IMG/VR virus record: IMGVR_UViG_3300010163_000004
Location: 8,935 to 72,934 of that record
DNA: 64,000 nucleotides
Strand: one strand, 5' to 3'
Source of the DNA: a virus
Lineage: Duplodnaviria; Heunggongvirae; Uroviricota; Caudoviricetes
How positions within the stretch are numbered: the stretch's first letter is position 1; each line of letters opens with the position of its first letter. A program made the position numbers and the translations under genes. The notes under the pieces were generated by a model. The model worked only from the letters and a program-made list of their open reading frames with translations. It had not been told where the DNA came from and made no database searches. This document shows positions 1 to 64,000 of the stretch, one piece after another.

Positions 1-993
1 ACCATTGCATATGGACTTCCTAGGGCAGTATATGCCGACAGAATGAATAGAAGAATGACAGACTTGGCTAAAGAATCAGTAACTCCACTGCTAAAAGATC
101 CGTTCTAGGTACATCGTTATACTAGAAGTGACTTAGATGCAGAAATGTAGGGAGAGAGAAATTACGCAGATCTTAGAAGGTTGGCTAGTAGACCTATTAC
201 TTCTGATGGAAGTCTGTAGACTGCTACACAATTACAAGCGGAAGTTTAGGGACAAGAAGCTAGAACAGCCGGAAAAGAAAAGAGTAATCAGACTTAGCGA
301 CAATATGATGAATTAGCTTGGCAACAAGAAAAAGAAAATGCCGCTAACCGACATGAAACGGCTATGTTTAATAGAGCATAGTAGTGGGGAGCTGACCAAG
401 ATAAGAGTAAATTTGAATAGGCTTACCTATCCAAAAAGTTTAACATTTGGGATACCTTTGGACAATAGTTAGAGTTTGAAGCTAGAAGTAGACAGTAGGA
501 GTCCAAGGCTATAGCTGATCGTTTTGCTTATTCAGATATTCAAAATGCGGTTAACTCAGATCCTAATAGATACGGAGCTGGACTTACGGAAGAAGAATTA
601 GCCTTACATAAAAAGTTATAGGCAGGAATAGCACCCTCATAGTTGATTTCTGAAAATAATAATAATGTTACTTTACTTTCCTCTATTAGATAGAAACTAA
701 GTCAGGCTTAGCAAGCTCAGTTAAGTTAGTATTATAATATTAATCCTTCTAAATGGGCCGGAGTTAGATCTGCTCAAAAACCCTAGGAAATAATTATTAC
801 CAGAGCAGCGAGAAAAGGAGCAAAGTTAGCAAAGAATGACTCCAAAATAGCTATCGCTGGAATAGAGGCCAAAACTGCAGATGCAGAAAGATTTTAGAGA
901 CAAATTAAGGATTGTATCGACAGAAATGAGAAAACTCTAGATAGATTATCCAAAAGTTTATATGGACTTATAAAAGCTTCAATGATAAAATGA
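1..993 (+). CDS. 5'-partial virion/cargo-type protein, TAG read as Gln (330 aa visible)
   Basis: Frame 1 is open from base 1 to TGA 991-993 with about 17 in-frame TAG and no TAA/TGA. C-terminal RAARKGAKL motif. The stop overlaps the next ATG (ATGA). Confidence 0.85.
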
Positions 994-2867
994 TACTGAA
1001 ACTATAGCAAGGGGGGAATGCCCTTCCCCCTCTTGTTTCTTATCAACCAGTGACTGTTACTGGTAGGGCAACTGCTGAACCTACTGCTGAGTCTAATGGA
1101 GAGGTTTCAGATTTGACAGATAAAGACTTGTTAGATATGATGGAAAAATTAAATGGATTACCTAGTGATATAGAATTGTTAACTAATTCCTTATAGAATT
1201 TCTATATTGATTAGTAGTTTAGTCCCTTTCCTAATACTTCTAATATAGCATCTAAATACATGTAGATACTGAGTTAGCTAAAAGTTGCCAATTTTAATAA
1301 AGAATAGTTCGATAAAGCTCTAGAAATAGTAACCAAAAACGGAGGTCTGAATGAATTTGCTATTAATGATAGAGGACAATTATTCTGCATAAATTCTGAA
1401 GGAAACTTCAAACTAATGAGTATAGACGAACTAGAGGGGTCTGATTATCAACCTCTTACAAATTCCGAATTATTACAATAGCGTGCATATTCTCCATCTT
1501 AGGCATTTAGAAACGACATACTTAAAGTAGTGTCTAATGGTATTGGGATGGAAGCCATTAATAAGTAGATACAAGACGTTATATCTAAACTAGGAAAGTC
1601 AGAGTTTGGAACTGAAGGATATACGACTAAATAGGCTAGTTAGGTGTTAGGAGGAATAGAAATACTTAATTCAGCAATTTAGTAGGGAGCTTTAGACAGT
1701 GGCCTAACTAACTTGTCAGTAGATGGCCTATATAAGAGCAAGATAATTACTTCTAGTCAAGCTGCGCAGGCAGAGAATGCTCTGAGTTATATTTATCATA
1801 CTCTTCCAGAAAACGCAAGAACTTTACTAAAATTAAAATCAGGTGGAACCGATGAAGGAGTTAAAGCTCTTTTAACTTAGTTAGTTACTTCTAGTACTTC
1901 TAGCAAATTTGACTTTAATCTAGATTTGCAAAAATCATCTACTAGCTCAAAGGATTCTTCAGGTACTAAGGATACAACCCCAGAAATGAGTCTTGCGGAA
2001 AACATTCAACGCGGAGGAGGTACTCCTGTAGCTATGCCGTTTAAGTACGGAACTATGGATACAATGATTACTGATGCACGGATGTATCCAGTTACTAAGA
2101 AAAATGGGGAATCAATAGGAGGTAACGTTACATTATAGAAATTTACAGAGGATAGTTAGATTACTGGATTATATGACCTTACTTAGGTTACTTTTGGAGA
2201 CCAAATAATTCCAACTTCAGGAATTAAGGATATTCTTGTCGAAGACCCAACTATTTACCATGCTTATTTACCTATTGACCAAGATTAGGCTAGCAAAGGT
2301 ATTATAACACCCGACTTAAAAAGTGTAGCTAGATTAGAAACTGCTAAAGAAAAATTAAAAGAGTTAGGTATAGAGTCAGTAGAGAATGTTAAAACTCCTC
2401 AAGAAATCGAGGCTGTTAATCAAGTATATGCAGAGCTTAAATTACCTCCTGTAAAATTAGAGGATGGCAAATTTACTCAATATTATAGACAGTTTGGTAT
2501 TTTACAAGGTGATGCATTTAGTAATGCTTTCTCTGACCCAGATGCAGTAATTCTTGGAGACTCACCAATGCTGCATAACGTGGAAAAAGAGAATATAGCC
2601 CAAGGCATATTCGATTTAATTAAAGGACCTAACTCTAAGGAAAAGTACGATCATAGAGGTGCATTCGATATGCATATATGGGGAAAACCTAACCATCAGA
2701 GTATATTTAAAGGATTAATATTCTTACCATTGAAGACTACTGATAGGAATTACGGAAAAATGGTTGCAGGTAATGACATTACAGAGAAGGAAGCTATAGA
2801 AAATCAAATGAAATATTAGTAGGAACAGAGATTAAAGAGCACAACAATTGTTAGAGGATAGTTATGA
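990..2867 (+). CDS. Putative virion/cargo protein, 625 aa, TAG=Gln (MILKLQQGG...)
   Basis: ATG 990 overlaps the upstream TGA. The frame is open with TAG=Q to TGA 2865-2867 and includes track fragments 1926-2138 and 2568-2819. Confidence 0.85.
1012..1041 (+). terminator. Intragenic hairpin plus T-rich tract (possible attenuator or weak intrinsic terminator)
   Basis: GGGGGAA-TGCCC-TTCCCCC followed by TCTTGTTTCTT, 4 nt after in-frame TAG 1005-1007. Confidence 0.3.
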
Positions 2868-5800
2868 TTCCAGAATAGAAAGAAAATGATTGGATTGTTG
2901 GAATATTAGGAAATCCACAGTTGTCTACAGCTGATTTAAAGGCAGCAGGATTTTCAGCAGATAATACTTCTCTACTAAATGAGAGTGAGTATTTAAAAAG
3001 TCCCAAAATTACTGACAATCCTATATTTAAGAACGAAAACGGGGAATTTGATAAGACCAAATTTCACGACTTTTATGAACGAGCATAGTTGACATACAAT
3101 ATATTATCTAATGATACCTACTTAGATAAAATGCTAAAAGATTAGACTACCTTTAGTTTTGATGATTGGTTAGTTCCTATAGACTAGAGGCAGAAAGCAA
3201 CAGATATGGTTACATACACAAAAACTCCTAACCCTAATAGAACTAATACTAGCCTCGTAAGATTAGGAGTTACTGATAATCCCAGATGGTCTATAAGTGA
3301 ATTAGCACAGAGGGAAAAAGTAGCTGCCAATCCAGTAGAAGCAGGAGACGACTACTCAAAAATTATCTGGCACGAAGCCCCTAATGATTCCTGGACTACT
3401 GATTTTTTCGATACTAGAGTACTAGCTACTTATGATAATGATGGAGAACACATTGATTTAGTGACTGGGGAAAAAGTATAGCACAAAAAGGGTGACTATA
3501 AATTGAATGAGAATGGAACATACTACTATGAAAATCTGGACGGCAGAGACATTTATGGTAAGCAAGTTCTTAATAAGATGAATACTCTAACTAAGGATGG
3601 TTCTTGGATAAATAATTATGATTTCTTTGACTCTGATGATTTAAACAAAAAAAGTGTTGGAGGAACTATAATGAAGAATCTAGCTTTGGTAGGAAGTATG
3701 TTTATTCCATATGTAGGACCTTGGATAGCAGGAGCTAGTGTTGCTACTTAGCTGGTAGGACTTGCTGGAACTTTAGGTAAAATGCTAACTGGAAGCGATT
3801 CTCCCACATTTTCAGCCATGGAAGGCTGGTCAAAATCAGTTAATAGGCAGACTGCCAAATCTTAGTTTGCACAAGAAAATACTTGGTGTTGGGAAAATTT
3901 TATTTCTTTAATTGGAGATGTAGCAGGCTAGTTAAAGGAACAGAGATTCCTATTTGAGTTTGCTCCAGCCTTATTTAAGAAAAGCTCTGCTGTGACAGCA
4001 GAGGGATTGTCACAAGCTGGTAGGGAGAAGTTTATAGCAGAACAAATAGATAAATACAAAGATATAAATAATCTAAAACTAGCCTAGCTAATAGAGGGAG
4101 GGGCTACTCCATAGTAGCTTAGTGCTTTTAACACTGCAGCTAGCCTAAATAAATTTAGAGCAGAAGCAGACTATGACAAATTCGTGTAGGCTTATTAGAA
4201 AATAGGGTCAGTGCTATCCAAAGGATACATGACTGCGGTTACAGTAGCCGATACTTATGGAGAAGCTAAGTCAGAGGGTAAAGCTACTGACTTTGAAGCT
4301 ACTATGCTAACTCTAGGTTATGCGGCAGCAGAAGCTGCACTATTAAACACTGGAATAGGAGAGTGGATATTGCCTGAGTTAAAAGGAGAAGGATTAAAGA
4401 GAAGAAAAATTATAGAAGCATTTGCGAATGCTCCTAAAGAAATTAAGAACAGTGTCCCTGATAGAGCTAATAAGAAATAGTTAGCTAAGTATTGGTTTAA
4501 AAAAGGAAAAGAAATAGCTACTGACGTAATGTCTCTTGGAAAGGGTACCCTTGGGTCAGCAGTATCTGGTGGACTAGGAGAAGCTATAGAAGAAACTACC
4601 GAGGAACTGTTGGCTGACTTCTCTAAATCTTGCTATAATGCTGTGTAGTACTTGCAAGGGGACGAAGGTCGCATGAGCGCTTGGGATAATATGTTTGACC
4701 GATATGCTATGTCTTTCTTAGGAGGAGCCGTAGGTGGAGGTCTAACTGCACTAGGTACAGACTTTAAACTGAATAGATAGGACATTACTCCTGAAGCTGC
4801 CCGTTAGCAACTTGTATATGACTTAAGAAATAACAAGAAATAGGATTATATAAAGACTTTGGAAAAAATGGAGATAGCTAATCCGTATCTCTCCTTTGAA
4901 AGCGATGGAAAATCCTTTAAACCGTCTTCCAAAAGCATCAGAAGTATGGATTAGGATGTCAAGAGAGCATTTGTTTAGCAATTAGACATTTATGATAATA
5001 TTATAAAAGCGGAGGGATTAAAAGTATCTGACCAGTCTCTACTAGATACTTAGATATTTAAAGATGTAGCTCTGCAGGGACTTTAGAATTCGACAGTTTC
5101 TTCTTTATTTTTACAGGACTTTAATAGTATAGTATCTAACATATTAAAAACTTAGGAATCTATCCAAAACATTAATAATAAATACAAAGATTCTGATAAA
5201 AAACTAACAGACGAAGATAATAAAGAAATTGTTACATTAACTAAGGAATTAAACGATCTTAGGCTAAAAAAAGATAAGTATCTAGATGGTTCTTTAGCTA
5301 TGGACTACATTTCTAAGGCAATGTTTGACTTGACTCCAGGATTTAGTGAGTACTATAGTAATTCCTTGTTCAAGGATTATGTTAAGCAGTAGTACAAGAA
5401 AAATATAAATGATTTATCTAGTGAGGATTTGAAAGAGGCTAGGGCTAAGTTTGATAATTGGAAGCAGACAGACTATAAGAATAGAATATCTGATATTACT
5501 CCTATATACTTAGACTGGGCACGAAATTCTGGATTATTTATACAAGAGTATGCTAAAAATTATGACTCTATTAGGAGAAACAGGTCCATTTACGATTTAA
5601 TTAAGAGTACTCTGAAGAGATAGGATCAATTAAATGCAGGTGCTTACACAGAGGAAAATAAAATAGACTAGGCTGCTGACTTAGATGCTTTTATAGATGC
5701 AGTATAGTCAGAATATTAGACTAGTAAAGCTGGAGCTACTCTAATTTTTTCTGGAAATAATGAGACCTTGAAACAACAGCTATTAGAATTATCTTAGAAT

Positions 5801-8800
5801 AAAAAAGGAAACAGTTAGAAGATTTCGGATCTAATTAACCGAGAATTATCATTTAATCTAGATAAATACTTCCAATAGTTTAAGACCTCCTCTATTAACC
5901 CAGAAATAAAGCACGAGATACTAAATTCATTATAGGCTCTAAAGGAGTGGTCAGCGAAGCAACAACTGCCCGTCCGTGATATAAATATATCGAATATCTT
6001 AGAGGAGTTTGATAACTATGGATATAACGGAATAAACTCTAATACTAAAATCTCTGAATTAAAAGCAAAGGTTCAGGCTATGGACTTATTAGGTATACTA
6101 GGAAACGCCGATACACTTATTGCATATGCGGAGAACTAGGGACTATAGAATCCAACTCTACAAGATATAGAAAATATCTAGAAATAGTTTGGAGTAATAG
6201 ATAGCAATATAGACTTATATACAAGGGAAATAAACAATTCTACTTATACAGATGCTATTTAGTTTGTATAGAATCATATCTAGGCTAATTCCCAAAAGGG
6301 AGATTTAAACATATCTGAGCTTATAGAGAAAATTAACTTTATCCTAGATGAAAATAGAGGTGATATAAGTAGTGTTAATTTTGATGAGGTAATAGGTCAG
6401 ATAGACGATGCAGTGACTTCTATTAATTTTGCCAAAGGGTTAGTTTTAGGAGCACAAACATCTACTGATGGGGCAGATATTGGAAATCTTTTAGGATATA
6501 ACAAAACTCTTAATGAGATAGCTAAAAAGAACAGAGTCGCTGATTGGGAAGTACTTCCAGAAATAACTATGGAGGATGCAGCTATCATTAGTTAGGATTT
6601 AGATTTGATAAAAAATAAGCTAATTTAGGCGAAAGCTATATATGCTATAAATTAGGGGAAAAAGCTAAACTTAGTTAACAATACAGCAATTAATAAGAAC
6701 TTTATCGAGTATAACAGATTATCAGACTTTATAGTTAATATAGGCGATGATTGGAAAGAAAGAGACAGGCTATAGGATGCTATTAACAATGCATTAACTC
6801 TGAAAGAGTTTGCTCCAACCAGAAATCAAAAGGGAATAAGTGCCTAGTAGAGAGATTCAATTGAATTAGAAAGAGTAGCTATATCTGATGCTGTTCACGA
6901 CTTTTTCCAAGCTAATGAAGATCTAATTAAGCAAGGAAAACTAAAAGACTTATTTAGAAAAGGGTTTGACTTATATAGTTTGACTAATTAGATAATTAGT
7001 TAGAATACAGAAGCATTAGAGGATTAGAATTTTGTATATTGGTTGGCTAGTAGAGCTGCTTTAAAGCAATCAGATTTTCTTAAAAAGTTTAAAACTGTAA
7101 TAGATGGAGAAGTAGCTCCCCTTCCTACCCAAGAAGAATCTATATTTTAGGGACTAGCAGAGGTCCTAAATGGCGATATGACTACTTAGTTTATGGAAGC
7201 GTTTAAATAGGCTGCTATAGAAAACTTCTAGGAAAGTAGTGATACTATTAAGGAGGATATTCTGAGAAATAAACTTGGGGTAAATACTGCTGAAGAGATA
7301 AGAAAATTTATTGATGATAACTAGATAGTAAATGAGGACATTATTCCCAAATTCGAGAATATATATCTAATAGAGGGCATCCCAGGAGCAGGTAAAAGTT
7401 AGGCAGTTAATTATTATATAACTAAAATGCTTCCGAAAGAACTATTGGAAAATAGCTGGTTTGTTCATAATAGTTAGAAAGCTGCTGATGAATAGGTCAA
7501 AAAACTTGGACTTAAGAAAGCATTCTCGAAAAATCCCTTTATGACTACAATTTATTCTAACTATAATACTAGTAGGGATACTAATAAATACGGATATAGA
7601 TTATATGATAAGGAAGATTGGATTAAGGACTCTACTGGTAAGATTGTATATAAATATCAATCAGATGACATTGCTCCAGAAAATGTTCCATCTTTGATTA
7701 TTATTGATGAAATATCCCACTACGATGAAGCTGATTTATCTCTGATAAACGACTTTGCTAAAAAATATGGAATAACTGTTTTAACTGCTGGAGATTTTGA
7801 CCAAAGTTCAAGCAAGGCTATGGTAGAGAGGTATGAAAATACTGAGTTACAACTAAGTCCAAAAAGGTCTTTCTTCAAACACGCGCCAAAGCTGGGAGTT
7901 AGTATGAGAACCTCTAATTCTCAATTAGACAAAACTTTAGCATCCTTTAGAACTACAGATGAAAACGATGTTATACAGACATACTACTATGAGTAGCCTG
8001 GAAATTTTACAGGAGCTAAGGTAGTTCTTGATAAAGATGAGGCTAAGGCTACTATAGATAATATTATGTCCTAGGTATCTGATAAGGATAAGGTAGGACT
8101 TATTTATTATGATATGGAGTCTCCTTTGTATCAGTATATGAATGAAAAGTACAATGGAAGATTTGAAGCATTTAGAGGTACAGCAGCATAGGGGTTAGAA
8201 GGTAGATTTTATATAGCTGACTTTACTGGAAGTGATGAGCTTAGCAGAAAGAAAGATTTATATACAGCTATAAGTAGGGCAGAGTAGGGAGCCTTAGTTT
8301 ATGGTTCTGAACTTACTAAAATCAAATCTAACAGAGAAAACGTTGTTACTATGTCTTCATTTTCGAAAGCTGGTATTGCAAGATTTTCTGAAAATAGAAA
8401 AAAATTCCTGGAACAAAATTATCCTGAAAGTATTAATCTAGTTAAAATTGATAGATAGGGCATTAAGACTGTAATAACAACTCCTCCTCCTACTAAAGTA
8501 CCTCCGCTAATAGCTACTTAGGATGAGCTAACTCTTCCTACTAATTATGGAGAAAAAACTGTAGAAGTGTTAAACGAAAAGTAGTCAGAATAGCCTACAG
8601 CAGAACTAGGAGAAGATTTTGTATATCTACTACATTCCCATAATACATTTGAGTTAGGAATGAAGGAGAAGGATGGAAAATTAGTATTTGAAGATGAAAT
8701 TTCTAGATATAGATACAGAATTGATAGTGCTATAGGACTAGCTAAAATATTTGAGTTAGACTGGAAAAATCCGGTAAAGGATGCGAAGTTCTATAAAAAT

Positions 8801-11206
8801 ATTATAAAGGAAATTAGAGGTTATTTATTTACTAGTACTAGTAAGCCAGACCTAATATTAGCACTAAGCTCTGTTTTTAATCCAGATGAGAGTAATCCTG
8901 ACTTGGAAGTAACTAATGTTGAATTTGGGTTAATGTCGGCCCCAAATATTAGTTCTAGAAACTCTGACTAGAAATGGGGCTACGGATAGGATGCAAAACA
9001 GTTTGGCATTTTTGACAAAAGCAACGATGAGAGAACTATAGGCAATGCTAACCCATCTGAAGAATCACAACACATAAATAGGAAAGCTATTAATGCTATT
9101 ATTACACTAGCAAACGGTAAACGAGTTGCTATTCCATTGTTTACTTTAGGCAATTTAGAAACTTATACTAGAAATCCTACTTCAGAAATAGGAATCAAGC
9201 TAAAAGCACTATTTGAATAGAATCCAGATCCATATAACTTTCATAAAGCTATTCTATAGGATGAAGAGCTTTCCAAAGTACCAGAAGTAGCTAATTTAGC
9301 TACCCTCTTTTTATTTACAAATGGTGGGTATTTTAAGATAAATGACGAATCATGGATTCCTTCCAAAGGATTAAAAAATTGGGGTATTTAGGTAAATCAG
9401 AATGCTATATCTGGAACTAAGTTTGAATTTAATGGAATTACTTCTACTATATCTGAAGCTTAGGACTATTCTGGATTTGTATTCTCTAAAGGAATATATA
9501 CTTCCATGTAGGATTTAAGTGATGCTAATGGAAATCCTATTAAATTTGCAAATAAGGGCCATGCATTTATACTAGTCACCTAGAATCCGCTTTTAAGTAG
9601 TGATTAGTTAATGCGGGAGCAGTATGAACGATAGTTAATAAATCCTAATGAGAATAAAGAGGTTACTCTTGTTTACGTGGTTCCTCCTAAAGTACCTGTT
9701 GAGGATTACCTAATAAACTTAAGAAACCTAATAAAGGAAACTGATTCAGATAAGAGAAAAACCATTAAAAAACTTGGAAGTCGTTTAACTTCTTATTAGA
9801 TTTGGGATAAGCTTCTCCCGGAGCTAAAAAGTAACAACCCATTATTTAATAACTTAGAAGATGAACTAAAAACAAAAATAATAGAAACAGTTGAAAGGCT
9901 TTAGTAGCTAGAAAAATCCTCTCCAGAGCTATTAGTTAATGAGGTATCTACAGAAGAAACCTGGAAAGGGACAGGTAAACCTACATAGAGTATTCAGCAG
10001 CATCTGAATTATGCATTGTTGAAATGCTACATTGATGCTCATATTAGTAATGTCCTACTAGATAAAGTAAGCGAACTTGCTAATATTTTGCGAGAAAGAG
10101 GAATGGGAGAGTTTTATTACTCTACTAAGTTTAAGGAAAAGATACCTCCAAAAGATTAGGTAATGGTTTAGTTAGAATCTGACAACTATACTATTAATGG
10201 TCTTCCATTTACTATAAATGCTAAACTTGATTCTAGCTTATTTAGCTAGAATAAGGATTTCAATACTATAATAGAATCTTTTGTAAATAAAATAATTCCA
10301 GCGAACGATAAAATTCCTAGAGACTATTCAAGTGATACCTTTGGGTTTATAAATCCCAATAGTTCTCAATCGAAGGGGAATACGTTTAGTATAGAACCTA
10401 ATTGGTATAATATAAATCAAATAACTATTTCTGGAGAAGGCATCTCAGTAGATGGTAGAGTTAAAAATTTTACTCCTGAGTATGTTGATAAATTAAAATC
10501 CGCATTACTAATTAATGGTAAGATACCCACCTCAAAAGAAATCTTTGAATTATATCGGCCTTATCATTTTGACTAGATAAATCGAACAAATGCTGATTTA
10601 ATGTATAATAATATTATAGCTTATTTATCTGGAGATGCTGTACTCCCTGACGGCTATAACATTTATAACATGATATAGGGAGATATAAATCGTACAATGA
10701 ATGAGTTTAACGCCAGAGATAGTAAGTCTAAGTATTTCTTCAATACTGCTAGTGATAGAGTATTTAAGGTAGAATTTTCTGAGGATTAGATTGATAAGGC
10801 AGGGCTAGAGAAATTTATATTAGATACATCCGTCAGAACCAATGAGTACAATCTAGGAAATGGCTTAACTCTAAGAATTAATAGGGAGAACCAGACAGCT
10901 GAATTAATAAAAGAAGCGTCATAGGGACAAGACTCTTCTATGTATGACGAAATGTTCTTAGAGGATGGTTCTCCGATATATAATCTGTTTAGTAACATCG
11001 GTTATATGTCAGAATTTTTAGACTACTAGGGAGCATATGGTTGGAATACAGTTTCAGAAATGTAGGGTTCAGAGGTAGTCGACGAACTAACTAACATATT
11101 CAAAGCTATGCCAGATAATGATACAAATAAAGAAGAATTAAAATAGTTATTGAATTATTTAGCTCAAGATAATGAATATTGTACAAATATATTTAGAAAC
11201 ATATGA
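2864..11206 (+). CDS. Giant virion (ejection/cargo) protein with SF1 helicase-like NTPase domain, 2780 aa, TAG=Gln
   Basis: ATGA overlaps at both ends and the frame was hand-checked free of TAA/TGA. Motifs: Walker A GIPGAGKS (7376-7399), Walker B IIIDE, GDFDQ, motif V AA[TAG]GLE (TAG 8189-8191), motif VI LYTAISRA. Gly-rich hydrophobic segments near 3680-3780 and 4700-4760. Confidence 0.9.
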
Positions 11207-14200
11207 TTTGTGACTATAAACAAAAGTTTAAAACTGATTTTGGTAAACTTATTAAAAGTCTAGAGAATTAGAGTGCAGAGCAGATACGCTCTGCAGCTCT
11301 AGATTATCTAAAAGCAGCGAAACAAAATGCACAAGATGCTGGGTATTCCAGTATTAATGATTTCCTATCTGACTGGGCAAAGTTTGTAGATTGGAGATTA
11401 GCTAAATCGGGAATAGAACCAATTGGTTCTACTATTATCTAGAGAATACTCTTAGGTGAAAATGAAGACATTTCAGAATAGGTAGTTACTACAGCTAGTA
11501 TTGATATAGATTACTCTAAAAACTAGGTAAATAGCGACTTTCTGAATTAGATATATAATGGAGCTGACGAAGTTAAAAATAGTGCACTAAGGTAGATTAA
11601 CTTTAACCTATGTAACTCTATGATATTTAATCGAGACAATGGGACTATAATTAGAGGAGATAGAGAGTTAAATAAAAATCTTAGAGAATACTAGTAGACA
11701 TTGTTCGATATAGTATATAATTTCCTTTAGAAGAAGGGAAGAACTCTTCCTGGAAGGATTCTTATGTACGAAGATGGAAAGTATACTAGAGCCTTTGAGT
11801 ACTTAGCTCCTCTCGCAGAGGATGTATTCAATAAATTTGATAGAAAGAGGTTAATAACTGAGTTTAGCTATTAGACAGACTCTCTCAAAGCTTTTAACGC
11901 ATATTAGACTCTAGCACACTTTGACGAGTTTTTACTACATATTTTTGGAGATACAATAAAGATTAAAGATCTAGATACTAAATTCACAGATTCTGACAAA
12001 TATACCTTATCTTCTAAAGCTACAGCTATGTTCTGGGCTAATAACGAGGAAGACGATATAGATTTATCAAAGTCCATTAACAATTTATCTAGAATATTAG
12101 TTAATTCTACTAGGCTTTATGATTATAGTTCTGGAACTCTTATTCCAGACACTTATTTAAATTTTGGGCAGTTTACTGTACTAATTAGTAAATTAAAAGA
12201 CTTATCTTCTAACAGACCCTTAACTAGAGGGATTCTTCTTAATGAAGTTAAAGCTAGAAAAAGAACTATTCCTTTAGACTCTATTAGTAGTGAGTCCGCT
12301 GATTTTATCAAATCTCTAGGAACGGGTGCTACTTTAGCTACCTTAATCAACAAAACAAGGTTATATCCTAGAGAGACTTTTACTGCAATATTCGAGTTAT
12401 TAACTAGTTAGAACTTGAAAAATGTTTTTAAGCCAATAGTTAATCAATTTACTTTAGAAGAAAGAAATGTACTTATGTCTTTAGGGAAAGAATTGTTTAA
12501 TAATTAGGGAAATTCTTTAAGAAGAGTATAGGACTTAGAAGGATATTTCGATTGTGATTATTTCTCTACTTTGTTATAGACATCTGATACTACATGTATT
12601 GTTAAAAACAGTTAGTACTCTATAGACTCTGTGAGTGGTAAGATGGTATTAAAATCTTTGTTAAGTTCTAATATTAATTAGATATAGAGAAGGCTCAATG
12701 ATACCTTAAATACTATGAATACTCCAGAAGGAGAAGTGCCATATAGCCCATCCTATGATAAGTCAGGATTTAATTTTATATGGAAAGGTAAGAATGTAAA
12801 TATCGATAACGTGGGTAGGGTCACTATAGATAAGATTCCAATAGAAAGTACAACTATAGAACAGCCAGTAGAATTTTTAGACTCAGTATTATTCTAGAAT
12901 TTTACTAATAATCCAAAGTATTTAGATAATTTTGTATTCATTACTGGTCTGTCTAGATAGTAGGCAATATCCTAGTTATTTAGATTTGGGGCGGAATTAT
13001 TACATGGTCAATTTGTATTGAAGAAGATAAATGATGCATTATCTCAACCTAGGAGAGTTGATGAAGAGAAATTGACTAAATTAGAAAGAATTTAGCAAAT
13101 TGCAAAGAAATACTATCCAGTTGATTATTATGGAGAGCCTAAGGTGAGTCAAGCCTATTCTACTATTGATATTGTTCCTAGCAAATAGTTAACTACTCTG
13201 GAACAGCTTGCTGAGGCTAGAGCAGTAACAGACGGTGCTACTTCAGCTACTTCAGTGAAGGATTCTACCGGAAGAACACTAGCAACTAATTCCCCTAGTA
13301 GACTTTTATCTACCTATGAAATGTAGATGGAAAGTATTAGAGATAATCCTAGTTGTCCGGCGTACAATTTCTCTATTGTACAGGACCCATATACTTTCGT
13401 CAATATCTATACTGTTAGAGAACTAAAAACATAGGATGGAGAATATAAATTATTCAACTAGCTAAGTTCTAGAGAATTTTTGGAATCAGCTATCACATAT
13501 GATCTAATTTAGCCATTAATAGGACTAGAAACAGGGAAAAATAATCTTTCTAGTAAAGGAATCCTACCTATAATTCCTTCAGTAAACTCTGATAAATCTA
13601 CAGTAAGCAAACTACTAGTTAACTTAGACCATGAGGTTAAAAAGATGGGATATCCAAGTATAGAAGAATTTATCTCATCTACTAACAATGAACCTTTACT
13701 ATAGTATATAAATAAGGAACTTGGAGGCTACTATAATAAATTAATAACTAAGTTAAACAATGACTTTAAATTGTTTGCAGACAGTCCTACCTACAAAAGA
13801 GTGTTTGGAGATTTCATATTAGAATATACTCCTGAATCTCTAAAGCAATTTAAAGATATAGCTAGAACTAATGAAATATTTACAAGTTATAGAAAATTAA
13901 TTGATACTATAAGTAGAGAATCAGGGGTTAAAATAAATGAGGAACTACACTTTGTATTTGCTAAAGGGGGAGAGTTATTTTTTAATAACTCTATTATTGC
14001 TCTTGCTAGACGTTACAAAAACCCAAATAGACTTGAATTCTTTCTCTAGCATAAAAATACAGAACTACTAACTTCCCTAATAAATAGTAAAGTAATCATA
14101 GACTTAGATACTAAAACTTAGAACTGGTTTAAGAAAAACAAATTAGACCAATGGATTGGTGATTCTGGAACTCTAATATTTGCTAAGTATGAAGATGAAT

Positions 14201-17200
14201 AGGGAAATTTTCATGATATTACTAGCGAGGCAGATTTTATTTAGTTGGGAATTAATAAGTTTGATCCCCACTCTTTAGTTAACACTACAGTATTAAATCC
14301 TCTACTAGCTAAATATAACGCACTTAATTATTTATATAGCCAGGAATTTCTGTTATCTACTGTAGGAAGTCATGTTAATCATCCTAACAAGAAAGCTAAT
14401 CAAATAGACTTCAATAACTTTGAAGCTATTATGAACGACGAAGCCAATAGATATTAGGCATAGCATAAACGTAACGTATCCATGACTGCAGCTATGCATG
14501 AATATTTACTAGGGCAGCTCACTGGTGTCCCTACCAATGCTAGAATAGCAGTTACATAGGATATTAACGATTATGTTTGTAATATTCAAGGTGATAATAC
14601 GGCAGTAAAACCTTTTGATGGTTCTACCTTTGTGAATCCATTTATGGTAGTATTGGAGAATAACTCTTTAAATGGGGAGCGTTCTGGAATACACAAAAAG
14701 CCTTTTATACATTTTTATGATGAAACTACTGGAACTGGTGGAATTATCAAAACAGCAGGCTTCGGATTAACTAATAGTTGGCTTAAGAACTCTCCATTTA
14801 ATGAAAGGATGATGAAGAAAATGACAGATATTGTTTGGTCTGATTAGAATGGAGAACCTATTTACATAGACATAACAAGGAGATATTAGGGCTAGTAGGG
14901 AGAACCTGATATTGACTATGGAAATATTTATTATACTTCACCTATCAAGAATCCAAATACTGGAAAATGGGAACATTAGTATAATTGTATAACTAAAATA
15001 GAATACTTAGGCAATGGTTCATATAATTTATACGAAACAATTGCTGCAAAGAACGGAAAACTGTTAGGAGTTCCTTAGCCAAGAAGAGTAGATGGCATAG
15101 ATACTAATTACAAAGTATGGAAGTATATTTTCCAAGGAATAAATAGCGTAAGTCTGAATGAAAATGGATAGCTTGCTGGATACAAAAACTTCGGAGAATA
15201 GTCTATATATAATACTGTTAAAGCTATTAATAGTTGCGGATTTTTGTTAAAAGGGAATAAGCCCCTAGATTAGAATAATTTTTATTAGCCCATGAAGCAC
15301 TCTGATATTCACTATCTGGTGACTGAAGGAGCTATCAAATAGGGAGCTGCCAACTATAATACTAAAAGTATGTACTATGATAGTATTCCATTTAATAGTT
15401 ATTCTATATAGTTAGCATAGGCTGGAATCCAGTTGGACAAAGAGCATCATGCTGATGATTCTGAAATATCAATGATGACATAGGTAGTAAGTGCCTGTGC
15501 GGCATTAGGATATACTTGGGATGAATCAAATAAAATGTATCAAGCTCTGTATTCTCTAACGAAATAGGGGATAGAACCCCTAGTAGATTCCCTTAGAGAA
15601 GAATTAAACTCTTCTGAAAGTAACTCCAAATTTTCAAAGACTTTAGCTAATCTTTTAGTTAAATAGCTTGCCAATGGTAATAAAGCGAAGGATGGAATTA
15701 TTATGGATGTGGTAGCAAACCTTATAGATAAGTATAAAAGAGGAGAAGAAATAACTGATGATGATATTAGGAAAAACCCTATCCCAGTAAGTGATCCGGT
15801 ATTGTATAATAAAATAGGATCTATGCTCTCTTCAATACTTACTAAATCTGCTATTAAATTAAAGTTTAAAGGAATTTTGTCTGTGCTAGTACCGTCTCAT
15901 GAGACTATAAAACTATACGGAGGAAAGCTAAAATCAGAATTTGTAAATTTTGAGGAAGAAATAAAGGAGTTACAGGCTTAGTAGCCAGTTATTGGAATTT
16001 AGGATGTTTAGATGAATAGAACCTATTTTGTAGTTGATGCTGAAGGAAATACTATAGACAAGGTTCATGTACAAGGCCCTGTTACTGGTAAGGATGTATA
16101 TGGAGATCCTTCTTTAAAATATATTGGATACTATGATTTAAAGAAACTGTATCCTAATTATTCATTTGTAGAAGATATAACTAATGGTCGGAATTTAGGC
16201 TCATACTTTTTTACTTTTATTGGAGACGATGGAATAAAGTATAATATGTATGACTTAGCAGATTCTTATAATATATATACATAGCAGGAAGGGGCCTCTA
16301 GAAAAGCTCTTCAAGAGACTCTAAAAAATGTCAAAGAGGGGGAGGTTGTAAAAGTATTCACTGGAAATGAGTATAAAGATGTAGTCATTAACAATTTACA
16401 AGTATAGCCTTATGAAGTTATAATGCCTAAAACAATGGCTTCACAGTTAGGACTTACTCAAGAAGATTCTGTAGATTCTCTACTAAGAGACTAGAACATA
16501 TTCAAAAAGAAATTGATTAAAAATCTAGCTATTGGAATTACAGATGAGAGAGCCTATACTGTGGCTTTAAAGAGATTAAACGGACAGCACTTTTATATAT
16601 TAAGTAAATAGTAGTTTAACAAACTACATCCGGAATTAAAGAAAATTTAGACTTACCCACCAGAAGTAGATGCTATTTCTGGAAAGATATATTAGACTGA
16701 TATTAATGGAGAAAGACAATATGAACTATCTTCATTAGAAGATGATACATATATCATTGATGGACAGTACGTTATTGTAACCGATAATGTGGGCTTTTAT
16801 TTAGACACTTTTAACTATAACATCCCTTAGGTATCTAGTAAAGTTGATTCAGTATAGTTAGGTAGGATACTTCGTCACAAATCTAAAAATAAATCTTTTA
16901 GAAGTTGGATTAACACTGTTGGTAAGGATATTACTATAGCTAGGCATAGAAATTAGTAGTTGAGTAATATAGAGATAAATTAGGAAGGAAACTTTGAAAG
17001 TAATGGACAATTAGTAGAAGCTTAGACTTTAGATATTATAAACTACTTAGGAAATGAATTATATACTTCTTTCAAAAAGTCTTTAGATATAATAGCTGCC
17101 CGTATTCCAGCTCAATCAATGTAGTCATTTATGCCTATGAAAGTTGTAGGATATGAAGATTTTGACATAAATACAGCATATGTATCTACGCATCAAATAT

Positions 17201-20196
17201 GGTTGCAGGGTTCTGACTATGACATTGATACAGTATCATTGTTGACTTTTGAGTTATTAAGAAATGGAAAATTTGCAGGATGGTCGCCCTATTTTGACCT
17301 ATCTTCGGAAGAGTCTTTAAGAATATCAACTAGATTAAACTATCCTACTGGTGAAAAGATCAAAAGAATAGGTATTAGGGAGGCAGTTAAAAATGAGGAA
17401 GGGGTAGGAGACGGAGATAAATTTGCATCTTATATTGTTAACTTATTTTCTTCATATGATTTTAAGATGGTTAATAATATGCCAACTCTATTTGAAAGAA
17501 AAGACACCTTATAGAATAGGGTGGAATTAATTAATCGACTATCTAAAGAGGGATTATTAAAGTTTTCAGACTTGTCAGATTTAGGTAAATAGAAGGCTGC
17601 AGATATATTCAATTAGGAATTTAGTTAGAAATTTACTTCAGAGTAGCTAGAGTTTTTATTTGAAGAGCTTGCTGTTATGGTCAATGATCATAATTTATAT
17701 TCTAACAATTAGGAAGAGTATACTAAGAACTATGTGGTGTAGCAAATGATTGATATTATTACTAATCCAGTAAATTAGATGTAGGCTACCATGTCTGTAG
17801 ACTAGACTACCGATAGGCCAAAAAAGATGGCAGAGAAATCGGAAGCTGGTAAAGCTTTGAAGTATGCAACTCCAGGAAATGTTGCTAATATAATGTAGGC
17901 AATAGAAGATAACTATACTGGTAAGGAGGTTATTGGTATTTCTGCAGTTGGATTAAAATCCTTCTTTGCTATTACGTAGTATACTAATACTCTCTTAAGA
18001 CAAGGGAACCTTAAACCTCTATTCAATAAATCTATTATATTTAATGGAAAGGAATATTACACTATAGCTAATGCTAATCCTGATCTAGCTCCGTAGACTT
18101 TAGAGAATTTAGAGTTATTGTAGAGAATAGCAAATGCAGATGATGCAGCCCTTGAGATATCTGCATTGTTATCATTAGCCACAGATAATGCCAAAGAATT
18201 ATGTTTAGCTAAATTAAATGCTAACTCTAAGATGGCAGACATGTATATTTATGGCCTATCTATGGGTATCCCCTATGAAGAATTAGGTAAAGTGCTTATG
18301 TCTCCAGTGGGAGATGCTGTAGCATCTATGTTAAAGGGAAGTATTATTAGTGATAAGCTTTAGTTAAACTCTATTGATGATGTTATCAAATTCATGAGTA
18401 ATCCTATTAGCTCAATACTTGGCTCTTTCAGTACCGAATATCTAGTAGATACCGCCGGAAAAAAGACTGGAGTAAATATTTCTACAGCTATTAGAAAAAG
18501 TACTAAGGGAGTAGAAAAATGGTTGAATGACCTGATGAAGTCCTTATATGGAGAATTAGATGATTTTGGCAATTATATCTAGAAGAAAACTATTAATGAG
18601 GTTATTAATGAGTTAAATAATTTCAGAAATAGAGCTATAACTAATTATAGTAATACCGTAAGAACTGACCTTGTCCAAAACAAACAGTTGGCAAATAAAG
18701 TTATAGACTAGATTATTGACGGTCTTATAGTTTATGACAAGGTATGGAAGAACGGTCCTCAATTATTTGAAAACCTTGTTACCTTACATAAGGGGGCAGC
18801 GGAGTTTAACAAAATAGGTTAGTTACTAGGAGTTAATTAGGGAGTAAAAAATAAGGAAGAAGATTACCTAAATTATGTAAAGAATATAGAAAATATTGTT
18901 CCTAGTAAATTAGACTTTATTCAGTTCATGACTAACCCTGAATACAGATAGGCTAAAATTGATGAATATGAAAAGATTAAAGTTAGCTTTAATCCATTAG
19001 CTATTATAACCACAGTTCCACATTACTGGGGATATTCTTTAGCAGCATTTGAAAAGCATGAAGCATATATGAAGAGTTCTATTAAGTATAGGACTATTCA
19101 TGATTATATAAACGTTGGGTATTAGTATGGTACTGATACTAAGGGTACTATCCAAGGAATTTCCAATCTATGTAATAATAGATTAGTTAATAATTACTTA
19201 AGTTCTTTAGAGTTTGTATTGCCAGCTGGATCTACTTTAATATACTTGCAAGATAAAGATACTCTAATAAAAACTTAGACTTCTAAGGATTTGCCTATTA
19301 GATTAGGAACTATTGGAGGTAATGCTACCTTTAAAAATTGGGTAGAAAAATAGGTAATACCAGACTTAAAAGCTGGATATAATTCTAGCAATAGAGATCG
19401 TATTAATATAGCTCTTAAAAATAATGAATTTATAAACTCATTAAGGCCAAATATATATTCTAAAAATGCTAGTAGAAATAATTCAATATCATATACTACT
19501 ACTATTAATATGTCTCCAATTTCTGAAGAAGATAGATTAACGCTAGGAAGATTCAGATAGAGCTTTGATTCTATTAATTCTAGCTATAACGGAATACCTA
19601 TCAAAGATATTCTATACTGGTACAATCTTATTTCTTATGGAGGAAAGTCTGGACAAAGTACCCTAACTAGTATTTTTGATAATTATGTAAATTCTGCTGA
19701 ACCTTCTAAGTTTAGAGAAGAGACCTCTAAGCTGGATACTAGTGGAGATAGTTTCTAGCTATCTAATGAAGAATTAGCTACCTGGCTAACTCCTATAACT
19801 AGTAGTAGGAGAGGAAGATTTAGAAGAAGAAGAAATAAGGAGGAATTAAGAACTGACTTGATTTAGATTCTGCGAGATGAAGACGGAATATTTACTGGAG
19901 AATAGATATATAATAATTAGGATAATATTGACTATAACGTTATATTAAGTATTCCAACTCGAGGAGACCTAATAGAATTACCATTTAATGAGGGATCTAT
20001 AACGGTTAATACTGTTACTAGAACCATTATGGATATAAAAACAGATAAGTTATAGGGAGAGCAGCTAACGAAGGTAAAGAAGTTCTTGGCATCTCACTCT
20101 AATTTATATATAGACTACGATCCTAATATTAGAAACTATAAAATAAATACAGATATATTAAACAAATATATAGACAATCAAATAAACTGTAAATGA
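11203..20196 (+). CDS. crAss-like single-chain virion RNA polymerase (beta- and beta-prime-like regions), 2997 aa, TAG=Gln
   Basis: Open with TAG=Q from ATG 11203 to TGA 20194-20196. Motifs: PSVNSDKS, QAQHKRNVS, DGSTFVNP, GAIKQG, GIQLDKEH, ARIPAQSMQ, catalytic GSDYDID (DYDID 17215-17229), GKEVIGISA, LATDNAKE. Confidence 0.92.
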
Positions 20197-21128
20197 GTAT
20201 ATGTATAAACAAAAATTCTGTAGAGTTCAGGGCGCTAGAGTAGCGTTCTGAACTTCCAGAATCTTATTTAGCGGCCGTATGTGCAGACTTTCAAGAAAGA
20301 CTCAATAGATTTCCCCACCTTGATGAAATTAAGGGAGCAGACTCTTCAAATTATTTAATAAAGGAATTAAATATCAAGCGTGGAATTGCGAAAGAATAGT
20401 AGATTTACAGGCTTACTGGGAAAAATAATTTACAATCTTCGTAGGCATGGGTAAATGATAATTTTAGAGATCTAGAAGTAGAATTTTCTCCATTTTTTGA
20501 TGATATTAAGGTGTATATTACTCATAGACCTATTACTCAAGAAATCTCTACTCCTGTAAATCATTCTAAAGTAAATGATACTCTAGTTGTAGAGGAAATC
20601 ATAAGTAAATTGCAAGATGTATACGGACTACCAGTAGAATCTGTTATAACGGAGGATTTGAATGAATATAGAGAATCTCCGATTTTTTCGGAAGGTGGAA
20701 TAACTTATGTAAATGCAGACGCTATTACCTTAGACACTCCAGTAATAGAACTGATTCCTCTATTAATTACTTCACTCCATGGCACAGAACTTTATGATAA
20801 GCTAATTAAAAATAATGAGAAAGAATTTTCTAAAGAATTAAGAAATAGAATAATAGATAAAAGCGAAAAATTATAGTTTCTTCCAACCAATGTATAGTAT
20901 GAGTTAATGTATAATATGAAGCGCACATTAGATTCTATTCTAATGGGAGAATCTAGTATTAGAGATATTAATAATGATATATTATTTAATAGTACTTTAA
21001 GGTCACTTGCCAGAATGGTTAACTCTAAAATTGATGTCTCTAATTCTAATATACCAAGTCTGGATTTGGAAGAAAAACACAAATAGTTAGTAGAAGAAGG
21101 AAAGGTAACTGAATATTGTCATGTCTGA
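20193..21128 (+). CDS. Virion-associated protein with degenerate zincin-like region, 311 aa, TAG=Gln
   Basis: ATGA overlap upstream and TGA 21126-21128. GITYVNADAITLDTPVIELIPLL resembles the xIYINxxxxxxDTPxHExxH pattern with both His replaced. Confidence 0.8.
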
Positions 21129-24100
21129 ATGTATATATAAATTTAAAGACCACGAATTTAGTAGTAAGAAGGAATATGAGAACTTTCTACTACAAAAAGG
21201 AGACGAACTGTACGAAATCTATGGAGATTTAGTATTTAATGCTTTAGATAGCGTAATAACTTAGGAAGCTCTAAAGAAAGTTAAAGCAGAAGCTCAAAAG
21301 CATGTTAAGGCTTATGCTGAGGCTAAAAAAGTGTACTAGGATGGAGAAGATAATCTAGAATTTAAGCGCCCTTATATCGGCGTAACAGAATTTCTTGCAG
21401 ACCTTACTAATTCTAAAGACTAGCTTTTAATGCCTTCTTTTAGAGAATTTGAATATTGGAGAAGACGTATTAAGGACTGGAAAGATCCTACTAAAGGATT
21501 TAATAATGACGAAATAGAACTGTTTGGGAAGAATGTAACTATTACAGATAATATTAGTGAAGACTAGCTAAAGGAGTATTTAGATAATTTTGATAATAAT
21601 TCAGAAACTACTAGTTAGACTTTAGGATTAATCAAACAAATGAAGGATAAGTGGAAGGCGTAGGGTGAATTAGGTACAGAGATCCATAGTATCTTAGAAA
21701 TGCTTTTCAGAACTACAAAGGCTGGATTACTTATCACTTAGAATAATAAAGCTATTAAAAGCTACATAAACTTATAGTATAAAGATAAAAAATTAAAATA
21801 GGATACTATTAATAGTATAATTAAATATGGAAAAAAGTTACATGAAGATTTAATTAATACATATGGTCATAATCTAACTTTTTTTCCTGAGTTTAAAGTA
21901 GTTACTAAGCTAGGATATGAGATCGAAGGAAAGGGGGATACCATCTTAGGAAAGATAGACTTATTAGTTGTTGACGGGGATGGATATGCTCATATTATTG
22001 ATTATAAAACATCTCCCAAAGATTCCTTTGATTCTGCTAAATAGAGAGCTTTTTGGTATCAGATGGGATTATATCATAGAATGATTGAGAATGCTGGAAT
22101 TAGAGTTAATAGTCCATCGCCTAAAGTTATTGTTGCTCCCATAAAAATGCATAATTTTAGGCAGGAGGGAGACACTTGGGTATTTGACACTATTTCAGCT
22201 AGGTTAGGAGAATCTACTTTGGAAGACATAACTACCAGAGCAACATTAAATGAGGTTGCTGCTAATATTGATGAATTCATTCCTCCTACCCCAGTTATTG
22301 ATTTAACTCCTAAGGAAATTGTAGCTAATGTTTAGTAGATAATGGAGTCTTCGTTTCCTAGTATAAATATGAGCAAGACTTGGGGAGACGAAGAAATAAA
22401 ATCTATGATGGAAGGGAATATTGAGTAGGACCCAGAATCTAAGAAATGGATATTTAAAACTGAAAACTCTAAGATTCCATATACTGCTAACACTTAGGAA
22501 GAACTTTTTGAAAAAGTTAAAAAGTTCTATTAGGAAACTCTCCCAAAAAAACGCAGAGACATGGTAGCCTCTGTGGAAATGGCCTTGAAGAAAGGCATAA
22601 AAGAAAATACTAGTCTAGTTCCTTTACCAAAATAGGGAAATATTAATGTTAAACAAGGAGCTTCCGCAGAATGGTTCTAGAATCTAATGGGTAAGTACTG
22701 TAGGAACTATTATGAAATTATAGAAAATGAAGCAATAAAGGCTTATGGGGTTATTCTACTAAGAAACAAGCTCAACGGGTAGATTGATATATTGAAAATT
22801 ACTACCGACAATCTAGATTATTCTCATAAGTTTAATAAATCTAGTAGAAGATAGTTATTAACTGGGGCATTTGAAGTAGATAGTGTATAGGCTAGGAAAC
22901 CTGGTTCATTGGCTATGAAAGCTACTAATGGAAACATACACTTGATGGAGACAATGGCAATCCTAAACTGTTTGCCTGAGATAACCTCTAAAGAAGGAAT
23001 TATTGGAAATATACTTGTAGCCAATCCTCATTCTCTACAAGGTACAACAGCATCAAATGAAGAATTAGTCTACAATTTTGGAGAGTTAGTATCTCACATT
23101 GATGGGTTTTAGAATAATATCAAGAATATTAAGTTTGCAAATAAAGTAGAATTAGCTAAAAATAAGCTTAGAGAGGCATTAGAGCTTGGTGCTATCACAC
23201 ACTGGGAAGAAGACAAGTATAAGTTTGTAGGAAAGTATAAAGATTTATATACATAGTTGGATGAAGCAGTCTCTACTAATGACAGAAGAGATATTCTTAG
23301 AAAATTGGAGGCAATTAGAAAAAAGTTAGAAGAGCCTAATGGAGGTTTAAGAACTGAATAGATAACATCGTTAGATACTTATAGTGAGGAAGGAAATGAA
23401 TAGAGAACTCTATATAACCATATAATGTTAGCTATTGCTGAAATATAGGGAGTGCAATTTAGACAATAGACTAAAGATAATGAAAAGTATCTTGAGAGTA
23501 TGAATATATTCAACAATGGTGTTAAATCTCTAATGCTAGATAATCCAGGAAATCTAGATAATGCTACTCTAAATAAATTAACTTCTCTTATTACTGAAGC
23601 TTATTAGAATACCCGTGAGGATATGATGAGAGAAACCCCAATTATTAGAGAGCTAGTAGAAGAACTAAAGAAGAGTAAAGGGTTTGGAAAACTATCAGAA
23701 ATGACTATTGGCAATTAGGCAAACTTGTACAGAAATATGATAGAATATAAAGACGGCGATATTTTATTTAAGAACCCTTGGAGTAACAAATTCTCAGGCA
23801 CTGAATAGGAAAAGAAATTTCTTAAATATGCCCTCACTAAGATAAATTAGGACCGATTTGGAACCGATGAACTAGATGAAATGATAACTACAGAAGATGT
23901 TAGATTCTTTAGAGTTCCTTTAGCTGTAGGAAGTTTATCCTCATAGGCTTCTTAGTTAGGAAGTATTACCGAAGCATTTAAAAAGAGATTAGTTAGTAGA
24001 TTAAGCCCAAAAAGATGGTGGGAAGAAACGCAGAAATAGTTTCTAGGAGTATTCTCAGATGTCTAGAATCCTTCTTCTGAAGGAGAACTATTTCAGATGA

Positions 24101-25830
24101 ATAATATGTTTGATGCTGGGAAGAATACAGAGTAGAGATTAGAGAAGATTGCAGAGAAGGGATATGATTATTTTGAAAACAACCTAGAAACTTTATTACT
24201 AAAGCATATATTTGCTTATTCTACTAAGAAAAACGTTGACTTAATTATGCCAATGGCTAAAGCATCAATGATTCACGTAATTACTTAGGGATAGTTAACT
24301 AATAAAAAGTTTACTAATACTGCCAATTATATTACAGATTATATAAAGTCTCATATTAAAAATGAATCTTTAATTCCTGAAAATCAGTAGAACCTTAATG
24401 CTATTATTAGCAGAATTAAAAATGCTGCATCATTCTTGGTACTAGGATTTTCTCCTATTTAGTATGGTTATTAGATGATATAGGCTCTCTGGACTGATAT
24501 AAGATTAATGTATTAGGGAAGAGGAGATGAAGATACTCCTTTCACTTTTGAAAATTTTGCATTTGCTTTTAAAGAAGTTTATAGAGAACTATTTACTCTT
24601 GGAGGAAAGCCTACTAAATGTAGTTTACTAAATGATATGTTTGCCATTAATGATAGAGATATGAATACCTATGCAAAATAGATTAAATCAGATAGGTACG
24701 GAATATTCAATATGTCTAATATCGCCTTTTATTGTACTAGTAGACCAGATTATTATAGTAGAATGTCTATATTTGTCACTTAGTTAAAATAGGATGGTAG
24801 TTACGATGCCTATGAAAAAGTTGGAAACAAACTAGTATATGATTGGAAAAAGGATAAACGCTTTGAAGCATATGCTAATGGAAGAACTGACGATCCTAAA
24901 TATAATGAGCAAAAAGGGTTATATTACGCTATAGCTGAGCAGTTAGAGATAGAGCATGCTAAAAATGCTGATGGTAGTTTATTTTAGGTTGGGCAACCCT
25001 TACCTAAATCTCATACAAACCAGTAGATCGAGAATTTCAAGTCATTAGCTGACGATATTTATGGTTACTATGCTCATGAAAAGAAGGCAATGGTTCATTC
25101 CTATACCCTTGGAGCTTTGTGGATGCAAATGAGGACTTTCTGGTCTGGTAAGAAAAACTAGTATTTAGGAGGATAGGGTATTAAATTAAAAGGACACTAT
25201 GCTCAATAGAAAGACTCTAATGGCAATTTGTTATATCTTACTGAAGAAAATGGTAGAATGGTGCCAACTACAGAAAATACTGGAGTCCCAGTAGTAAAGT
25301 GGGAGGGAGAATGGTAGGAAGGAATTATGCTAACCTTATCATAGTTAATATCTGGAACCTTCCAAGGAGATGGGTTAAAGCATACTTTCGAAGATATGTG
25401 GTATAATGAGGATGAGAAGCTTAGAAATCTCTATAGAGCCAATTTACGACAAATCTAGTATGATATACTAATGTTCTTTATTGTTGGCACTCTTGTTACT
25501 GGAGCTTTAGCTGGCTGGGATGATGAAAATATGAAGAAAGCTAAGAATTCTAGAAATATAGACGATGCAGCTATAGCAGCTGCTGCTCATATGGCGTGCA
25601 AGATGGTAAGTTCGTCTTTTTTAGACCTTAACTTTATTGAATCTATTGGAGGACCACTAGTTTCTTGGCAACCAATGTCATTTAGTTATTTTTCTAGAAG
25701 AGCTAAAGATATATATAATACAGCATTTGGGGATACTTCTTTTACTGATGCTCTTATTAAAATGTCTTCATTAATAAATAATACTAAGATATTTTGGAAT
25801 ATTTTACTTCCTGAAAAGGAGTAGGAATAA
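21121..25830 (+). CDS. Giant virion protein with PD-(D/E)xK (RecB/Cas4-like) nuclease domain, 1569 aa, TAG=Gln
   Basis: ATG 21121 overlaps the upstream stop by 8 nt and the frame is open to TAA 25828-25830. Motifs GTEIHSILE, FPEF, GKIDLLVVD, IIDYKTS, YQMGLY (about 21660-22075). Hydrophobic segment near the C-terminus. Confidence 0.88.
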
Positions 25831-25886
25831 AAAAAAAATAGGGAGAAACATAGACTTTATTGTCTACGCTTCTCCCTTTATTATTT
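25829..25886. terminator. Bidirectional intrinsic terminator between the convergent blocks
   Basis: A-tract, then GGGAGAA...TAGAC/GTCTA...TTCTCCC stem (25841-25876), then TTTATTATTT. It lies between TAA 25830 (+) and TAA 25885 (-). Confidence 0.8.
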
Positions 25887-26454
25887 ACCAAGTATTGTAA
25901 TCAGTTATGTTCTTACTCTCTTTACACACATTACATTTAACAGATTTACCTACACCTATTCCACTATGTGTAAATGTTACTGAACATCCACACGCCTTTA
26001 TTCCCTTATGTAGTTCATAATGTTGTTTTTGAAATTCGGCATATGCATTCGCCTCCTTCTCATTCAAACTATAAGAGATAGCACTAGGTTTAAATATATT
26101 AGATATACAAGCAGTACCATCAGTACTAATAACAAATCCAGAAAAAGTTCCTTCTTCCTTTTTGTCCTCGTTAATCTGCCGAATCCTTTCTTTGCAAATA
26201 TGGATAATCTTCTCGTAATCCATTATTCTGGCATCCTCTTTAGACTTACCAGGTTCTTCTTTAGTCCTTAATATCCTCTTTACAATATCTGCATCCCATG
26301 GATTCAGATTATATTCTTTCCATATATGCCAAGGTTGGATTAAATGAGTACTATAATCAGACTTTCCTATATGGTAACTTTGACAACTGTTCTCCGTGGC
26401 CTTCAAAATACCCAAGTTCTCTAAGTGCTCTATCTCTCTCTTGTTTTGCTTCAT
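25885..26454 (-). CDS. DUF3310-like protein with C-terminal Cys (Zn-ribbon-like) domain; start uncertain (26454 or 26535)
   Basis: SYHIGKSDYSTHLIQPWHIW...WDADIVKRILRTK, plus C-terminal CGC...GIG...KCNVC...ITDYNTW. Confidence 0.7.
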   Translation of the reverse strand: MKQNKREIEHLENLGILKATENSCQSYHIGKSDYSTHLIQPWHIWKEYNLNPWDADIVKRILRTKEEPGKSKEDARIMDYEKIIHICKERIRQINEDKKEEGTFSGFVISTDGTACISNIFKPSAISYSLNEKEANAYAEFQKQHYELHKGIKACGCSVTFTHSGIGVGKSVKCNVCKESKNITDYNTW

Positions 26455-26899
26455 CAATTGTATTAAATCGTCCTCTGTTTTCATACCTATTTCCATTTTT
26501 AATTCTAACAACCCATCTACCTGTTTGTTTGTCATAAGATACCCCGGTAATCCCAGAAATGTTATCTCTCCTTTTGGGTTTATTTTTGCTATTTTCTAGA
26601 GCTGTTGCGAGTCTTAAATTATTTATTCTATTATTATAAGTATCTTGGTCAATATGATCTATTTGTTGATTAGGATATTCATGGTAGATATAATACCATG
26701 CTAGCTTATGTAAAAAATACTTAGTTTGATTATAAGTGAGACATTTATACCTACTTTTGCAGTTAGCTCCTATAGGTTTGTTTAAATCTCTATGAATTTT
26801 ATTTACTATCCAATAAAATTCTCCTGTATTACTATCATATCTTACTTCCTTTAGCAAGCTTCTCAAATCATCAGAGTCTTCCTCTTGATTATATTTCAT
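26357..26899 (-). CDS. Free-standing HNH homing endonuclease with AP2-like DNA-binding domain
   Basis: HKLAWYYIY...IDHIDQDTYNNRINNLR (HNH_3 pattern) and SGITGVSY...W...GRFNTIDEAKQERD (AP2-like). Confidence 0.88.
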   Translation of the reverse strand: MKYNQEEDSDDLRSLLKEVRYDSNTGEFYWIVNKIHRDLNKPIGANCKSRYKCLTYNQTKYFLHKLAWYYIYHEYPNQQIDHIDQDTYNNRINNLRLATALENSKNKPKRRDNISGITGVSYDKQTGRWVVRIKNGNRYENRGRFNTIDEAKQERDRALRELGYFEGHGEQLSKLPYRKV

Positions 26900-27089
26900 C
26901 TTTAACTATTTCGATTTCATATTCAAGTTCCATAGAATCTCTTAAAGTGTCTAAATCATCTACGAACATAATTACGTCTCCAGAATCCACAAAGTCTCTT
27001 AAGACCTCTATAAAATCAAACTCATCAAGTTCGTCATCACATTCCTTAGCATAGGCTACTCCTGTTCTGCTCAATAATACTCTATACAT
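26889..27089 (-). CDS. Small acidic hypothetical protein
   Basis: 66-aa ORF packed in the operon, TAA stop. Confidence 0.7.
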   Translation of the reverse strand: MYRVLLSRTGVAYAKECDDELDEFDFIEVLRDFVDSGDVIMFVDDLDTLRDSMELEYEIEIVKDEI

Positions 27090-27090
27090 A

Positions 27091-27342
27091 TTAATTACCG
27101 TTTATAATTGACATAATAGTGCCTAAAGAAATAGCACCTACTGTTCTCTTGACTTCCTCATCTCGCTCGTTATAGTATATCAAAACTGGAACATTTCGTA
27201 TACCTCTCGTATTCGCAAGTTCTTCCTCTTCGTCTACATCATGTTTGATGATTTCTATTCCAGTAAGTTGTTCCAACGTCCTGTCTAATACTTTGCATGG
27301 TCCACACCATGATGCTCCAAACTTTTCAATTCTTGTAATCAT
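27091..27342 (-). CDS. trxA: Thioredoxin
   Basis: FGASWCGPCK active site and cis-Pro motif RNVP. Confidence 0.92.
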   Translation of the reverse strand: MITRIEKFGASWCGPCKVLDRTLEQLTGIEIIKHDVDEEEELANTRGIRNVPVLIYYNERDEEVKRTVGAISLGTIMSIINGN

Positions 27343-27365
27343 TTTTAGTTAATTTTTCATTATCC

Positions 27366-27569
27366 TCACTTAAAATAACTAATCTGTGTTTCAATATGTC
27401 TACGTACAAAAGTATCCATATCGAAGTTATCAAAGGTTTTCTTTAACATAAGCTCAGCTTGAGACTATACTGCCTCTTTAAGCCAAGCTCTTATATCATC
27501 CTTGGTGATGCCCAATTCATTATGAAGGTAATTCTTGAACATCGTCCATTTATCATTCTTTTCTGACAT
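27366..27569 (-). CDS. Hypothetical protein, 67 aa, one in-frame TAG (not in ORF track)
   Basis: ATG overlaps the upstream TAA (TAATG). MSEKNDKWTMFKNYLHNELGITKDDIRAWLKEAV[TAG 27465-27467]SQAELML...ISYFK, TGA. It fills the gap almost exactly. Confidence 0.7.
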
Positions 27570-28213
27570 TAAATATGAAAGTCTATTACTGAAATTTCAA
27601 CATCATCTCCTACACTGCCGAGATACCTTTTAAACTCCTTATTCCAAGCATCTTCTTCTTTGTCATCAGAAGTCATACCCCACCAGCCCATAGAAGCTGA
27701 CTCGTGCCATTCACCATCTTCGGTGACAAAACAAAATGGGACTCTATTAGGAAACATACTATCCCAGTCTACTTCAGATTTGGTAGCAGAGATTGCTGTC
27801 AGAGGTACTCCATTTTCATCCTTCTCTTTTAGAATCAACCAAGCTCCCCATCTACCTCCTTCTGAATACCAATCCCATTTAGATTCTGGATTATATGTAG
27901 AAAGTAGATTTTCATCATCATCCATGTCATATCCCCACTTCTTTGCCTCTTCCCAGGCGTCCTCATAGGATATTCCAATACCACCTTCTATAATTTTATT
28001 TGCCTGCTCCTTTTCCCAATCAGACTTAGGGTCTTGATATTTATCTAGTACTTTAAGAGCATATTCGTAATTATCTGCGTGTCTTCTTTTAACTTCATCT
28101 ACAGCTTCGTCTTTAGTGTATCTTACATATGCATCTACTTCTATATTTTCGTCATATGGTTTAAGCAATTCACTAATATTACTACCGAATACAAACCCTA
28201 CAAAATGGCTCAT
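27569..28213 (-). CDS. Conserved phage hypothetical protein
   Basis: 214 aa with MSHF...YNPESKWDWYSEGGRW...GEWHESASMGWWG...IDFHI, a recurrent phage family pattern. Confidence 0.8.
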   Translation of the reverse strand: MSHFVGFVFGSNISELLKPYDENIEVDAYVRYTKDEAVDEVKRRHADNYEYALKVLDKYQDPKSDWEKEQANKIIEGGIGISYEDAWEEAKKWGYDMDDDENLLSTYNPESKWDWYSEGGRWGAWLILKEKDENGVPLTAISATKSEVDWDSMFPNRVPFCFVTEDGEWHESASMGWWGMTSDDKEEDAWNKEFKRYLGSVGDDVEISVIDFHI

Positions 28214-28674
28214 CCTAAATAAGTTTTTACTATTTCCGCTAATTCTTTTCCATCTACATTTCTTAGATAATCCTTGATCTCCTTAATAGCTATTCCCATA
28301 GATTTTTTCGGAATAATAAAATTGTCCTCGTCATTAATCCATCCTTTTCCAGCACAGAGGTTACATATAGCATTATGTATATCTTCTACTGTAGCTTTTC
28401 TAGGCAGAAAAGTATTAATGAAACTGATTTCATATATCTCATTAGATTCCAAGTCTAATCTTCCTGCTTGTTTATATTGCTCAGCACTATCCTTTCTTTG
28501 CTTCATCATTTTATTCAAAATGGCAATTTCAGTAGCGTCGTCTAGAGGCTTAGCATTTTTTGCTGTTTGGTATACAAGGAATTCATTCTTAATAGCTCTC
28601 AAAACTTCTGTTCTAGGTTGGTCTTTATCAAGTATAGCTTGCTTGATTAAGTTATCAATTTTCTCTCTAATCAT
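28210..28674 (-). CDS. GatB/YqeY domain protein
   Basis: LRAIK...ILNKMMKQRKDSAEQYKQAGRLDL...E...INTFLP...MG...VDGK pattern of YqeY. Confidence 0.85.
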   Translation of the reverse strand: MIREKIDNLIKQAILDKDQPRTEVLRAIKNEFLVYQTAKNAKPLDDATEIAILNKMMKQRKDSAEQYKQAGRLDLESNEIYEISFINTFLPRKATVEDIHNAICNLCAGKGWINDEDNFIIPKKSMGIAIKEIKDYLRNVDGKELAEIVKTYLG

Positions 28675-28678
28675 TTTC

Positions 28679-28936
28679 TTACTTATTTACTCTTAAACTG
28701 TCCATCTTCTGTATAATTACACCAGTTATACTATCTCGTTCTTGCTTACATTTCTTGCAAGTTCCAGAATGAGCCATCCCGTAACCTTCCTTAATATAGT
28801 CATGTTCGTCTATAGTATACTCAAATATATAGTTGGTACTGGAAGTGCCTATATAACGACCTTCTGATACATTAGATGTTCTTTCACAACTCATTAGAAA
28901 GAACATAACTAGCAGTAATAAATAATATAATTTCAT
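28679..28936 (-). CDS. Putative lipoprotein
   Basis: MKLYYLLLLVMFFLMSC signal peptide with lipobox Cys. C-terminal HSGTCKKC. Confidence 0.65.
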   Translation of the reverse strand: MKLYYLLLLVMFFLMSCERTSNVSEGRYIGTSSTNYIFEYTIDEHDYIKEGYGMAHSGTCKKCKQERDSITGVIIQKMDSLRVNK

Positions 28937-28944
28937 ATTGATTC

Positions 28945-29154
28945 TTATTTGTTATAATCCAAACTTTTATACAGATAATTTATAGCTTCTAACTGTCCAT
29001 GAGTTAGAGAGAATAATCTTTCATTTATTGAAATATCTATTCCTTCTCCATTATGCCATTCCGTAACTTCGATAAAGTCAGAATCTTTAGCTAAATAGTC
29101 ATATTTCTTCAAATCGTCAGATACTGATTTCTTGTTATAATGTTCCATATTCAT
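28945..29154 (-). CDS. Hypothetical protein
   Basis: 69-aa ORF (IEVTEWHNGEGIDI) in operon orientation. Confidence 0.75.
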   Translation of the reverse strand: MNMEHYNKKSVSDDLKKYDYLAKDSDFIEVTEWHNGEGIDISINERLFSLTHGQLEAINYLYKSLDYNK

Positions 29155-29208
29155 AATACTTTAGTTTTAAACTATTACCTAAAATTTTTATATCTAACAT
29201 TTTTGTAA

Positions 29209-29832
29209 TTATGAAGGATTTAACCAATGATACACATTAGTATTATTGTCTTTCTGGTATTTAATCTTTTCTTTCACTTGATTATAGCTTATTGGAGTAA
29301 AATTATTTAAATCTACTCCTACATCATATTGACAAGGAAAACAAATTTTAGTTCTCTCGTTATCTAGTCCAATACTATCAGGACTTAGATGTAAGTGGCC
29401 AAACAACTGCCACACTCCTATATACGAACCTCCATAACAAAGAAATGGATAATGATTCAAATAGATGGAGATATCTTCTATTTCTATTTGTAGTTGCGGA
29501 ACTACCATGTCAAAAAATGACATATATCCTTTCCTAAGATTCTTCCTGTCATGATTTCCTATAATAAGGTTTATATAACCTTTTAGACGAGGGATAATCT
29601 CTTTCCATACATTACTTCCACCAAGGGCGAAATCTCCTAAGTGAAAGACTGTATCATCGTCAGAGACCACTTTATTCCAATTTTCTATCAAGACTTCGTT
29701 CATTTCCTTGACATTTTCAAATGGACGTTTACAAAGCCTTATAATATTTGCATGACCAAAATGTGTATCAGATGTGAAAAATGTATGGTCTGGGCTATAC
29801 CTAAACTTCTTTTCACTCATAATCCTTACCAA
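29209..29832 (-). CDS. Calcineurin-like metallophosphoesterase
   Basis: FTSDTHFGH, HLGDF, GNHD, HYP, GHLH, DVGVD motifs. Confidence 0.9.
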   Translation of the reverse strand: MVRIMSEKKFRYSPDHTFFTSDTHFGHANIIRLCKRPFENVKEMNEVLIENWNKVVSDDDTVFHLGDFALGGSNVWKEIIPRLKGYINLIIGNHDRKNLRKGYMSFFDMVVPQLQIEIEDISIYLNHYPFLCYGGSYIGVWQLFGHLHLSPDSIGLDNERTKICFPCQYDVGVDLNNFTPISYNQVKEKIKYQKDNNTNVYHWLNPS

Positions 29833-29847
29833 TTTTGTATTTTAATA

Positions 29848-30105
29848 TTAAGAAATCAATTCTTTAAGCTTAGCTATATACTTACTATTGTCTTCTGCAA
29901 CTTGAGAATTAAAGTCTATTTGAGTCTGAATTGATGCTATTTCGTTTTGTTTAACCTTAATGTCCTCAGCAATGGCTGTATTTAAAGCTATTGCCTGGTC
30001 GTAAGACGTCTTAAAAATGTTCTTTACTTCTGCAAGTTGTTCTGCAAATGATTTTACCGCCTTTTTACCAAAAATGTTTGAAGTACTACTCATGTTATTT
30101 AACAA
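29848..30105 (-). CDS. Coiled-coil hypothetical protein
   Basis: 85-aa helical ORF in the operon. Confidence 0.7.
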   Translation of the reverse strand: MLNNMSSTSNIFGKKAVKSFAEQLAEVKNIFKTSYDQAIALNTAIAEDIKVKQNEIASIQTQIDFNSQVAEDNSKYIAKLKELIS

Positions 30106-30351
30106 TTACTTTCCATTAGAAAAAAAATCTGATTCAATAATATCCATATCACCTGATTTGTAAGTGATGTCAAGGTTCTCAATCTTCTTTAACTTGTCTA
30201 CAAGTTCTTTAGCAAGTACTGTATTCAGTCTCTTTATAAAAGTCAATCTTATAACCGTATAATCTATATAGTTCCTGGTTAAGCTCAGTAAATACGCTAT
30301 ATGGCATTTTTTTGTTCTGTCTAGCAAAGTAAGCTGGATGATAGACCTCAA
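30106..30351 (-). CDS. Possible small protein overlapping the UDG 3' end; start uncertain
   Basis: TTG-start ORF whose 3' half fills the 30106-30208 gap and whose 5' half overlaps UDG. Confidence 0.35.
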   Translation of the reverse strand: MRSIIQLTLLDRTKKCHIAYLLSLTRNYIDYTVIRLTFIKRLNTVLAKELVDKLKKIENLDITYKSGDMDIIESDFFSNGK

Positions 30352-30895
30352 TAATTTTTGGACTATTCACAATATACTTCTTAAACGAAGATGCTTGGTT
30401 GCCAAACAATACGTATATTATGCCCCCATCTCTAGTGCTAAGGTTATGAATTAACTTAGCTGTAAATGGTCTCCATATATCATAATGCGAACCTACTCTT
30501 CCAACTTCACAAGTAAAAGCAGTATTAATCATTAATATACCTTGTTTGGCCCAAGATTCTAAAGTGTTATCGAACTCTATAAGATTATGCGGGATTTCAT
30601 AATTGATTGCAGCTTCTTTGACTATCTGAAGTGAAGGCGATAGTTTCTCTTCTGGAGTATCCTCTGAATTTCCGAATAATATTCCAGTAGCTACTCCCTG
30701 CTGCGGATAAGGGTCTTGACCTAAGAAGACAACCTTACAATCTTTAAGAGAACAAGCTTGAAATGCTTTAAATACATTTTGCGATGAAGGACATAAGATG
30801 GATTTATCTAGCTTACTCATCCACGTTACTACTCTGCGTAGCTCAGGACCATCTATTACTCCCATCCAATCTCCGAAATATTCACCTGCCGTCAT
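30209..30895 (-). CDS. ung: Uracil-DNA glycosylase (family 1)
   Basis: VVFLGQDPYP, SPSL, WAKQGILMIN, HPAY motifs. Confidence 0.93.
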   Translation of the reverse strand: MTAGEYFGDWMGVIDGPELRRVVTWMSKLDKSILCPSSQNVFKAFQACSLKDCKVVFLGQDPYPQQGVATGILFGNSEDTPEEKLSPSLQIVKEAAINYEIPHNLIEFDNTLESWAKQGILMINTAFTCEVGRVGSHYDIWRPFTAKLIHNLSTRDGGIIYVLFGNQASSFKKYIVNSPKIIEVYHPAYFARQNKKMPYSVFTELNQELYRLYGYKIDFYKETEYSTC

Positions 30896-31172
30896 TTTCT
30901 TCTTTAAATTCAGAAATTTTATCCAACATTATCTGTCCTAGATTCTCAGCTTTGGACCTAAGGATTTTATTAGTCCCATACTCTCCATCGAAATAAGGAT
31001 TATCAATATAGGGAACGCTGAGAGTATAGCTATATTTTGGTTTGAGTGCCCATCCTAAAAAACTTCTGGGAGTCTTGTAAATTCTCCCAGAAATTGTTAA
31101 AGAAATGTACCTTATCCCAACAAATAAGTTATCTATAGTTATGTCCTTAGAATATATTAATTGTCTAACCAT
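30882..31172 (-). CDS. Hypothetical protein
   Basis: 96-aa ORF overlapping both neighbours. Confidence 0.7.
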   Translation of the reverse strand: MVRQLIYSKDITIDNLFVGIRYISLTISGRIYKTPRSFLGWALKPKYSYTLSVPYIDNPYFDGEYGTNKILRSKAENLGQIMLDKISEFKEENDGR

Positions 31173-32098
31173 CCTCTTTTAATAAATTCAGCATGGAGAG
31201 GTTCTGCTAATTCTCTAGCTTGTGGGTGAGCGCCTGGAGCATCTCTCAATGCAAAGAATCCATTCCATTGTTCTACAGTGCCAGTCATAACCAACTCGGT
31301 CTTCAAACTATTAGGAAGAACTGTTCTAGCTTGTTGAGGCTTCCACCCACAGTATTGGACTAAGAAATTGTAAGTCCTTTCAGCCTCTAATAGTAAGTCT
31401 ATAAAATGCTCATGCTCAGATAGGTCAGTTCTAATACTGCAAGAAGGATCATTCTTATCGGTGAATTGCTGTTCCTCGTAGTCTAGCCAACTAGGGATAA
31501 TGAATGTACACTCGTTATCAAACTTATCCTTACTGTAATTACAATAACGGGTTGATTCTTGTGCAAAACTAAATACTCTATGTCTTACAAATTCATGTGA
31601 TACTCCTCTATCACAGATAAACTTAACAGTAATTCTTTTTTCATGTTCTTTTCCAGGCTCGCAGATATACTGCAAATCATCTAGCCAGTTATTTTCTACA
31701 AGAACTCTATAATTGGTAGTAACAAAGCCCAACCAAGTTCCTTTCTCGGCCTTTCCAGTGCTATTGGCTCCAGTGCTATTAGCTACAGAATATGGATTAT
31801 TACAATATTTAAAATACTGTTGTCTGGAATCCGTATTTAGTAATAAGTAAACAGTACCGTGTTCAAGCACAGCTCCATGACCCGACTTTACCATTCTTTC
31901 TACAAATTCTTTAGCAGATGTGTCTGTAATTTTATCTTCAGATTTATAACAGGTTCTTCCAGCTATTTCTATTTGTCTATACACGGAACTTAGAAGTTCT
32001 TCTCTTACCATGCGTGAGCCTATTTCCATATCGGCAGGAATAGCGATAGCCCTTGGCTTTTGTTCTAAAATTTCAAATGAAGGTTTGATTAAACGCAT
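31157..32098 (-). CDS. thyX: FAD-dependent thymidylate synthase
   Basis: GHGAVLEH and RGVSHEFVRHRVFSFAQESTRY (ThyX signature), QQARTVLP, HPQARE. Confidence 0.95.
   Translation of the reverse strand: MRLIKPSFEILEQKPRAIAIPADMEIGSRMVREELLSSVYRQIEIAGRTCYKSEDKITDTSAKEFVERMVKSGHGAVLEHGTVYLLLNTDSRQQYFKYCNNPYSVANSTGANSTGKAEKGTWLGFVTTNYRVLVENNWLDDLQYICEPGKEHEKRITVKFICDRGVSHEFVRHRVFSFAQESTRYCNYSKDKFDNECTFIIPSWLDYEEQQFTDKNDPSCSIRTDLSEHEHFIDLLLEAERTYNFLVQYCGWKPQQARTVLPNSLKTELVMTGTVEQWNGFFALRDAPGAHPQARELAEPLHAEFIKRGWLDN
31755..31784. repeat. 15-bp tandem duplication within thyX
   Basis: CCAGTGCTATTGGCT CCAGTGCTATTAGCT (one mismatch), encoding ANSTG-ANSTG. Confidence 0.85.
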
Positions 32099-32268
32099 AA
32101 GTCTTTATATTTATCGGTTAGTATATCATTATCTAAGTCAGCTTCATTATACTCAGTTAGAGCTTCATCATACCATGTCCAATTATCAACTCCTCCAGCT
32201 TCTAGATAACTGAGTTTAATACTATCTCGTATTAAGTCGGCTAGCTCCTCCTTACTAATCAGTTTCAT
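32089..32268 (-). CDS. Small phage protein (LEAGGVDNWTWY family), 59 aa, not in ORF track
   Basis: Hand translation MKLISKEELADLIRDSIKLSYLEAGGVDNWTWYDEA..., with ATGA overlap with the upstream gene. Confidence 0.75.
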   Translation of the reverse strand: MKLISKEELADLIRDSIKLSYLEAGGVDNWTWYDEALTEYNEADLDNDILTDKYKDLCV

Positions 32269-32486
32269 TGCATTTTAGATTTTACTATATGAATTGCTTC
32301 ATCTACTCCCATTCTATATCCTCCCCAATACTGATATGCAGTGTCTGTTCCAGCATTACTCCTTAATCTTTCTGCCCTATCCTTAAGACTTCTTAGTTCC
32401 TCTAGAACTATTAGCACCTCTAGTCTCTTAGATTGACTTCCTGGAAATGATTGGTTATTTAACATATCATTATCTGTTACTGCCAT
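32265..32486 (-). CDS. Hypothetical protein
   Basis: 73-aa ORF overlapping neighbours. Confidence 0.65.
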   Translation of the reverse strand: MAVTDNDMLNNQSFPGSQSKRLEVLIVLEELRSLKDRAERLRSNAGTDTAYQYWGGYRMGVDEAIHIVKSKMQ

Positions 32487-32857
32487 AATCCTATTTCCTT
32501 ACCTACTAATTCATCAATAAAGCAGAATCTGGTTCCGTCTTTTAAAGAATGTATATATTCCTTACAATGTAAAACTAAGGGAGCATCATCTTTTATTCCG
32601 ACAATTTGTCCAGTCCTATAAGGTTCTTTATCAGAAGATTTCTTTGGATTAATTCCAATAAAGAATACTGCTGTGTCTTTATATTTAGAACACTTCTTAC
32701 AGGCATGGTCAGAAAATCCTATAGCTTTCCCATGTAATTTCTCTACTTCAGAAGCAGCTTTCTCTGAAAGAAGGGAATTCATTATGATCCCCTCCTCTGC
32801 TACTTCTCCGCAAATAGGACATATATACTTAACTATAGAAACCTTGAAATTATCCAT
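32477..32857 (-). CDS. Hypothetical Cys-containing (putative Zn-binding) protein
   Basis: CPICG and CKKC pairs. Confidence 0.75.
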   Translation of the reverse strand: MDNFKVSIVKYICPICGEVAEEGIIMNSLLSEKAASEVEKLHGKAIGFSDHACKKCSKYKDTAVFFIGINPKKSSDKEPYRTGQIVGIKDDAPLVLHCKEYIHSLKDGTRFCFIDELVGKEIGLWQ

Positions 32858-33269
32858 GTTTACACCTCTTACAAGGTTTGTAACCTTTCTTCCTTGCTTC
32901 AGAAAGTGATATTTCTTCTACCTTCGGATTTCGTGTTTTCAAAGATGCACAGCCTCTATCCGTATGATAAACACTACCAGTTTTTGTTACATAGACGTAT
33001 TCTTCATCATCTATACATCCGCCGGTAGGATTTCCGGCTTCGTCACAATAAGCGCCGCTATTAGCTAATATAAGTCTACCGTTATCGGCTTCTATTACTT
33101 CATCACCATTTTCTAAATACATATCCACTACCTTTATTAAAGTTAAACTTTTGATCGAATGATAATCATGTCTGATATCCCGCTCTGCTTCATGCTGATT
33201 TTCTGCAAGAGTCCAGACATTCTGGTCCATACCATTAGTATGTTCTATGTGGTATATAAACTTCTCCAT
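32850..33269 (-). CDS. Protein with C-terminal Ada-like metal-binding domain
   Basis: VYVTKTGSVYHTDRGC...ARKKGYKPCKRC. Confidence 0.75.
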   Translation of the reverse strand: MEKFIYHIEHTNGMDQNVWTLAENQHEAERDIRHDYHSIKSLTLIKVVDMYLENGDEVIEADNGRLILANSGAYCDEAGNPTGGCIDDEEYVYVTKTGSVYHTDRGCASLKTRNPKVEEISLSEARKKGYKPCKRCKHG

Positions 33270-33270
33270 T

Positions 33271-33417
33271 TTAACCCTCCTTAATAAGCTCCACTAAAGT
33301 CAGATTTCGAAAGGTCTCTCTGAGGGATTTTCTGGCCTCTTCTTCACTTGGAGCTTCTATTGTAATTGTCTCAGCACATCTAGTTTTAAATTCTATATAG
33401 TATGTATAGGTTTTCAT
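33271..33417 (-). CDS. Small hypothetical protein, 48 aa, not in ORF track
   Basis: MKTYTYYIEFKTRCAETITIEAPSEEEARK..., fills the gap. Confidence 0.65.
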   Translation of the reverse strand: MKTYTYYIEFKTRCAETITIEAPSEEEARKSLRETFRNLTLVELIKEG

Positions 33418-33425
33418 CTTAATAT

Positions 33426-34049
33426 TTATTTTTGGTTATAGTATAAAAGTGTAGGATTATCGCCATGTATATCTATTGGGTCTAACTGATATAAGGCTAG
33501 CTTCTGAGAAAATTGCCGCCTGTCAAATCCATGCGAAATAAGGTGATATCCGTTTACAGTAGGAATAATATGTTTAATTCTTTCTTCCTCAGAACCTCTA
33601 CACTCTTTAATTAAAGAAATTATTTTCTGCCGATATTGATCATCTTTAGAATCTACGTCAACTATCCATAATTTCTTATAGTTGATACTTCTGCTAGCAC
33701 CAGTAGCCCTGTCATATACTGCAATACCTTGTCTAGTGTTTTTACTCTTTATTAAGTCAGTAAATTGCTTAATAGATTCACAAGCTATATCGAAAGTATT
33801 TCTTGGGTTTATCCAGAAATAAGCACGAGCGTTATTACTATTACATAAGTCTTTTATGTAAAGTTCTTGCCTTAAAAATTCTTCCTTAGTGAAGAAATAG
33901 AAACTTCTAATAGTTCTAGCACCTGAGGTGTATGATGGGAGTTCTACTCCATCCTTCTTTCGCTGAATTATTTGTACAAAGTAAAAATCATCTTTATCTA
34001 TTAATTCGTCAAACAGTTTAGATAGATATTCAAAGTTATCTACTATCAT
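33426..34049 (-). CDS. Hypothetical protein with possible AEP/primase-polymerase-like motifs
   Basis: WIVDVD (DxD) followed about 30 aa later by TVNGYHLI, plus RAYFWINPR. Confidence 0.6.
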   Translation of the reverse strand: MIVDNFEYLSKLFDELIDKDDFYFVQIIQRKKDGVELPSYTSGARTIRSFYFFTKEEFLRQELYIKDLCNSNNARAYFWINPRNTFDIACESIKQFTDLIKSKNTRQGIAVYDRATGASRSINYKKLWIVDVDSKDDQYRQKIISLIKECRGSEEERIKHIIPTVNGYHLISHGFDRRQFSQKLALYQLDPIDIHGDNPTLLYYNQK

Positions 34050-34273
34050 GTAAACAGTCCTCCAAATATTCCATTAAATAATTTATCATCAAGGTATTCT
34101 GGTTTACATTTAGTTATAATGAGTTGTCTAAATGCATTTCCATGTTTTCTTCTTAAATAATCCTCAAGAGAACATTTTGCCATCAATTCATTATCTTTGT
34201 TCTTAACCTTTATTTCTTTATCATAAAGGATTTCGTTAAATAAAACTACATTGTAGTTAATCCTATAATTCAT
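34046..34273 (-). CDS. Hypothetical protein
   Basis: 75-aa ORF with ATGA overlap downstream. Confidence 0.7.
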   Translation of the reverse strand: MNYRINYNVVLFNEILYDKEIKVKNKDNELMAKCSLEDYLRRKHGNAFRQLIITKCKPEYLDDKLFNGIFGGLFT

Positions 34274-34516
34274 TTCTAAGCTCTTCTCTTATTTGTTTTT
34301 TGCTAAGCTGCCTAGCTTTTCTCTTATCTACACAATCTATCATAATTTCCCCAAATCTTTTGAAGTATGTTTCTCCTCCCCCCCCCATCCTTGAGAGCCA
34401 TAAGCACGTCTTTTTCTTCTCCTCTCTTTTTTACCTTCGTTGTCTAAGTATGGAGAAGGAAACCTATTTTTTGGATTATGTGCTACTGGATGATGTTCCT
34501 CAGGTGTTCTACTCAT
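34257..34516 (-). pseudogene. Small basic protein frameshifted at a G9 tract
   Basis: MSRTPEEHHPVAHNPKNRFPSPYL...RRAYGSQGW, then G9 (34378-34386). The current frame stops at TGA 34340-34342. G7 or G10 would continue as GGETYFKRFGEIMIDCVDKRKARQLSKKQIREELRNEL up to the next gene start. Confidence 0.55.
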
Positions 34517-34641
34517 ATAAGCTTCTCTATATAGTCTCTTCCTTCTCTTGGAAAAGTAGTTCTTGAATCTGATTAGTATTTAATCCTTGTAATACCTATT
34601 CCATGTACGAGATAGTACATCCTCATAGAGATTAAAACTTT

Positions 34642-35184
34642 TCATAGCTTATCAATTAAGATTTCTTTGTCTAAATCTTTTCCACTATAGTCTACAATTT
34701 TGAGTATCCAATTCCCTTTAAATCTGGCTTTGCATACTTCCTTAGCTAGAGCTATTACATCTTCTGGAGAATGGAAAGCATTAGTATTGTTACCAATTTT
34801 ATATCCCCACCACCGTGAATTATCCTCTTCAATTTCTTCGCGAGTAACAGGTCGCACTAGTTCAATATGATACATTCCTCCAGCTAGAGGATTTTTTTCT
34901 TCAGCATCGTAGGTTTCTGAACATATAGTCCTTGTGTTTGGACTATCTTCCTGACTAAAGCTTATACCTTCTATGTCTAAATTGCCATAGTAATGAACTG
35001 CGACACAACTAGTTCCTATATAGGTAGTTACGTTTAAGACGATTTCTCTAGGGCGATTTTGTTCTTTCCACTGACCTCTGGTGATAAATCTAGGAATAGA
35101 TATATCTAATCCAGCATCATCAGAGATTATCTCTGGATAGTCCCTTCTGTCCCAGCAATGTTCTACTGCTTTATTCAAATCCAT
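34642..35184 (-). CDS. Hypothetical protein
   Basis: 180-aa ORF in the operon. Confidence 0.8.
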   Translation of the reverse strand: MDLNKAVEHCWDRRDYPEIISDDAGLDISIPRFITRGQWKEQNRPREIVLNVTTYIGTSCVAVHYYGNLDIEGISFSQEDSPNTRTICSETYDAEEKNPLAGGMYHIELVRPVTREEIEEDNSRWWGYKIGNNTNAFHSPEDVIALAKEVCKARFKGNWILKIVDYSGKDLDKEILIDKL

Positions 35185-35194
35185 TTAATCCCAT

Positions 35195-36118
35195 TTAAAA
35201 TTTTCCATCATTAGGTTGTAAGCAAATTAAACCTTCATCTCGCCACATGCTAACACATTTAGCATTATCCTCAAGGACAAAAGGTATATAGAATTTACCT
35301 TTAATATTGTCCTCATATAGCTTCTTCTTGCATATAGGTCCCGCTACAAAATCATTAGCTGGCCGCATTAGGAGCATATCAGGATATAAATTGTTGTTTT
35401 CTAACCATTCCTCAGTAGCCTTACGAATTTCTAGAGTATCCTCTCTACCAGTTAGTATTATTAACTCGGCTGGATAACTATTACAGAAGTTTCTAATAAG
35501 TTCTATTATAGGAATTACTGGCTCATCAGTAAGCATACCTTCAGCTGCTCCTTTTCCGTAAAACGGACGACCATTAGTATTCAAACATACAGTAGCATCC
35601 ATATCTACTATAATAGCTGCTGGTAAATTGGTATCTTGAACTAACATTTTGGCCTTAGCTGCCATAATCTCTTCATGAATTATAAAATCCTTATAGCGAT
35701 TCCAGGTTTGTTTAATTACTTTCTCACCAATAGGATTAGGTCTCATGGCGTCACGTCTAATACATTCATCCACTGGGGTCCAGAAGTCCTTATACTCAAT
35801 ATTAACATGAACGCCTGTATCCTTCTCTATATTAGTACACAGAGTTCTAATCCACTGGTCTTCTTTGGGATTAAGATTCATATTATCAACTACTACATCA
35901 TATCCATTAATAAGGGCAAACGTTATCATGTTTGCCTTAACTTCAGTAACAAGTTTTTCTCTACTAGGAATCCAATAGTCTCCCAACATGTTACGAATGT
36001 CGTCATTATTGAATCTTACTCTATGTTCTGAATCTTCATGACACCACTGTTTAGCCCAAGTTGACTTCCCCGAACCAGGAATCCCACGACAAATAATTAA
36101 TTTTCTTATTTCTTTCAT
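35195..36118 (-). CDS. Polynucleotide 5'-kinase/3'-phosphatase (T4 PNK-like)
   Basis: LIICRGIPGSGKSTWAK P-loop, NNDDIR, VVDNMN, HAD domain IVDMDAT, TGR, LEDN. Start moved to ATG 36118 (ATGA overlap). Confidence 0.9.
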   Translation of the reverse strand: MKEIRKLIICRGIPGSGKSTWAKQWCHEDSEHRVRFNNDDIRNMLGDYWIPSREKLVTEVKANMITFALINGYDVVVDNMNLNPKEDQWIRTLCTNIEKDTGVHVNIEYKDFWTPVDECIRRDAMRPNPIGEKVIKQTWNRYKDFIIHEEIMAAKAKMLVQDTNLPAAIIVDMDATVCLNTNGRPFYGKGAAEGMLTDEPVIPIIELIRNFCNSYPAELIILTGREDTLEIRKATEEWLENNNLYPDMLLMRPANDFVAGPICKKKLYEDNIKGKFYIPFVLEDNAKCVSMWRDEGLICLQPNDGKF

Positions 36119-36438
36119 AATACAATCTCCTCTCCATAGATTTCTCCACCATAACTCTCCCACTCTTCTTCATCACCTATAAACTCTTCTATGCAGAAGC
36201 TATAGTAATTACATTCATCGATCTTTTTCCATAATTCATCCCAATCCCCCTCTTCCATTTTATCTGGGTCATAACCTTCTTCCTCAGCTATGTCCTCGTC
36301 ATGACCATAAGAATAGAAGTTGTCATAAGCTAATTGCTCCGCTAAATCCCATAGTTCTGACTCAGATTCAGTAACTGCTCTAAACGTATCCTCTTCCCCA
36401 CACCAATGGGTAGAAACATGAATTAAAAACTTCTTCAT
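36115..36438 (-). CDS. Acidic hypothetical protein
   Basis: 107-aa ORF. Confidence 0.75.
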   Translation of the reverse strand: MKKFLIHVSTHWCGEEDTFRAVTESESELWDLAEQLAYDNFYSYGHDEDIAEEEGYDPDKMEEGDWDELWKKIDECNYYSFCIEEFIGDEEEWESYGGEIYGEEIVL

Positions 36439-36452
36439 ATTTTTAGTTTTTG

Positions 36453-36908
36453 TTAATTAGAATCAATTTTATCTTCATACTTTCTCAATTTATTTGCCAG
36501 CTCACAAATTCTATTAATCAATTCTTTGTTTGTTTTAGCTAATTTAGCATTCTTCTTATTAAGAGCTTTATTTTGCTTCCTAAGTTCATAATTATCTCTT
36601 TCTATAGAATATCTAATCCAAGTATTGTTGTCTGTTGGAATTTCAAAATTATTATGAATTATAACAGAATTAAGCTTATTTACCTCTTTTTGCAAGTTCT
36701 TAATTCTTCCATTTAACTCTTTTAATTTTTTAGCCCTCTTGTCAGTATCTTCTAGTTCCTCAACATAAGAACGAAGCTCTCCCAATTCTTGGAGAGCTTT
36801 TGAATAATAATTCTTACGTTCTATATCATATTTTTGAAATTCACTAATAACTTTTCTTAGATTTGCTATTTCTGCATCTTTCGAATCAAATAGGTCTTTA
36901 TTTAACAT
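36453..36908 (-). CDS. Coiled-coil hypothetical protein
   Basis: 151-aa heptad-rich ORF. Confidence 0.75.
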   Translation of the reverse strand: MLNKDLFDSKDAEIANLRKVISEFQKYDIERKNYYSKALQELGELRSYVEELEDTDKRAKKLKELNGRIKNLQKEVNKLNSVIIHNNFEIPTDNNTWIRYSIERDNYELRKQNKALNKKNAKLAKTNKELINRICELANKLRKYEDKIDSN

Positions 36909-37279
36909 GAGAAGTATTTTTCATATTCTTGTAATTTCTTTTCTTCAAACGCAGCAAGAGATTGATCAAGCACATTTAGCACATTAGCATATTCTAACCT
37001 ATTCTCAAAATCAGGAACTTTATATGTTCTATAAGGAGTTACAATAGTAAATAATAAATGATCCTCAATATCTACATTTAAATCCCAAAAAAAGGTACTA
37101 TCATCACATGATTTTAATTTTAATGGCTTGTTATCCCTAACTGTCTCTTTACCTTTACATTCATTAAAATAAGAAATACTAATTTCATTATCAAATGTAA
37201 TAGTATTAGCATTAACGCATTCGATTTTCTCAGGAGAGTTAATCATCATCAAAAATAAATTCTTAATTCTTTCATTCAT
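36902..37279 (-). CDS. Hypothetical protein
   Basis: 125-aa ORF. Confidence 0.7.
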   Translation of the reverse strand: MNERIKNLFLMMINSPEKIECVNANTITFDNEISISYFNECKGKETVRDNKPLKLKSCDDSTFFWDLNVDIEDHLLFTIVTPYRTYKVPDFENRLEYANVLNVLDQSLAAFEEKKLQEYEKYFSC

Positions 37280-37335
37280 AATTCTTCTATAATTTTAGTT
37301 AATAGTTTTTTAATTCTTTTCAGACTAATTTAAAA

Positions 37336-39525
37336 TTAGTGAATCCAATGATCTGATACAGTAACATCTGCACCTAAAAATACATTAGGACAGAACGGTT
37401 TCCCTCCATCTATCATACACTTAACTAATACCTTAGATACTTCATCGGCAATAGACTCTGGGCATTCTAGATTAAACTCGTCATGGACTGGAACACACAT
37501 CTTAACAATGTTAAGGAGCTTATGCTCCTTAATCCAATTAAATAGTTTAATAGAGGAAAGTTTAAAACACATTGCTCCCCTGTTCTGAATACGATAATTG
37601 ATAGACTGCTTTTCAGATGCTGCTTTTCTCTGAAAATATCTCTTAACGTCTTGGACGGTATCACAGTCAGGAGAATCTCTCTTCATTTCTCTGTAATAAT
37701 TCCAGAACTCTGGGTCATTGAACTTCTTAGAAATCCGCCAGAGGTCATCAATATCATATATATGTGCTCTATGCTTAGTTATGGGATTTAACAAAATATA
37801 ACCATCCCTCATTACCGCCATTCTACAATAATCTTGATACTGTTTTACTCCAGGGAAACCCTTCATAAAGTTATCATAGATTTCTTGAGCTTCTGACAAC
37901 GGTAGACCCTTGTTATTGGCTATAGTATTTGCATCGCCTCCATAATTGATGGAAAATTCAATACCTTTAGCATCCTGTCTTTGGGCATGATATAATTTAG
38001 CTATATCCTCTATAGGGCAGTCTCTAGGGATAATATTCGGATAAGACATTTTAGCTACTAGACTATGAACATCCCCACAGCCGTGTTCAAATAGTTCAAT
38101 CATAGCCTCGTCCTTAGATACAGAAGCAATGATTCTACTTTCTTGAGACTGATAATCCGCAGAAATCCACTTATTACCTTTCTCTGCAGTAAAACATGCT
38201 CTAGTTTCCTTGTCATGAGGTAAATTCTGTAGATTAAGTTTATATACTCCTCCTCCAGAACTTACTCTAGCTGTATCAGCTCCTAGTGAGTGAAAATCTA
38301 CATGGATTCTTCCAGTCTTAGGGTTAATTGCCTTCAACCAGTTTTCCCCATAAGTAGAAACCACTTTTGCAGCTTCCTGATATTTTAGATAGATAGGAAT
38401 AATCGGGAAATCTTTAGCCTGTGGAGCTAGAAGCTTAGCTTCAACAGATTTCTTTTCCTTCTTAGTTTGCTTATCGAATGTCTTGACCTTAATTCCTAGT
38501 AATTCAAATAACTTAATAACTTGTTGAGCGCTATTCCAGTTAATTGTACACTTAGGCTTAGTATCAAAGCCATTAAATAAATCACCTTGATTATCTACCT
38601 TAGTAAATTGACTTATTACTCTTTTTCTATAAGCTTTAACCTTTCCGTCTGGTGTTTCAAGGTCTTCTTGAGGGCATCGGACATATTTCTCTTTTAGTAG
38701 TCTAGCTACTTCATTCTCTATTTCCATAAGGTTATAAAATTCCAGTTCTGGATATTTAATATCCCATCCGTCATGCTCATGTCTCTTTTCAGAATCCCAT
38801 TGAACTACCCAATCGTTTAGTTCTTGCTCAGCATCCTTCAGCTTAACAAGGTCTTTAGCCATCTTATTTCTCCATTTTACGACATCTAGATGAACGCCGC
38901 AATGCTTGAAATAAGCAAGACTCTTGATAAACTCACACTCAAGTTTCATAGCAAGATTTAATTCTTGCTTAGCAAGCTCTATTTCTTGTTTTTCTTTAAT
39001 GTCTTCTAGCCACATTACGTCTCCTGCAGCATAGACTACTACATCTTCAGTAAGACCATCATTTATAATCTTACCTCGAACAGATTTATCTAAGTCATAG
39101 TTTAGATAATTCCATGCAGCTGCTTTCAAACTCATTTCTCTTATATTAGCTGGATAGCCTAACCAAAGTAATTTCTCGGCAATCATACCATCCCAGATAT
39201 AATTTGGCCAAATATCCTGCACATATAAAAACCCTAAGTCAAACATTAAATTCCATCCAAGAAATACTCTATCAGACTCAAAATAATTCTTTATCTCAAC
39301 TTTCTCTTCTGCTGACATAGTTGTCCAGTCAAAGACAACTTGATTTTCTTTGCAACCTAGTTGCACAGTTAGTAACTCCTTAGTATGCGCATCTAATCCC
39401 TTAGTTTCAGTATCAAATTGAACTAAAGAAAGAGGCAACAATATTTTCATTGCCTCCTCGAAACTTACTTCTTTGTATTTCGTAGACCCAAATAAAGTTT
39501 TATTCCGACTTACTAAATAAATCAT
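37336..39525 (-). CDS. polA: Family A DNA polymerase with 3'-5' exonuclease
   Basis: FDTETKGLD (ExoI), ADYQSQESR (motif A), RQDAKGIEFSINYG (motif B), VHDE (motif C). Confidence 0.96.
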   Translation of the reverse strand: MIYLVSRNKTLFGSTKYKEVSFEEAMKILLPLSLVQFDTETKGLDAHTKELLTVQLGCKENQVVFDWTTMSAEEKVEIKNYFESDRVFLGWNLMFDLGFLYVQDIWPNYIWDGMIAEKLLWLGYPANIREMSLKAAAWNYLNYDLDKSVRGKIINDGLTEDVVVYAAGDVMWLEDIKEKQEIELAKQELNLAMKLECEFIKSLAYFKHCGVHLDVVKWRNKMAKDLVKLKDAEQELNDWVVQWDSEKRHEHDGWDIKYPELEFYNLMEIENEVARLLKEKYVRCPQEDLETPDGKVKAYRKRVISQFTKVDNQGDLFNGFDTKPKCTINWNSAQQVIKLFELLGIKVKTFDKQTKKEKKSVEAKLLAPQAKDFPIIPIYLKYQEAAKVVSTYGENWLKAINPKTGRIHVDFHSLGADTARVSSGGGVYKLNLQNLPHDKETRACFTAEKGNKWISADYQSQESRIIASVSKDEAMIELFEHGCGDVHSLVAKMSYPNIIPRDCPIEDIAKLYHAQRQDAKGIEFSINYGGDANTIANNKGLPLSEAQEIYDNFMKGFPGVKQYQDYCRMAVMRDGYILLNPITKHRAHIYDIDDLWRISKKFNDPEFWNYYREMKRDSPDCDTVQDVKRYFQRKAASEKQSINYRIQNRGAMCFKLSSIKLFNWIKEHKLLNIVKMCVPVHDEFNLECPESIADEVSKVLVKCMIDGGKPFCPNVFLGADVTVSDHWIH

Positions 39526-39760
39526 GTTGATAGATTTCGATGTTATTTATTTCAACATCTTTGGATTTGAACCTATTATAAATAGCTTCTTCAACTGCAC
39601 CTTTAATATCATCTTCATCTATTACTTCTACATCTACGAATAACCCTAATTCAACTCCTACTTCTACCTTAACCTTAGTAGGTAGTGGTTCATTGTAAGG
39701 TGCTCTAGGGTCATTAGCTGCACCCATTGGATAGTTATCTAAAGTCGTCATATGGGTCAT
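39500..39760 (-). CDS. Hypothetical protein
   Basis: NYPMGAANDPRAPYNE motif, a common phage small-protein pattern. Confidence 0.75.
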   Translation of the reverse strand: MTHMTTLDNYPMGAANDPRAPYNEPLPTKVKVEVGVELGLFVDVEVIDEDDIKGAVEEAIYNRFKSKDVEINNIEIYQHDLFSKSE

Positions 39761-40058
39761 AAGTTAAAGGATCAACTACTTCCCAATCATCTGCGTTTAT
39801 ATCTTCACCATTAAAAGGATAGTAAGTACAAGTCCTATCAGAAAAGTCATACATGATAAACTGGTCATGGTATATAATACCTACACCGTAACTACACATA
39901 AGAGCTTTCATATCATCAGGGATAGAACGCATGGCAGGTATTCCATCTCCAGAAATCATTGCAGGTATCTGCATAAATATCACCAGATTGCTCTGAAATA
40001 CTCTCCTTCTTACTACTTTTCCCTCTTGTAACTTAGACAATATTTCTCCGAATTTCAT
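39735..40058 (-). CDS. Hypothetical protein (DUF2829-like)
   Basis: MKFGEIL..LQEGKVVRR...F.QIPA...DINADDWEVV pattern. Confidence 0.6.
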   Translation of the reverse strand: MKFGEILSKLQEGKVVRRRVFQSNLVIFMQIPAMISGDGIPAMRSIPDDMKALMCSYGVGIIYHDQFIMYDFSDRTCTYYPFNGEDINADDWEVVDPLTYDPYDDFR

Positions 40059-40903
40059 TACATTAAATTTTTAAGTTGATTAGAAAATCTACGTCTTAAT
40101 TTAGCTAAAGCTCCCTCTTTCATCTGTCTTATTCTTTCTCCTCCAACACCGTACATATCAGCTATAATTTTAGGATTGACCGGAGCCATTCCTATACCAA
40201 ATAACATACAGATTAAATCATGCTCTCTAATTGTTAATTTTGAAAGTAGATTCTCTAGCTCTTTAGTTACGTAGCTTTTATTTACTTGTTCATCAAGGGG
40301 GTCTTCACCATCTGGAATAATATCACAGACTTGACTGTTTTCTTCATCTCCTCCTATGAAATCGTCCACAGAAACTAACTTATTAGAAAACTGTGCTAGA
40401 TAGTCAATTTGCTCCCTAGGAATATCAGTCATTTCCGATATTTCTTCGGAACTTGGATTTCTATCGTGCGATTGCAAGAATTTGTTAGTTGCATCGAGTA
40501 TACTTATTACCAATAATTGCTGAGACATCGGAAGACGAATTTCTCGTGCTTGCCAATATATAGAATTATAGATACTTTGTCTAATCCACCATACAGCATA
40601 TGACAAGAATGTAACTCCTCTTTCTAGGTCAAACTTATCAATAGCTTTCATTAGCCCCTCATTTCCACTAGAGATTAAATCCATTAAGGGAATACCTCTA
40701 TTCTGAAATTGCTTAGCGATGGTCACAACAAATCTAAGATTTGATTTTATGACCTGTTCTCTAGCAACATCATCTCCTTTTTGAGCCTCACAAATGAGAC
40801 GAGTTATCTCAGTACTATCTAAAATATTATATTTAGATATATCCCTGAGATAACTCGTCAACAGTGAGTCAGAACGGTCTGTGAAAATGATTTTTTTACT
40901 CAC
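40058..40903 (-). CDS. RNA polymerase sigma-70 factor resembling the Bacteroidota primary sigma (no region 1.1)
   Basis: NLRFVVTIAKQFQNRG, DLISSGNEGLMKAIDKFD, FLSYAVWWIRQSI, IRLP, region 4 ERIRQMKEGAL. Confidence 0.93.
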   Translation of the reverse strand: MSKKIIFTDRSDSLLTSYLRDISKYNILDSTEITRLICEAQKGDDVAREQVIKSNLRFVVTIAKQFQNRGIPLMDLISSGNEGLMKAIDKFDLERGVTFLSYAVWWIRQSIYNSIYWQAREIRLPMSQQLLVISILDATNKFLQSHDRNPSSEEISEMTDIPREQIDYLAQFSNKLVSVDDFIGGDEENSQVCDIIPDGEDPLDEQVNKSYVTKELENLLSKLTIREHDLICMLFGIGMAPVNPKIIADMYGVGGERIRQMKEGALAKLRRRFSNQLKNLM

Positions 40904-41138
40904 CTTCTTTTACAGCCTGAGCTTCTGAAATTTCATCTTTAGGAGCGTTAAGACCAATACGAATAGATAGTACTGATATATATGCTTCCATTGCTTTTAG
41001 TTGGGCGACTAGTAAGTCTTTATTAAGGTTGTCAACCTCCTTGAATTTATCCCCTAGGATAAAATCTCTAAGTTTGGTGGCACGTTCATTAACTTCGTTA
41101 AATTCTCCCAACATTCTTTGAAATACAGCTTGTTCCAT
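40896..41138 (-). CDS. crAss001_48-like small helical protein
   Basis: QRMLGEFNEVNERATKLRDFI...LLVAQLKAMEAYISVLSIRI pattern. Confidence 0.65.
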   Translation of the reverse strand: MEQAVFQRMLGEFNEVNERATKLRDFILGDKFKEVDNLNKDLLVAQLKAMEAYISVLSIRIGLNAPKDEISEAQAVKEGE

Positions 41139-41149
41139 TTGATTAATTT

Positions 41150-41302
41150 TTAATATTTACAAATGAATCTAGACCCGTAGGTTTCAAGGAAGTCCTTTTC
41201 TTCCTGTATTATCTCATAAATTCCAACTGTTACTAATGACAATACTAATCCTCCAAATATATAGACCAGAATAGTATTAAATATCCAAATATAAAGGTTC
41301 AT
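41150..41302 (-). CDS. Small membrane protein
   Basis: MNLYIWIFNTILVYIFGGLVLSLVTVGIY hydrophobic helix. Start moved to the in-frame ATG at 41302. Confidence 0.6.
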   Translation of the reverse strand: MNLYIWIFNTILVYIFGGLVLSLVTVGIYEIIQEEKDFLETYGSRFICKY

Positions 41303-41972
41303 AATTAATATCGTAAGAGTCATCGAGAATAGATACATTGGCGGTCTTTGTCTCGCCTGCATCTAGTAGCCAATGATTTCCTTCGTGGATATGTCCACAA
41401 AAAGCATACTTCGGTTTCTTATCTATAATAGCCTTAGCTAAGACCTCATTTCCCGCATTTATGGGAGTAGAACTCCACCTACCAGGCGGAATCGTACCAC
41501 AATCATTTAATGCGGGAGCATCATGACTAATCAATATATCGCAATTTCCTGGGATATGTGAATAGATTTCTTCCAGTTTCTCATCAGAATACATGAAAGC
41601 CCAATTACCAAATTCATGGCAGGCTGGAGTTCCATAAATTCTATATACCTTTCCTTCATCACTTAGATAGTCTAGATAAGAATTATCAAGAAATTCAGCT
41701 TTTCCTTCTGTAGGAAATTTAATCACAGAGTTATTCCAAAGAACATCTCTATTTTCAAAAACAAAATCATGGTTTCCGGCTGTAAATATTACTTTCTTAC
41801 ACGGCAACGATTTAATCCAATCTGCAAATACAGTCTTCAACCACTTCTCACACTGTGGCTTGTTTCTCTGCATATAAAGAGGGACAATATCTCCACATAT
41901 TAAAACAAGTTCACATGGCTCTATATAATCAATTAGAAATCCATGTAAATCACTTAATGTACATATCTTCAT
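41277..41972 (-). CDS. Metallophosphoesterase
   Basis: SDLHG, GDI, GNHD, SHD, GHIHE motifs. Confidence 0.9.
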   Translation of the reverse strand: MKICTLSDLHGFLIDYIEPCELVLICGDIVPLYMQRNKPQCEKWLKTVFADWIKSLPCKKVIFTAGNHDFVFENRDVLWNNSVIKFPTEGKAEFLDNSYLDYLSDEGKVYRIYGTPACHEFGNWAFMYSDEKLEEIYSHIPGNCDILISHDAPALNDCGTIPPGRWSSTPINAGNEVLAKAIIDKKPKYAFCGHIHEGNHWLLDAGETKTANVSILDDSYDINYEPLYLDI

Positions 41973-42265
41973 ATCTTATGAGCTAATCCGTAAACATTTT
42001 TAGTCCATCCATTCATATGCCCTTTGTTATTTCCAATAAGGCATCCTTTGTTTGAGTCTATCGCGTATACTTTATGAGTAACGCAAGCGCCTCTAACTTT
42101 ACAAAATACTACATCTCCCACTTTACATTCTTGCCACCTTATAGGAGTGACAAAATGCTTTTCATTACTCTTATACAGAGGGAGCATCGAATTTCCTGGC
42201 TCGCTTGTTATAAACGATTCACCAGCCTCCAATCTCTGTATCTTTCTCAGTGTGTTTGGATTCAT
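41969..42265 (-). CDS. S24/S26-family peptidase-like protein
   Basis: GNSMLP (Ser), GDVV, THKV (Lys), GNN. Confidence 0.7.
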   Translation of the reverse strand: MNPNTLRKIQRLEAGESFITSEPGNSMLPLYKSNEKHFVTPIRWQECKVGDVVFCKVRGACVTHKVYAIDSNKGCLIGNNKGHMNGWTKNVYGLAHKI

Positions 42266-42815
42266 CAGAATATTTATTTAGTCCTTCTCTAGTCATATTA
42301 GGTACTATACTAATGTAAACCTTTTCACCACCACGGTCACATGACCATATATGATTATCTACTACATAGCTTAAAGACTTATCATATCTAGTATAGTCTA
42401 GAATAGCTTCCCAAGTCGCGGAACTTCTAGTATAAGAGTCTTGATCTTTTTTATCAATCCAGTTAAATACCCATATTATATGATAATGTCTAAAAAAACA
42501 AATATTAATAAATGGATCCCATTCATGTCTTGGGAAATCGAATTTATCCTTCCAACCTAATGAAGAAAGCTGTATAGTTAATATTCTATTATAATAATTT
42601 CTATTAGCATAGAGTCCAAAGAACCATATATCCTTACCCATTATTAAGTGGGCTTTAGGTCGTTTGAAATATTTCCGAGCCTTCCACCAAGGATACAATG
42701 GATTACGATATTCGTTCCATCCTTTAGAGAAAGGCATCCTATGATTAAAAAAGTATGATAGTTGATATTTCAAACTACCATACTTATTACTACAAAAATA
42801 TTCTTTAAATGTCAT
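42219..42815 (-). CDS. Hypothetical protein
   Basis: 198 aa containing LGWKDKFDFPRHEWDP. Confidence 0.75.
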   Translation of the reverse strand: MTFKEYFCSNKYGSLKYQLSYFFNHRMPFSKGWNEYRNPLYPWWKARKYFKRPKAHLIMGKDIWFFGLYANRNYYNRILTIQLSSLGWKDKFDFPRHEWDPFINICFFRHYHIIWVFNWIDKKDQDSYTRSSATWEAILDYTRYDKSLSYVVDNHIWSCDRGGEKVYISIVPNMTREGLNKYSDESKHTEKDTEIGGW

Positions 42816-43158
42816 GTTTATTGAATTTTATAATATCATTAGATATAAAAACTCCTTCCATGTCACCAAATTTAGTACAGCTTTTGATTACTCCTTCTTT
42901 CCAAACTCTGATAAATTTAATAGCTTCGGCAGATTCTCCTATTAATCTATCATCAAAGACATCCTCTGTATATCCTCCATCTGGCAGTTTATACATAGTA
43001 ACTAGCTCTGGTCCTTCCCAAGGTCTAAAATCATCAAACATATGTAACCCATCCTTACTAGAATTTGCTATATATACTAACGTATCCTGCATATTTGGAA
43101 CATGCTTGAAGTTGTCAAAACAAATACAATTTCTGCCTTTATTTACAAATACATTCAT
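42805..43158 (-). CDS. Hypothetical protein
   Basis: 117-aa ORF. Confidence 0.7.
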   Translation of the reverse strand: MNVFVNKGRNCICFDNFKHVPNMQDTLVYIANSSKDGLHMFDDFRPWEGPELVTMYKLPDGGYTEDVFDDRLIGESAEAIKFIRVWKEGVIKSCTKFGDMEGVFISNDIIKFNKHDI

Positions 43159-44519
43159 TATGCTTCATCCTCTATATTAACTTCTCCCTTATCCAAAGAA
43201 GCTTGTTCTTTGTTCAAGAAAAGAAAACTCTTTAGCTTAAATGCCTCTGACTTCATATTCTCAATCTTAATAACCAGACCTTCATGAGGAACTTTGTTAT
43301 TACAAGACGGAGAATCTTTCTCCATGTAGAACCTAGAATCATTAGCTAACTTTTCCATGAAGTTTTCATTCCAATGTTCGTCCTCAGCTAATTCTGGATA
43401 CAAGTCTCTAGCATAGCCATAGTACCACTCGTTAACTGGAGTAAGACCCACTTTGGCACACCATTGTTGAACTTCCCTAGCACTAAATTCGTGAACTACT
43501 CCGTCTACGTTTGTAGTAGTTATACGATATACTCTTACCTTAAAATGTTTTTCTGAGATATATTCATTCAAAGGCAGAACACAACCATAATCATAGTTCT
43601 TTTGGATATAGCCACCATTAGGTAAGAAACCAACGATTTCATAATATGCAGTCATACCTTTAGACAAGCAAGGTTTAACTATTTTATCAGCTTCCGCCCA
43701 AACATCACACCCGTAGAATCCAGGAGTAACATTCTTATTATAGAACTGATTCTTTATTACTGTTCTAGAAGCATACAAATAGTCATACTTATTGAACTCT
43801 TCACCAGTAAGCCATTTAGCTATTTTCTGCTTCCAGTTCAGGTCTTGTTTACAAAGCACATAAGCTGATATACCAGAAGTTCCGTGAATTTTCTCAGTAA
43901 TACTGATTAAATCATTCGGATGAATTACATTAGGACATTTCTTAATAAGAATTGTGTCGTAGTGGAATCTAAATTGTTCATCAATGACCTTGCTGATTCC
44001 TCTGACCTTCTTCGTTTGGTTGTTACGTGGTGTGCCACCTTGTCCTTGCTGTCTCTTAGGGATGTACTTCTTGTTAATCCAAAATTCTTTGCCTTCATGT
44101 TCTACAATATCAAATTCAGTTCCTACTTCAATTTCTATCTCTTTATTAGTTACAGACATTATATAGTTTTGGAACTGTATAATAGGCATAATAAAACCTT
44201 CTGACAGTTCATTTTTAAGTCTAATAGCCTTAACTCTACCATTGTCTTCAAACATACCGGTTTGTTCTGGGTCGTTGTTCAATTCCTTATGTCTATACAA
44301 GTTGCAATACCTTAGAAAATCAGGATTAATGCAACAAGCAGTTGGGAAATAAACATACAATCCTGGCTGGGAATCAATGCCAGTAATAATGTTAAATCCA
44401 TCAATGGTGCAGCACTTAAGTCTAGTTACTTCTGGGTTACTATGTTGCCTAAAATTCTTAATTTCTACAATCTTTGCCAAATAATTGACATTAGCTTTCT
44501 TACTTTTTGATAACTTCAT
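43158..44519 (-). CDS. RNA ligase (Rnl2/DRB0094-like) with N-terminal OB-like domain
   Basis: ITEKIHGTS (motif I), YYEIVG, HEGLVIK, FKLKS. Confidence 0.85.
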   Translation of the reverse strand: MKLSKSKKANVNYLAKIVEIKNFRQHSNPEVTRLKCCTIDGFNIITGIDSQPGLYVYFPTACCINPDFLRYCNLYRHKELNNDPEQTGMFEDNGRVKAIRLKNELSEGFIMPIIQFQNYIMSVTNKEIEIEVGTEFDIVEHEGKEFWINKKYIPKRQQGQGGTPRNNQTKKVRGISKVIDEQFRFHYDTILIKKCPNVIHPNDLISITEKIHGTSGISAYVLCKQDLNWKQKIAKWLTGEEFNKYDYLYASRTVIKNQFYNKNVTPGFYGCDVWAEADKIVKPCLSKGMTAYYEIVGFLPNGGYIQKNYDYGCVLPLNEYISEKHFKVRVYRITTTNVDGVVHEFSAREVQQWCAKVGLTPVNEWYYGYARDLYPELAEDEHWNENFMEKLANDSRFYMEKDSPSCNNKVPHEGLVIKIENMKSEAFKLKSFLFLNKEQASLDKGEVNIEDEA

Positions 44520-44530
44520 TTCTTATATTT

Positions 44531-44857
44531 TTAAAATGGTTCCTCAGTAGTTTCTATAAATTCACACATAAAGTTAGCAAATACCTGAGCTTGTGCTTCA
44601 TCAAATTTGTTATTGTAAAAGAACTGAAAAACGTGAAATAACTCATGATAGAATGTATTCCTAAGCTGTTCATCACTTACAGAGACATCTCCCTCATATA
44701 CAGACTTTACTGTTCTAGCTAATTTAATGGTATTAGTAGCATCACAAAAATAACCGTAATCGTTATTCGGAAGAGAATCTTCTATGATTACGGCTATTTT
44801 TTGATTGGCTATTTTAAACTCGTCTGGTAGCTTTCCTCCATTATTCAATTTTATCAT
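44531..44857 (-). CDS. HExxH metallopeptidase-like protein
   Basis: TFYHELFHVF and DEAQAQ. Confidence 0.75.
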   Translation of the reverse strand: MIKLNNGGKLPDEFKIANQKIAVIIEDSLPNNDYGYFCDATNTIKLARTVKSVYEGDVSVSDEQLRNTFYHELFHVFQFFYNNKFDEAQAQVFANFMCEFIETTEEPF

Positions 44858-44999
44858 AATACAGACTGTATAGATTATTTAAACACTTTACAAATTCTCG
44901 TTTGTTTTCAAAGAGATTATCTACATCAGGAAGTTCTACTTTACACTTTCTTCCAGAATATTTAGCTTTCTTTAGAATATCGAATTTTTCGTATTTCAT
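44841..44999 (-). CDS. Small hypothetical protein, 52 aa, not in ORF track
   Basis: MKYEKFDILKKAKYSGRK..., ATGA overlap upstream. Confidence 0.6.
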   Translation of the reverse strand: MKYEKFDILKKAKYSGRKCKVELPDVDNLFENKREFVKCLNNLYSLYYDKIE

Positions 45000-45214
45000 C
45001 GTGTATCAAGTACAATAAAATTATCACACATTTTTATAACATTTACTTTAAGCCCTCCTTTCAAGGCGCGAGTATCGCACACTTCATATTTCTCTTCAAG
45101 AAGGACTGCATTCTCTTTGGTTATCTTTACCCAATAAACCCCGTTTTTCTGCTTAGAGCCATTCCAGATTAGATGATTAACTAGCCAAATATAGCGTTTT
45201 TCTACATCACTCAT
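44996..45214 (-). CDS. Hypothetical protein
   Basis: ATG 45214 (MSDVEKRY...) preferred over TTG 45220. Confidence 0.7.
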   Translation of the reverse strand: MSDVEKRYIWLVNHLIWNGSKQKNGVYWVKITKENAVLLEEKYEVCDTRALKGGLKVNVIKMCDNFIVLDTR

Positions 45215-45410
45215 TCTCAAAGAAGTTTTTCAATGTCTCATATAACGGTCTAAGCTCTTCTGCATAACACTCCAACTCTAGACCTTCTATGTACGAGGCC
45301 GCACAATACACAAAATTTTCCATATCCTGTGATAGGTAATTCCACATATCTTCAATATCGGACTGCGTTAGTTCGACATTGTAATCGTCTAATCGAACAC
45401 TTATATTCAT
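45207..45410 (-). CDS. Hypothetical protein
   Basis: 67-aa ORF. Confidence 0.65.
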   Translation of the reverse strand: MNISVRLDDYNVELTQSDIEDMWNYLSQDMENFVYCAASYIEGLELECYAEELRPLYETLKNFFENE

Positions 45411-45413
45411 AAT

Positions 45414-46052
45414 TTAATAATTTATTATAGAATTGTAGATCTTATCTGCTTCCTCCTTAAACTTAACAACTATATCATTGGAATTAGAGAACTCCTCGAA
45501 CCATATGCGCCAATACGGTAATTCACTAATAGCCATAGAAGCGACTTCTGTTCCATCTATCCGGTTCCTGAGACATACACTACCCATCTCTATACCTTTA
45601 TTAGTAATACGTCTAAGCTTGGATATTTCAGATATTTCTTTAGATTCCTTATACAGTACCTGTAAGTCATCCATATCCTGTTCAGAAGCCTCACTGGGCT
45701 TTATTATTTTACTTAAGATAGCTGATATTTTGTTTTCTGTACCAGCCTCTTTGTAATATCTTATCATGTACGTGTTTTCAAATCTAGGACTCTCCTCGAC
45801 ATTCTGTATAGGTATTTCCGAGTTTTCTATAAAAACATCATCTAGATAAGATATATAAACGTTACCAATCAGCTTAAAATCCTCAATTTCTGAAGGACAA
45901 AGAAAGACATAAGCTTTAGTCCTACCCTCTTCAATCCTATGAGATATATTTATAAGGTCTATCTCATAGATATGACACTCGTCAGGAACTTCTAACTCTA
46001 GGTTAGAAAAGCCCCCGCAAATGTAATATTGCCTATACTTAATCTTTTTCAT
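45414..46052 (-). CDS. Hypothetical protein
   Basis: 212-aa ORF. Confidence 0.75.
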   Translation of the reverse strand: MKKIKYRQYYICGGFSNLELEVPDECHIYEIDLINISHRIEEGRTKAYVFLCPSEIEDFKLIGNVYISYLDDVFIENSEIPIQNVEESPRFENTYMIRYYKEAGTENKISAILSKIIKPSEASEQDMDDLQVLYKESKEISEISKLRRITNKGIEMGSVCLRNRIDGTEVASMAISELPYWRIWFEEFSNSNDIVVKFKEEADKIYNSIINY

Positions 46053-46283
46053 ATAAACTAACTTTCATTCTTTAATCGTCTCCATTCCTCTAAGAACCCT
46101 TCTGGATAGTGCCAATCCGCTTCGTAATCATATACTCTAGAGAACTCGGTATACTTGCGAAGTATACCACTCAAACAGCTCATCTTCATCCTCGCAGTAT
46201 AAATAATCACTGGGCTGTAGTTCAAATATTCCTTCACTAAGACCAGTTATGACAAGCAATGCCTCAAATCTATACTTACTCAT
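46049..46283 (-). pseudogene. Small acidic protein interrupted by a frameshift at a palindrome
   Basis: 5' frame MSKYRFEALL...CEDEDELFE and 3' frame FSRVYDYEADWHYPEGFLEEWRRLKNES. The frames switch at palindrome 46148-46168. Confidence 0.55.
46144..46172. repeat. Perfect 9-bp inverted repeat flanked by ACTC direct repeats
   Basis: ACTC GGTATACTT GCG AAGTATACC ACTC. Confidence 0.85.
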
Positions 46284-47475
46284 AATCGCGAATACATTTT
46301 AGTACAGGTTGCAATGGAGTGCCTTCATCAGACAAATAGAAATACTTAACGGTGGCCATCTTTCCTATTAGCTCCTTAAGTCTCTCTCTATATTGCTGTT
46401 TAAGTTCTCTAGAACCCATTGGTTTGGCTTTAAATTCTATACCATCTTCTGTTACTAGCGTAAAACACATATCTTCTTCCCGAAGACCTTCTGATAAGCC
46501 TGTAATTTCAAATTCTGCATCTTTATAGAATTTAAATTTCAGCATATCATTAGTACGCTTACCAAAGCCATATTCTTTATCTGGATTTCTACATACTACT
46601 CCTTCCCAGCCCTCTGAAACATATTGATTGTGCAGTTTCATAATATTCTCATATCCAGAAACTTTTTCCTGTGGGACTATTTGCAATTGTAATTCACCTT
46701 CTTTCCAATCTTTATCTGGATTAAATCCGAGATTAAGTTCTTTCTGAAGTTGCTTAAGGATTTCAAGCCTATCAGAGAACTTAATACTAGGAATCATTAT
46801 ATCGTAAACATAATATTCAAGCCAGTCGCAGTCAACTGCGTTTTTTTCAAGACGAGCTGCTCCACTGATTTGTTGGAGGCTCTTACCATGTCTATACAAC
46901 TCTCCATCAAGAACGTAAGTGGGATGATTCCTGAAGAACTCAAGCAGCCTCTCATTGTTTCGGATATGGTTTGTTGAATAGTCATAATTTCCCCCACCTC
47001 TGGAAGCAGATAGAATCTCACCATCCTTATAGTAGAAGGAACACCTAACTCCATCAATTTTTCTGCTAGCATACCAATACTTAACCTTATTGATTGAGGA
47101 TTCCTTAACTTTATCTGCAGATTTTGCAAGCATGTGCTTTGCAAATCCATTCTGGTCGGTTTTAATGTCTCCATAAAATTCTTCCAATTGAGTTTCGCTA
47201 TAAGTTTCAGGATCGTTCTCTAGCTCCTTATAACCTTTATCTAAATATTTCTTAAGCTCAGACTTAAACTGCAACTCAAGTTGTTCTCTATGCGTTCTAC
47301 CAGCTTTTCCTTTAGTAATGACTATTTCTGGTTGCTCTGTCATCTTTCCATGTAGCTGTCCTGTAACTCTATTAATTACAAATCCAGCTTTTTCTTCATC
47401 CCACTGCTCTGTAGTAGATAAATATACAACTCTAAATTTGCCAGTTGAGGCTTTGCTTAACAAATATTTAATCAT
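46276..47475 (-). CDS. ATP-dependent DNA ligase
   Basis: SRKIDGVRC (motif I), LDGELY, YYVYD, WEGVV, LKFK, OB domain. Confidence 0.93.
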   Translation of the reverse strand: MIKYLLSKASTGKFRVVYLSTTEQWDEEKAGFVINRVTGQLHGKMTEQPEIVITKGKAGRTHREQLELQFKSELKKYLDKGYKELENDPETYSETQLEEFYGDIKTDQNGFAKHMLAKSADKVKESSINKVKYWYASRKIDGVRCSFYYKDGEILSASRGGGNYDYSTNHIRNNERLLEFFRNHPTYVLDGELYRHGKSLQQISGAARLEKNAVDCDWLEYYVYDIMIPSIKFSDRLEILKQLQKELNLGFNPDKDWKEGELQLQIVPQEKVSGYENIMKLHNQYVSEGWEGVVCRNPDKEYGFGKRTNDMLKFKFYKDAEFEITGLSEGLREEDMCFTLVTEDGIEFKAKPMGSRELKQQYRERLKELIGKMATVKYFYLSDEGTPLQPVLKCIRDYE

Positions 47476-47698
47476 GAATAGTTACATTGAGGTTATCATA
47501 GATAATATCTTCAATATCACTAAGAGTTCCATAGTAGGCATTTTTTATTGCTTGTAATAATCTTTCATCAGAACAAGCTTCCTCCTCTTGCAGTTCGAGA
47601 AACTCCAGCAGATCATCTTCATGTAAATCTTCCCCTAATACAATATTTTTATGTACTGTAATAGTAACTACTTTCTTTTTAAGTTCTTCTAGCGTCAT
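47468..47698 (-). CDS. Hypothetical protein
   Basis: 76-aa ORF. Confidence 0.65.
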   Translation of the reverse strand: MTLEELKKKVVTITVHKNIVLGEDLHEDDLLEFLELQEEEACSDERLLQAIKNAYYGTLSDIEDIIYDNLNVTIHD

Positions 47699-48000
47699 TT
47701 CTGATAGTCCTTAACTAAGTTCCACAAATCGTCTATAGTATCCGTAGGAATTACTTTTCCATTTTCGTCAAATGCCTGATTAGGTTCCCCATAGAATCCA
47801 GGCTTCTCAAATAACCACCAATTAACCCAGTCTACTCCTTCATCGGAGAACAACTCCGGAAGTACTGTATTTAAGAATCCCCAACCGAGTTCAGATATGG
47901 GAAGTTCAAACAAATCAATTCCAAAATCAGACCATCTATCCAATTCCTTAGAATAGTTCTGGGCGTTTTCAATAAGCTTTACAAATCCTTCTTTAGTCAT
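47695..48000 (-). CDS. Hypothetical protein
   Basis: DWVNWWLFE...TIDDLWN, a common phage family pattern. Confidence 0.75.
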   Translation of the reverse strand: MTKEGFVKLIENAQNYSKELDRWSDFGIDLFELPISELGWGFLNTVLPELFSDEGVDWVNWWLFEKPGFYGEPNQAFDENGKVIPTDTIDDLWNLVKDYQK

Positions 48001-48242
48001 GGTACTTTTAATACATTTTTAACAACAATTTCCTTTTTTATCTTATCAAATTGCTTCTCGATTTCTTCTGGAATATTTACTCGTATATCCATTAGAGAAG
48101 TTAGATATTTGACTTTGTCTCTCGTATCATCAATAAAGTGATAATTAGTTTTGATTTGATTACTAATGTCCTCAACTCTTCGCATGAGACAAAGTATTAG
48201 GGCTAAATTACATAACCCTAATACCATTAATACCCATATCAT
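47997..48242 (-). CDS. Small membrane-anchored protein
   Basis: N-terminal hydrophobic helix [20 protein letters not shown]. Confidence 0.65.
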
Positions 48243-48820
48243 ACTCCGGTATGTCCAAATCCTCCTTCTCCTCGTTCAGTAGAAGGTAATTCTTCAACAA
48301 CTTCCCACTCTATAGTTTCATGCTTAGCAATGACTACTTGGGCAATTCTTTCTCCATCAGTAATTCTAACTGGAACATTGGAAGTGTTCACTAATACAAC
48401 TCCAACCTCTCCTCTGTAGTCGGCGTCAATGGTTCCTGGTGAATTAAGGACGGTAAGTCCCAATTTTAGTGCAAGACCGCTTCGCGGTCGAACTTGCGCC
48501 TCATAACCCCTAGGTAAAGCTATGAACAATCCAGTCGGAATCAAACATCTACCTCCAGGCTTTATTTCAATAGTAGAAGCAACGGGAATACTGGAAACTC
48601 TTCTATCAGTAGGATTTCCTTCCTTGTCTACCACAAATAGACCATTTGGATCTTCAATTTTACTAATAGCTACAACATCAGCATCGAAAAAGAATTTCTC
48701 AGGCTTATTGTCTACTAACTTAATTCTACTAAAATCTCCTCTAATATCCATACCTGCTGATAAGGGAGTTTCATACTGAGGAAGTTGATGTCTTGATTTA
48801 TTAATTATGAGTACTTTCAT
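48239..48820 (-). CDS. dut: Trimeric dUTPase with long insertion
   Basis: [41 protein letters not shown]. Confidence 0.95.
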
Positions 48821-49355
48821 GTAATAAAATAAATTCAGTTAAATAAAATCTTGCATCTATAACACACTTAGGAACTAGTCCTTCTAGGCTTAAATTAGAT
48901 CTTAGGGCATCTCTTACAACAGTAGCTGATATGCCTTCTTCTACCTGTTCTCTTGCCATGAGAGTCATTGATATATAACCCTTCAGCATAAACTTTGGGA
49001 ACCATGTTGTAATAATTTCGTATCCATCGCTATAGTAGATATTAAAATGGGACTCTTTTATAATACTAACTATGTTAGCATATAAATAGAATCCCCAATC
49101 CTGAGAGTTATCAGACTCATCAGTCAAATCATTAAGAGGTTGAATGATACATTTACTAAGTAAACCTTCGTCCTCTAAGGCAGCTTCTAGTAATTTTATC
49201 CTAACCTTTATAGGAATAGGATTACGCTTGTTTACTTTATCAGCACTACCAACTAACAAAAGAACCTTATCGTTCTCTAAACAAGCTTTTTTAATTAAAG
49301 CTAGGTGCCCATTGTGAATGGGCTGAAACCTAGCTAAAATAACTCCATATTTCAT
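48801..49355 (-). CDS. Nucleotidyltransferase, NMNAT/NadM-like
   Basis: [10 protein letters not shown] (HxGH), VGSA, RNP, ISATVVR. Confidence 0.85.
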
Positions 49356-49657
49356 TTCTGATCTTTTGGTTTTATCTCTGTTGTTTTAATTATTTCCCTA
49401 AAGTCAAGCAATTTCCAGTTCTGCCTCTTATACTTCTTATGGTCTTGTGAAAAATCCTTTAAATCAGATTTGTTACAGAACAAAGCAAAGGCATAATCAA
49501 CAATAATCTCAGAAATCTTTTCATAATTCTGTTCCTTGTTTGTAGTCAGGTTGAGAATTACGTCATCAATTTCTAAGTCTGGACAATTATACTTAGCTGG
49601 AATATAATTTTTGTCGTTGTAATATACACAAACGATGTTAGTAAATTTTCTTATCAT
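49352..49657 (-). CDS. Hypothetical protein
   Basis: 101-aa ORF with ATGA overlaps. Confidence 0.7.
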   Translation of the reverse strand: MIRKFTNIVCVYYNDKNYIPAKYNCPDLEIDDVILNLTTNKEQNYEKISEIIVDYAFALFCNKSDLKDFSQDHKKYKRQNWKLLDFREIIKTTEIKPKDQK

Positions 49658-49995
49658 ACACTTAATTCGTATAGTTTTATTGGAGTAAATTCAAATATAA
49701 ACCACTCTCCATCTGCATCTTGGAACATACTAGAGTCCCAATCTATTATGGTAATTCTCTGTATTATCTTAGTCGGCTCACTATCAATAATTAGAGGAAG
49801 TCCAACCTTAAATGCTCCAGTTATTCCCTTATACTCCTTACCAGCGCCTGACCTATGACTAACTTTAATCATTCCATGCTTAGAGTGCAAGAGATTTTCT
49901 TCTTCCTCAGTAAAGTCCTTGAAGATATTCTCTTCAAGTCCTTTTATCAGAAGTCTCTTCTTTTCAATAATATTTTTAACCTTCAATTCTACCAT
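49654..49995 (-). CDS. Hypothetical protein
   Basis: 113-aa ORF. Confidence 0.7.
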   Translation of the reverse strand: MVELKVKNIIEKKRLLIKGLEENIFKDFTEEEENLLHSKHGMIKVSHRSGAGKEYKGITGAFKVGLPLIIDSEPTKIIQRITIIDWDSSMFQDADGEWFIFEFTPIKLYELSV

Positions 49996-50278
49996 ACACT
50001 ACAGGATTATTTAATGCTTTCATTATCTCCTCTATAGTACAAGTATTAGCCTCACTGTAGAACGCCATTACTGGAGCTGCATCATCAATCAATACAGCAA
50101 ATGGAGTATGTCTGGCGCTAAACCCTCCCCTAAGCTTAAAGGCATTTTTGCGTTCTTTGAACAAACCTTCATGGTAAGTTTGTAATTCTACTAAAGGATA
50201 TTTAGGAAGAACCTTCTTTAATTCGTCAACCAGATGTTGACTGTTATCATCATATGCAACCTTAAGAATCATTTCCAA
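49976..50278 (-). CDS. Thioredoxin-fold-like protein without CxxC
   Basis: ARHTPFAVL (TP motif) and position directly after nrdG. Fold call is tentative. Confidence 0.5.
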   Translation of the reverse strand: MEMILKVAYDDNSQHLVDELKKVLPKYPLVELQTYHEGLFKERKNAFKLRGGFSARHTPFAVLIDDAAPVMAFYSEANTCTIEEIMKALNNPVVYGRIEG

Positions 50279-50763
50279 AAACGTGAAGTAATATCAGTAA
50301 CTATGGATCTTCCACAGCTATTATCTATTTTATACATTCTCTGATTAGTTGTCTTACTATTAAGAGGACCAAGTTCTTTTATATAAGGTCCAAGCTTAAT
50401 ATAATCGAAGTTTTTTAAGTCAATATATGAGCTTAATTCTTGCCTTCCGCTATACCAAGCTATCTTTACATCTACCCAACTTCCTTTATCAGAAGAATCT
50501 CCAAAATCCCGTATGAGTTCAGCAAGCCAATTTATATAATTGGGGTCTGAATCCCCTCCCATAAACGCAATACAAGTTATTCCTTTATTATCTAACATTA
50601 ATTTTACTAATGCGTCTTCATCTAAATTTTCACCAATATCATTAGCTAGATAAGAGGAATGACAATTAACACAATGGCAAGGACAATTACTTATGTTAAT
50701 ACATAGGGTAATCTCATCGGGAATTTCGGAGAATGTTACAGCAGTGTCAACGTATTTTAGCAT
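50269..50763 (-). CDS. nrdG: Anaerobic RNR activating radical-SAM enzyme
   Basis: CPCHCVNCHS (CxxxCxxC), FMGGD, YSG, IKLGPY, TTNQR. Confidence 0.92.
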   Translation of the reverse strand: MLKYVDTAVTFSEIPDEITLCINISNCPCHCVNCHSSYLANDIGENLDEDALVKLMLDNKGITCIAFMGGDSDPNYINWLAELIRDFGDSSDKGSWVDVKIAWYSGRQELSSYIDLKNFDYIKLGPYIKELGPLNSKTTNQRMYKIDNSCGRSIVTDITSRFWK

Positions 50764-51044
50764 CGTAAATCAATAAATCCAGACTGCTCAATCGAGTGAG
50801 TTTCTTTACGTTCACACCAATATTCAAAGTAATCACAAAGGAGTCCAATAAATTCATCAGAATAGTCGCCTAAATAATATATATAAGCAACTTCAGGTGA
50901 ATTGCGACAGATATATCTATTAGATAGATCTATATCCAAGTTATACTTCTCTATTATTTTAAAAACTTCAATCCAATCTCCCCAATTCTCTTCTAGTAGA
51001 TCATATAATTGATCATTTGTCAGTTGATTCTTTAAAGTATTCAT
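50757..51044 (-). CDS. Hypothetical protein
   Basis: 95-aa ORF. Confidence 0.65.
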   Translation of the reverse strand: MNTLKNQLTNDQLYDLLEENWGDWIEVFKIIEKYNLDIDLSNRYICRNSPEVAYIYYLGDYSDEFIGLLCDYFEYWCERKETHSIEQSGFIDLRC

Positions 51045-51345
51045 TATAAGTCTCCTCTGCTAACTTTAATTGAATATTAATATTGTAAAGATTTTGTTTA
51101 GCTTCTTGAAGCTGTAATGCCCATTCTTTAGCATTCCAATCCTTATCTCCAGGACGCAAAGAATCACTAGATTCTGGAGCCAAGTCAGTAAGACCAATAA
51201 TCAAAAGTTCTATTTCACTCTTTTTTTGTCTTAATTGATTTACAATATTTTGTTGTGCAATTTCTGCAGCGGTTGCAATAGATCCAGCTCTACGAGTTAA
51301 TGTGGACGATGTATTATTACTAATAAGTTCTGTAAATTTATTCAT
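51013..51345 (-). CDS. Helical hypothetical protein
   Basis: 110-aa ORF containing DLAPESSDSLRP. Confidence 0.75.
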   Translation of the reverse strand: MNKFTELISNNTSSTLTRRAGSIATAAEIAQQNIVNQLRQKKSEIELLIIGLTDLAPESSDSLRPGDKDWNAKEWALQLQEAKQNLYNINIQLKLAEETYNEYFKESTDK

Positions 51346-51622
51346 AATTTCTTAAATTTAAAAATGTTTTATACTTTTTGCAAATCTCATCTTCTGTGTT
51401 ATTTTCTAAAGGTGTATTCTCAAATTTTGAGCTTATTCCGTGATATATCACATATTCAATATGTTCCTCTGGAGTTTCTCCTTGTGTACACCTTTCAACT
51501 AACTCTTTGGGAAGAACACATACTCCACTATTTAAAAAGAATGTATAAGTACCATTAGTATTATAAACTCCTCCTTGTATAGTAGCAGGAATTAAGTATA
51601 CATTAGTCGTCATATTCTTCAT
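51338..51622 (-). CDS. Hypothetical protein
   Basis: 94-aa ORF. Confidence 0.65.
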   Translation of the reverse strand: MKNMTTNVYLIPATIQGGVYNTNGTYTFFLNSGVCVLPKELVERCTQGETPEEHIEYVIYHGISSKFENTPLENNTEDEICKKYKTFLNLRNYE

Positions 51623-52166
51623 AAATTGATTCGTCTATGATAATATCTATTCCTCTATATTTCTTCCAGTTGTCAATAACAGCTTGTTTATTACTGTTTG
51701 GGGATGCACCTAAGTAAACACTCATATTAAAGCATTGTAGATCATAATCCCATCTATAGAAGTTAAGAGCTTCATTCATGTACTCTAATACTTTATTAAG
51801 ATTATCTTCTCCTATAATTTCTTTTAGTGGAATAAAATGTTCATATCCTCTATGTCCAGGTTCATCTTCTGTTTTTCCTTTTATCCATTTATCACGTATG
51901 GGATCATTAAAATAATTAGTAAGAGTATTTATATGATTCTTAATTTGGGAAGGTACTTTATAAGCGTGTTGATACATTTCTACTATCTCTTTAAATATCT
52001 TCTCTGGGAGATAGTAAAATTCATACGGTCTAGGCCCCTCTTTGTATTCTTTATTCTGTCGGATAAAGTCTTCCCATTCTACTTTAGGTTGTGCTTGCTC
52101 ATATAGAGCTTTTATACACTTTTCAGTAGCATCTGCAAGTACATCACTTCTAGTTAAATATTCCAT
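51603..52166 (-). CDS. Hypothetical protein
   Basis: 187-aa ORF. Confidence 0.75.
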   Translation of the reverse strand: MEYLTRSDVLADATEKCIKALYEQAQPKVEWEDFIRQNKEYKEGPRPYEFYYLPEKIFKEIVEMYQHAYKVPSQIKNHINTLTNYFNDPIRDKWIKGKTEDEPGHRGYEHFIPLKEIIGEDNLNKVLEYMNEALNFYRWDYDLQCFNMSVYLGASPNSNKQAVIDNWKKYRGIDIIIDESIYEEYDD

Positions 52167-52167
52167 A

Positions 52168-52350
52168 TTAAATGATTTTTATTCTATATTCCCCATAAAT
52201 TGATAAGCTATTGAGAATTTCACGATAAACTTTATTAAGTTTTTCTTGCTTAGCTCTAATATCATCCTTGATATTTATTTTGAATTTCTTAGATTGTTCC
52301 AAACAATACCAAGGTCTTTCAAAAATTACTACAATTTCTTCATCCTGCAT
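52168..52350 (-). CDS. Hypothetical protein
   Basis: 60-aa ORF filling the gap. Confidence 0.55.
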   Translation of the reverse strand: MQDEEIVVIFERPWYCLEQSKKFKINIKDDIRAKQEKLNKVYREILNSLSIYGEYRIKII

Positions 52351-53008
52351 TAGTTATTTTTCCTGTTTTAGTGTCCAATAGAAAACATTCTCTGACATCT
52401 AAACATGCATAATTATCCTTAATAATAGGTTTTTCTAATTGTGTATGTCCAAATATCTGAAAATAAGTAGGTTCTAAGTCTCCTTCTCTTACGTCATGCC
52501 AAACTATACTACCAGAATGTGCCCAACCTCCTCTCAGCATTCCAACTTCCCATAAATAAGGAATTATTTCTTCTTCGGATTTTTCTAAGAATTGATCAAT
52601 ATTACAGTTGTTAAAACAACTATATAACCATTCATTAGTAATTCCCGCATGAGTAAATAAATATTTTTCTTCTTTATACCATAGTTGAAACTTATCATTA
52701 TATGTTCTGAAAAGTGTCTTTATCTGTTCTTCATTATCGTAATCGTATCTTGAAGCACTTCCGAAATTATAATAGTAAGCACAGTCATGATTTCCAAGGA
52801 GCAGTATTACCTTATTGGGATTATCAACTTTGAATTGGATAATCTCTTTAAACTCTTCTATTGCATTCTCTTTAGTAATACCTTCATAACCATATGGGTC
52901 TAGGTAGTCTCCTAAAAAGACTACCTTATCCATAGTGTCTATTATTTCTCTTGCTTTGTGCCAGAAAGTTCTGCCGTGAACATCTGGAACTATATATATT
53001 TTACTCAT
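52340..53008 (-). CDS. Metallophosphoesterase
   Basis: PDVHG, FLGDYLD, LGNHD, THAG, FGHT. Start moved to ATG 53008. Confidence 0.9.
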   Translation of the reverse strand: MSKIYIVPDVHGRTFWHKAREIIDTMDKVVFLGDYLDPYGYEGITKENAIEEFKEIIQFKVDNPNKVILLLGNHDCAYYYNFGSASRYDYDNEEQIKTLFRTYNDKFQLWYKEEKYLFTHAGITNEWLYSCFNNCNIDQFLEKSEEEIIPYLWEVGMLRGGWAHSGSIVWHDVREGDLEPTYFQIFGHTQLEKPIIKDNYACLDVRECFLLDTKTGKITNAG

Positions 53009-53031
53009 TTTGTTTCTTTTTAAATAATCGT

Positions 53032-53136
53032 TCAATATTCCATTTGAATTCCCAAGAAAGGTTTATCAGTTCTAGTAATAGTGATATTAATATCACATAG
53101 AAGTAGTATAGCTAGTAATATTATAATACTTATCAT
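53032..53136 (-). CDS. Very small membrane protein, 34 aa, not in ORF track
   Basis: MISIIILLAILLLCDINITITRTDKPFLGIQMEY, ATGA overlap with the nrdD stop. Confidence 0.5.
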   Translation of the reverse strand: MISIIILLAILLLCDINITITRTDKPFLGIQMEY

Positions 53137-55292
53137 ATGTTTACATTTTTAGAATACACTCTTGTCTTTTGTTCTTGCTGTCTTTCGTTAGACCAACTAT
53201 TTACACACGTTAAATATCCAATAATTCTAGTCCAGTATTTAATATGATTACTTTTACATATAGGACATTCTTTTACTGGCGCATTAACAACATGTCCACA
53301 TTCATCACATTCACTCATAGGAATGTTGAAAGTAAAATAATTACTCCCTACAGTTCTTGCGAAATTAAGTAATTTCAGATATTGCTCTTTACTTAAATGA
53401 CTATCAAGATTTAGATGTGCTGCTTGACCACCATCAGTATATGAGCTAATTTCTCTACCATGAAGGGCTAATTTATCTAATACGCTAGTATCTTTATCCC
53501 ATGGATTGTAAAAATAACAATTATATAGATTTTGATCCTCTGGAACTATATAACCATCAGCTTTGTCCCACTGGTATAACCTTACAGCTAAATTTTCTCC
53601 AGGCACTGCTTCAGAATTGAACAAGAATGGACGCTTCTTGTCTTGGATAGAATGTTTTTTATTTTGTTCTTTGATAGTTCCTAGAATAAGTTGTAAGAAT
53701 GAAGTATATTCTTTATTTTTGCTTACTTTTAGACCTAAGAATTTAGCAGCTTCACAATATCCTAAAATTCCAATAGTACTATACAACTTTTTAAGGTATA
53801 TATAATTACCATTAGAGGCAGCAAACATTCCTTTATCTTCTAAATCATAAAGCATCGTCTTATAGGCTATATGATACTTATAAACTCTCTCAAGAATATC
53901 AATAATATATTGCTTTAAAGAATTTTCATACCCATAATGTAAAGGAAGACTTCGAGTGCCTCCTATAGATTTATACCAATCTTGGACAATCCTATTTAAA
54001 TTAAGAGTAATAACATTACATGAACCAGTCATAACTCCAGTCATTCCTGTAGTAGAACTAAAAGTATTATCAGAGACTTCATTCAAGACCCTGCAGCAAG
54101 ATGCCAATGATGCTGGGTTGTTATTATTATAGCAAAAGAAGCTACCACCTTTGGCCCATTCATCTGCACATAAATCTTTATATTCCTTATCGAGATAATC
54201 CTCAGAATTATAAACTAATGCCATAGTGGTTACAGGAAAAGTGAGAGGCTTCACTAATCTTAACTCTCTATGCAATTCCATAAATATCCTCTGAAGAGTA
54301 TCAATAGCTCTCCATTCTGGTTTAGTTCCATCAGGATAGTAGAAGTCTTCAAACATAGCTTTAAAGTAAACAGAATCATAAAAAGATAAATTCGTAAACG
54401 GACTATTATAACTTCTGTTACCAGCAGGTTGATTAACCCCATAAATGAACTGTTTCATACCCTTACGAATGGCCTTCTTTATAGTTTCTTGATTTAAACA
54501 GTGTTCAGAGCTAATTATCACATCTAGCTTATCATACCACTTTTCCCCAAATTCTTTTATCACATAGTAATTAAGGGCTATAAAATAGTCTCCAAAAGCA
54601 ACAGCTCCCTTACATTGTGATGATAATAAAAATGCTAGATTAGTTACTTGACCACTAAATGATTGGATATCGTTAGGTGCTGATGGAGTTACTCCATCTA
54701 TTTTTCCTACCCCTTCTAACATCAGCGGATATAGAGTAACTGCCATGCAATAAGGTTTCAATACAGGACAGCTTGCCTCATCATGAACATATATAATATG
54801 ATCATTTAAGTCTTGTTCATATTGAGAAGCTAATTCGGGAAACATTTTAGAAAGTTTCTTCTTCATCCTATATCTTTGAATTTCTCTATTATTCTCCTTA
54901 TATACTTCCCCTTCAAGATTAGCTACATTTTTCATAGAAACATTAGAATTGGGATCAGTTTCAGAAGAAGATGCTGCATTATCTAGGGAATTAGCATAAT
55001 TCTCCATATACCTAATTCTACTTTCTATAAATCTTAATTTAGATTGTTTGTCTTTGTAAGACCTATAAATAGCAGCCACATCATCGTAACCATAGTCTCT
55101 CAGGGTTTCTATTACTACGTCTTGAATCTCTTCTATAGTAATGCCGTCCCATAAATGCATATCAGCCACCATAGCTGTAATGACTTCTTTATTTTCTTCA
55201 GGACAGCAAGCATTAAATGCTTTAGATATTGCTTCTACTATCTTATTACCGTCAAATTCCTGTAAACTTCCGTCTCTCTTTACTACTTGCAT
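53133..55292 (-). CDS. nrdD: Class III anaerobic ribonucleotide reductase with ATP cone
   Basis: MQVVKRDG ATP cone, YVHD, ASCCR, VITLNL, PGE, Zn site CDECG...CPIC, glycyl-radical loop WTRIIGYL. Start moved to ATG 55292. Confidence 0.95.
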   Translation of the reverse strand: MQVVKRDGSLQEFDGNKIVEAISKAFNACCPEENKEVITAMVADMHLWDGITIEEIQDVVIETLRDYGYDDVAAIYRSYKDKQSKLRFIESRIRYMENYANSLDNAASSSETDPNSNVSMKNVANLEGEVYKENNREIQRYRMKKKLSKMFPELASQYEQDLNDHIIYVHDEASCPVLKPYCMAVTLYPLMLEGVGKIDGVTPSAPNDIQSFSGQVTNLAFLLSSQCKGAVAFGDYFIALNYYVIKEFGEKWYDKLDVIISSEHCLNQETIKKAIRKGMKQFIYGVNQPAGNRSYNSPFTNLSFYDSVYFKAMFEDFYYPDGTKPEWRAIDTLQRIFMELHRELRLVKPLTFPVTTMALVYNSEDYLDKEYKDLCADEWAKGGSFFCYNNNNPASLASCCRVLNEVSDNTFSSTTGMTGVMTGSCNVITLNLNRIVQDWYKSIGGTRSLPLHYGYENSLKQYIIDILERVYKYHIAYKTMLYDLEDKGMFAASNGNYIYLKKLYSTIGILGYCEAAKFLGLKVSKNKEYTSFLQLILGTIKEQNKKHSIQDKKRPFLFNSEAVPGENLAVRLYQWDKADGYIVPEDQNLYNCYFYNPWDKDTSVLDKLALHGREISSYTDGGQAAHLNLDSHLSKEQYLKLLNFARTVGSNYFTFNIPMSECDECGHVVNAPVKECPICKSNHIKYWTRIIGYLTCVNSWSNERQQEQKTRVYSKNVNI

Positions 55293-55293
55293 A

Positions 55294-55470
55294 TCAAAAT
55301 AGATAATTGTATAATTGCCATTTAGAATCTTTCGCACTATTTTTTGCTAAATCAACATACTTAAATAGAAATTCAGATACCTGATCATAGTTGTTACTGT
55401 CTCCTGTAAATGATATTCCTAAAGTAGTTTCTACAAACTCTACCATTGTTAACATTGTATGTGTTATCAT
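55294..55470 (-). CDS. Small hypothetical protein, 58 aa, not in ORF track
   Basis: MITHTMLTMVEFVETTLGISFTG..., ATGA overlap upstream. Confidence 0.55.
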   Translation of the reverse strand: MITHTMLTMVEFVETTLGISFTGDSNNYDQVSEFLFKYVDLAKNSAKDSKWQLYNYLF

Positions 55471-56234
55471 AATCCTATAATATCCTTAATTAACAATGTC
55501 TTCTCGAATTTATTTACTAAGTCTCTCTTATCCTGGGTAATCAAGTCAGTAAATGCGTTATACACGGTAAATCCATCTACAACATTGTCTGTTGTATAAT
55601 ACTTAGATTTTTCATCATAAAACAAATCTTTATAAACATCAATCGGAGCAGATTCAGCTAATTTTACAGAACCAAATCCCATGTTGATTTTAGAATTGAT
55701 GCAGTTGTCAACCCAGTGACCTAGGTCAGCATATATATCATCTTTCTTATACTCCATCTCTGAAAGTTTCTTAAGCATTAAGTTGGTTTCATCTGTCATT
55801 GACATAGCATTTCTTAAGAAGCTATAGTTAATAGCAGATTCTGGCTCTAGCTCAGAAACATTTAACATTTCTGGATTAAATACGCACAAGTTTAAACAAG
55901 CCATATTTAAAGCTCCTACATAGAACTTAACTAATGGTTTACGAGTATCAAGGGCATAAATCATACTAATTACTCTTTTATGATTATCCCAAGCATATTC
56001 GTCTGGCAAAACACCTTGAATCCAAACTCTATTGTATATTACATCATCAAAATTAATCTCCCCATCTTTAGTAAGCGATATTTGGTCAGCAGGCTTAGCA
56101 TTAATGATAAAATTATCAGTCATCTTAGATACTCTGTCTATAAACGGAGTCACATAAGCTTCTGTAGTAAAATACTCTTTATCCTTAATTCTAGTTGCTT
56201 TCCCTTGCATCAATTGTTCAATCGTCAATTCCAT
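55467..56234 (-). CDS. DUF932-like protein
   Basis: FYVGALNMACLNLCVF and GFTVYNAFTD resemble the DUF932 pattern. Confidence 0.6.
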   Translation of the reverse strand: MELTIEQLMQGKATRIKDKEYFTTEAYVTPFIDRVSKMTDNFIINAKPADQISLTKDGEINFDDVIYNRVWIQGVLPDEYAWDNHKRVISMIYALDTRKPLVKFYVGALNMACLNLCVFNPEMLNVSELEPESAINYSFLRNAMSMTDETNLMLKKLSEMEYKKDDIYADLGHWVDNCINSKINMGFGSVKLAESAPIDVYKDLFYDEKSKYYTTDNVVDGFTVYNAFTDLITQDKRDLVNKFEKTLLIKDIIGL

Positions 56235-56236
56235 AT

Positions 56237-56827
56237 TTAAACATTATTATAGTAAATCTCCTTTAATAGGAGGTCTAATCTAAAGTGTTCATCCAATGCT
56301 TTGACCCTATACCTTAGAGAATACATAGCTAATTCTGCAAAACCCTCTAATTCTGGTTCTTTGTATGCTTTGGAAGGTGAAACTCGAAAATATTTGCGCC
56401 ATAAAGGTTCAAATTTTTCCATCAGAGTATCTATTTCCCTTCTCGGAATATAGCAAAAATACCTTGCCGAATCGAGAAATACTCCATTGAAATTATCTAC
56501 TCCTAAATGAGTACTAGTATCATAATATACGTTTCCTAAATACATCATGGCCTGTAATAAAGACCTATGTACGAAAACAGAGTTAATACCTATATCTCTT
56601 TTAGTTTCTTGAAGAACCCAGAACTTGACATTCCGGTTTTCATCATAAAACCTAACTATTCCATCTGTAGGTTTTCCCGCGATGGATTCTTTTCTTCCGA
56701 TTATTAGAGGATTAACTAAGCTAAAATAGTTATAGAAATGATTTTCTATTACATCTTCAAGCACACAACCTCTGTTTGTATAGAAATTAATTCTAATCTG
56801 AAGTCCTGTTATAGGAGTAAATTCCAT
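56237..56827 (-). CDS. Putative PD-(D/E)xK nuclease-fold protein
   Basis: LEDVIE...KPTDGIV...LQETKRD...LLQAMMY. Confidence 0.55.
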   Translation of the reverse strand: MEFTPITGLQIRINFYTNRGCVLEDVIENHFYNYFSLVNPLIIGRKESIAGKPTDGIVRFYDENRNVKFWVLQETKRDIGINSVFVHRSLLQAMMYLGNVYYDTSTHLGVDNFNGVFLDSARYFCYIPRREIDTLMEKFEPLWRKYFRVSPSKAYKEPELEGFAELAMYSLRYRVKALDEHFRLDLLLKEIYYNNV

Positions 56828-56890
56828 TTAATTGTTAATTAGTTGTTACACTTTCATAATCAAATTACGTTTTATATCTATGAATTATTT

Positions 56891-56932
56891 CAAAATAAAA
56901 AAGGAAGACCGCCCTTAGGCAATCTTCCTTTT
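56891..56932 (-). terminator. Intrinsic terminator
   Basis: Minus strand AAGGAAGATTGCC-TAAG-GGCGGTCTTCCTT-TTTTATTTT. The two mismatches are G-U pairs only in the minus-strand RNA. Confidence 0.85.
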
Positions 56933-56953
56933 AAACGTATATCTTTCAAGAAA

Positions 56954-57511
56954 TTAGGCTTCGATACCGAAAGCTAACCAAGTACCATTCTTGGTATTCT
57001 TAGAAGGAGTATATTGTGCAGTTGCTACTACTGCCTGTCCTTCAACAACATCCTTAGTTTTCACCAACTCAGCATTTCCTTTATAATTACCGCTCTTATA
57101 CAATTCTTTGATTGCGTTCTTAGCGTCAGCTTTGTTAGTATCAACTTGGCAAACAACAGTCTTAGTCTCTTTGTCAACCCACTTATAGAAAGTCTTAAAT
57201 TTACGCTTTCCATCACCCTTGACATCGTCAATCTTATATGGACGCTCGCGAGTGTCTGCAACAGACGATTCAATAGTAATCAGATAACCAGCACCGGGGC
57301 AATTCTTACCTTTCTTAGCGAGATATTCAAGCATGAACTCTTTTACATCACGTTCAGTAATACCCTTAGTCTGTTTAGCTTTCCAATTTTTGTAAGCCTG
57401 GGTTGCATCACCATTTATGTGGAATAATGTGCTTTCAACCTGTGCAATTGCTGCTTCTTTACTTTCTGCTACTACTTCTACTTTCTTAAAATTCAAAATT
57501 GTTGTACTCAT
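56954..57511 (-). CDS. Hypothetical protein (own transcription unit)
   Basis: 185 aa, flanked by a 176-bp upstream gap and a downstream terminator. Confidence 0.85.
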   Translation of the reverse strand: MSTTILNFKKVEVVAESKEAAIAQVESTLFHINGDATQAYKNWKAKQTKGITERDVKEFMLEYLAKKGKNCPGAGYLITIESSVADTRERPYKIDDVKGDGKRKFKTFYKWVDKETKTVVCQVDTNKADAKNAIKELYKSGNYKGNAELVKTKDVVEGQAVVATAQYTPSKNTKNGTWLAFGIEA

Positions 57512-57687
57512 AATAAATAAAATTTTTTAACATAAATCATTAACATATAATCTGAAATTGTTTTTCACATCTAATCATTGTTTTCTTTACTGATGTAATC
57601 AATAATACTACATCATTTACGAAAACCCTAATCTAATGTTATCTTTTTATGTTAAATTGTGTTAAATTTAATTTAACACTTTATCTA
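57512..57687. promoter_or_regulatory. Largest intergenic region of the minus block, with clustered repeats
   Basis: Perfect IR GTGTTAAATT-T-AATTTAACAC (57659-57679), IR TGATGTA/TACATCA (57591-57615) and five TGTTAA/TTAACA hexamers. Confidence 0.5.
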
Positions 57688-58041
57688 TTAAAATGGGCAA
57701 TAATTTTGCAATAGTGTATAAAGCTGTTTGGGCATATCCTTTGGGTTAATACCAAAGTCAAGAAAAGTGGTACACCCATACATTAAATCTTCACAGATAG
57801 CCCCTAAAGACTTCAGAAAGGTATTTTTTTCTCTCTCTCTAAAATCTTTTCCAACTTTCAATAAAACATCATAACACGTTACCTTTTGACCTTTTTTCTT
57901 CAACTCATTGGTTATATAACAAGTAAGAGCAATACAGGCTAGCTTATCACCCATATTGCTCCCTAGGTAGTTTAAGGTAAAGTATTTTGAGTAAATTGAT
58001 GACAATTGTTCAAAGCTGATATTTTGAAGGTTGTTCATCAA
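57688..58041 (-). CDS. Hypothetical protein
   Basis: 117-aa ORF. Confidence 0.75.
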   Translation of the reverse strand: MMNNLQNISFEQLSSIYSKYFTLNYLGSNMGDKLACIALTCYITNELKKKGQKVTCYDVLLKVGKDFREREKNTFLKSLGAICEDLMYGCTTFLDFGINPKDMPKQLYTLLQNYCPF

Positions 58042-59059
58042 GAGAATAGTTTCTATAACCTATCTGATAAGCTACGTACTTCAAAAGAGTCTTGAACTCA
58101 TGAAATCCTTGTCGCAATTCCAAATAAGTAACTGGCCTAACCTTACTATAAAAGTTCGGAATGGTAGAAACTACTAGGTAATTAGCTTGCAATTTTGGAT
58201 TCTCTAAGTTATAGAACTTTTCAGCGCACAACTTCAGAAGGTATAAATACATCGCAAACTCCCTACTATAGTGATACTTATTGATATTGGTGTCAATTTC
58301 ACTAACGATTTTTCCAATCGTCTTAATATCATTCACTACAATAGTGTTAGTTTCTGTATCTATTGTATAATTATCTAGTTTGGACTTCAGGTGTAAGATA
58401 AACTTTTTTCCATTAGGACAGGTCGCCTCCACGTCCAATAAAATAGCTTGCTCATTTTCAGAAATAGGTGTTTTAGTTATCCCTTCGGGGTGTAAAAGTT
58501 TCTGCACTTGCTTATTGCTATTTAATGCTGATACACAAGACTTTACGATTTCTAGTGATTTGTTGTCAAGATATATAATTTCCTTATCTTGTGTTAAATC
58601 AAATTCCTTTAGCTGTCTATTCTTCCAATAGTTAGTAGAAGCTTCAATCACAGATTTAGCTAGTTCCTTGGTAAGCTTTCCCTTGTAATATTCGACTTTG
58701 TCTGATGCTTTCTTCACATCGTCAAATTTCACTTCTCCTTTCAGAAAAACAGGATAGAGTTCATTAGCCATTGCTCCTAACTTTGCAGTAGGTTTACCAA
58801 TGTCTTCTGACAGTTCAAAACTATCTGGCTGTAGCACTAATTCGTGTACAGCACTACCGAGTTCTAGAGCGGAAGAGAAAGTATTCTTAAATCCAGTAAA
58901 GAATTTATCTGGATTACCATCCTGCCGAGGATTAATTAATCCTAAACGGGAATTACTAACGTATCCACTGTACTGTTCAGAAAAATATACCTTATCACTT
59001 ATCTTCTCCAATCTTAGCGTGTCTAGCAGCGGCCTAAGCTTGATATCTTTTAATTCCAT
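58010..59059 (-). CDS. PD-(D/E)xK exonuclease (DUF3799/RecE-ExoVIII-like)
   Basis: VSNSRL, LGSAVHELVL, KSKLDNY, NDIKT, YSREFAMY. Confidence 0.8.
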   Translation of the reverse strand: MELKDIKLRPLLDTLRLEKISDKVYFSEQYSGYVSNSRLGLINPRQDGNPDKFFTGFKNTFSSALELGSAVHELVLQPDSFELSEDIGKPTAKLGAMANELYPVFLKGEVKFDDVKKASDKVEYYKGKLTKELAKSVIEASTNYWKNRQLKEFDLTQDKEIIYLDNKSLEIVKSCVSALNSNKQVQKLLHPEGITKTPISENEQAILLDVEATCPNGKKFILHLKSKLDNYTIDTETNTIVVNDIKTIGKIVSEIDTNINKYHYSREFAMYLYLLKLCAEKFYNLENPKLQANYLVVSTIPNFYSKVRPVTYLELRQGFHEFKTLLKYVAYQIGYRNYSLDEQPSKYQL

Positions 59060-59568
59060 CCTAAAGTTGCTAATTCTAATTCATATGCAAATCTAATTTC
59101 GTCAATATCTAAACTATAAATGCGGAATAAAGGGTCTCCATTTTGGTTATGCGGTCTATCTATTAGCAACGCCGGAAGTCCAGAGTTTATTGCCATAGTC
59201 ACATTACTAATACTGTCGTCGATTAATACATCGCATTTGCCTTTTACCAAGTCAGCCTTATTTCCGTGCTGATAATACATTTGATAAATAGGTCTTATGG
59301 GTAAATTGTATTTAGCTAGACAATTTCGAGTATAGGTTTTACTATTAATTCTTTTAGTAGCATAAATATGCGGCTCGAAATTCGGCTTTTCTAGCAAGGG
59401 TAAATTTTCCCAAAACTCCTCGTTGTAGCGAAGACTTACTACGTTTCGTGTAATTACATGCCCAACTAAATCTGATTCTCTAGGGAATAGTGTTTTATAT
59501 GCTCCCCAGAAATCGAAGATTGTGTCATCCAAGTCTAACGCTATTCTTAATGGATTACATAAATTCAT
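59050..59568 (-). CDS. HAD-family 5'(3')-nucleotidase-like protein
   Basis: IALDLDDTIFD and LIDDS. Confidence 0.8.
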   Translation of the reverse strand: MNLCNPLRIALDLDDTIFDFWGAYKTLFPRESDLVGHVITRNVVSLRYNEEFWENLPLLEKPNFEPHIYATKRINSKTYTRNCLAKYNLPIRPIYQMYYQHGNKADLVKGKCDVLIDDSISNVTMAINSGLPALLIDRPHNQNGDPLFRIYSLDIDEIRFAYELELATLGWN

Positions 59569-59776
59569 TTATCTCAGATACGTCTCCTAAATATATTCCA
59601 TGTTTTTCAGCAAGTTCTATACAGAAATCATCATAATCCAGAAGATCATCTAAATCGTCGTATTTATTTATATACATACTCTTTATCTTCTCTTCGCAAT
59701 CTTCATAGCTTCTTGCTACTACTTTGCTAATAGTACAGACTTCGTCTGTATGCCATGGAAATAAATATATGTTCAT
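59555..59776 (-). CDS. Hypothetical protein
   Basis: 73-aa ORF. Confidence 0.7.
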   Translation of the reverse strand: MNIYLFPWHTDEVCTISKVVARSYEDCEEKIKSMYINKYDDLDDLLDYDDFCIELAEKHGIYLGDVSEINEFM

Positions 59777-60021
59777 AACTCGATTACTTCAATAACGTTT
59801 AATTGCTTCTTTATTAATAGCTCTAGGTCTTCTCTATCTACATAGATAAAATGACTTTTCTTTAAATCAGATAACGTAGAATCAAACTCAAGAGAGAACG
59901 CCTCCATCGTTCTCCAATTCTTTTTAGCTGTCCTTAAATAAAGAGCGTATTCATCATCAAAGTCATTAACTATACAATTTTTAATCGTAGGAACCGGACC
60001 TTTAACTACTAACTTTTTCAT
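59773..60021 (-). CDS. Hypothetical protein
   Basis: 82-aa ORF with ATGA overlaps. Confidence 0.7.
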   Translation of the reverse strand: MKKLVVKGPVPTIKNCIVNDFDDEYALYLRTAKKNWRTMEAFSLEFDSTLSDLKKSHFIYVDREDLELLIKKQLNVIEVIEL

Positions 60022-60563
60022 TTTCTAAGCAATTCATAAAAATATTCAATTGGGATTACAGCAACCTCGCCTCGACATGATTCTCCATTCTTTCCTGCCT
60101 TTTTCCAGCATATACAGAACGGCTTTGACTTATCACTGCAAGCATCTCTAATATCAAAATAGTTAGGCATATTCTGAGTAAATTTAGCTTGAATATTAAC
60201 TGGAAGTTCATTGTTCATGTCAACAATATCTATTTTGTCAGCATCAGCCAATTTGTTTTGACTTCTGCTAGACACACATCCTTCGTATCCTATATCTCTA
60301 AGTTTGTGAATTATTTCTAACTCATACTTAGATCCCTTTTGCTTGCTCTTCTTTGCCTGCTTACTTCTTCTAACTGCGGGGTCTGCCCATTCGAAGGTAA
60401 TTCCGTCTTTTGATTTTGCTCCAGAGCCAGGCTTATTAGCTCTAGCTTTGATTGAGTTTATCTCTAAACCAGTTCCTTCTGAGGCTAATTCAACAGATTC
60501 AAAAGTTTTTCTACTACCGTCCTTAAAGATGGCTGTAACACTTGTATTAGTCTACTTTTTCAT
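60018..60563 (-). CDS. Holliday-junction resolvase-like nuclease with N-terminal NUMOD1/HTH-like domain, 181 aa, TAG at codon 4
   Basis: ATG AAA AAG TAG ACT... from 60563 (overlapping the primase 3' end) continues in frame through KTFESVELASEGTGL...SIKARA and KGSKYELEIIHKL...KIDI...NIQAK. The track shows only the last 85 aa. Confidence 0.8.
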
Positions 60564-61554
60564 TCTTCTTAAGTTTCTTTATGTAATTAGTAATAAATTT
60601 TTGTGTACCTTTTCTTCCATACATATGGTAATAATCACTTATATCCTTAGCTCCTGTGCTTCTGGGAATCATTGATACAATTAGTTCTGGATGCTCTTTC
60701 CTAATCTTATTAGTAAAACGTACTCCAGTCAAATCATTATCATATAGCAACACAACGTATTTGAATCTCTGCTTTAATTCTTCTAAAATCTTATCAGAAA
60801 CAAACTGAGTTTCAGAGTTGGGAGCTATAGCTGGTATTCCTAAAGAATATAAACACATTACATCTTTCATAGATTTAGTTATAACAACTAGTTTTCCACT
60901 CTTAGCTAATTGCTTATAGCCTTGAATAGTCTTGGTTGAAACATTTCCTATGAATCTAAACTCCTTTCGTTTTGGCATATAAATTCGCCATTGCTCGATG
61001 TTCTCTTTCTTTCCAAAATAATAGCCATATATAGGACTATGCTGGGCAGATTGTGCATATATATTTCCATTCAAAAATACAGTACTACAACTATATACTT
61101 TGAACTTATATAGGATGTCTTTAGTTATACCAAAACTTCCCCACCACTTCAACTCAGGTTCTGAAAAATCCTTAGCCTCTATCTGAATAAAAGTTTGTTT
61201 CTCCTCTTCAAACTTAGGCTGGATTTTCACTGCAACTTTCTTTACGGAAGAATCTTTCGTATATCCAAAGTCTTTAGCTATAATCCTTAAGGCAGTGTGG
61301 TAATTACAATTATACTTTTCCATAACTACTCCTTCGAATGTAAGACATTTTCCAGAAGCAAAGTCTTTAAAATACAAGTTTCCAGATTTTCCTCTAAAAA
61401 AGCTGCAAGTGACATGACTGTCACTACGCAAAGGAGACTTAAACAATCCTTTCTTAACTGGGATGCCCAGATAATAAGTCATGTAAGTCTCCTCATTGTT
61501 TTTAGATAGAAGAAATTCCTTAGTAATTTTTGGTTCAAAAGTATAATCAAACAT
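60547..61554 (-). CDS. dnaG: DnaG-like primase
   Basis: FKSPLRSD..TC, KDF, TOPRIM ITKSMKDV, YDNDLTG, KDISD. Confidence 0.88.
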   Translation of the reverse strand: MFDYTFEPKITKEFLLSKNNEETYMTYYLGIPVKKGLFKSPLRSDSHVTCSFFRGKSGNLYFKDFASGKCLTFEGVVMEKYNCNYHTALRIIAKDFGYTKDSSVKKVAVKIQPKFEEEKQTFIQIEAKDFSEPELKWWGSFGITKDILYKFKVYSCSTVFLNGNIYAQSAQHSPIYGYYFGKKENIEQWRIYMPKRKEFRFIGNVSTKTIQGYKQLAKSGKLVVITKSMKDVMCLYSLGIPAIAPNSETQFVSDKILEELKQRFKYVVLLYDNDLTGVRFTNKIRKEHPELIVSMIPRSTGAKDISDYYHMYGRKGTQKFITNYIKKLKKNEKVD

Positions 61555-61594
61555 GGTCACTAAGGAATTTATGAATTACTCTACTAACAAATCA

Positions 61595-62290
61595 TTAGAG
61601 TAAGTCATCAAGGTCAAAATCATCTGCTGGAGCTTGGTCTACTCCTGCTACATCTGCAATTGGATCTTCTGACTTCATTTCAGTAGGCTTAGCCTTCAGA
61701 TATTTCTGACGTTCTCCTTCCTCATAGTCAGAGAAGAACAGCTTATCGCCAATATAGTTATCAGAAATGAATGACTCACCCTGTTTGTTAATACCAACAA
61801 TACGCGGTATATCAGCAACTACCTTACCGTCACGGTTTCTACCAATCAACTTCAACTTAGTCTCTGTTCCCTTCACCTTCTCAGTGATTGTAATTAGAGC
61901 CTTAGCTACATCGTCGAAGCTCTTAAACTTAGAGCTAGCTGCTTGCATTTTTTCGAATCCTACAGGATTAAGAACCTGCGCAGTCTGCTTAACTACAGCC
62001 ATCAAAGTTTCGAAGTTGGAAGGCACCACTACCTTTCCACCATTCTTACTATCAAATTCTCGTCTCTCATCATCACCAGCTTTCGGGAAGAATTGAGTTA
62101 CTGAGAAGTAACCATCTTCGTTCTCAAAATTGATAGACAAAACTTTATAGTGGGCTGTTGGGTCCTTCTTCCCATCAAATTCCTTGATTTCGCAACCCAT
62201 GAATTTTACATCATGGATATTCCAAGGGGTTAAAGGACGACGTGTGTTTCTTACTGCTGAGTCTGCTGATATACCAAAATTAAAGCTCAT
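61595..62290 (-). CDS. Putative single-stranded DNA-binding protein
   Basis: Beta-rich N-terminus, acidic tail DDFDLDDLL, and position between ATPase and primase. Confidence 0.55.
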   Translation of the reverse strand: MSFNFGISADSAVRNTRRPLTPWNIHDVKFMGCEIKEFDGKKDPTAHYKVLSINFENEDGYFSVTQFFPKAGDDERREFDSKNGGKVVVPSNFETLMAVVKQTAQVLNPVGFEKMQAASSKFKSFDDVAKALITITEKVKGTETKLKLIGRNRDGKVVADIPRIVGINKQGESFISDNYIGDKLFFSDYEEGERQKYLKAKPTEMKSEDPIADVAGVDQAPADDFDLDDLL

Positions 62291-62292
62291 AA

Positions 62293-62868
62293 TTAGTTCA
62301 AATTAAAATCAAATTTTTCTAAGTTTTTGTCATCTTCGTCTATGTTTAAATTATCTAATGCTTCTATATCGAGTTCTTTTTCGATATCAATTATCTCTTC
62401 CGGCACAGGATTTGACTCCTGTACCTTATCTCCTATCAGATAATAAATTCCTTTATCCTCTGTAGGTTCCAACTTAAAAACAGTACCATAAGCAGAAAGC
62501 TTCTCGTTAGCAGCTCCTCTATAACTTACAGTATTACTTTTAGTTAGCTTGTTTCCAGCCTTAGTACCGAAAGCAGCATCGGTTCCAATAATAGGAACTG
62601 CCTTCTTATCCTTTTTCTTATACTTGATGTCTACACGACAATCTGCACAGACTTGTAACAAGTCTACTGCCCCTTGGGTCAGAATCAACTTGTTAGAATC
62701 AAGCGTAATAATAGGTTCAGGATTTTCATCTACCTTAGCAGATGAAGATTTATTACTTACAGCTTTCTTAGTAGCTACGGTATCAACATGGATTTCTTCT
62801 TTACCAATATAGGTGATTTCACCCGTTTGCTCATTCACATCATAGTGAAACAGTATGTCTAATTTCAT
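62293..62868 (-). CDS. Hypothetical protein
   Basis: 191 aa with an acidic C-terminus. Confidence 0.8.
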   Translation of the reverse strand: MKLDILFHYDVNEQTGEITYIGKEEIHVDTVATKKAVSNKSSSAKVDENPEPIITLDSNKLILTQGAVDLLQVCADCRVDIKYKKKDKKAVPIIGTDAAFGTKAGNKLTKSNTVSYRGAANEKLSAYGTVFKLEPTEDKGIYYLIGDKVQESNPVPEEIIDIEKELDIEALDNLNIDEDDKNLEKFDFNLN

Positions 62869-63458
62869 TATTCCCCTTCGTTATAAGCGTCAATGACTTT
62901 AATAATCTCATTCAAATCATTATCAATTTCTAGGTCTTCAAACATTCCCAAGGAAGTCTTTGCTACACAGCTACCGTCATTGTTAGTGATAAGCTTATAC
63001 TCCATTCTACCAGAGTCTCCTTCATTTACTTTAGTAAAGAAGATATATGTAAACAAACCTTCCAAGGTTACTTTTTCAGACAGCAACTTACCAACAGTCT
63101 TGATAACGTACTTAGGATTAACATTGTCTCCAACATTTTCTGAGTGAGTTAAGAAGATCATTTTGCAATCCTCTCTCATCTTTTCTGAATATCTCAGAAT
63201 TTCCATAGCGTGTTGAGCTAATTCACTAAACTTAGTATAACCAACTTCAGTTGCCCTATCAACGAACTCATAAGAGAGAACATATTGGAAGTCATCAATG
63301 ATTACCTGCTTGATATGCGGCATCATCTTATCAATAATTTGAAGAATTTTCAGTATTTGGTCCCACTTTGAACTTACATAGTAGTTACCACTCACGTTCT
63401 TTCCTTCGATTTTGATGGGAATATACTTCTTCTTCCATGCACGGAAGGGAAGCGGCTT
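62868..63458 (-). CDS. 3' exon of AAA_24-type ATPase (recombination/annealing-associated)
   Basis: The frame extends upstream of the track start to AAG CCG CTT CCC TTC (KPLPF). Motifs IIDDFQY, FLTHSE, KTVGKLL, LEGLF. Walker A is absent, so it should lie in the out-of-window exon. Confidence 0.85.
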   Translation of the reverse strand, partial: KPLPFRAWKKKYIPIKIEGKNVSGNYYVSSKWDQILKILQIIDKMMPHIKQVIIDDFQYVLSYEFVDRATEVGYTKFSELAQHAMEILRYSEKMREDCKMIFLTHSENVGDNVNPKYVIKTVGKLLSEKVTLEGLFTYIFFTKVNEGDSGRMEYKLITNNDGSCVAKTSLGMFEDLEIDNDLNEIIKVIDAYNEGE

Positions 63459-64000
63459 CGTTTGTATATTACGAATAGGGTTGTCATCCCTAGCATATAC
63501 CTAGAGCTTTCACTCTAGACTAGACTATATCTTTAGAATAAAATATTTACCTCTGCATTGCCTGTGTTTACCATTATTTTTAAATTCTGATAAACTTAGA
63601 TGAGAACGTAAAGTTCCAACATCAATAGATTCTTCTATAGCACATTCACGTATAGATGGATATTCTTTTATAATACTCCCACCCTCTGTAATTTGTAAAA
63701 CAGGTTTTTTAGTTTTCTGATTTTTCCCCTTCATTGATTGGGTATCAAATTTATCAAAGGACTCTCCTTTGAATCGGAAAACTAGATTGCCTGTAGTTTT
63801 TCTAATGCCATTACATACTTGGGATACTTTAGCACTATTTACTCCAAGTTGTAATTCACATTCTTTTTGGGATTTATAAGTATTTAAATAATGCCCTTGC
63901 TTATCATAAACATCAATAGCTTTCTCGAATAAAGCTTTTTGTTTATCAGAAACAATTCTGCCTAATTGTCCATCTCCGCCTCTAGTAGCATTTGTCAATC
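63459..64000 (-). ncRNA. Group I intron, 3' portion (5' end outside window)
   Basis: Minus strand AAAGATATAGTCTA (S element, J8/7-P7'), CTAGAG-TGAAAG-CTCTAG (P9-like), TAGGG-ATGACAA-CCCTA hairpin, terminal G at 63459 directly before in-frame exon codon AAG. Confidence 0.85.
63525..64000 (-). CDS. Intron-encoded homing endonuclease, GIY-YIG-type with two NUMOD1 repeats (5'-partial)
   Basis: LTNATRGGDG, IDVYDKQGHYLNTYKSQKEC...GVNSAKVSQVC, VLQITEGGSIIKEYPSIRECA. Ends at TAG 63525-63527, or at TGA 63510-63512 if TAG=Gln. Confidence 0.8.
   Translation of the reverse strand, partial: LTNATRGGDGQLGRIVSDKQKALFEKAIDVYDKQGHYLNTYKSQKECELQLGVNSAKVSQVCNGIRKTTGNLVFRFKGESFDKFDTQSMKGKNQKTKKPVLQITEGGSIIKEYPSIRECAIEESIDVGTLRSHLSLSEFKNNGKHRQCRGKYFILKI

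Follow-up and report, generated by a model that had tools for sequence, protein, structure and literature searches.

Amber codons very probably read as glutamine in the late gene block of a crAss-like phage

The stretch of DNA analysed here (the window) comprises 64,000 nucleotides, positions 8,935 to 72,934 of the IMG/VR virus record IMGVR_UViG_3300010163_000004, and is part of a phage genome of 185 kb. Its features are the following (the two strands are taken as late and early, respectively, from their gene content):

1..993 (5' end open), plus strand: gene 1, presumed late gene; 330 C-terminal codons, 17 in-frame TAG, TGA stop
990..2867, plus strand: gene 2, presumed late gene, 625 aa; 22 in-frame TAG, ATGA overlap at each end
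2864..11206, plus strand: gene 3, 2780 aa, with an SF1-type P-loop ATPase/helicase domain; 88 in-frame TAG
11179..20196 (likely start ATG 11203), plus strand: gene 4, predicted RNA polymerase of about 3000 aa; 100 in-frame TAG
20193..21128, plus strand: gene 5, presumed late gene, 311 aa, without family match; 7 in-frame TAG
21121..25830, plus strand: gene 6, 1569 aa; 54 in-frame TAG, TAA stop; last gene of the recoded block
25840..25877, no strand assigned: hairpin (16-bp stem) bordered by an A run and a T run, located where the two convergent blocks end
25885..64000, minus strand: replication and nucleotide-metabolism block in the standard code (gene content from table 11 calls)

When the plus strand of positions 1-25830 is read with the standard bacterial code (table 11), a single open reading frame (ORF) of at least 150 aa is found. 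Reading TAG as glutamine yields the six contiguous ORFs that had been predicted from the sequence, all of them stopping at TGA or TAA; they hold 288 in-frame TAG and not one in-frame TAA or TGA in 8620 codons. The longest open run on this strand grows from 176 to 3006 codons, and it stays at 176 when either TGA or TAA is taken as sense instead. Adjoining genes share ATGA overlaps at 990-993, 2864-2867 and 20193-20196, and genes 5 and 6 overlap through ATGTCTGA at 21121-21128, so that the precise start/stop overlaps of the original prediction are present. Its coordinates 8189, 14455, 14461, 15340 and 15481 each correspond to a TAG codon, and the first 330 codons contain 17 TAG, 12 CAA and 4 CAG, which makes TAG as common there as both canonical codons together, as it had stated.

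Not all six genes are whole: gene 1 is cut by the edge of the window, its complete product has 1453 aa and its start lies 3368 bases upstream. The homologue of gene 2 in standard-code relatives encodes 612-618 aa without any TAG. In gene 3, the ATPase/helicase domain covers residues 1499-1650 (Pfam AAA_19 and AAA_30), in agreement with the SF1-type assignment made previously. The start of gene 4 is more likely ATG 11203 than TTG 11179, because the former gives another ATGA overlap. Gene 5 is syntenic with genes of 327-361 aa in relatives, and gene 6 carries an N-terminal PD-(D/E)XK nuclease domain (residues 176-348). Genes 1, 2 and 5 and the polymerase have no match in Pfam or PHROGs, and it is gene order that suggests calling the five non-polymerase genes virion proteins.

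The product of gene 4 (3005 aa) contains the motif DxDxD as D-Y-D-I-D at residues 2013-2017, invariant in 23 homologues. Its core (residues 1040-2160) was modelled with a mean pLDDT of 70, falling below 50 at the motif loops. The top Foldseek match of this model was 6vr4_A (E 0.029), and VIA-align superposed 382 residues on 6VR4 with Z 13.2 and an rmsd of 6.9 A (model 67-1019 against chain 902-1555), the next unrelated match having Z 4.3. Searches of PDB chains by sequence, with the whole protein and with a core profile of the 23 sequences, gave nothing meaningful; the connection of gene 4 with 6VR4 is thus one of fold comparison. When 50,697 deposited phage records were searched with the polymerase by tblastn, only two matches emerged, both distant and unannotated. 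The model supports the view of gene 4 as an RNA polymerase of the phi14:2 gp66 type, including the double-psi beta-barrel core; the original prediction had called it a polymerase. By homology with phi14:2 gp66 and crAss001 gp47, gp49 and gp50, and from the place of its gene behind the muzzle gene, the enzyme may be packaged in the virion and start early transcription in the next cell. Among the RNAP homologues, the TAG load ranges from 0 to 34 per 1000 codons.

The recoding extends well beyond the window. It had been described as that of a 25.8-kb operon; the recoded block measures about 101 kb, roughly four times more, and wraps round the contig ends, positions 1-25830 being its last 25.8 kb. 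The remainder of the genome is a divergent minus-strand replication block of 83 kb in the standard code. Across 58 late ORFs there are 781 in-frame TAG, and TAG is the majority glutamine codon, accounting for 64% of these codons in the window and for 54% in late genes as a whole. The proposed comparison of coding density is clear: once TAG is taken as sense, the share of the genome covered by ORFs of at least 100 aa rises from 46% (table 11) to 87%, and that of the recoded block from 0-15% to about 100%. Use of TAG varies within the block: capsid genes avoid it (2 of 27 glutamine codons, p = 4e-7), it is densest in the genes for low-copy cargo and polymerase proteins (62-72% of glutamine codons), and the first genes after the tRNA with anticodon CUA, described below, are TAG-free.

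On the minus strand of the window (25885..64000) are genes for a family A DNA polymerase, NrdD, DNA ligase, an RNA-ligase-like protein, PNKP, ThyX, a Toprim primase and a sigma-70 factor. In the table 11 calls, these minus-strand genes have no in-frame TAG and nearly all stop at TAA or TGA; the few TAG counted when code 15 is applied there lie within upstream extensions of the ORFs. The early ORFs contain 0 in-frame TAG, whereas their two alternative frames hold 642 and 411; five of these ORFs end in TAG, and in four of the five a TAA or TGA follows within 0-5 codons as a backup. This strand rule is not absolute, since in-frame TAG does occur in a few small ORFs of the minus strand, close to the tRNA array. 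The hairpin at 25840..25877 is likely to be a bidirectional terminator that marks the boundary between the recoded and the standard-code block.

Comparison with relatives indicates which amino acid TAG encodes. Where this phage and a 94%-identical relative differ at TAG, 45 of the 50 replacements are CAG or CAA (26 of 28 for the TAGs of the window, 19 of 22 in the reverse direction). As for the other single-transition neighbours of TAG, TGG is seen opposite it a single time (in one locus of the three) and TAA not at all. Differences from this relative fall on codon positions 1, 2 and 3 in the numbers 237, 84 and 886, and codon changes comprise 911 synonymous and 211 non-synonymous ones, about 4:1; because both patterns run across the TAGs, the frames are, as judged from sequence comparison, under purifying selection straight through them.

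Three standard-code relatives with 37-38% amino acid identity possess the same five genes, which are similar in size and contain zero TAG. The glutamine tally against them was made only from codons read in the DNA; database homologues called with code 15 (e.g. P0007) were excluded, because their Q residues are not independent evidence. Opposite the TAGs of the window, glutamine is the commonest residue, with 17.2% against a background of 3.5% (about 5-fold), and it occupies 31 of the 87 columns where the three relatives agree. Opposite CAA and CAG of the window, glutamine reaches 26% in the same relatives, so that TAG sites are somewhat less conserved than canonical ones at this distance, and the overall spread of residues opposite TAG resembles that opposite canonical glutamine codons. 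A glutamine substitution profile fits the TAG sites best, 121 lnL ahead of lysine and more than 120 ahead of every other residue. Regarding the motifs in which TAG had been said to stand where glutamine is expected, five of the six TAGs face an invariant glutamine encoded by CAA or CAG in the standard-code relatives (e.g. 8189, in the AAQGLE motif of gene 3, is CAA in all three), and for these the claim stands; it does not for 14455, the first Q of QAQHKR, a variable position with I, V, K or N in relatives. The nucleotide following TAG shows the distribution found behind sense codons in general, with no special read-through context.

From these data amber TAG very probably encodes glutamine in the virion and RNA-polymerase genes of the late block, and the residue proposed for TAG is thus borne out in close and in standard-code relatives. 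That the TAGs are true stops, in a decayed or defective stretch or between short genes whose long frames would be an artefact of low GC, has a negligible probability. The many short ORFs under table 11 and the AT-rich composition of the region (31-36% GC) could be cited for it; the complete lack of in-frame TAA and TGA beside the 288 TAG, the failure of TAA or TGA as sense to open any frame, the third-position bias with its synonymous excess and the uninterrupted genes of matching length in standard-code relatives speak against it, as does a read-through product that is predicted to fold like the phi14:2 RNAP. Real stops were rejected as a candidate on the codon exchanges of the relative, the standard-code genes, the frame control and the selection pattern.

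The original prediction suggested a search for a tRNA with anticodon CUA or for a release-factor gene. A single tRNA(CUA) is present, outside the window at genome positions 118647-118719 (66 bits against the Rfam tRNA model); no other tRNA lies on the late-gene strand, the minus-strand block having 21. No release-factor gene was found in the phage genome, an outcome which counts in favour of the prediction; nor was a Gln/Glu tRNA synthetase or a known RF1 antagonist detected. The nearest paralogue of tRNA(CUA) is the tRNA-Gln(UUG) of the phage, with 75% identity; both have the same D-stem, a near-identical D-loop, the U1-A72 pair and A73, and a compensatory swap distinguishes their T-stems. 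They differ at 18 of 73 positions, and tRNA(CUA) is therefore an old paralogue rather than a one-step mutant of tRNA-Gln. Among crAss-like contigs chosen by a shared 17-nt anticodon arm, 33 loci carry a 73-nt tRNA(CUA), and it is identical at 73 of 73 nucleotides in every extracted copy listed (11). There is also a second tRNA whose anticodon changes between relatives. A scan for sigma-70 promoters around tRNA(CUA) gave 42 sites against 42.2 expected from shuffled sequence.

This relationship to tRNA-Gln also bears on whether TAG could be sense for another amino acid (Lys, Glu, Tyr, Trp, Leu, Ser or pyrrolysine), which we consider very improbable. ARAGORN labels the tRNA 'tRNA-Pyl', its name for any CUA anticodon, and 83% of the TAG columns in distant relatives hold other residues; nevertheless, that spread is like the one opposite canonical glutamine codons, the close relative replaces TAG by CAG or CAA in nine of ten cases, with TGG once and TAA never, the glutamine profile leads that of any other residue, and no pyl genes came to notice.

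Under the glutamine assignment, UAG would be a sense codon throughout the late block of about 101 kb, decoded by tRNA(CUA) that host glutaminyl-tRNA synthetase presumably charges. The minus-strand block, largely free of TAG, would be translatable by the unmodified host, and full-length late proteins would have to await accumulation of the suppressor tRNA. Among the TAG-dependent proteins would be the RNA polymerase predicted for the virion (100 TAG), the giant proteins encoded next to it, terminase, portal and the muzzle protein, whose synthesis may in this way be tied to the late phase, following the model of Borges et al. A polymerase that is made late, packaged and used to begin early transcription in the next cell would fit such timing.

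Nevertheless, with 100 TAGs in one ORF, a full-length yield of 10% needs about 97.7% read-through per codon (0.1^(1/100)), and a tRNA that merely competes with RF1 is unlikely to achieve it. Because the required read-through is so high, and because neither release factor, synthetase nor RF1 antagonist was found, the suppressor-tRNA mechanism as stated is probably incomplete. It could be supposed that read-through is mainly made by the host (lacking RF1, having an amber suppressor of its own or using TAG as sense), with the phage tRNA as an accessory. This is improbable, although the absence of a phage release factor or synthetase and the difficulty of reading 100 TAGs per gene against active RF1 would suit it, and some recoded phages have no detectable suppressor tRNA (Yutin et al., PMC7886860). 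Against it, the long early ORFs are free of in-frame TAG (the small minus-strand ORFs near the tRNA array excepted) and four of the five terminal TAGs of early ORFs are backed up, as expected if the cell begins in the standard code. Besides, tRNA(CUA) is the same in every copy extracted from related contigs, and standard-code Bacteroidetes are the predicted hosts of crAss-like phages with recoding (bioRxiv 10.1101/2021.08.26.457843).

A tentative extension of the phage-encoded mechanism, which we regard as possible but less than likely, is that an unrecognised factor of the standard-code early block largely abolishes RF1 termination and that TAG density acts as a graded translational control. 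Competition by a single tRNA could not explain 88-100 in-frame UAG, so that RF1-dependent termination would have to be largely abolished. The graded control is suggested because tRNA(CUA) is the sole late-strand tRNA, the genes behind it lack TAG, and capsid genes, with their abundant products, are poor in TAG and cargo and polymerase genes rich.

Annotation with table 11 loses about half of the coding capacity (46% against 87% covered) and shreds terminase, portal, muzzle protein and virion RNA polymerase; code 15 is needed for about 101 kb and code 11 for the remainder. The phage offers a clean, heavily recoded example, with TAG as the main glutamine codon and matched standard-code relatives carrying the same genes, a set useful for studying the origin of recoding and the way in which RF1 is overcome. 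In this lineage TAG as glutamine is sufficient to restore the giant genes of the RNAP block, and frameshifts or other mechanisms are unneeded.

Matches to Crass_capsid (1.6e-09) and crAss_MUZ (4.9e-27), together with a terminase (TerL) that matches phrog_6681 (3.8e-62), identify the phage from its sequence as crAss-like (Crassvirales). A weak portal match to P22_portal (1.9e-05) lies just below the Pfam cut-off (23.9 against 26.1 bits). In tblastn searches with TerL, the named matches are Crassvirales, and a number of the top-ranking ones are records titled 'Bacteriophage sp.' that carry no annotation; the nearest deposited phages have 43-44% identity in TerL and 27-29% in RNAP. A search of sequencing runs gave shares of only 0.19 or less, from wastewater and animal gut (runs kept as contigs). 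The genome features (185 kb, many tRNAs, a reverse transcriptase and suppressor tRNAs) suggest that it probably belongs to the Zeta group, whose genomes range from 145 to 192 kb (PMC7886860).

Among known systems, the amber suppressor supE (glnV) of E. coli is a tRNA-Gln with anticodon CUA, which acts partially, in competition with RF1. It is, like the tRNA(CUA) of the phage, a glutamine-type tRNA reading UAG, whereas the phage needs near-complete reassignment.

Phage proteins provide further parallels. The best structural match to the core of gene 4 is phi14:2 gp66 (PDB 6VR4); gene 4 has the DxDxD motif, is about 40% longer, and the catalytic loops of its model are of low confidence. In crAss001, whose cargo proteins are gp45-gp50 (PMC10172136), the giant proteins gp47, gp49 and gp50 are parallel to those described here, of 1569-3005 aa, with gene 4 after the muzzle gene.

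Within the Zeta crAss-like phages (proposed Echekviridae), phage Lera (PMC12386605) likewise has a very large genome, a large set of tRNAs with suppressor tRNAs, a family A DNA polymerase, a reverse transcriptase in the structural block and two divergent blocks. Lera reads TGA as Trp and its tRNA(CUA) is seemingly unused, whereas in the present phage TAG is heavily recoded. Yutin et al. (PMC7886860) found Zeta RNAP genes broken by stops and frameshifts, hinting at further mechanisms; here, by contrast, TAG as glutamine alone gives clean genes with lengths as in standard-code relatives.

The use of TAG for glutamine in late genes of crAss-like phages had been predicted (PMC7886860; bioRxiv 10.1101/2021.08.26.457843), and peptides spanning TAG have confirmed it in related crAss-like phages (PMC9523058); these belong to other phages than the present one, in which glutamine is deduced by comparison. 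The recoding is thus, as acknowledged from the start, not new for Crassvirales (Yutin 2021, Borges 2021, Peters 2022); the present genome is a well-supported case of a published phenomenon. As in other code-15 crAss-like phages, in-frame TAG lies largely in the block of structural, lysis and transcription genes, replication genes keep the standard code, the phage has its own tRNA(CUA), TAG aligns with glutamine and table 11 fragments the genes. On the other hand, Borges et al. (bioRxiv 10.1101/2021.08.26.457843) reported only four TAG-preferring gene families for the crAss-like genomes of their study, whereas in nearly all late genes of this phage TAG is the majority glutamine codon.

With table 11, the plus strand of window 1-25830 contains a single ORF of at least 150 aa. 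When TAG is read as sense (code 15), the same strand resolves into six abutting ORFs, all of which end in TGA or TAA:

window 1-993, plus strand: gene 1, 17 in-frame TAG, no family match
window 990-2867, plus strand: gene 2, 625 aa, 22 in-frame TAG, no family match
window 2864-11206, plus strand: gene 3, 2780 aa, 88 in-frame TAG, SF1-type P-loop domain
window 11179-20196, plus strand: gene 4 (polymerase), 3005 aa, 100 in-frame TAG
window 20193-21128, plus strand: gene 5, 311 aa, 7 in-frame TAG, no family match
window 21121-25830, plus strand: gene 6, 1569 aa, 54 in-frame TAG, PD-(D/E)XK nuclease domain

Only TAG opens the frames in this way: on the plus strand, the longest run without a stop has 176 codons under table 11, 176 with TGA as sense and 176 with TAA as sense, versus 3006 with TAG as sense. 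The compact start/stop overlaps of the original prediction are present at the gene junctions (ATGA three times, ATGTCTGA once), and a further, fourth ATGA at window 11203-11206 suggests ATG 11203 as the start of gene 4 in place of TTG 11179. As TAG (288) outnumbers CAA (109) and CAG (53) together, it is the main Gln codon of the window. Comparison with IMG/VR relatives (94.4% identity across 21.5 kb) gave 237/84/886 differences at codon positions 1/2/3 of the read-through frames, and 911 synonymous versus 211 non-synonymous codon changes; due to this excess of third-position and synonymous changes, selection on these frames must continue across the TAGs.

Comparison at the DNA level also took in seven more distant relatives. 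In-frame TAG is found in four of them (36 to 106 in their polymerase gene); the remaining three (L021, L022 and L023, 37-38% aa identity) are translated with table 11 and contain zero TAG. Their gene series (612-618, 2668-2689, 3092-3135, 360-361 and 1566-1583 aa) matches that of the window (625, 2780, 3005, 311 and 1569 aa), therefore the gene boundaries that follow from reading TAG as sense are independently confirmed. Judging from these sequences, no frameshift, intron or intein need be assumed in the region. The TAG content of the orthologous polymerase genes is graded (0 per 1000 codons in three relatives, then 11, 22, 29 and 33-34), and this series could serve to reconstruct how recoding accumulates.

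Regarding the amino acid inserted, the 28 window TAGs altered in the 94% relatives are replaced by CAG (21-22), CAA (4-5), AAG (1) and TCG (1), and in the reverse direction CAG or CAA stands opposite the relative's TAG in 19 of 22 cases. Other single-transition neighbours of TAG are practically absent: TAA does not occur, and TGG does so a single time, at one of three loci. Across the three standard-code relatives, Gln occupies 17.2% of the aligned cells opposite window TAG, being 3.5% of the protein overall and 26.1% opposite window CAA/CAG. The runners-up (Ser 9.5%, Lys 8.3%, Glu 7.5%) differ from their overall frequencies by no more than about 1.5 points, and no clear enrichment of any residue besides Gln was found opposite TAG in these relatives. 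When the residues opposite TAG were scored against empirical replacement profiles of the 20 amino acids, the Gln profile fitted best (Lys trails it by 121 lnL, Glu by 135), and Gln accounts for 31 of the 87 columns in which all three relatives have the same residue. Among recoded relatives, TAG and CAA/CAG interchange freely at the same columns, and the base 3' of TAG is distributed like that after any sense codon. The reading of TAG as Gln, originally proposed from motifs, was thus right, and within the late block UAG behaves as a Gln-like sense codon. Concerning the motifs themselves, CAA or CAG is present in all three standard-code relatives at the Gln of the helicase AAQGLE and at polymerase residues 1095, 1388, 1435 and 1982; the one exception is residue 1093, the first Q of QAQHKR, which varies.

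No tRNA genes were found in the 64,000-nt window. The full 185,001-bp contig (CheckV 99% complete) carries 22 tRNAs, 21 of them on the minus strand; the sole plus-strand tRNA (genome 118647-118719; 66 bits against Rfam tRNA) has a CUA anticodon. Its closest paralogue is the phage tRNA-Gln(UUG), with 75% identity (other tRNAs, at most 64%). Both share the same D-stem, the U1-A72 pair and A73; their D-loops are near-identical, with one extra C in the suppressor, and their T-stems differ by a compensatory swap. The tRNA(CUA) is identical over 73/73 nt in all copies extracted from related crAss-like contigs (at least 11, those listed), and the 73-nt form occurs at 33 of the 40 loci sharing its 17-nt anticodon arm. 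In these contigs (95-270 kb) it is antiparallel to the other tRNAs wherever others are visible. The phage thus has a tRNA(CUA) that is conserved and of Gln type. A domain search of the phage genome found neither release-factor domains (PF00472, PF03462) nor a Gln/Glu tRNA synthetase (PF00749).

A second, 71-nt tRNA lies on the opposite strand, 2.4-3.6 kb from tRNA(CUA) (own genome c[114999-115069], about 42 kb past the window end; in relatives, L025:1214-1284, L026:11020-11090, L046:2412-2482 and others). Its anticodon varies among close relatives: UAA in this genome (labelled Leu by ARAGORN, but without a long variable arm), UUA (ochre suppressor) in six contigs, including a 94%-identical relative, and CUA (second amber suppressor) in six others. 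Two contigs have a disrupted loop, and changes in the stems are compensatory. The genes of the 94%-identical relative with the UUA anticodon showed no in-frame TAA.

Recoding had been described as a 25.8-kb unit, but the actual block covers about 101 kb (plus strand; it starts near genome 118.9 kb, reaches the contig end and continues from base 1 to 34.8 kb), the six window genes being its tail. ORFs of at least 100 aa cover 46% of the genome with table 11 versus 87% with TAG as sense, and the block contains 781 in-frame TAG across 58 ORFs. It includes, on the plus strand:

TerL (phrog_6681, 3.8e-62)
putative portal (weak portal-family match, below the Pfam cut-off)
crAss major capsid protein (family match)
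crAss muzzle protein (family match)

The minus-strand block (genome 34.8-118 kb) encodes family A DNA polymerase, NrdD, DNA ligase, PNKP, ThyX, primase and a sigma-70 factor. Its ORFs contain 0 TAG in frame versus 642 and 411 in the two other frames. Five of the 121 end in TAG, and four of the five are followed within 0-5 codons by a backup TAA or TGA, which would limit damage once TAG is read through; the same pattern occurs in other Zeta phages (PMC12386605). TAG-terminated early ORFs lie at genome 72459-73013, 85638-86487 and 116939-117328 (minus strand). Between the convergent ends of both blocks sits a hairpin whose stem is 16 bp long (window 25840-25877).

At the other end, the first plus-strand genes past tRNA(CUA) (genome 118962-124156, including a PD-(D/E)XK nuclease and a GroES-like protein) are TAG-free, and TAG-rich genes start at genome 124354. 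Two minus-strand ORFs at genome 119739-122053 bear TAG: a phrog_15610 ('protease') match and an unknown of 552 aa that has 15 TAG. Within the structural block, a reverse transcriptase (genome 138420-139694, plus strand; RVT_1, 9.6e-20; 4 in-frame TAG) probably belongs to a diversity-generating retroelement such as those described in Zeta crAss-like phages. The crAss major capsid gene (within genome 164322-168927, outside the window) uses TAG for 1 of 10 Gln codons and, together with two neighbours, for 2 of 27, versus 54% overall (binomial p = 4e-7); the window cargo and polymerase genes are among the densest in TAG (51-72%). TAG use may track expression level.

The DxDxD motif of the 3005-aa protein (residues 2013-2017) is invariant across 23 homologues. 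An AlphaFold model of residues 1040-2160 (mean pLDDT 70, pTM 0.60, motif loops of low confidence) had as best Foldseek match among 350,542 chains 6vr4_A (E 0.029), the RNA polymerase that the crAss-like phage phi14:2 packages in its virion. VIA-align gave Z 13.2 and rmsd 6.9 A over 382 aligned residues (next entry, Z 4.3), and barrel regions of bacterial RNAP beta and beta' are matched weakly. The sigma-70 family factor of the standard-code block has 281 aa and contains regions 2, 3 and 4 (window 40058-40903, minus strand); it could steer the host RNA polymerase towards middle or late promoters, acting beside the virion polymerase.

In the proposed mechanism, tRNA(CUA) would be charged by host GlnRS. 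The host would begin in the standard code, so that the largely TAG-free early block would be translated first, and late proteins would be completed only once tRNA(CUA) is abundant, as in the model of Borges et al. By homology with phi14:2 and crAss001, the polymerase would be made late and packaged, and would then carry out early transcription when the next cell is infected. For a protein with 100 UAG, the calculated read-through needed at each codon is about 97.7% for a 10% yield and about 99.3% for a 50% yield. Classical amber suppressors competing against RF1 reach read-through far below these values, which suggests that the decoding mechanism has a missing component; no known factor shifting the read-through/RF1 balance is encoded in the phage genome.

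Among the standard-code genes, a polynucleotide kinase/phosphatase, an RNA-ligase-like protein and an ATP-dependent DNA ligase lie near one another (window 35195-36163, 43158-44519 and 46276-47475, minus strand). Such a group recalls the T4-type sets that repair tRNA or nucleic acids, and this phage relies on its own 22 tRNAs. As for recoding, reassignment of TAG or TGA in crAss-like phage late genes, together with suppressor tRNAs and stop codons inside transcription-block reading frames, was described by Yutin et al. 2021 (PMC7886860), generalised by Borges et al. (bioRxiv 10.1101/2021.08.26.457843), confirmed with peptides by Peters et al. 2022 (PMC9523058) and discussed for Zeta phages in a 2025 paper (PMC12386605). 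Since late-gene recoding is already published, the present genome adds a further well-documented case of a known phenomenon rather than a new one.
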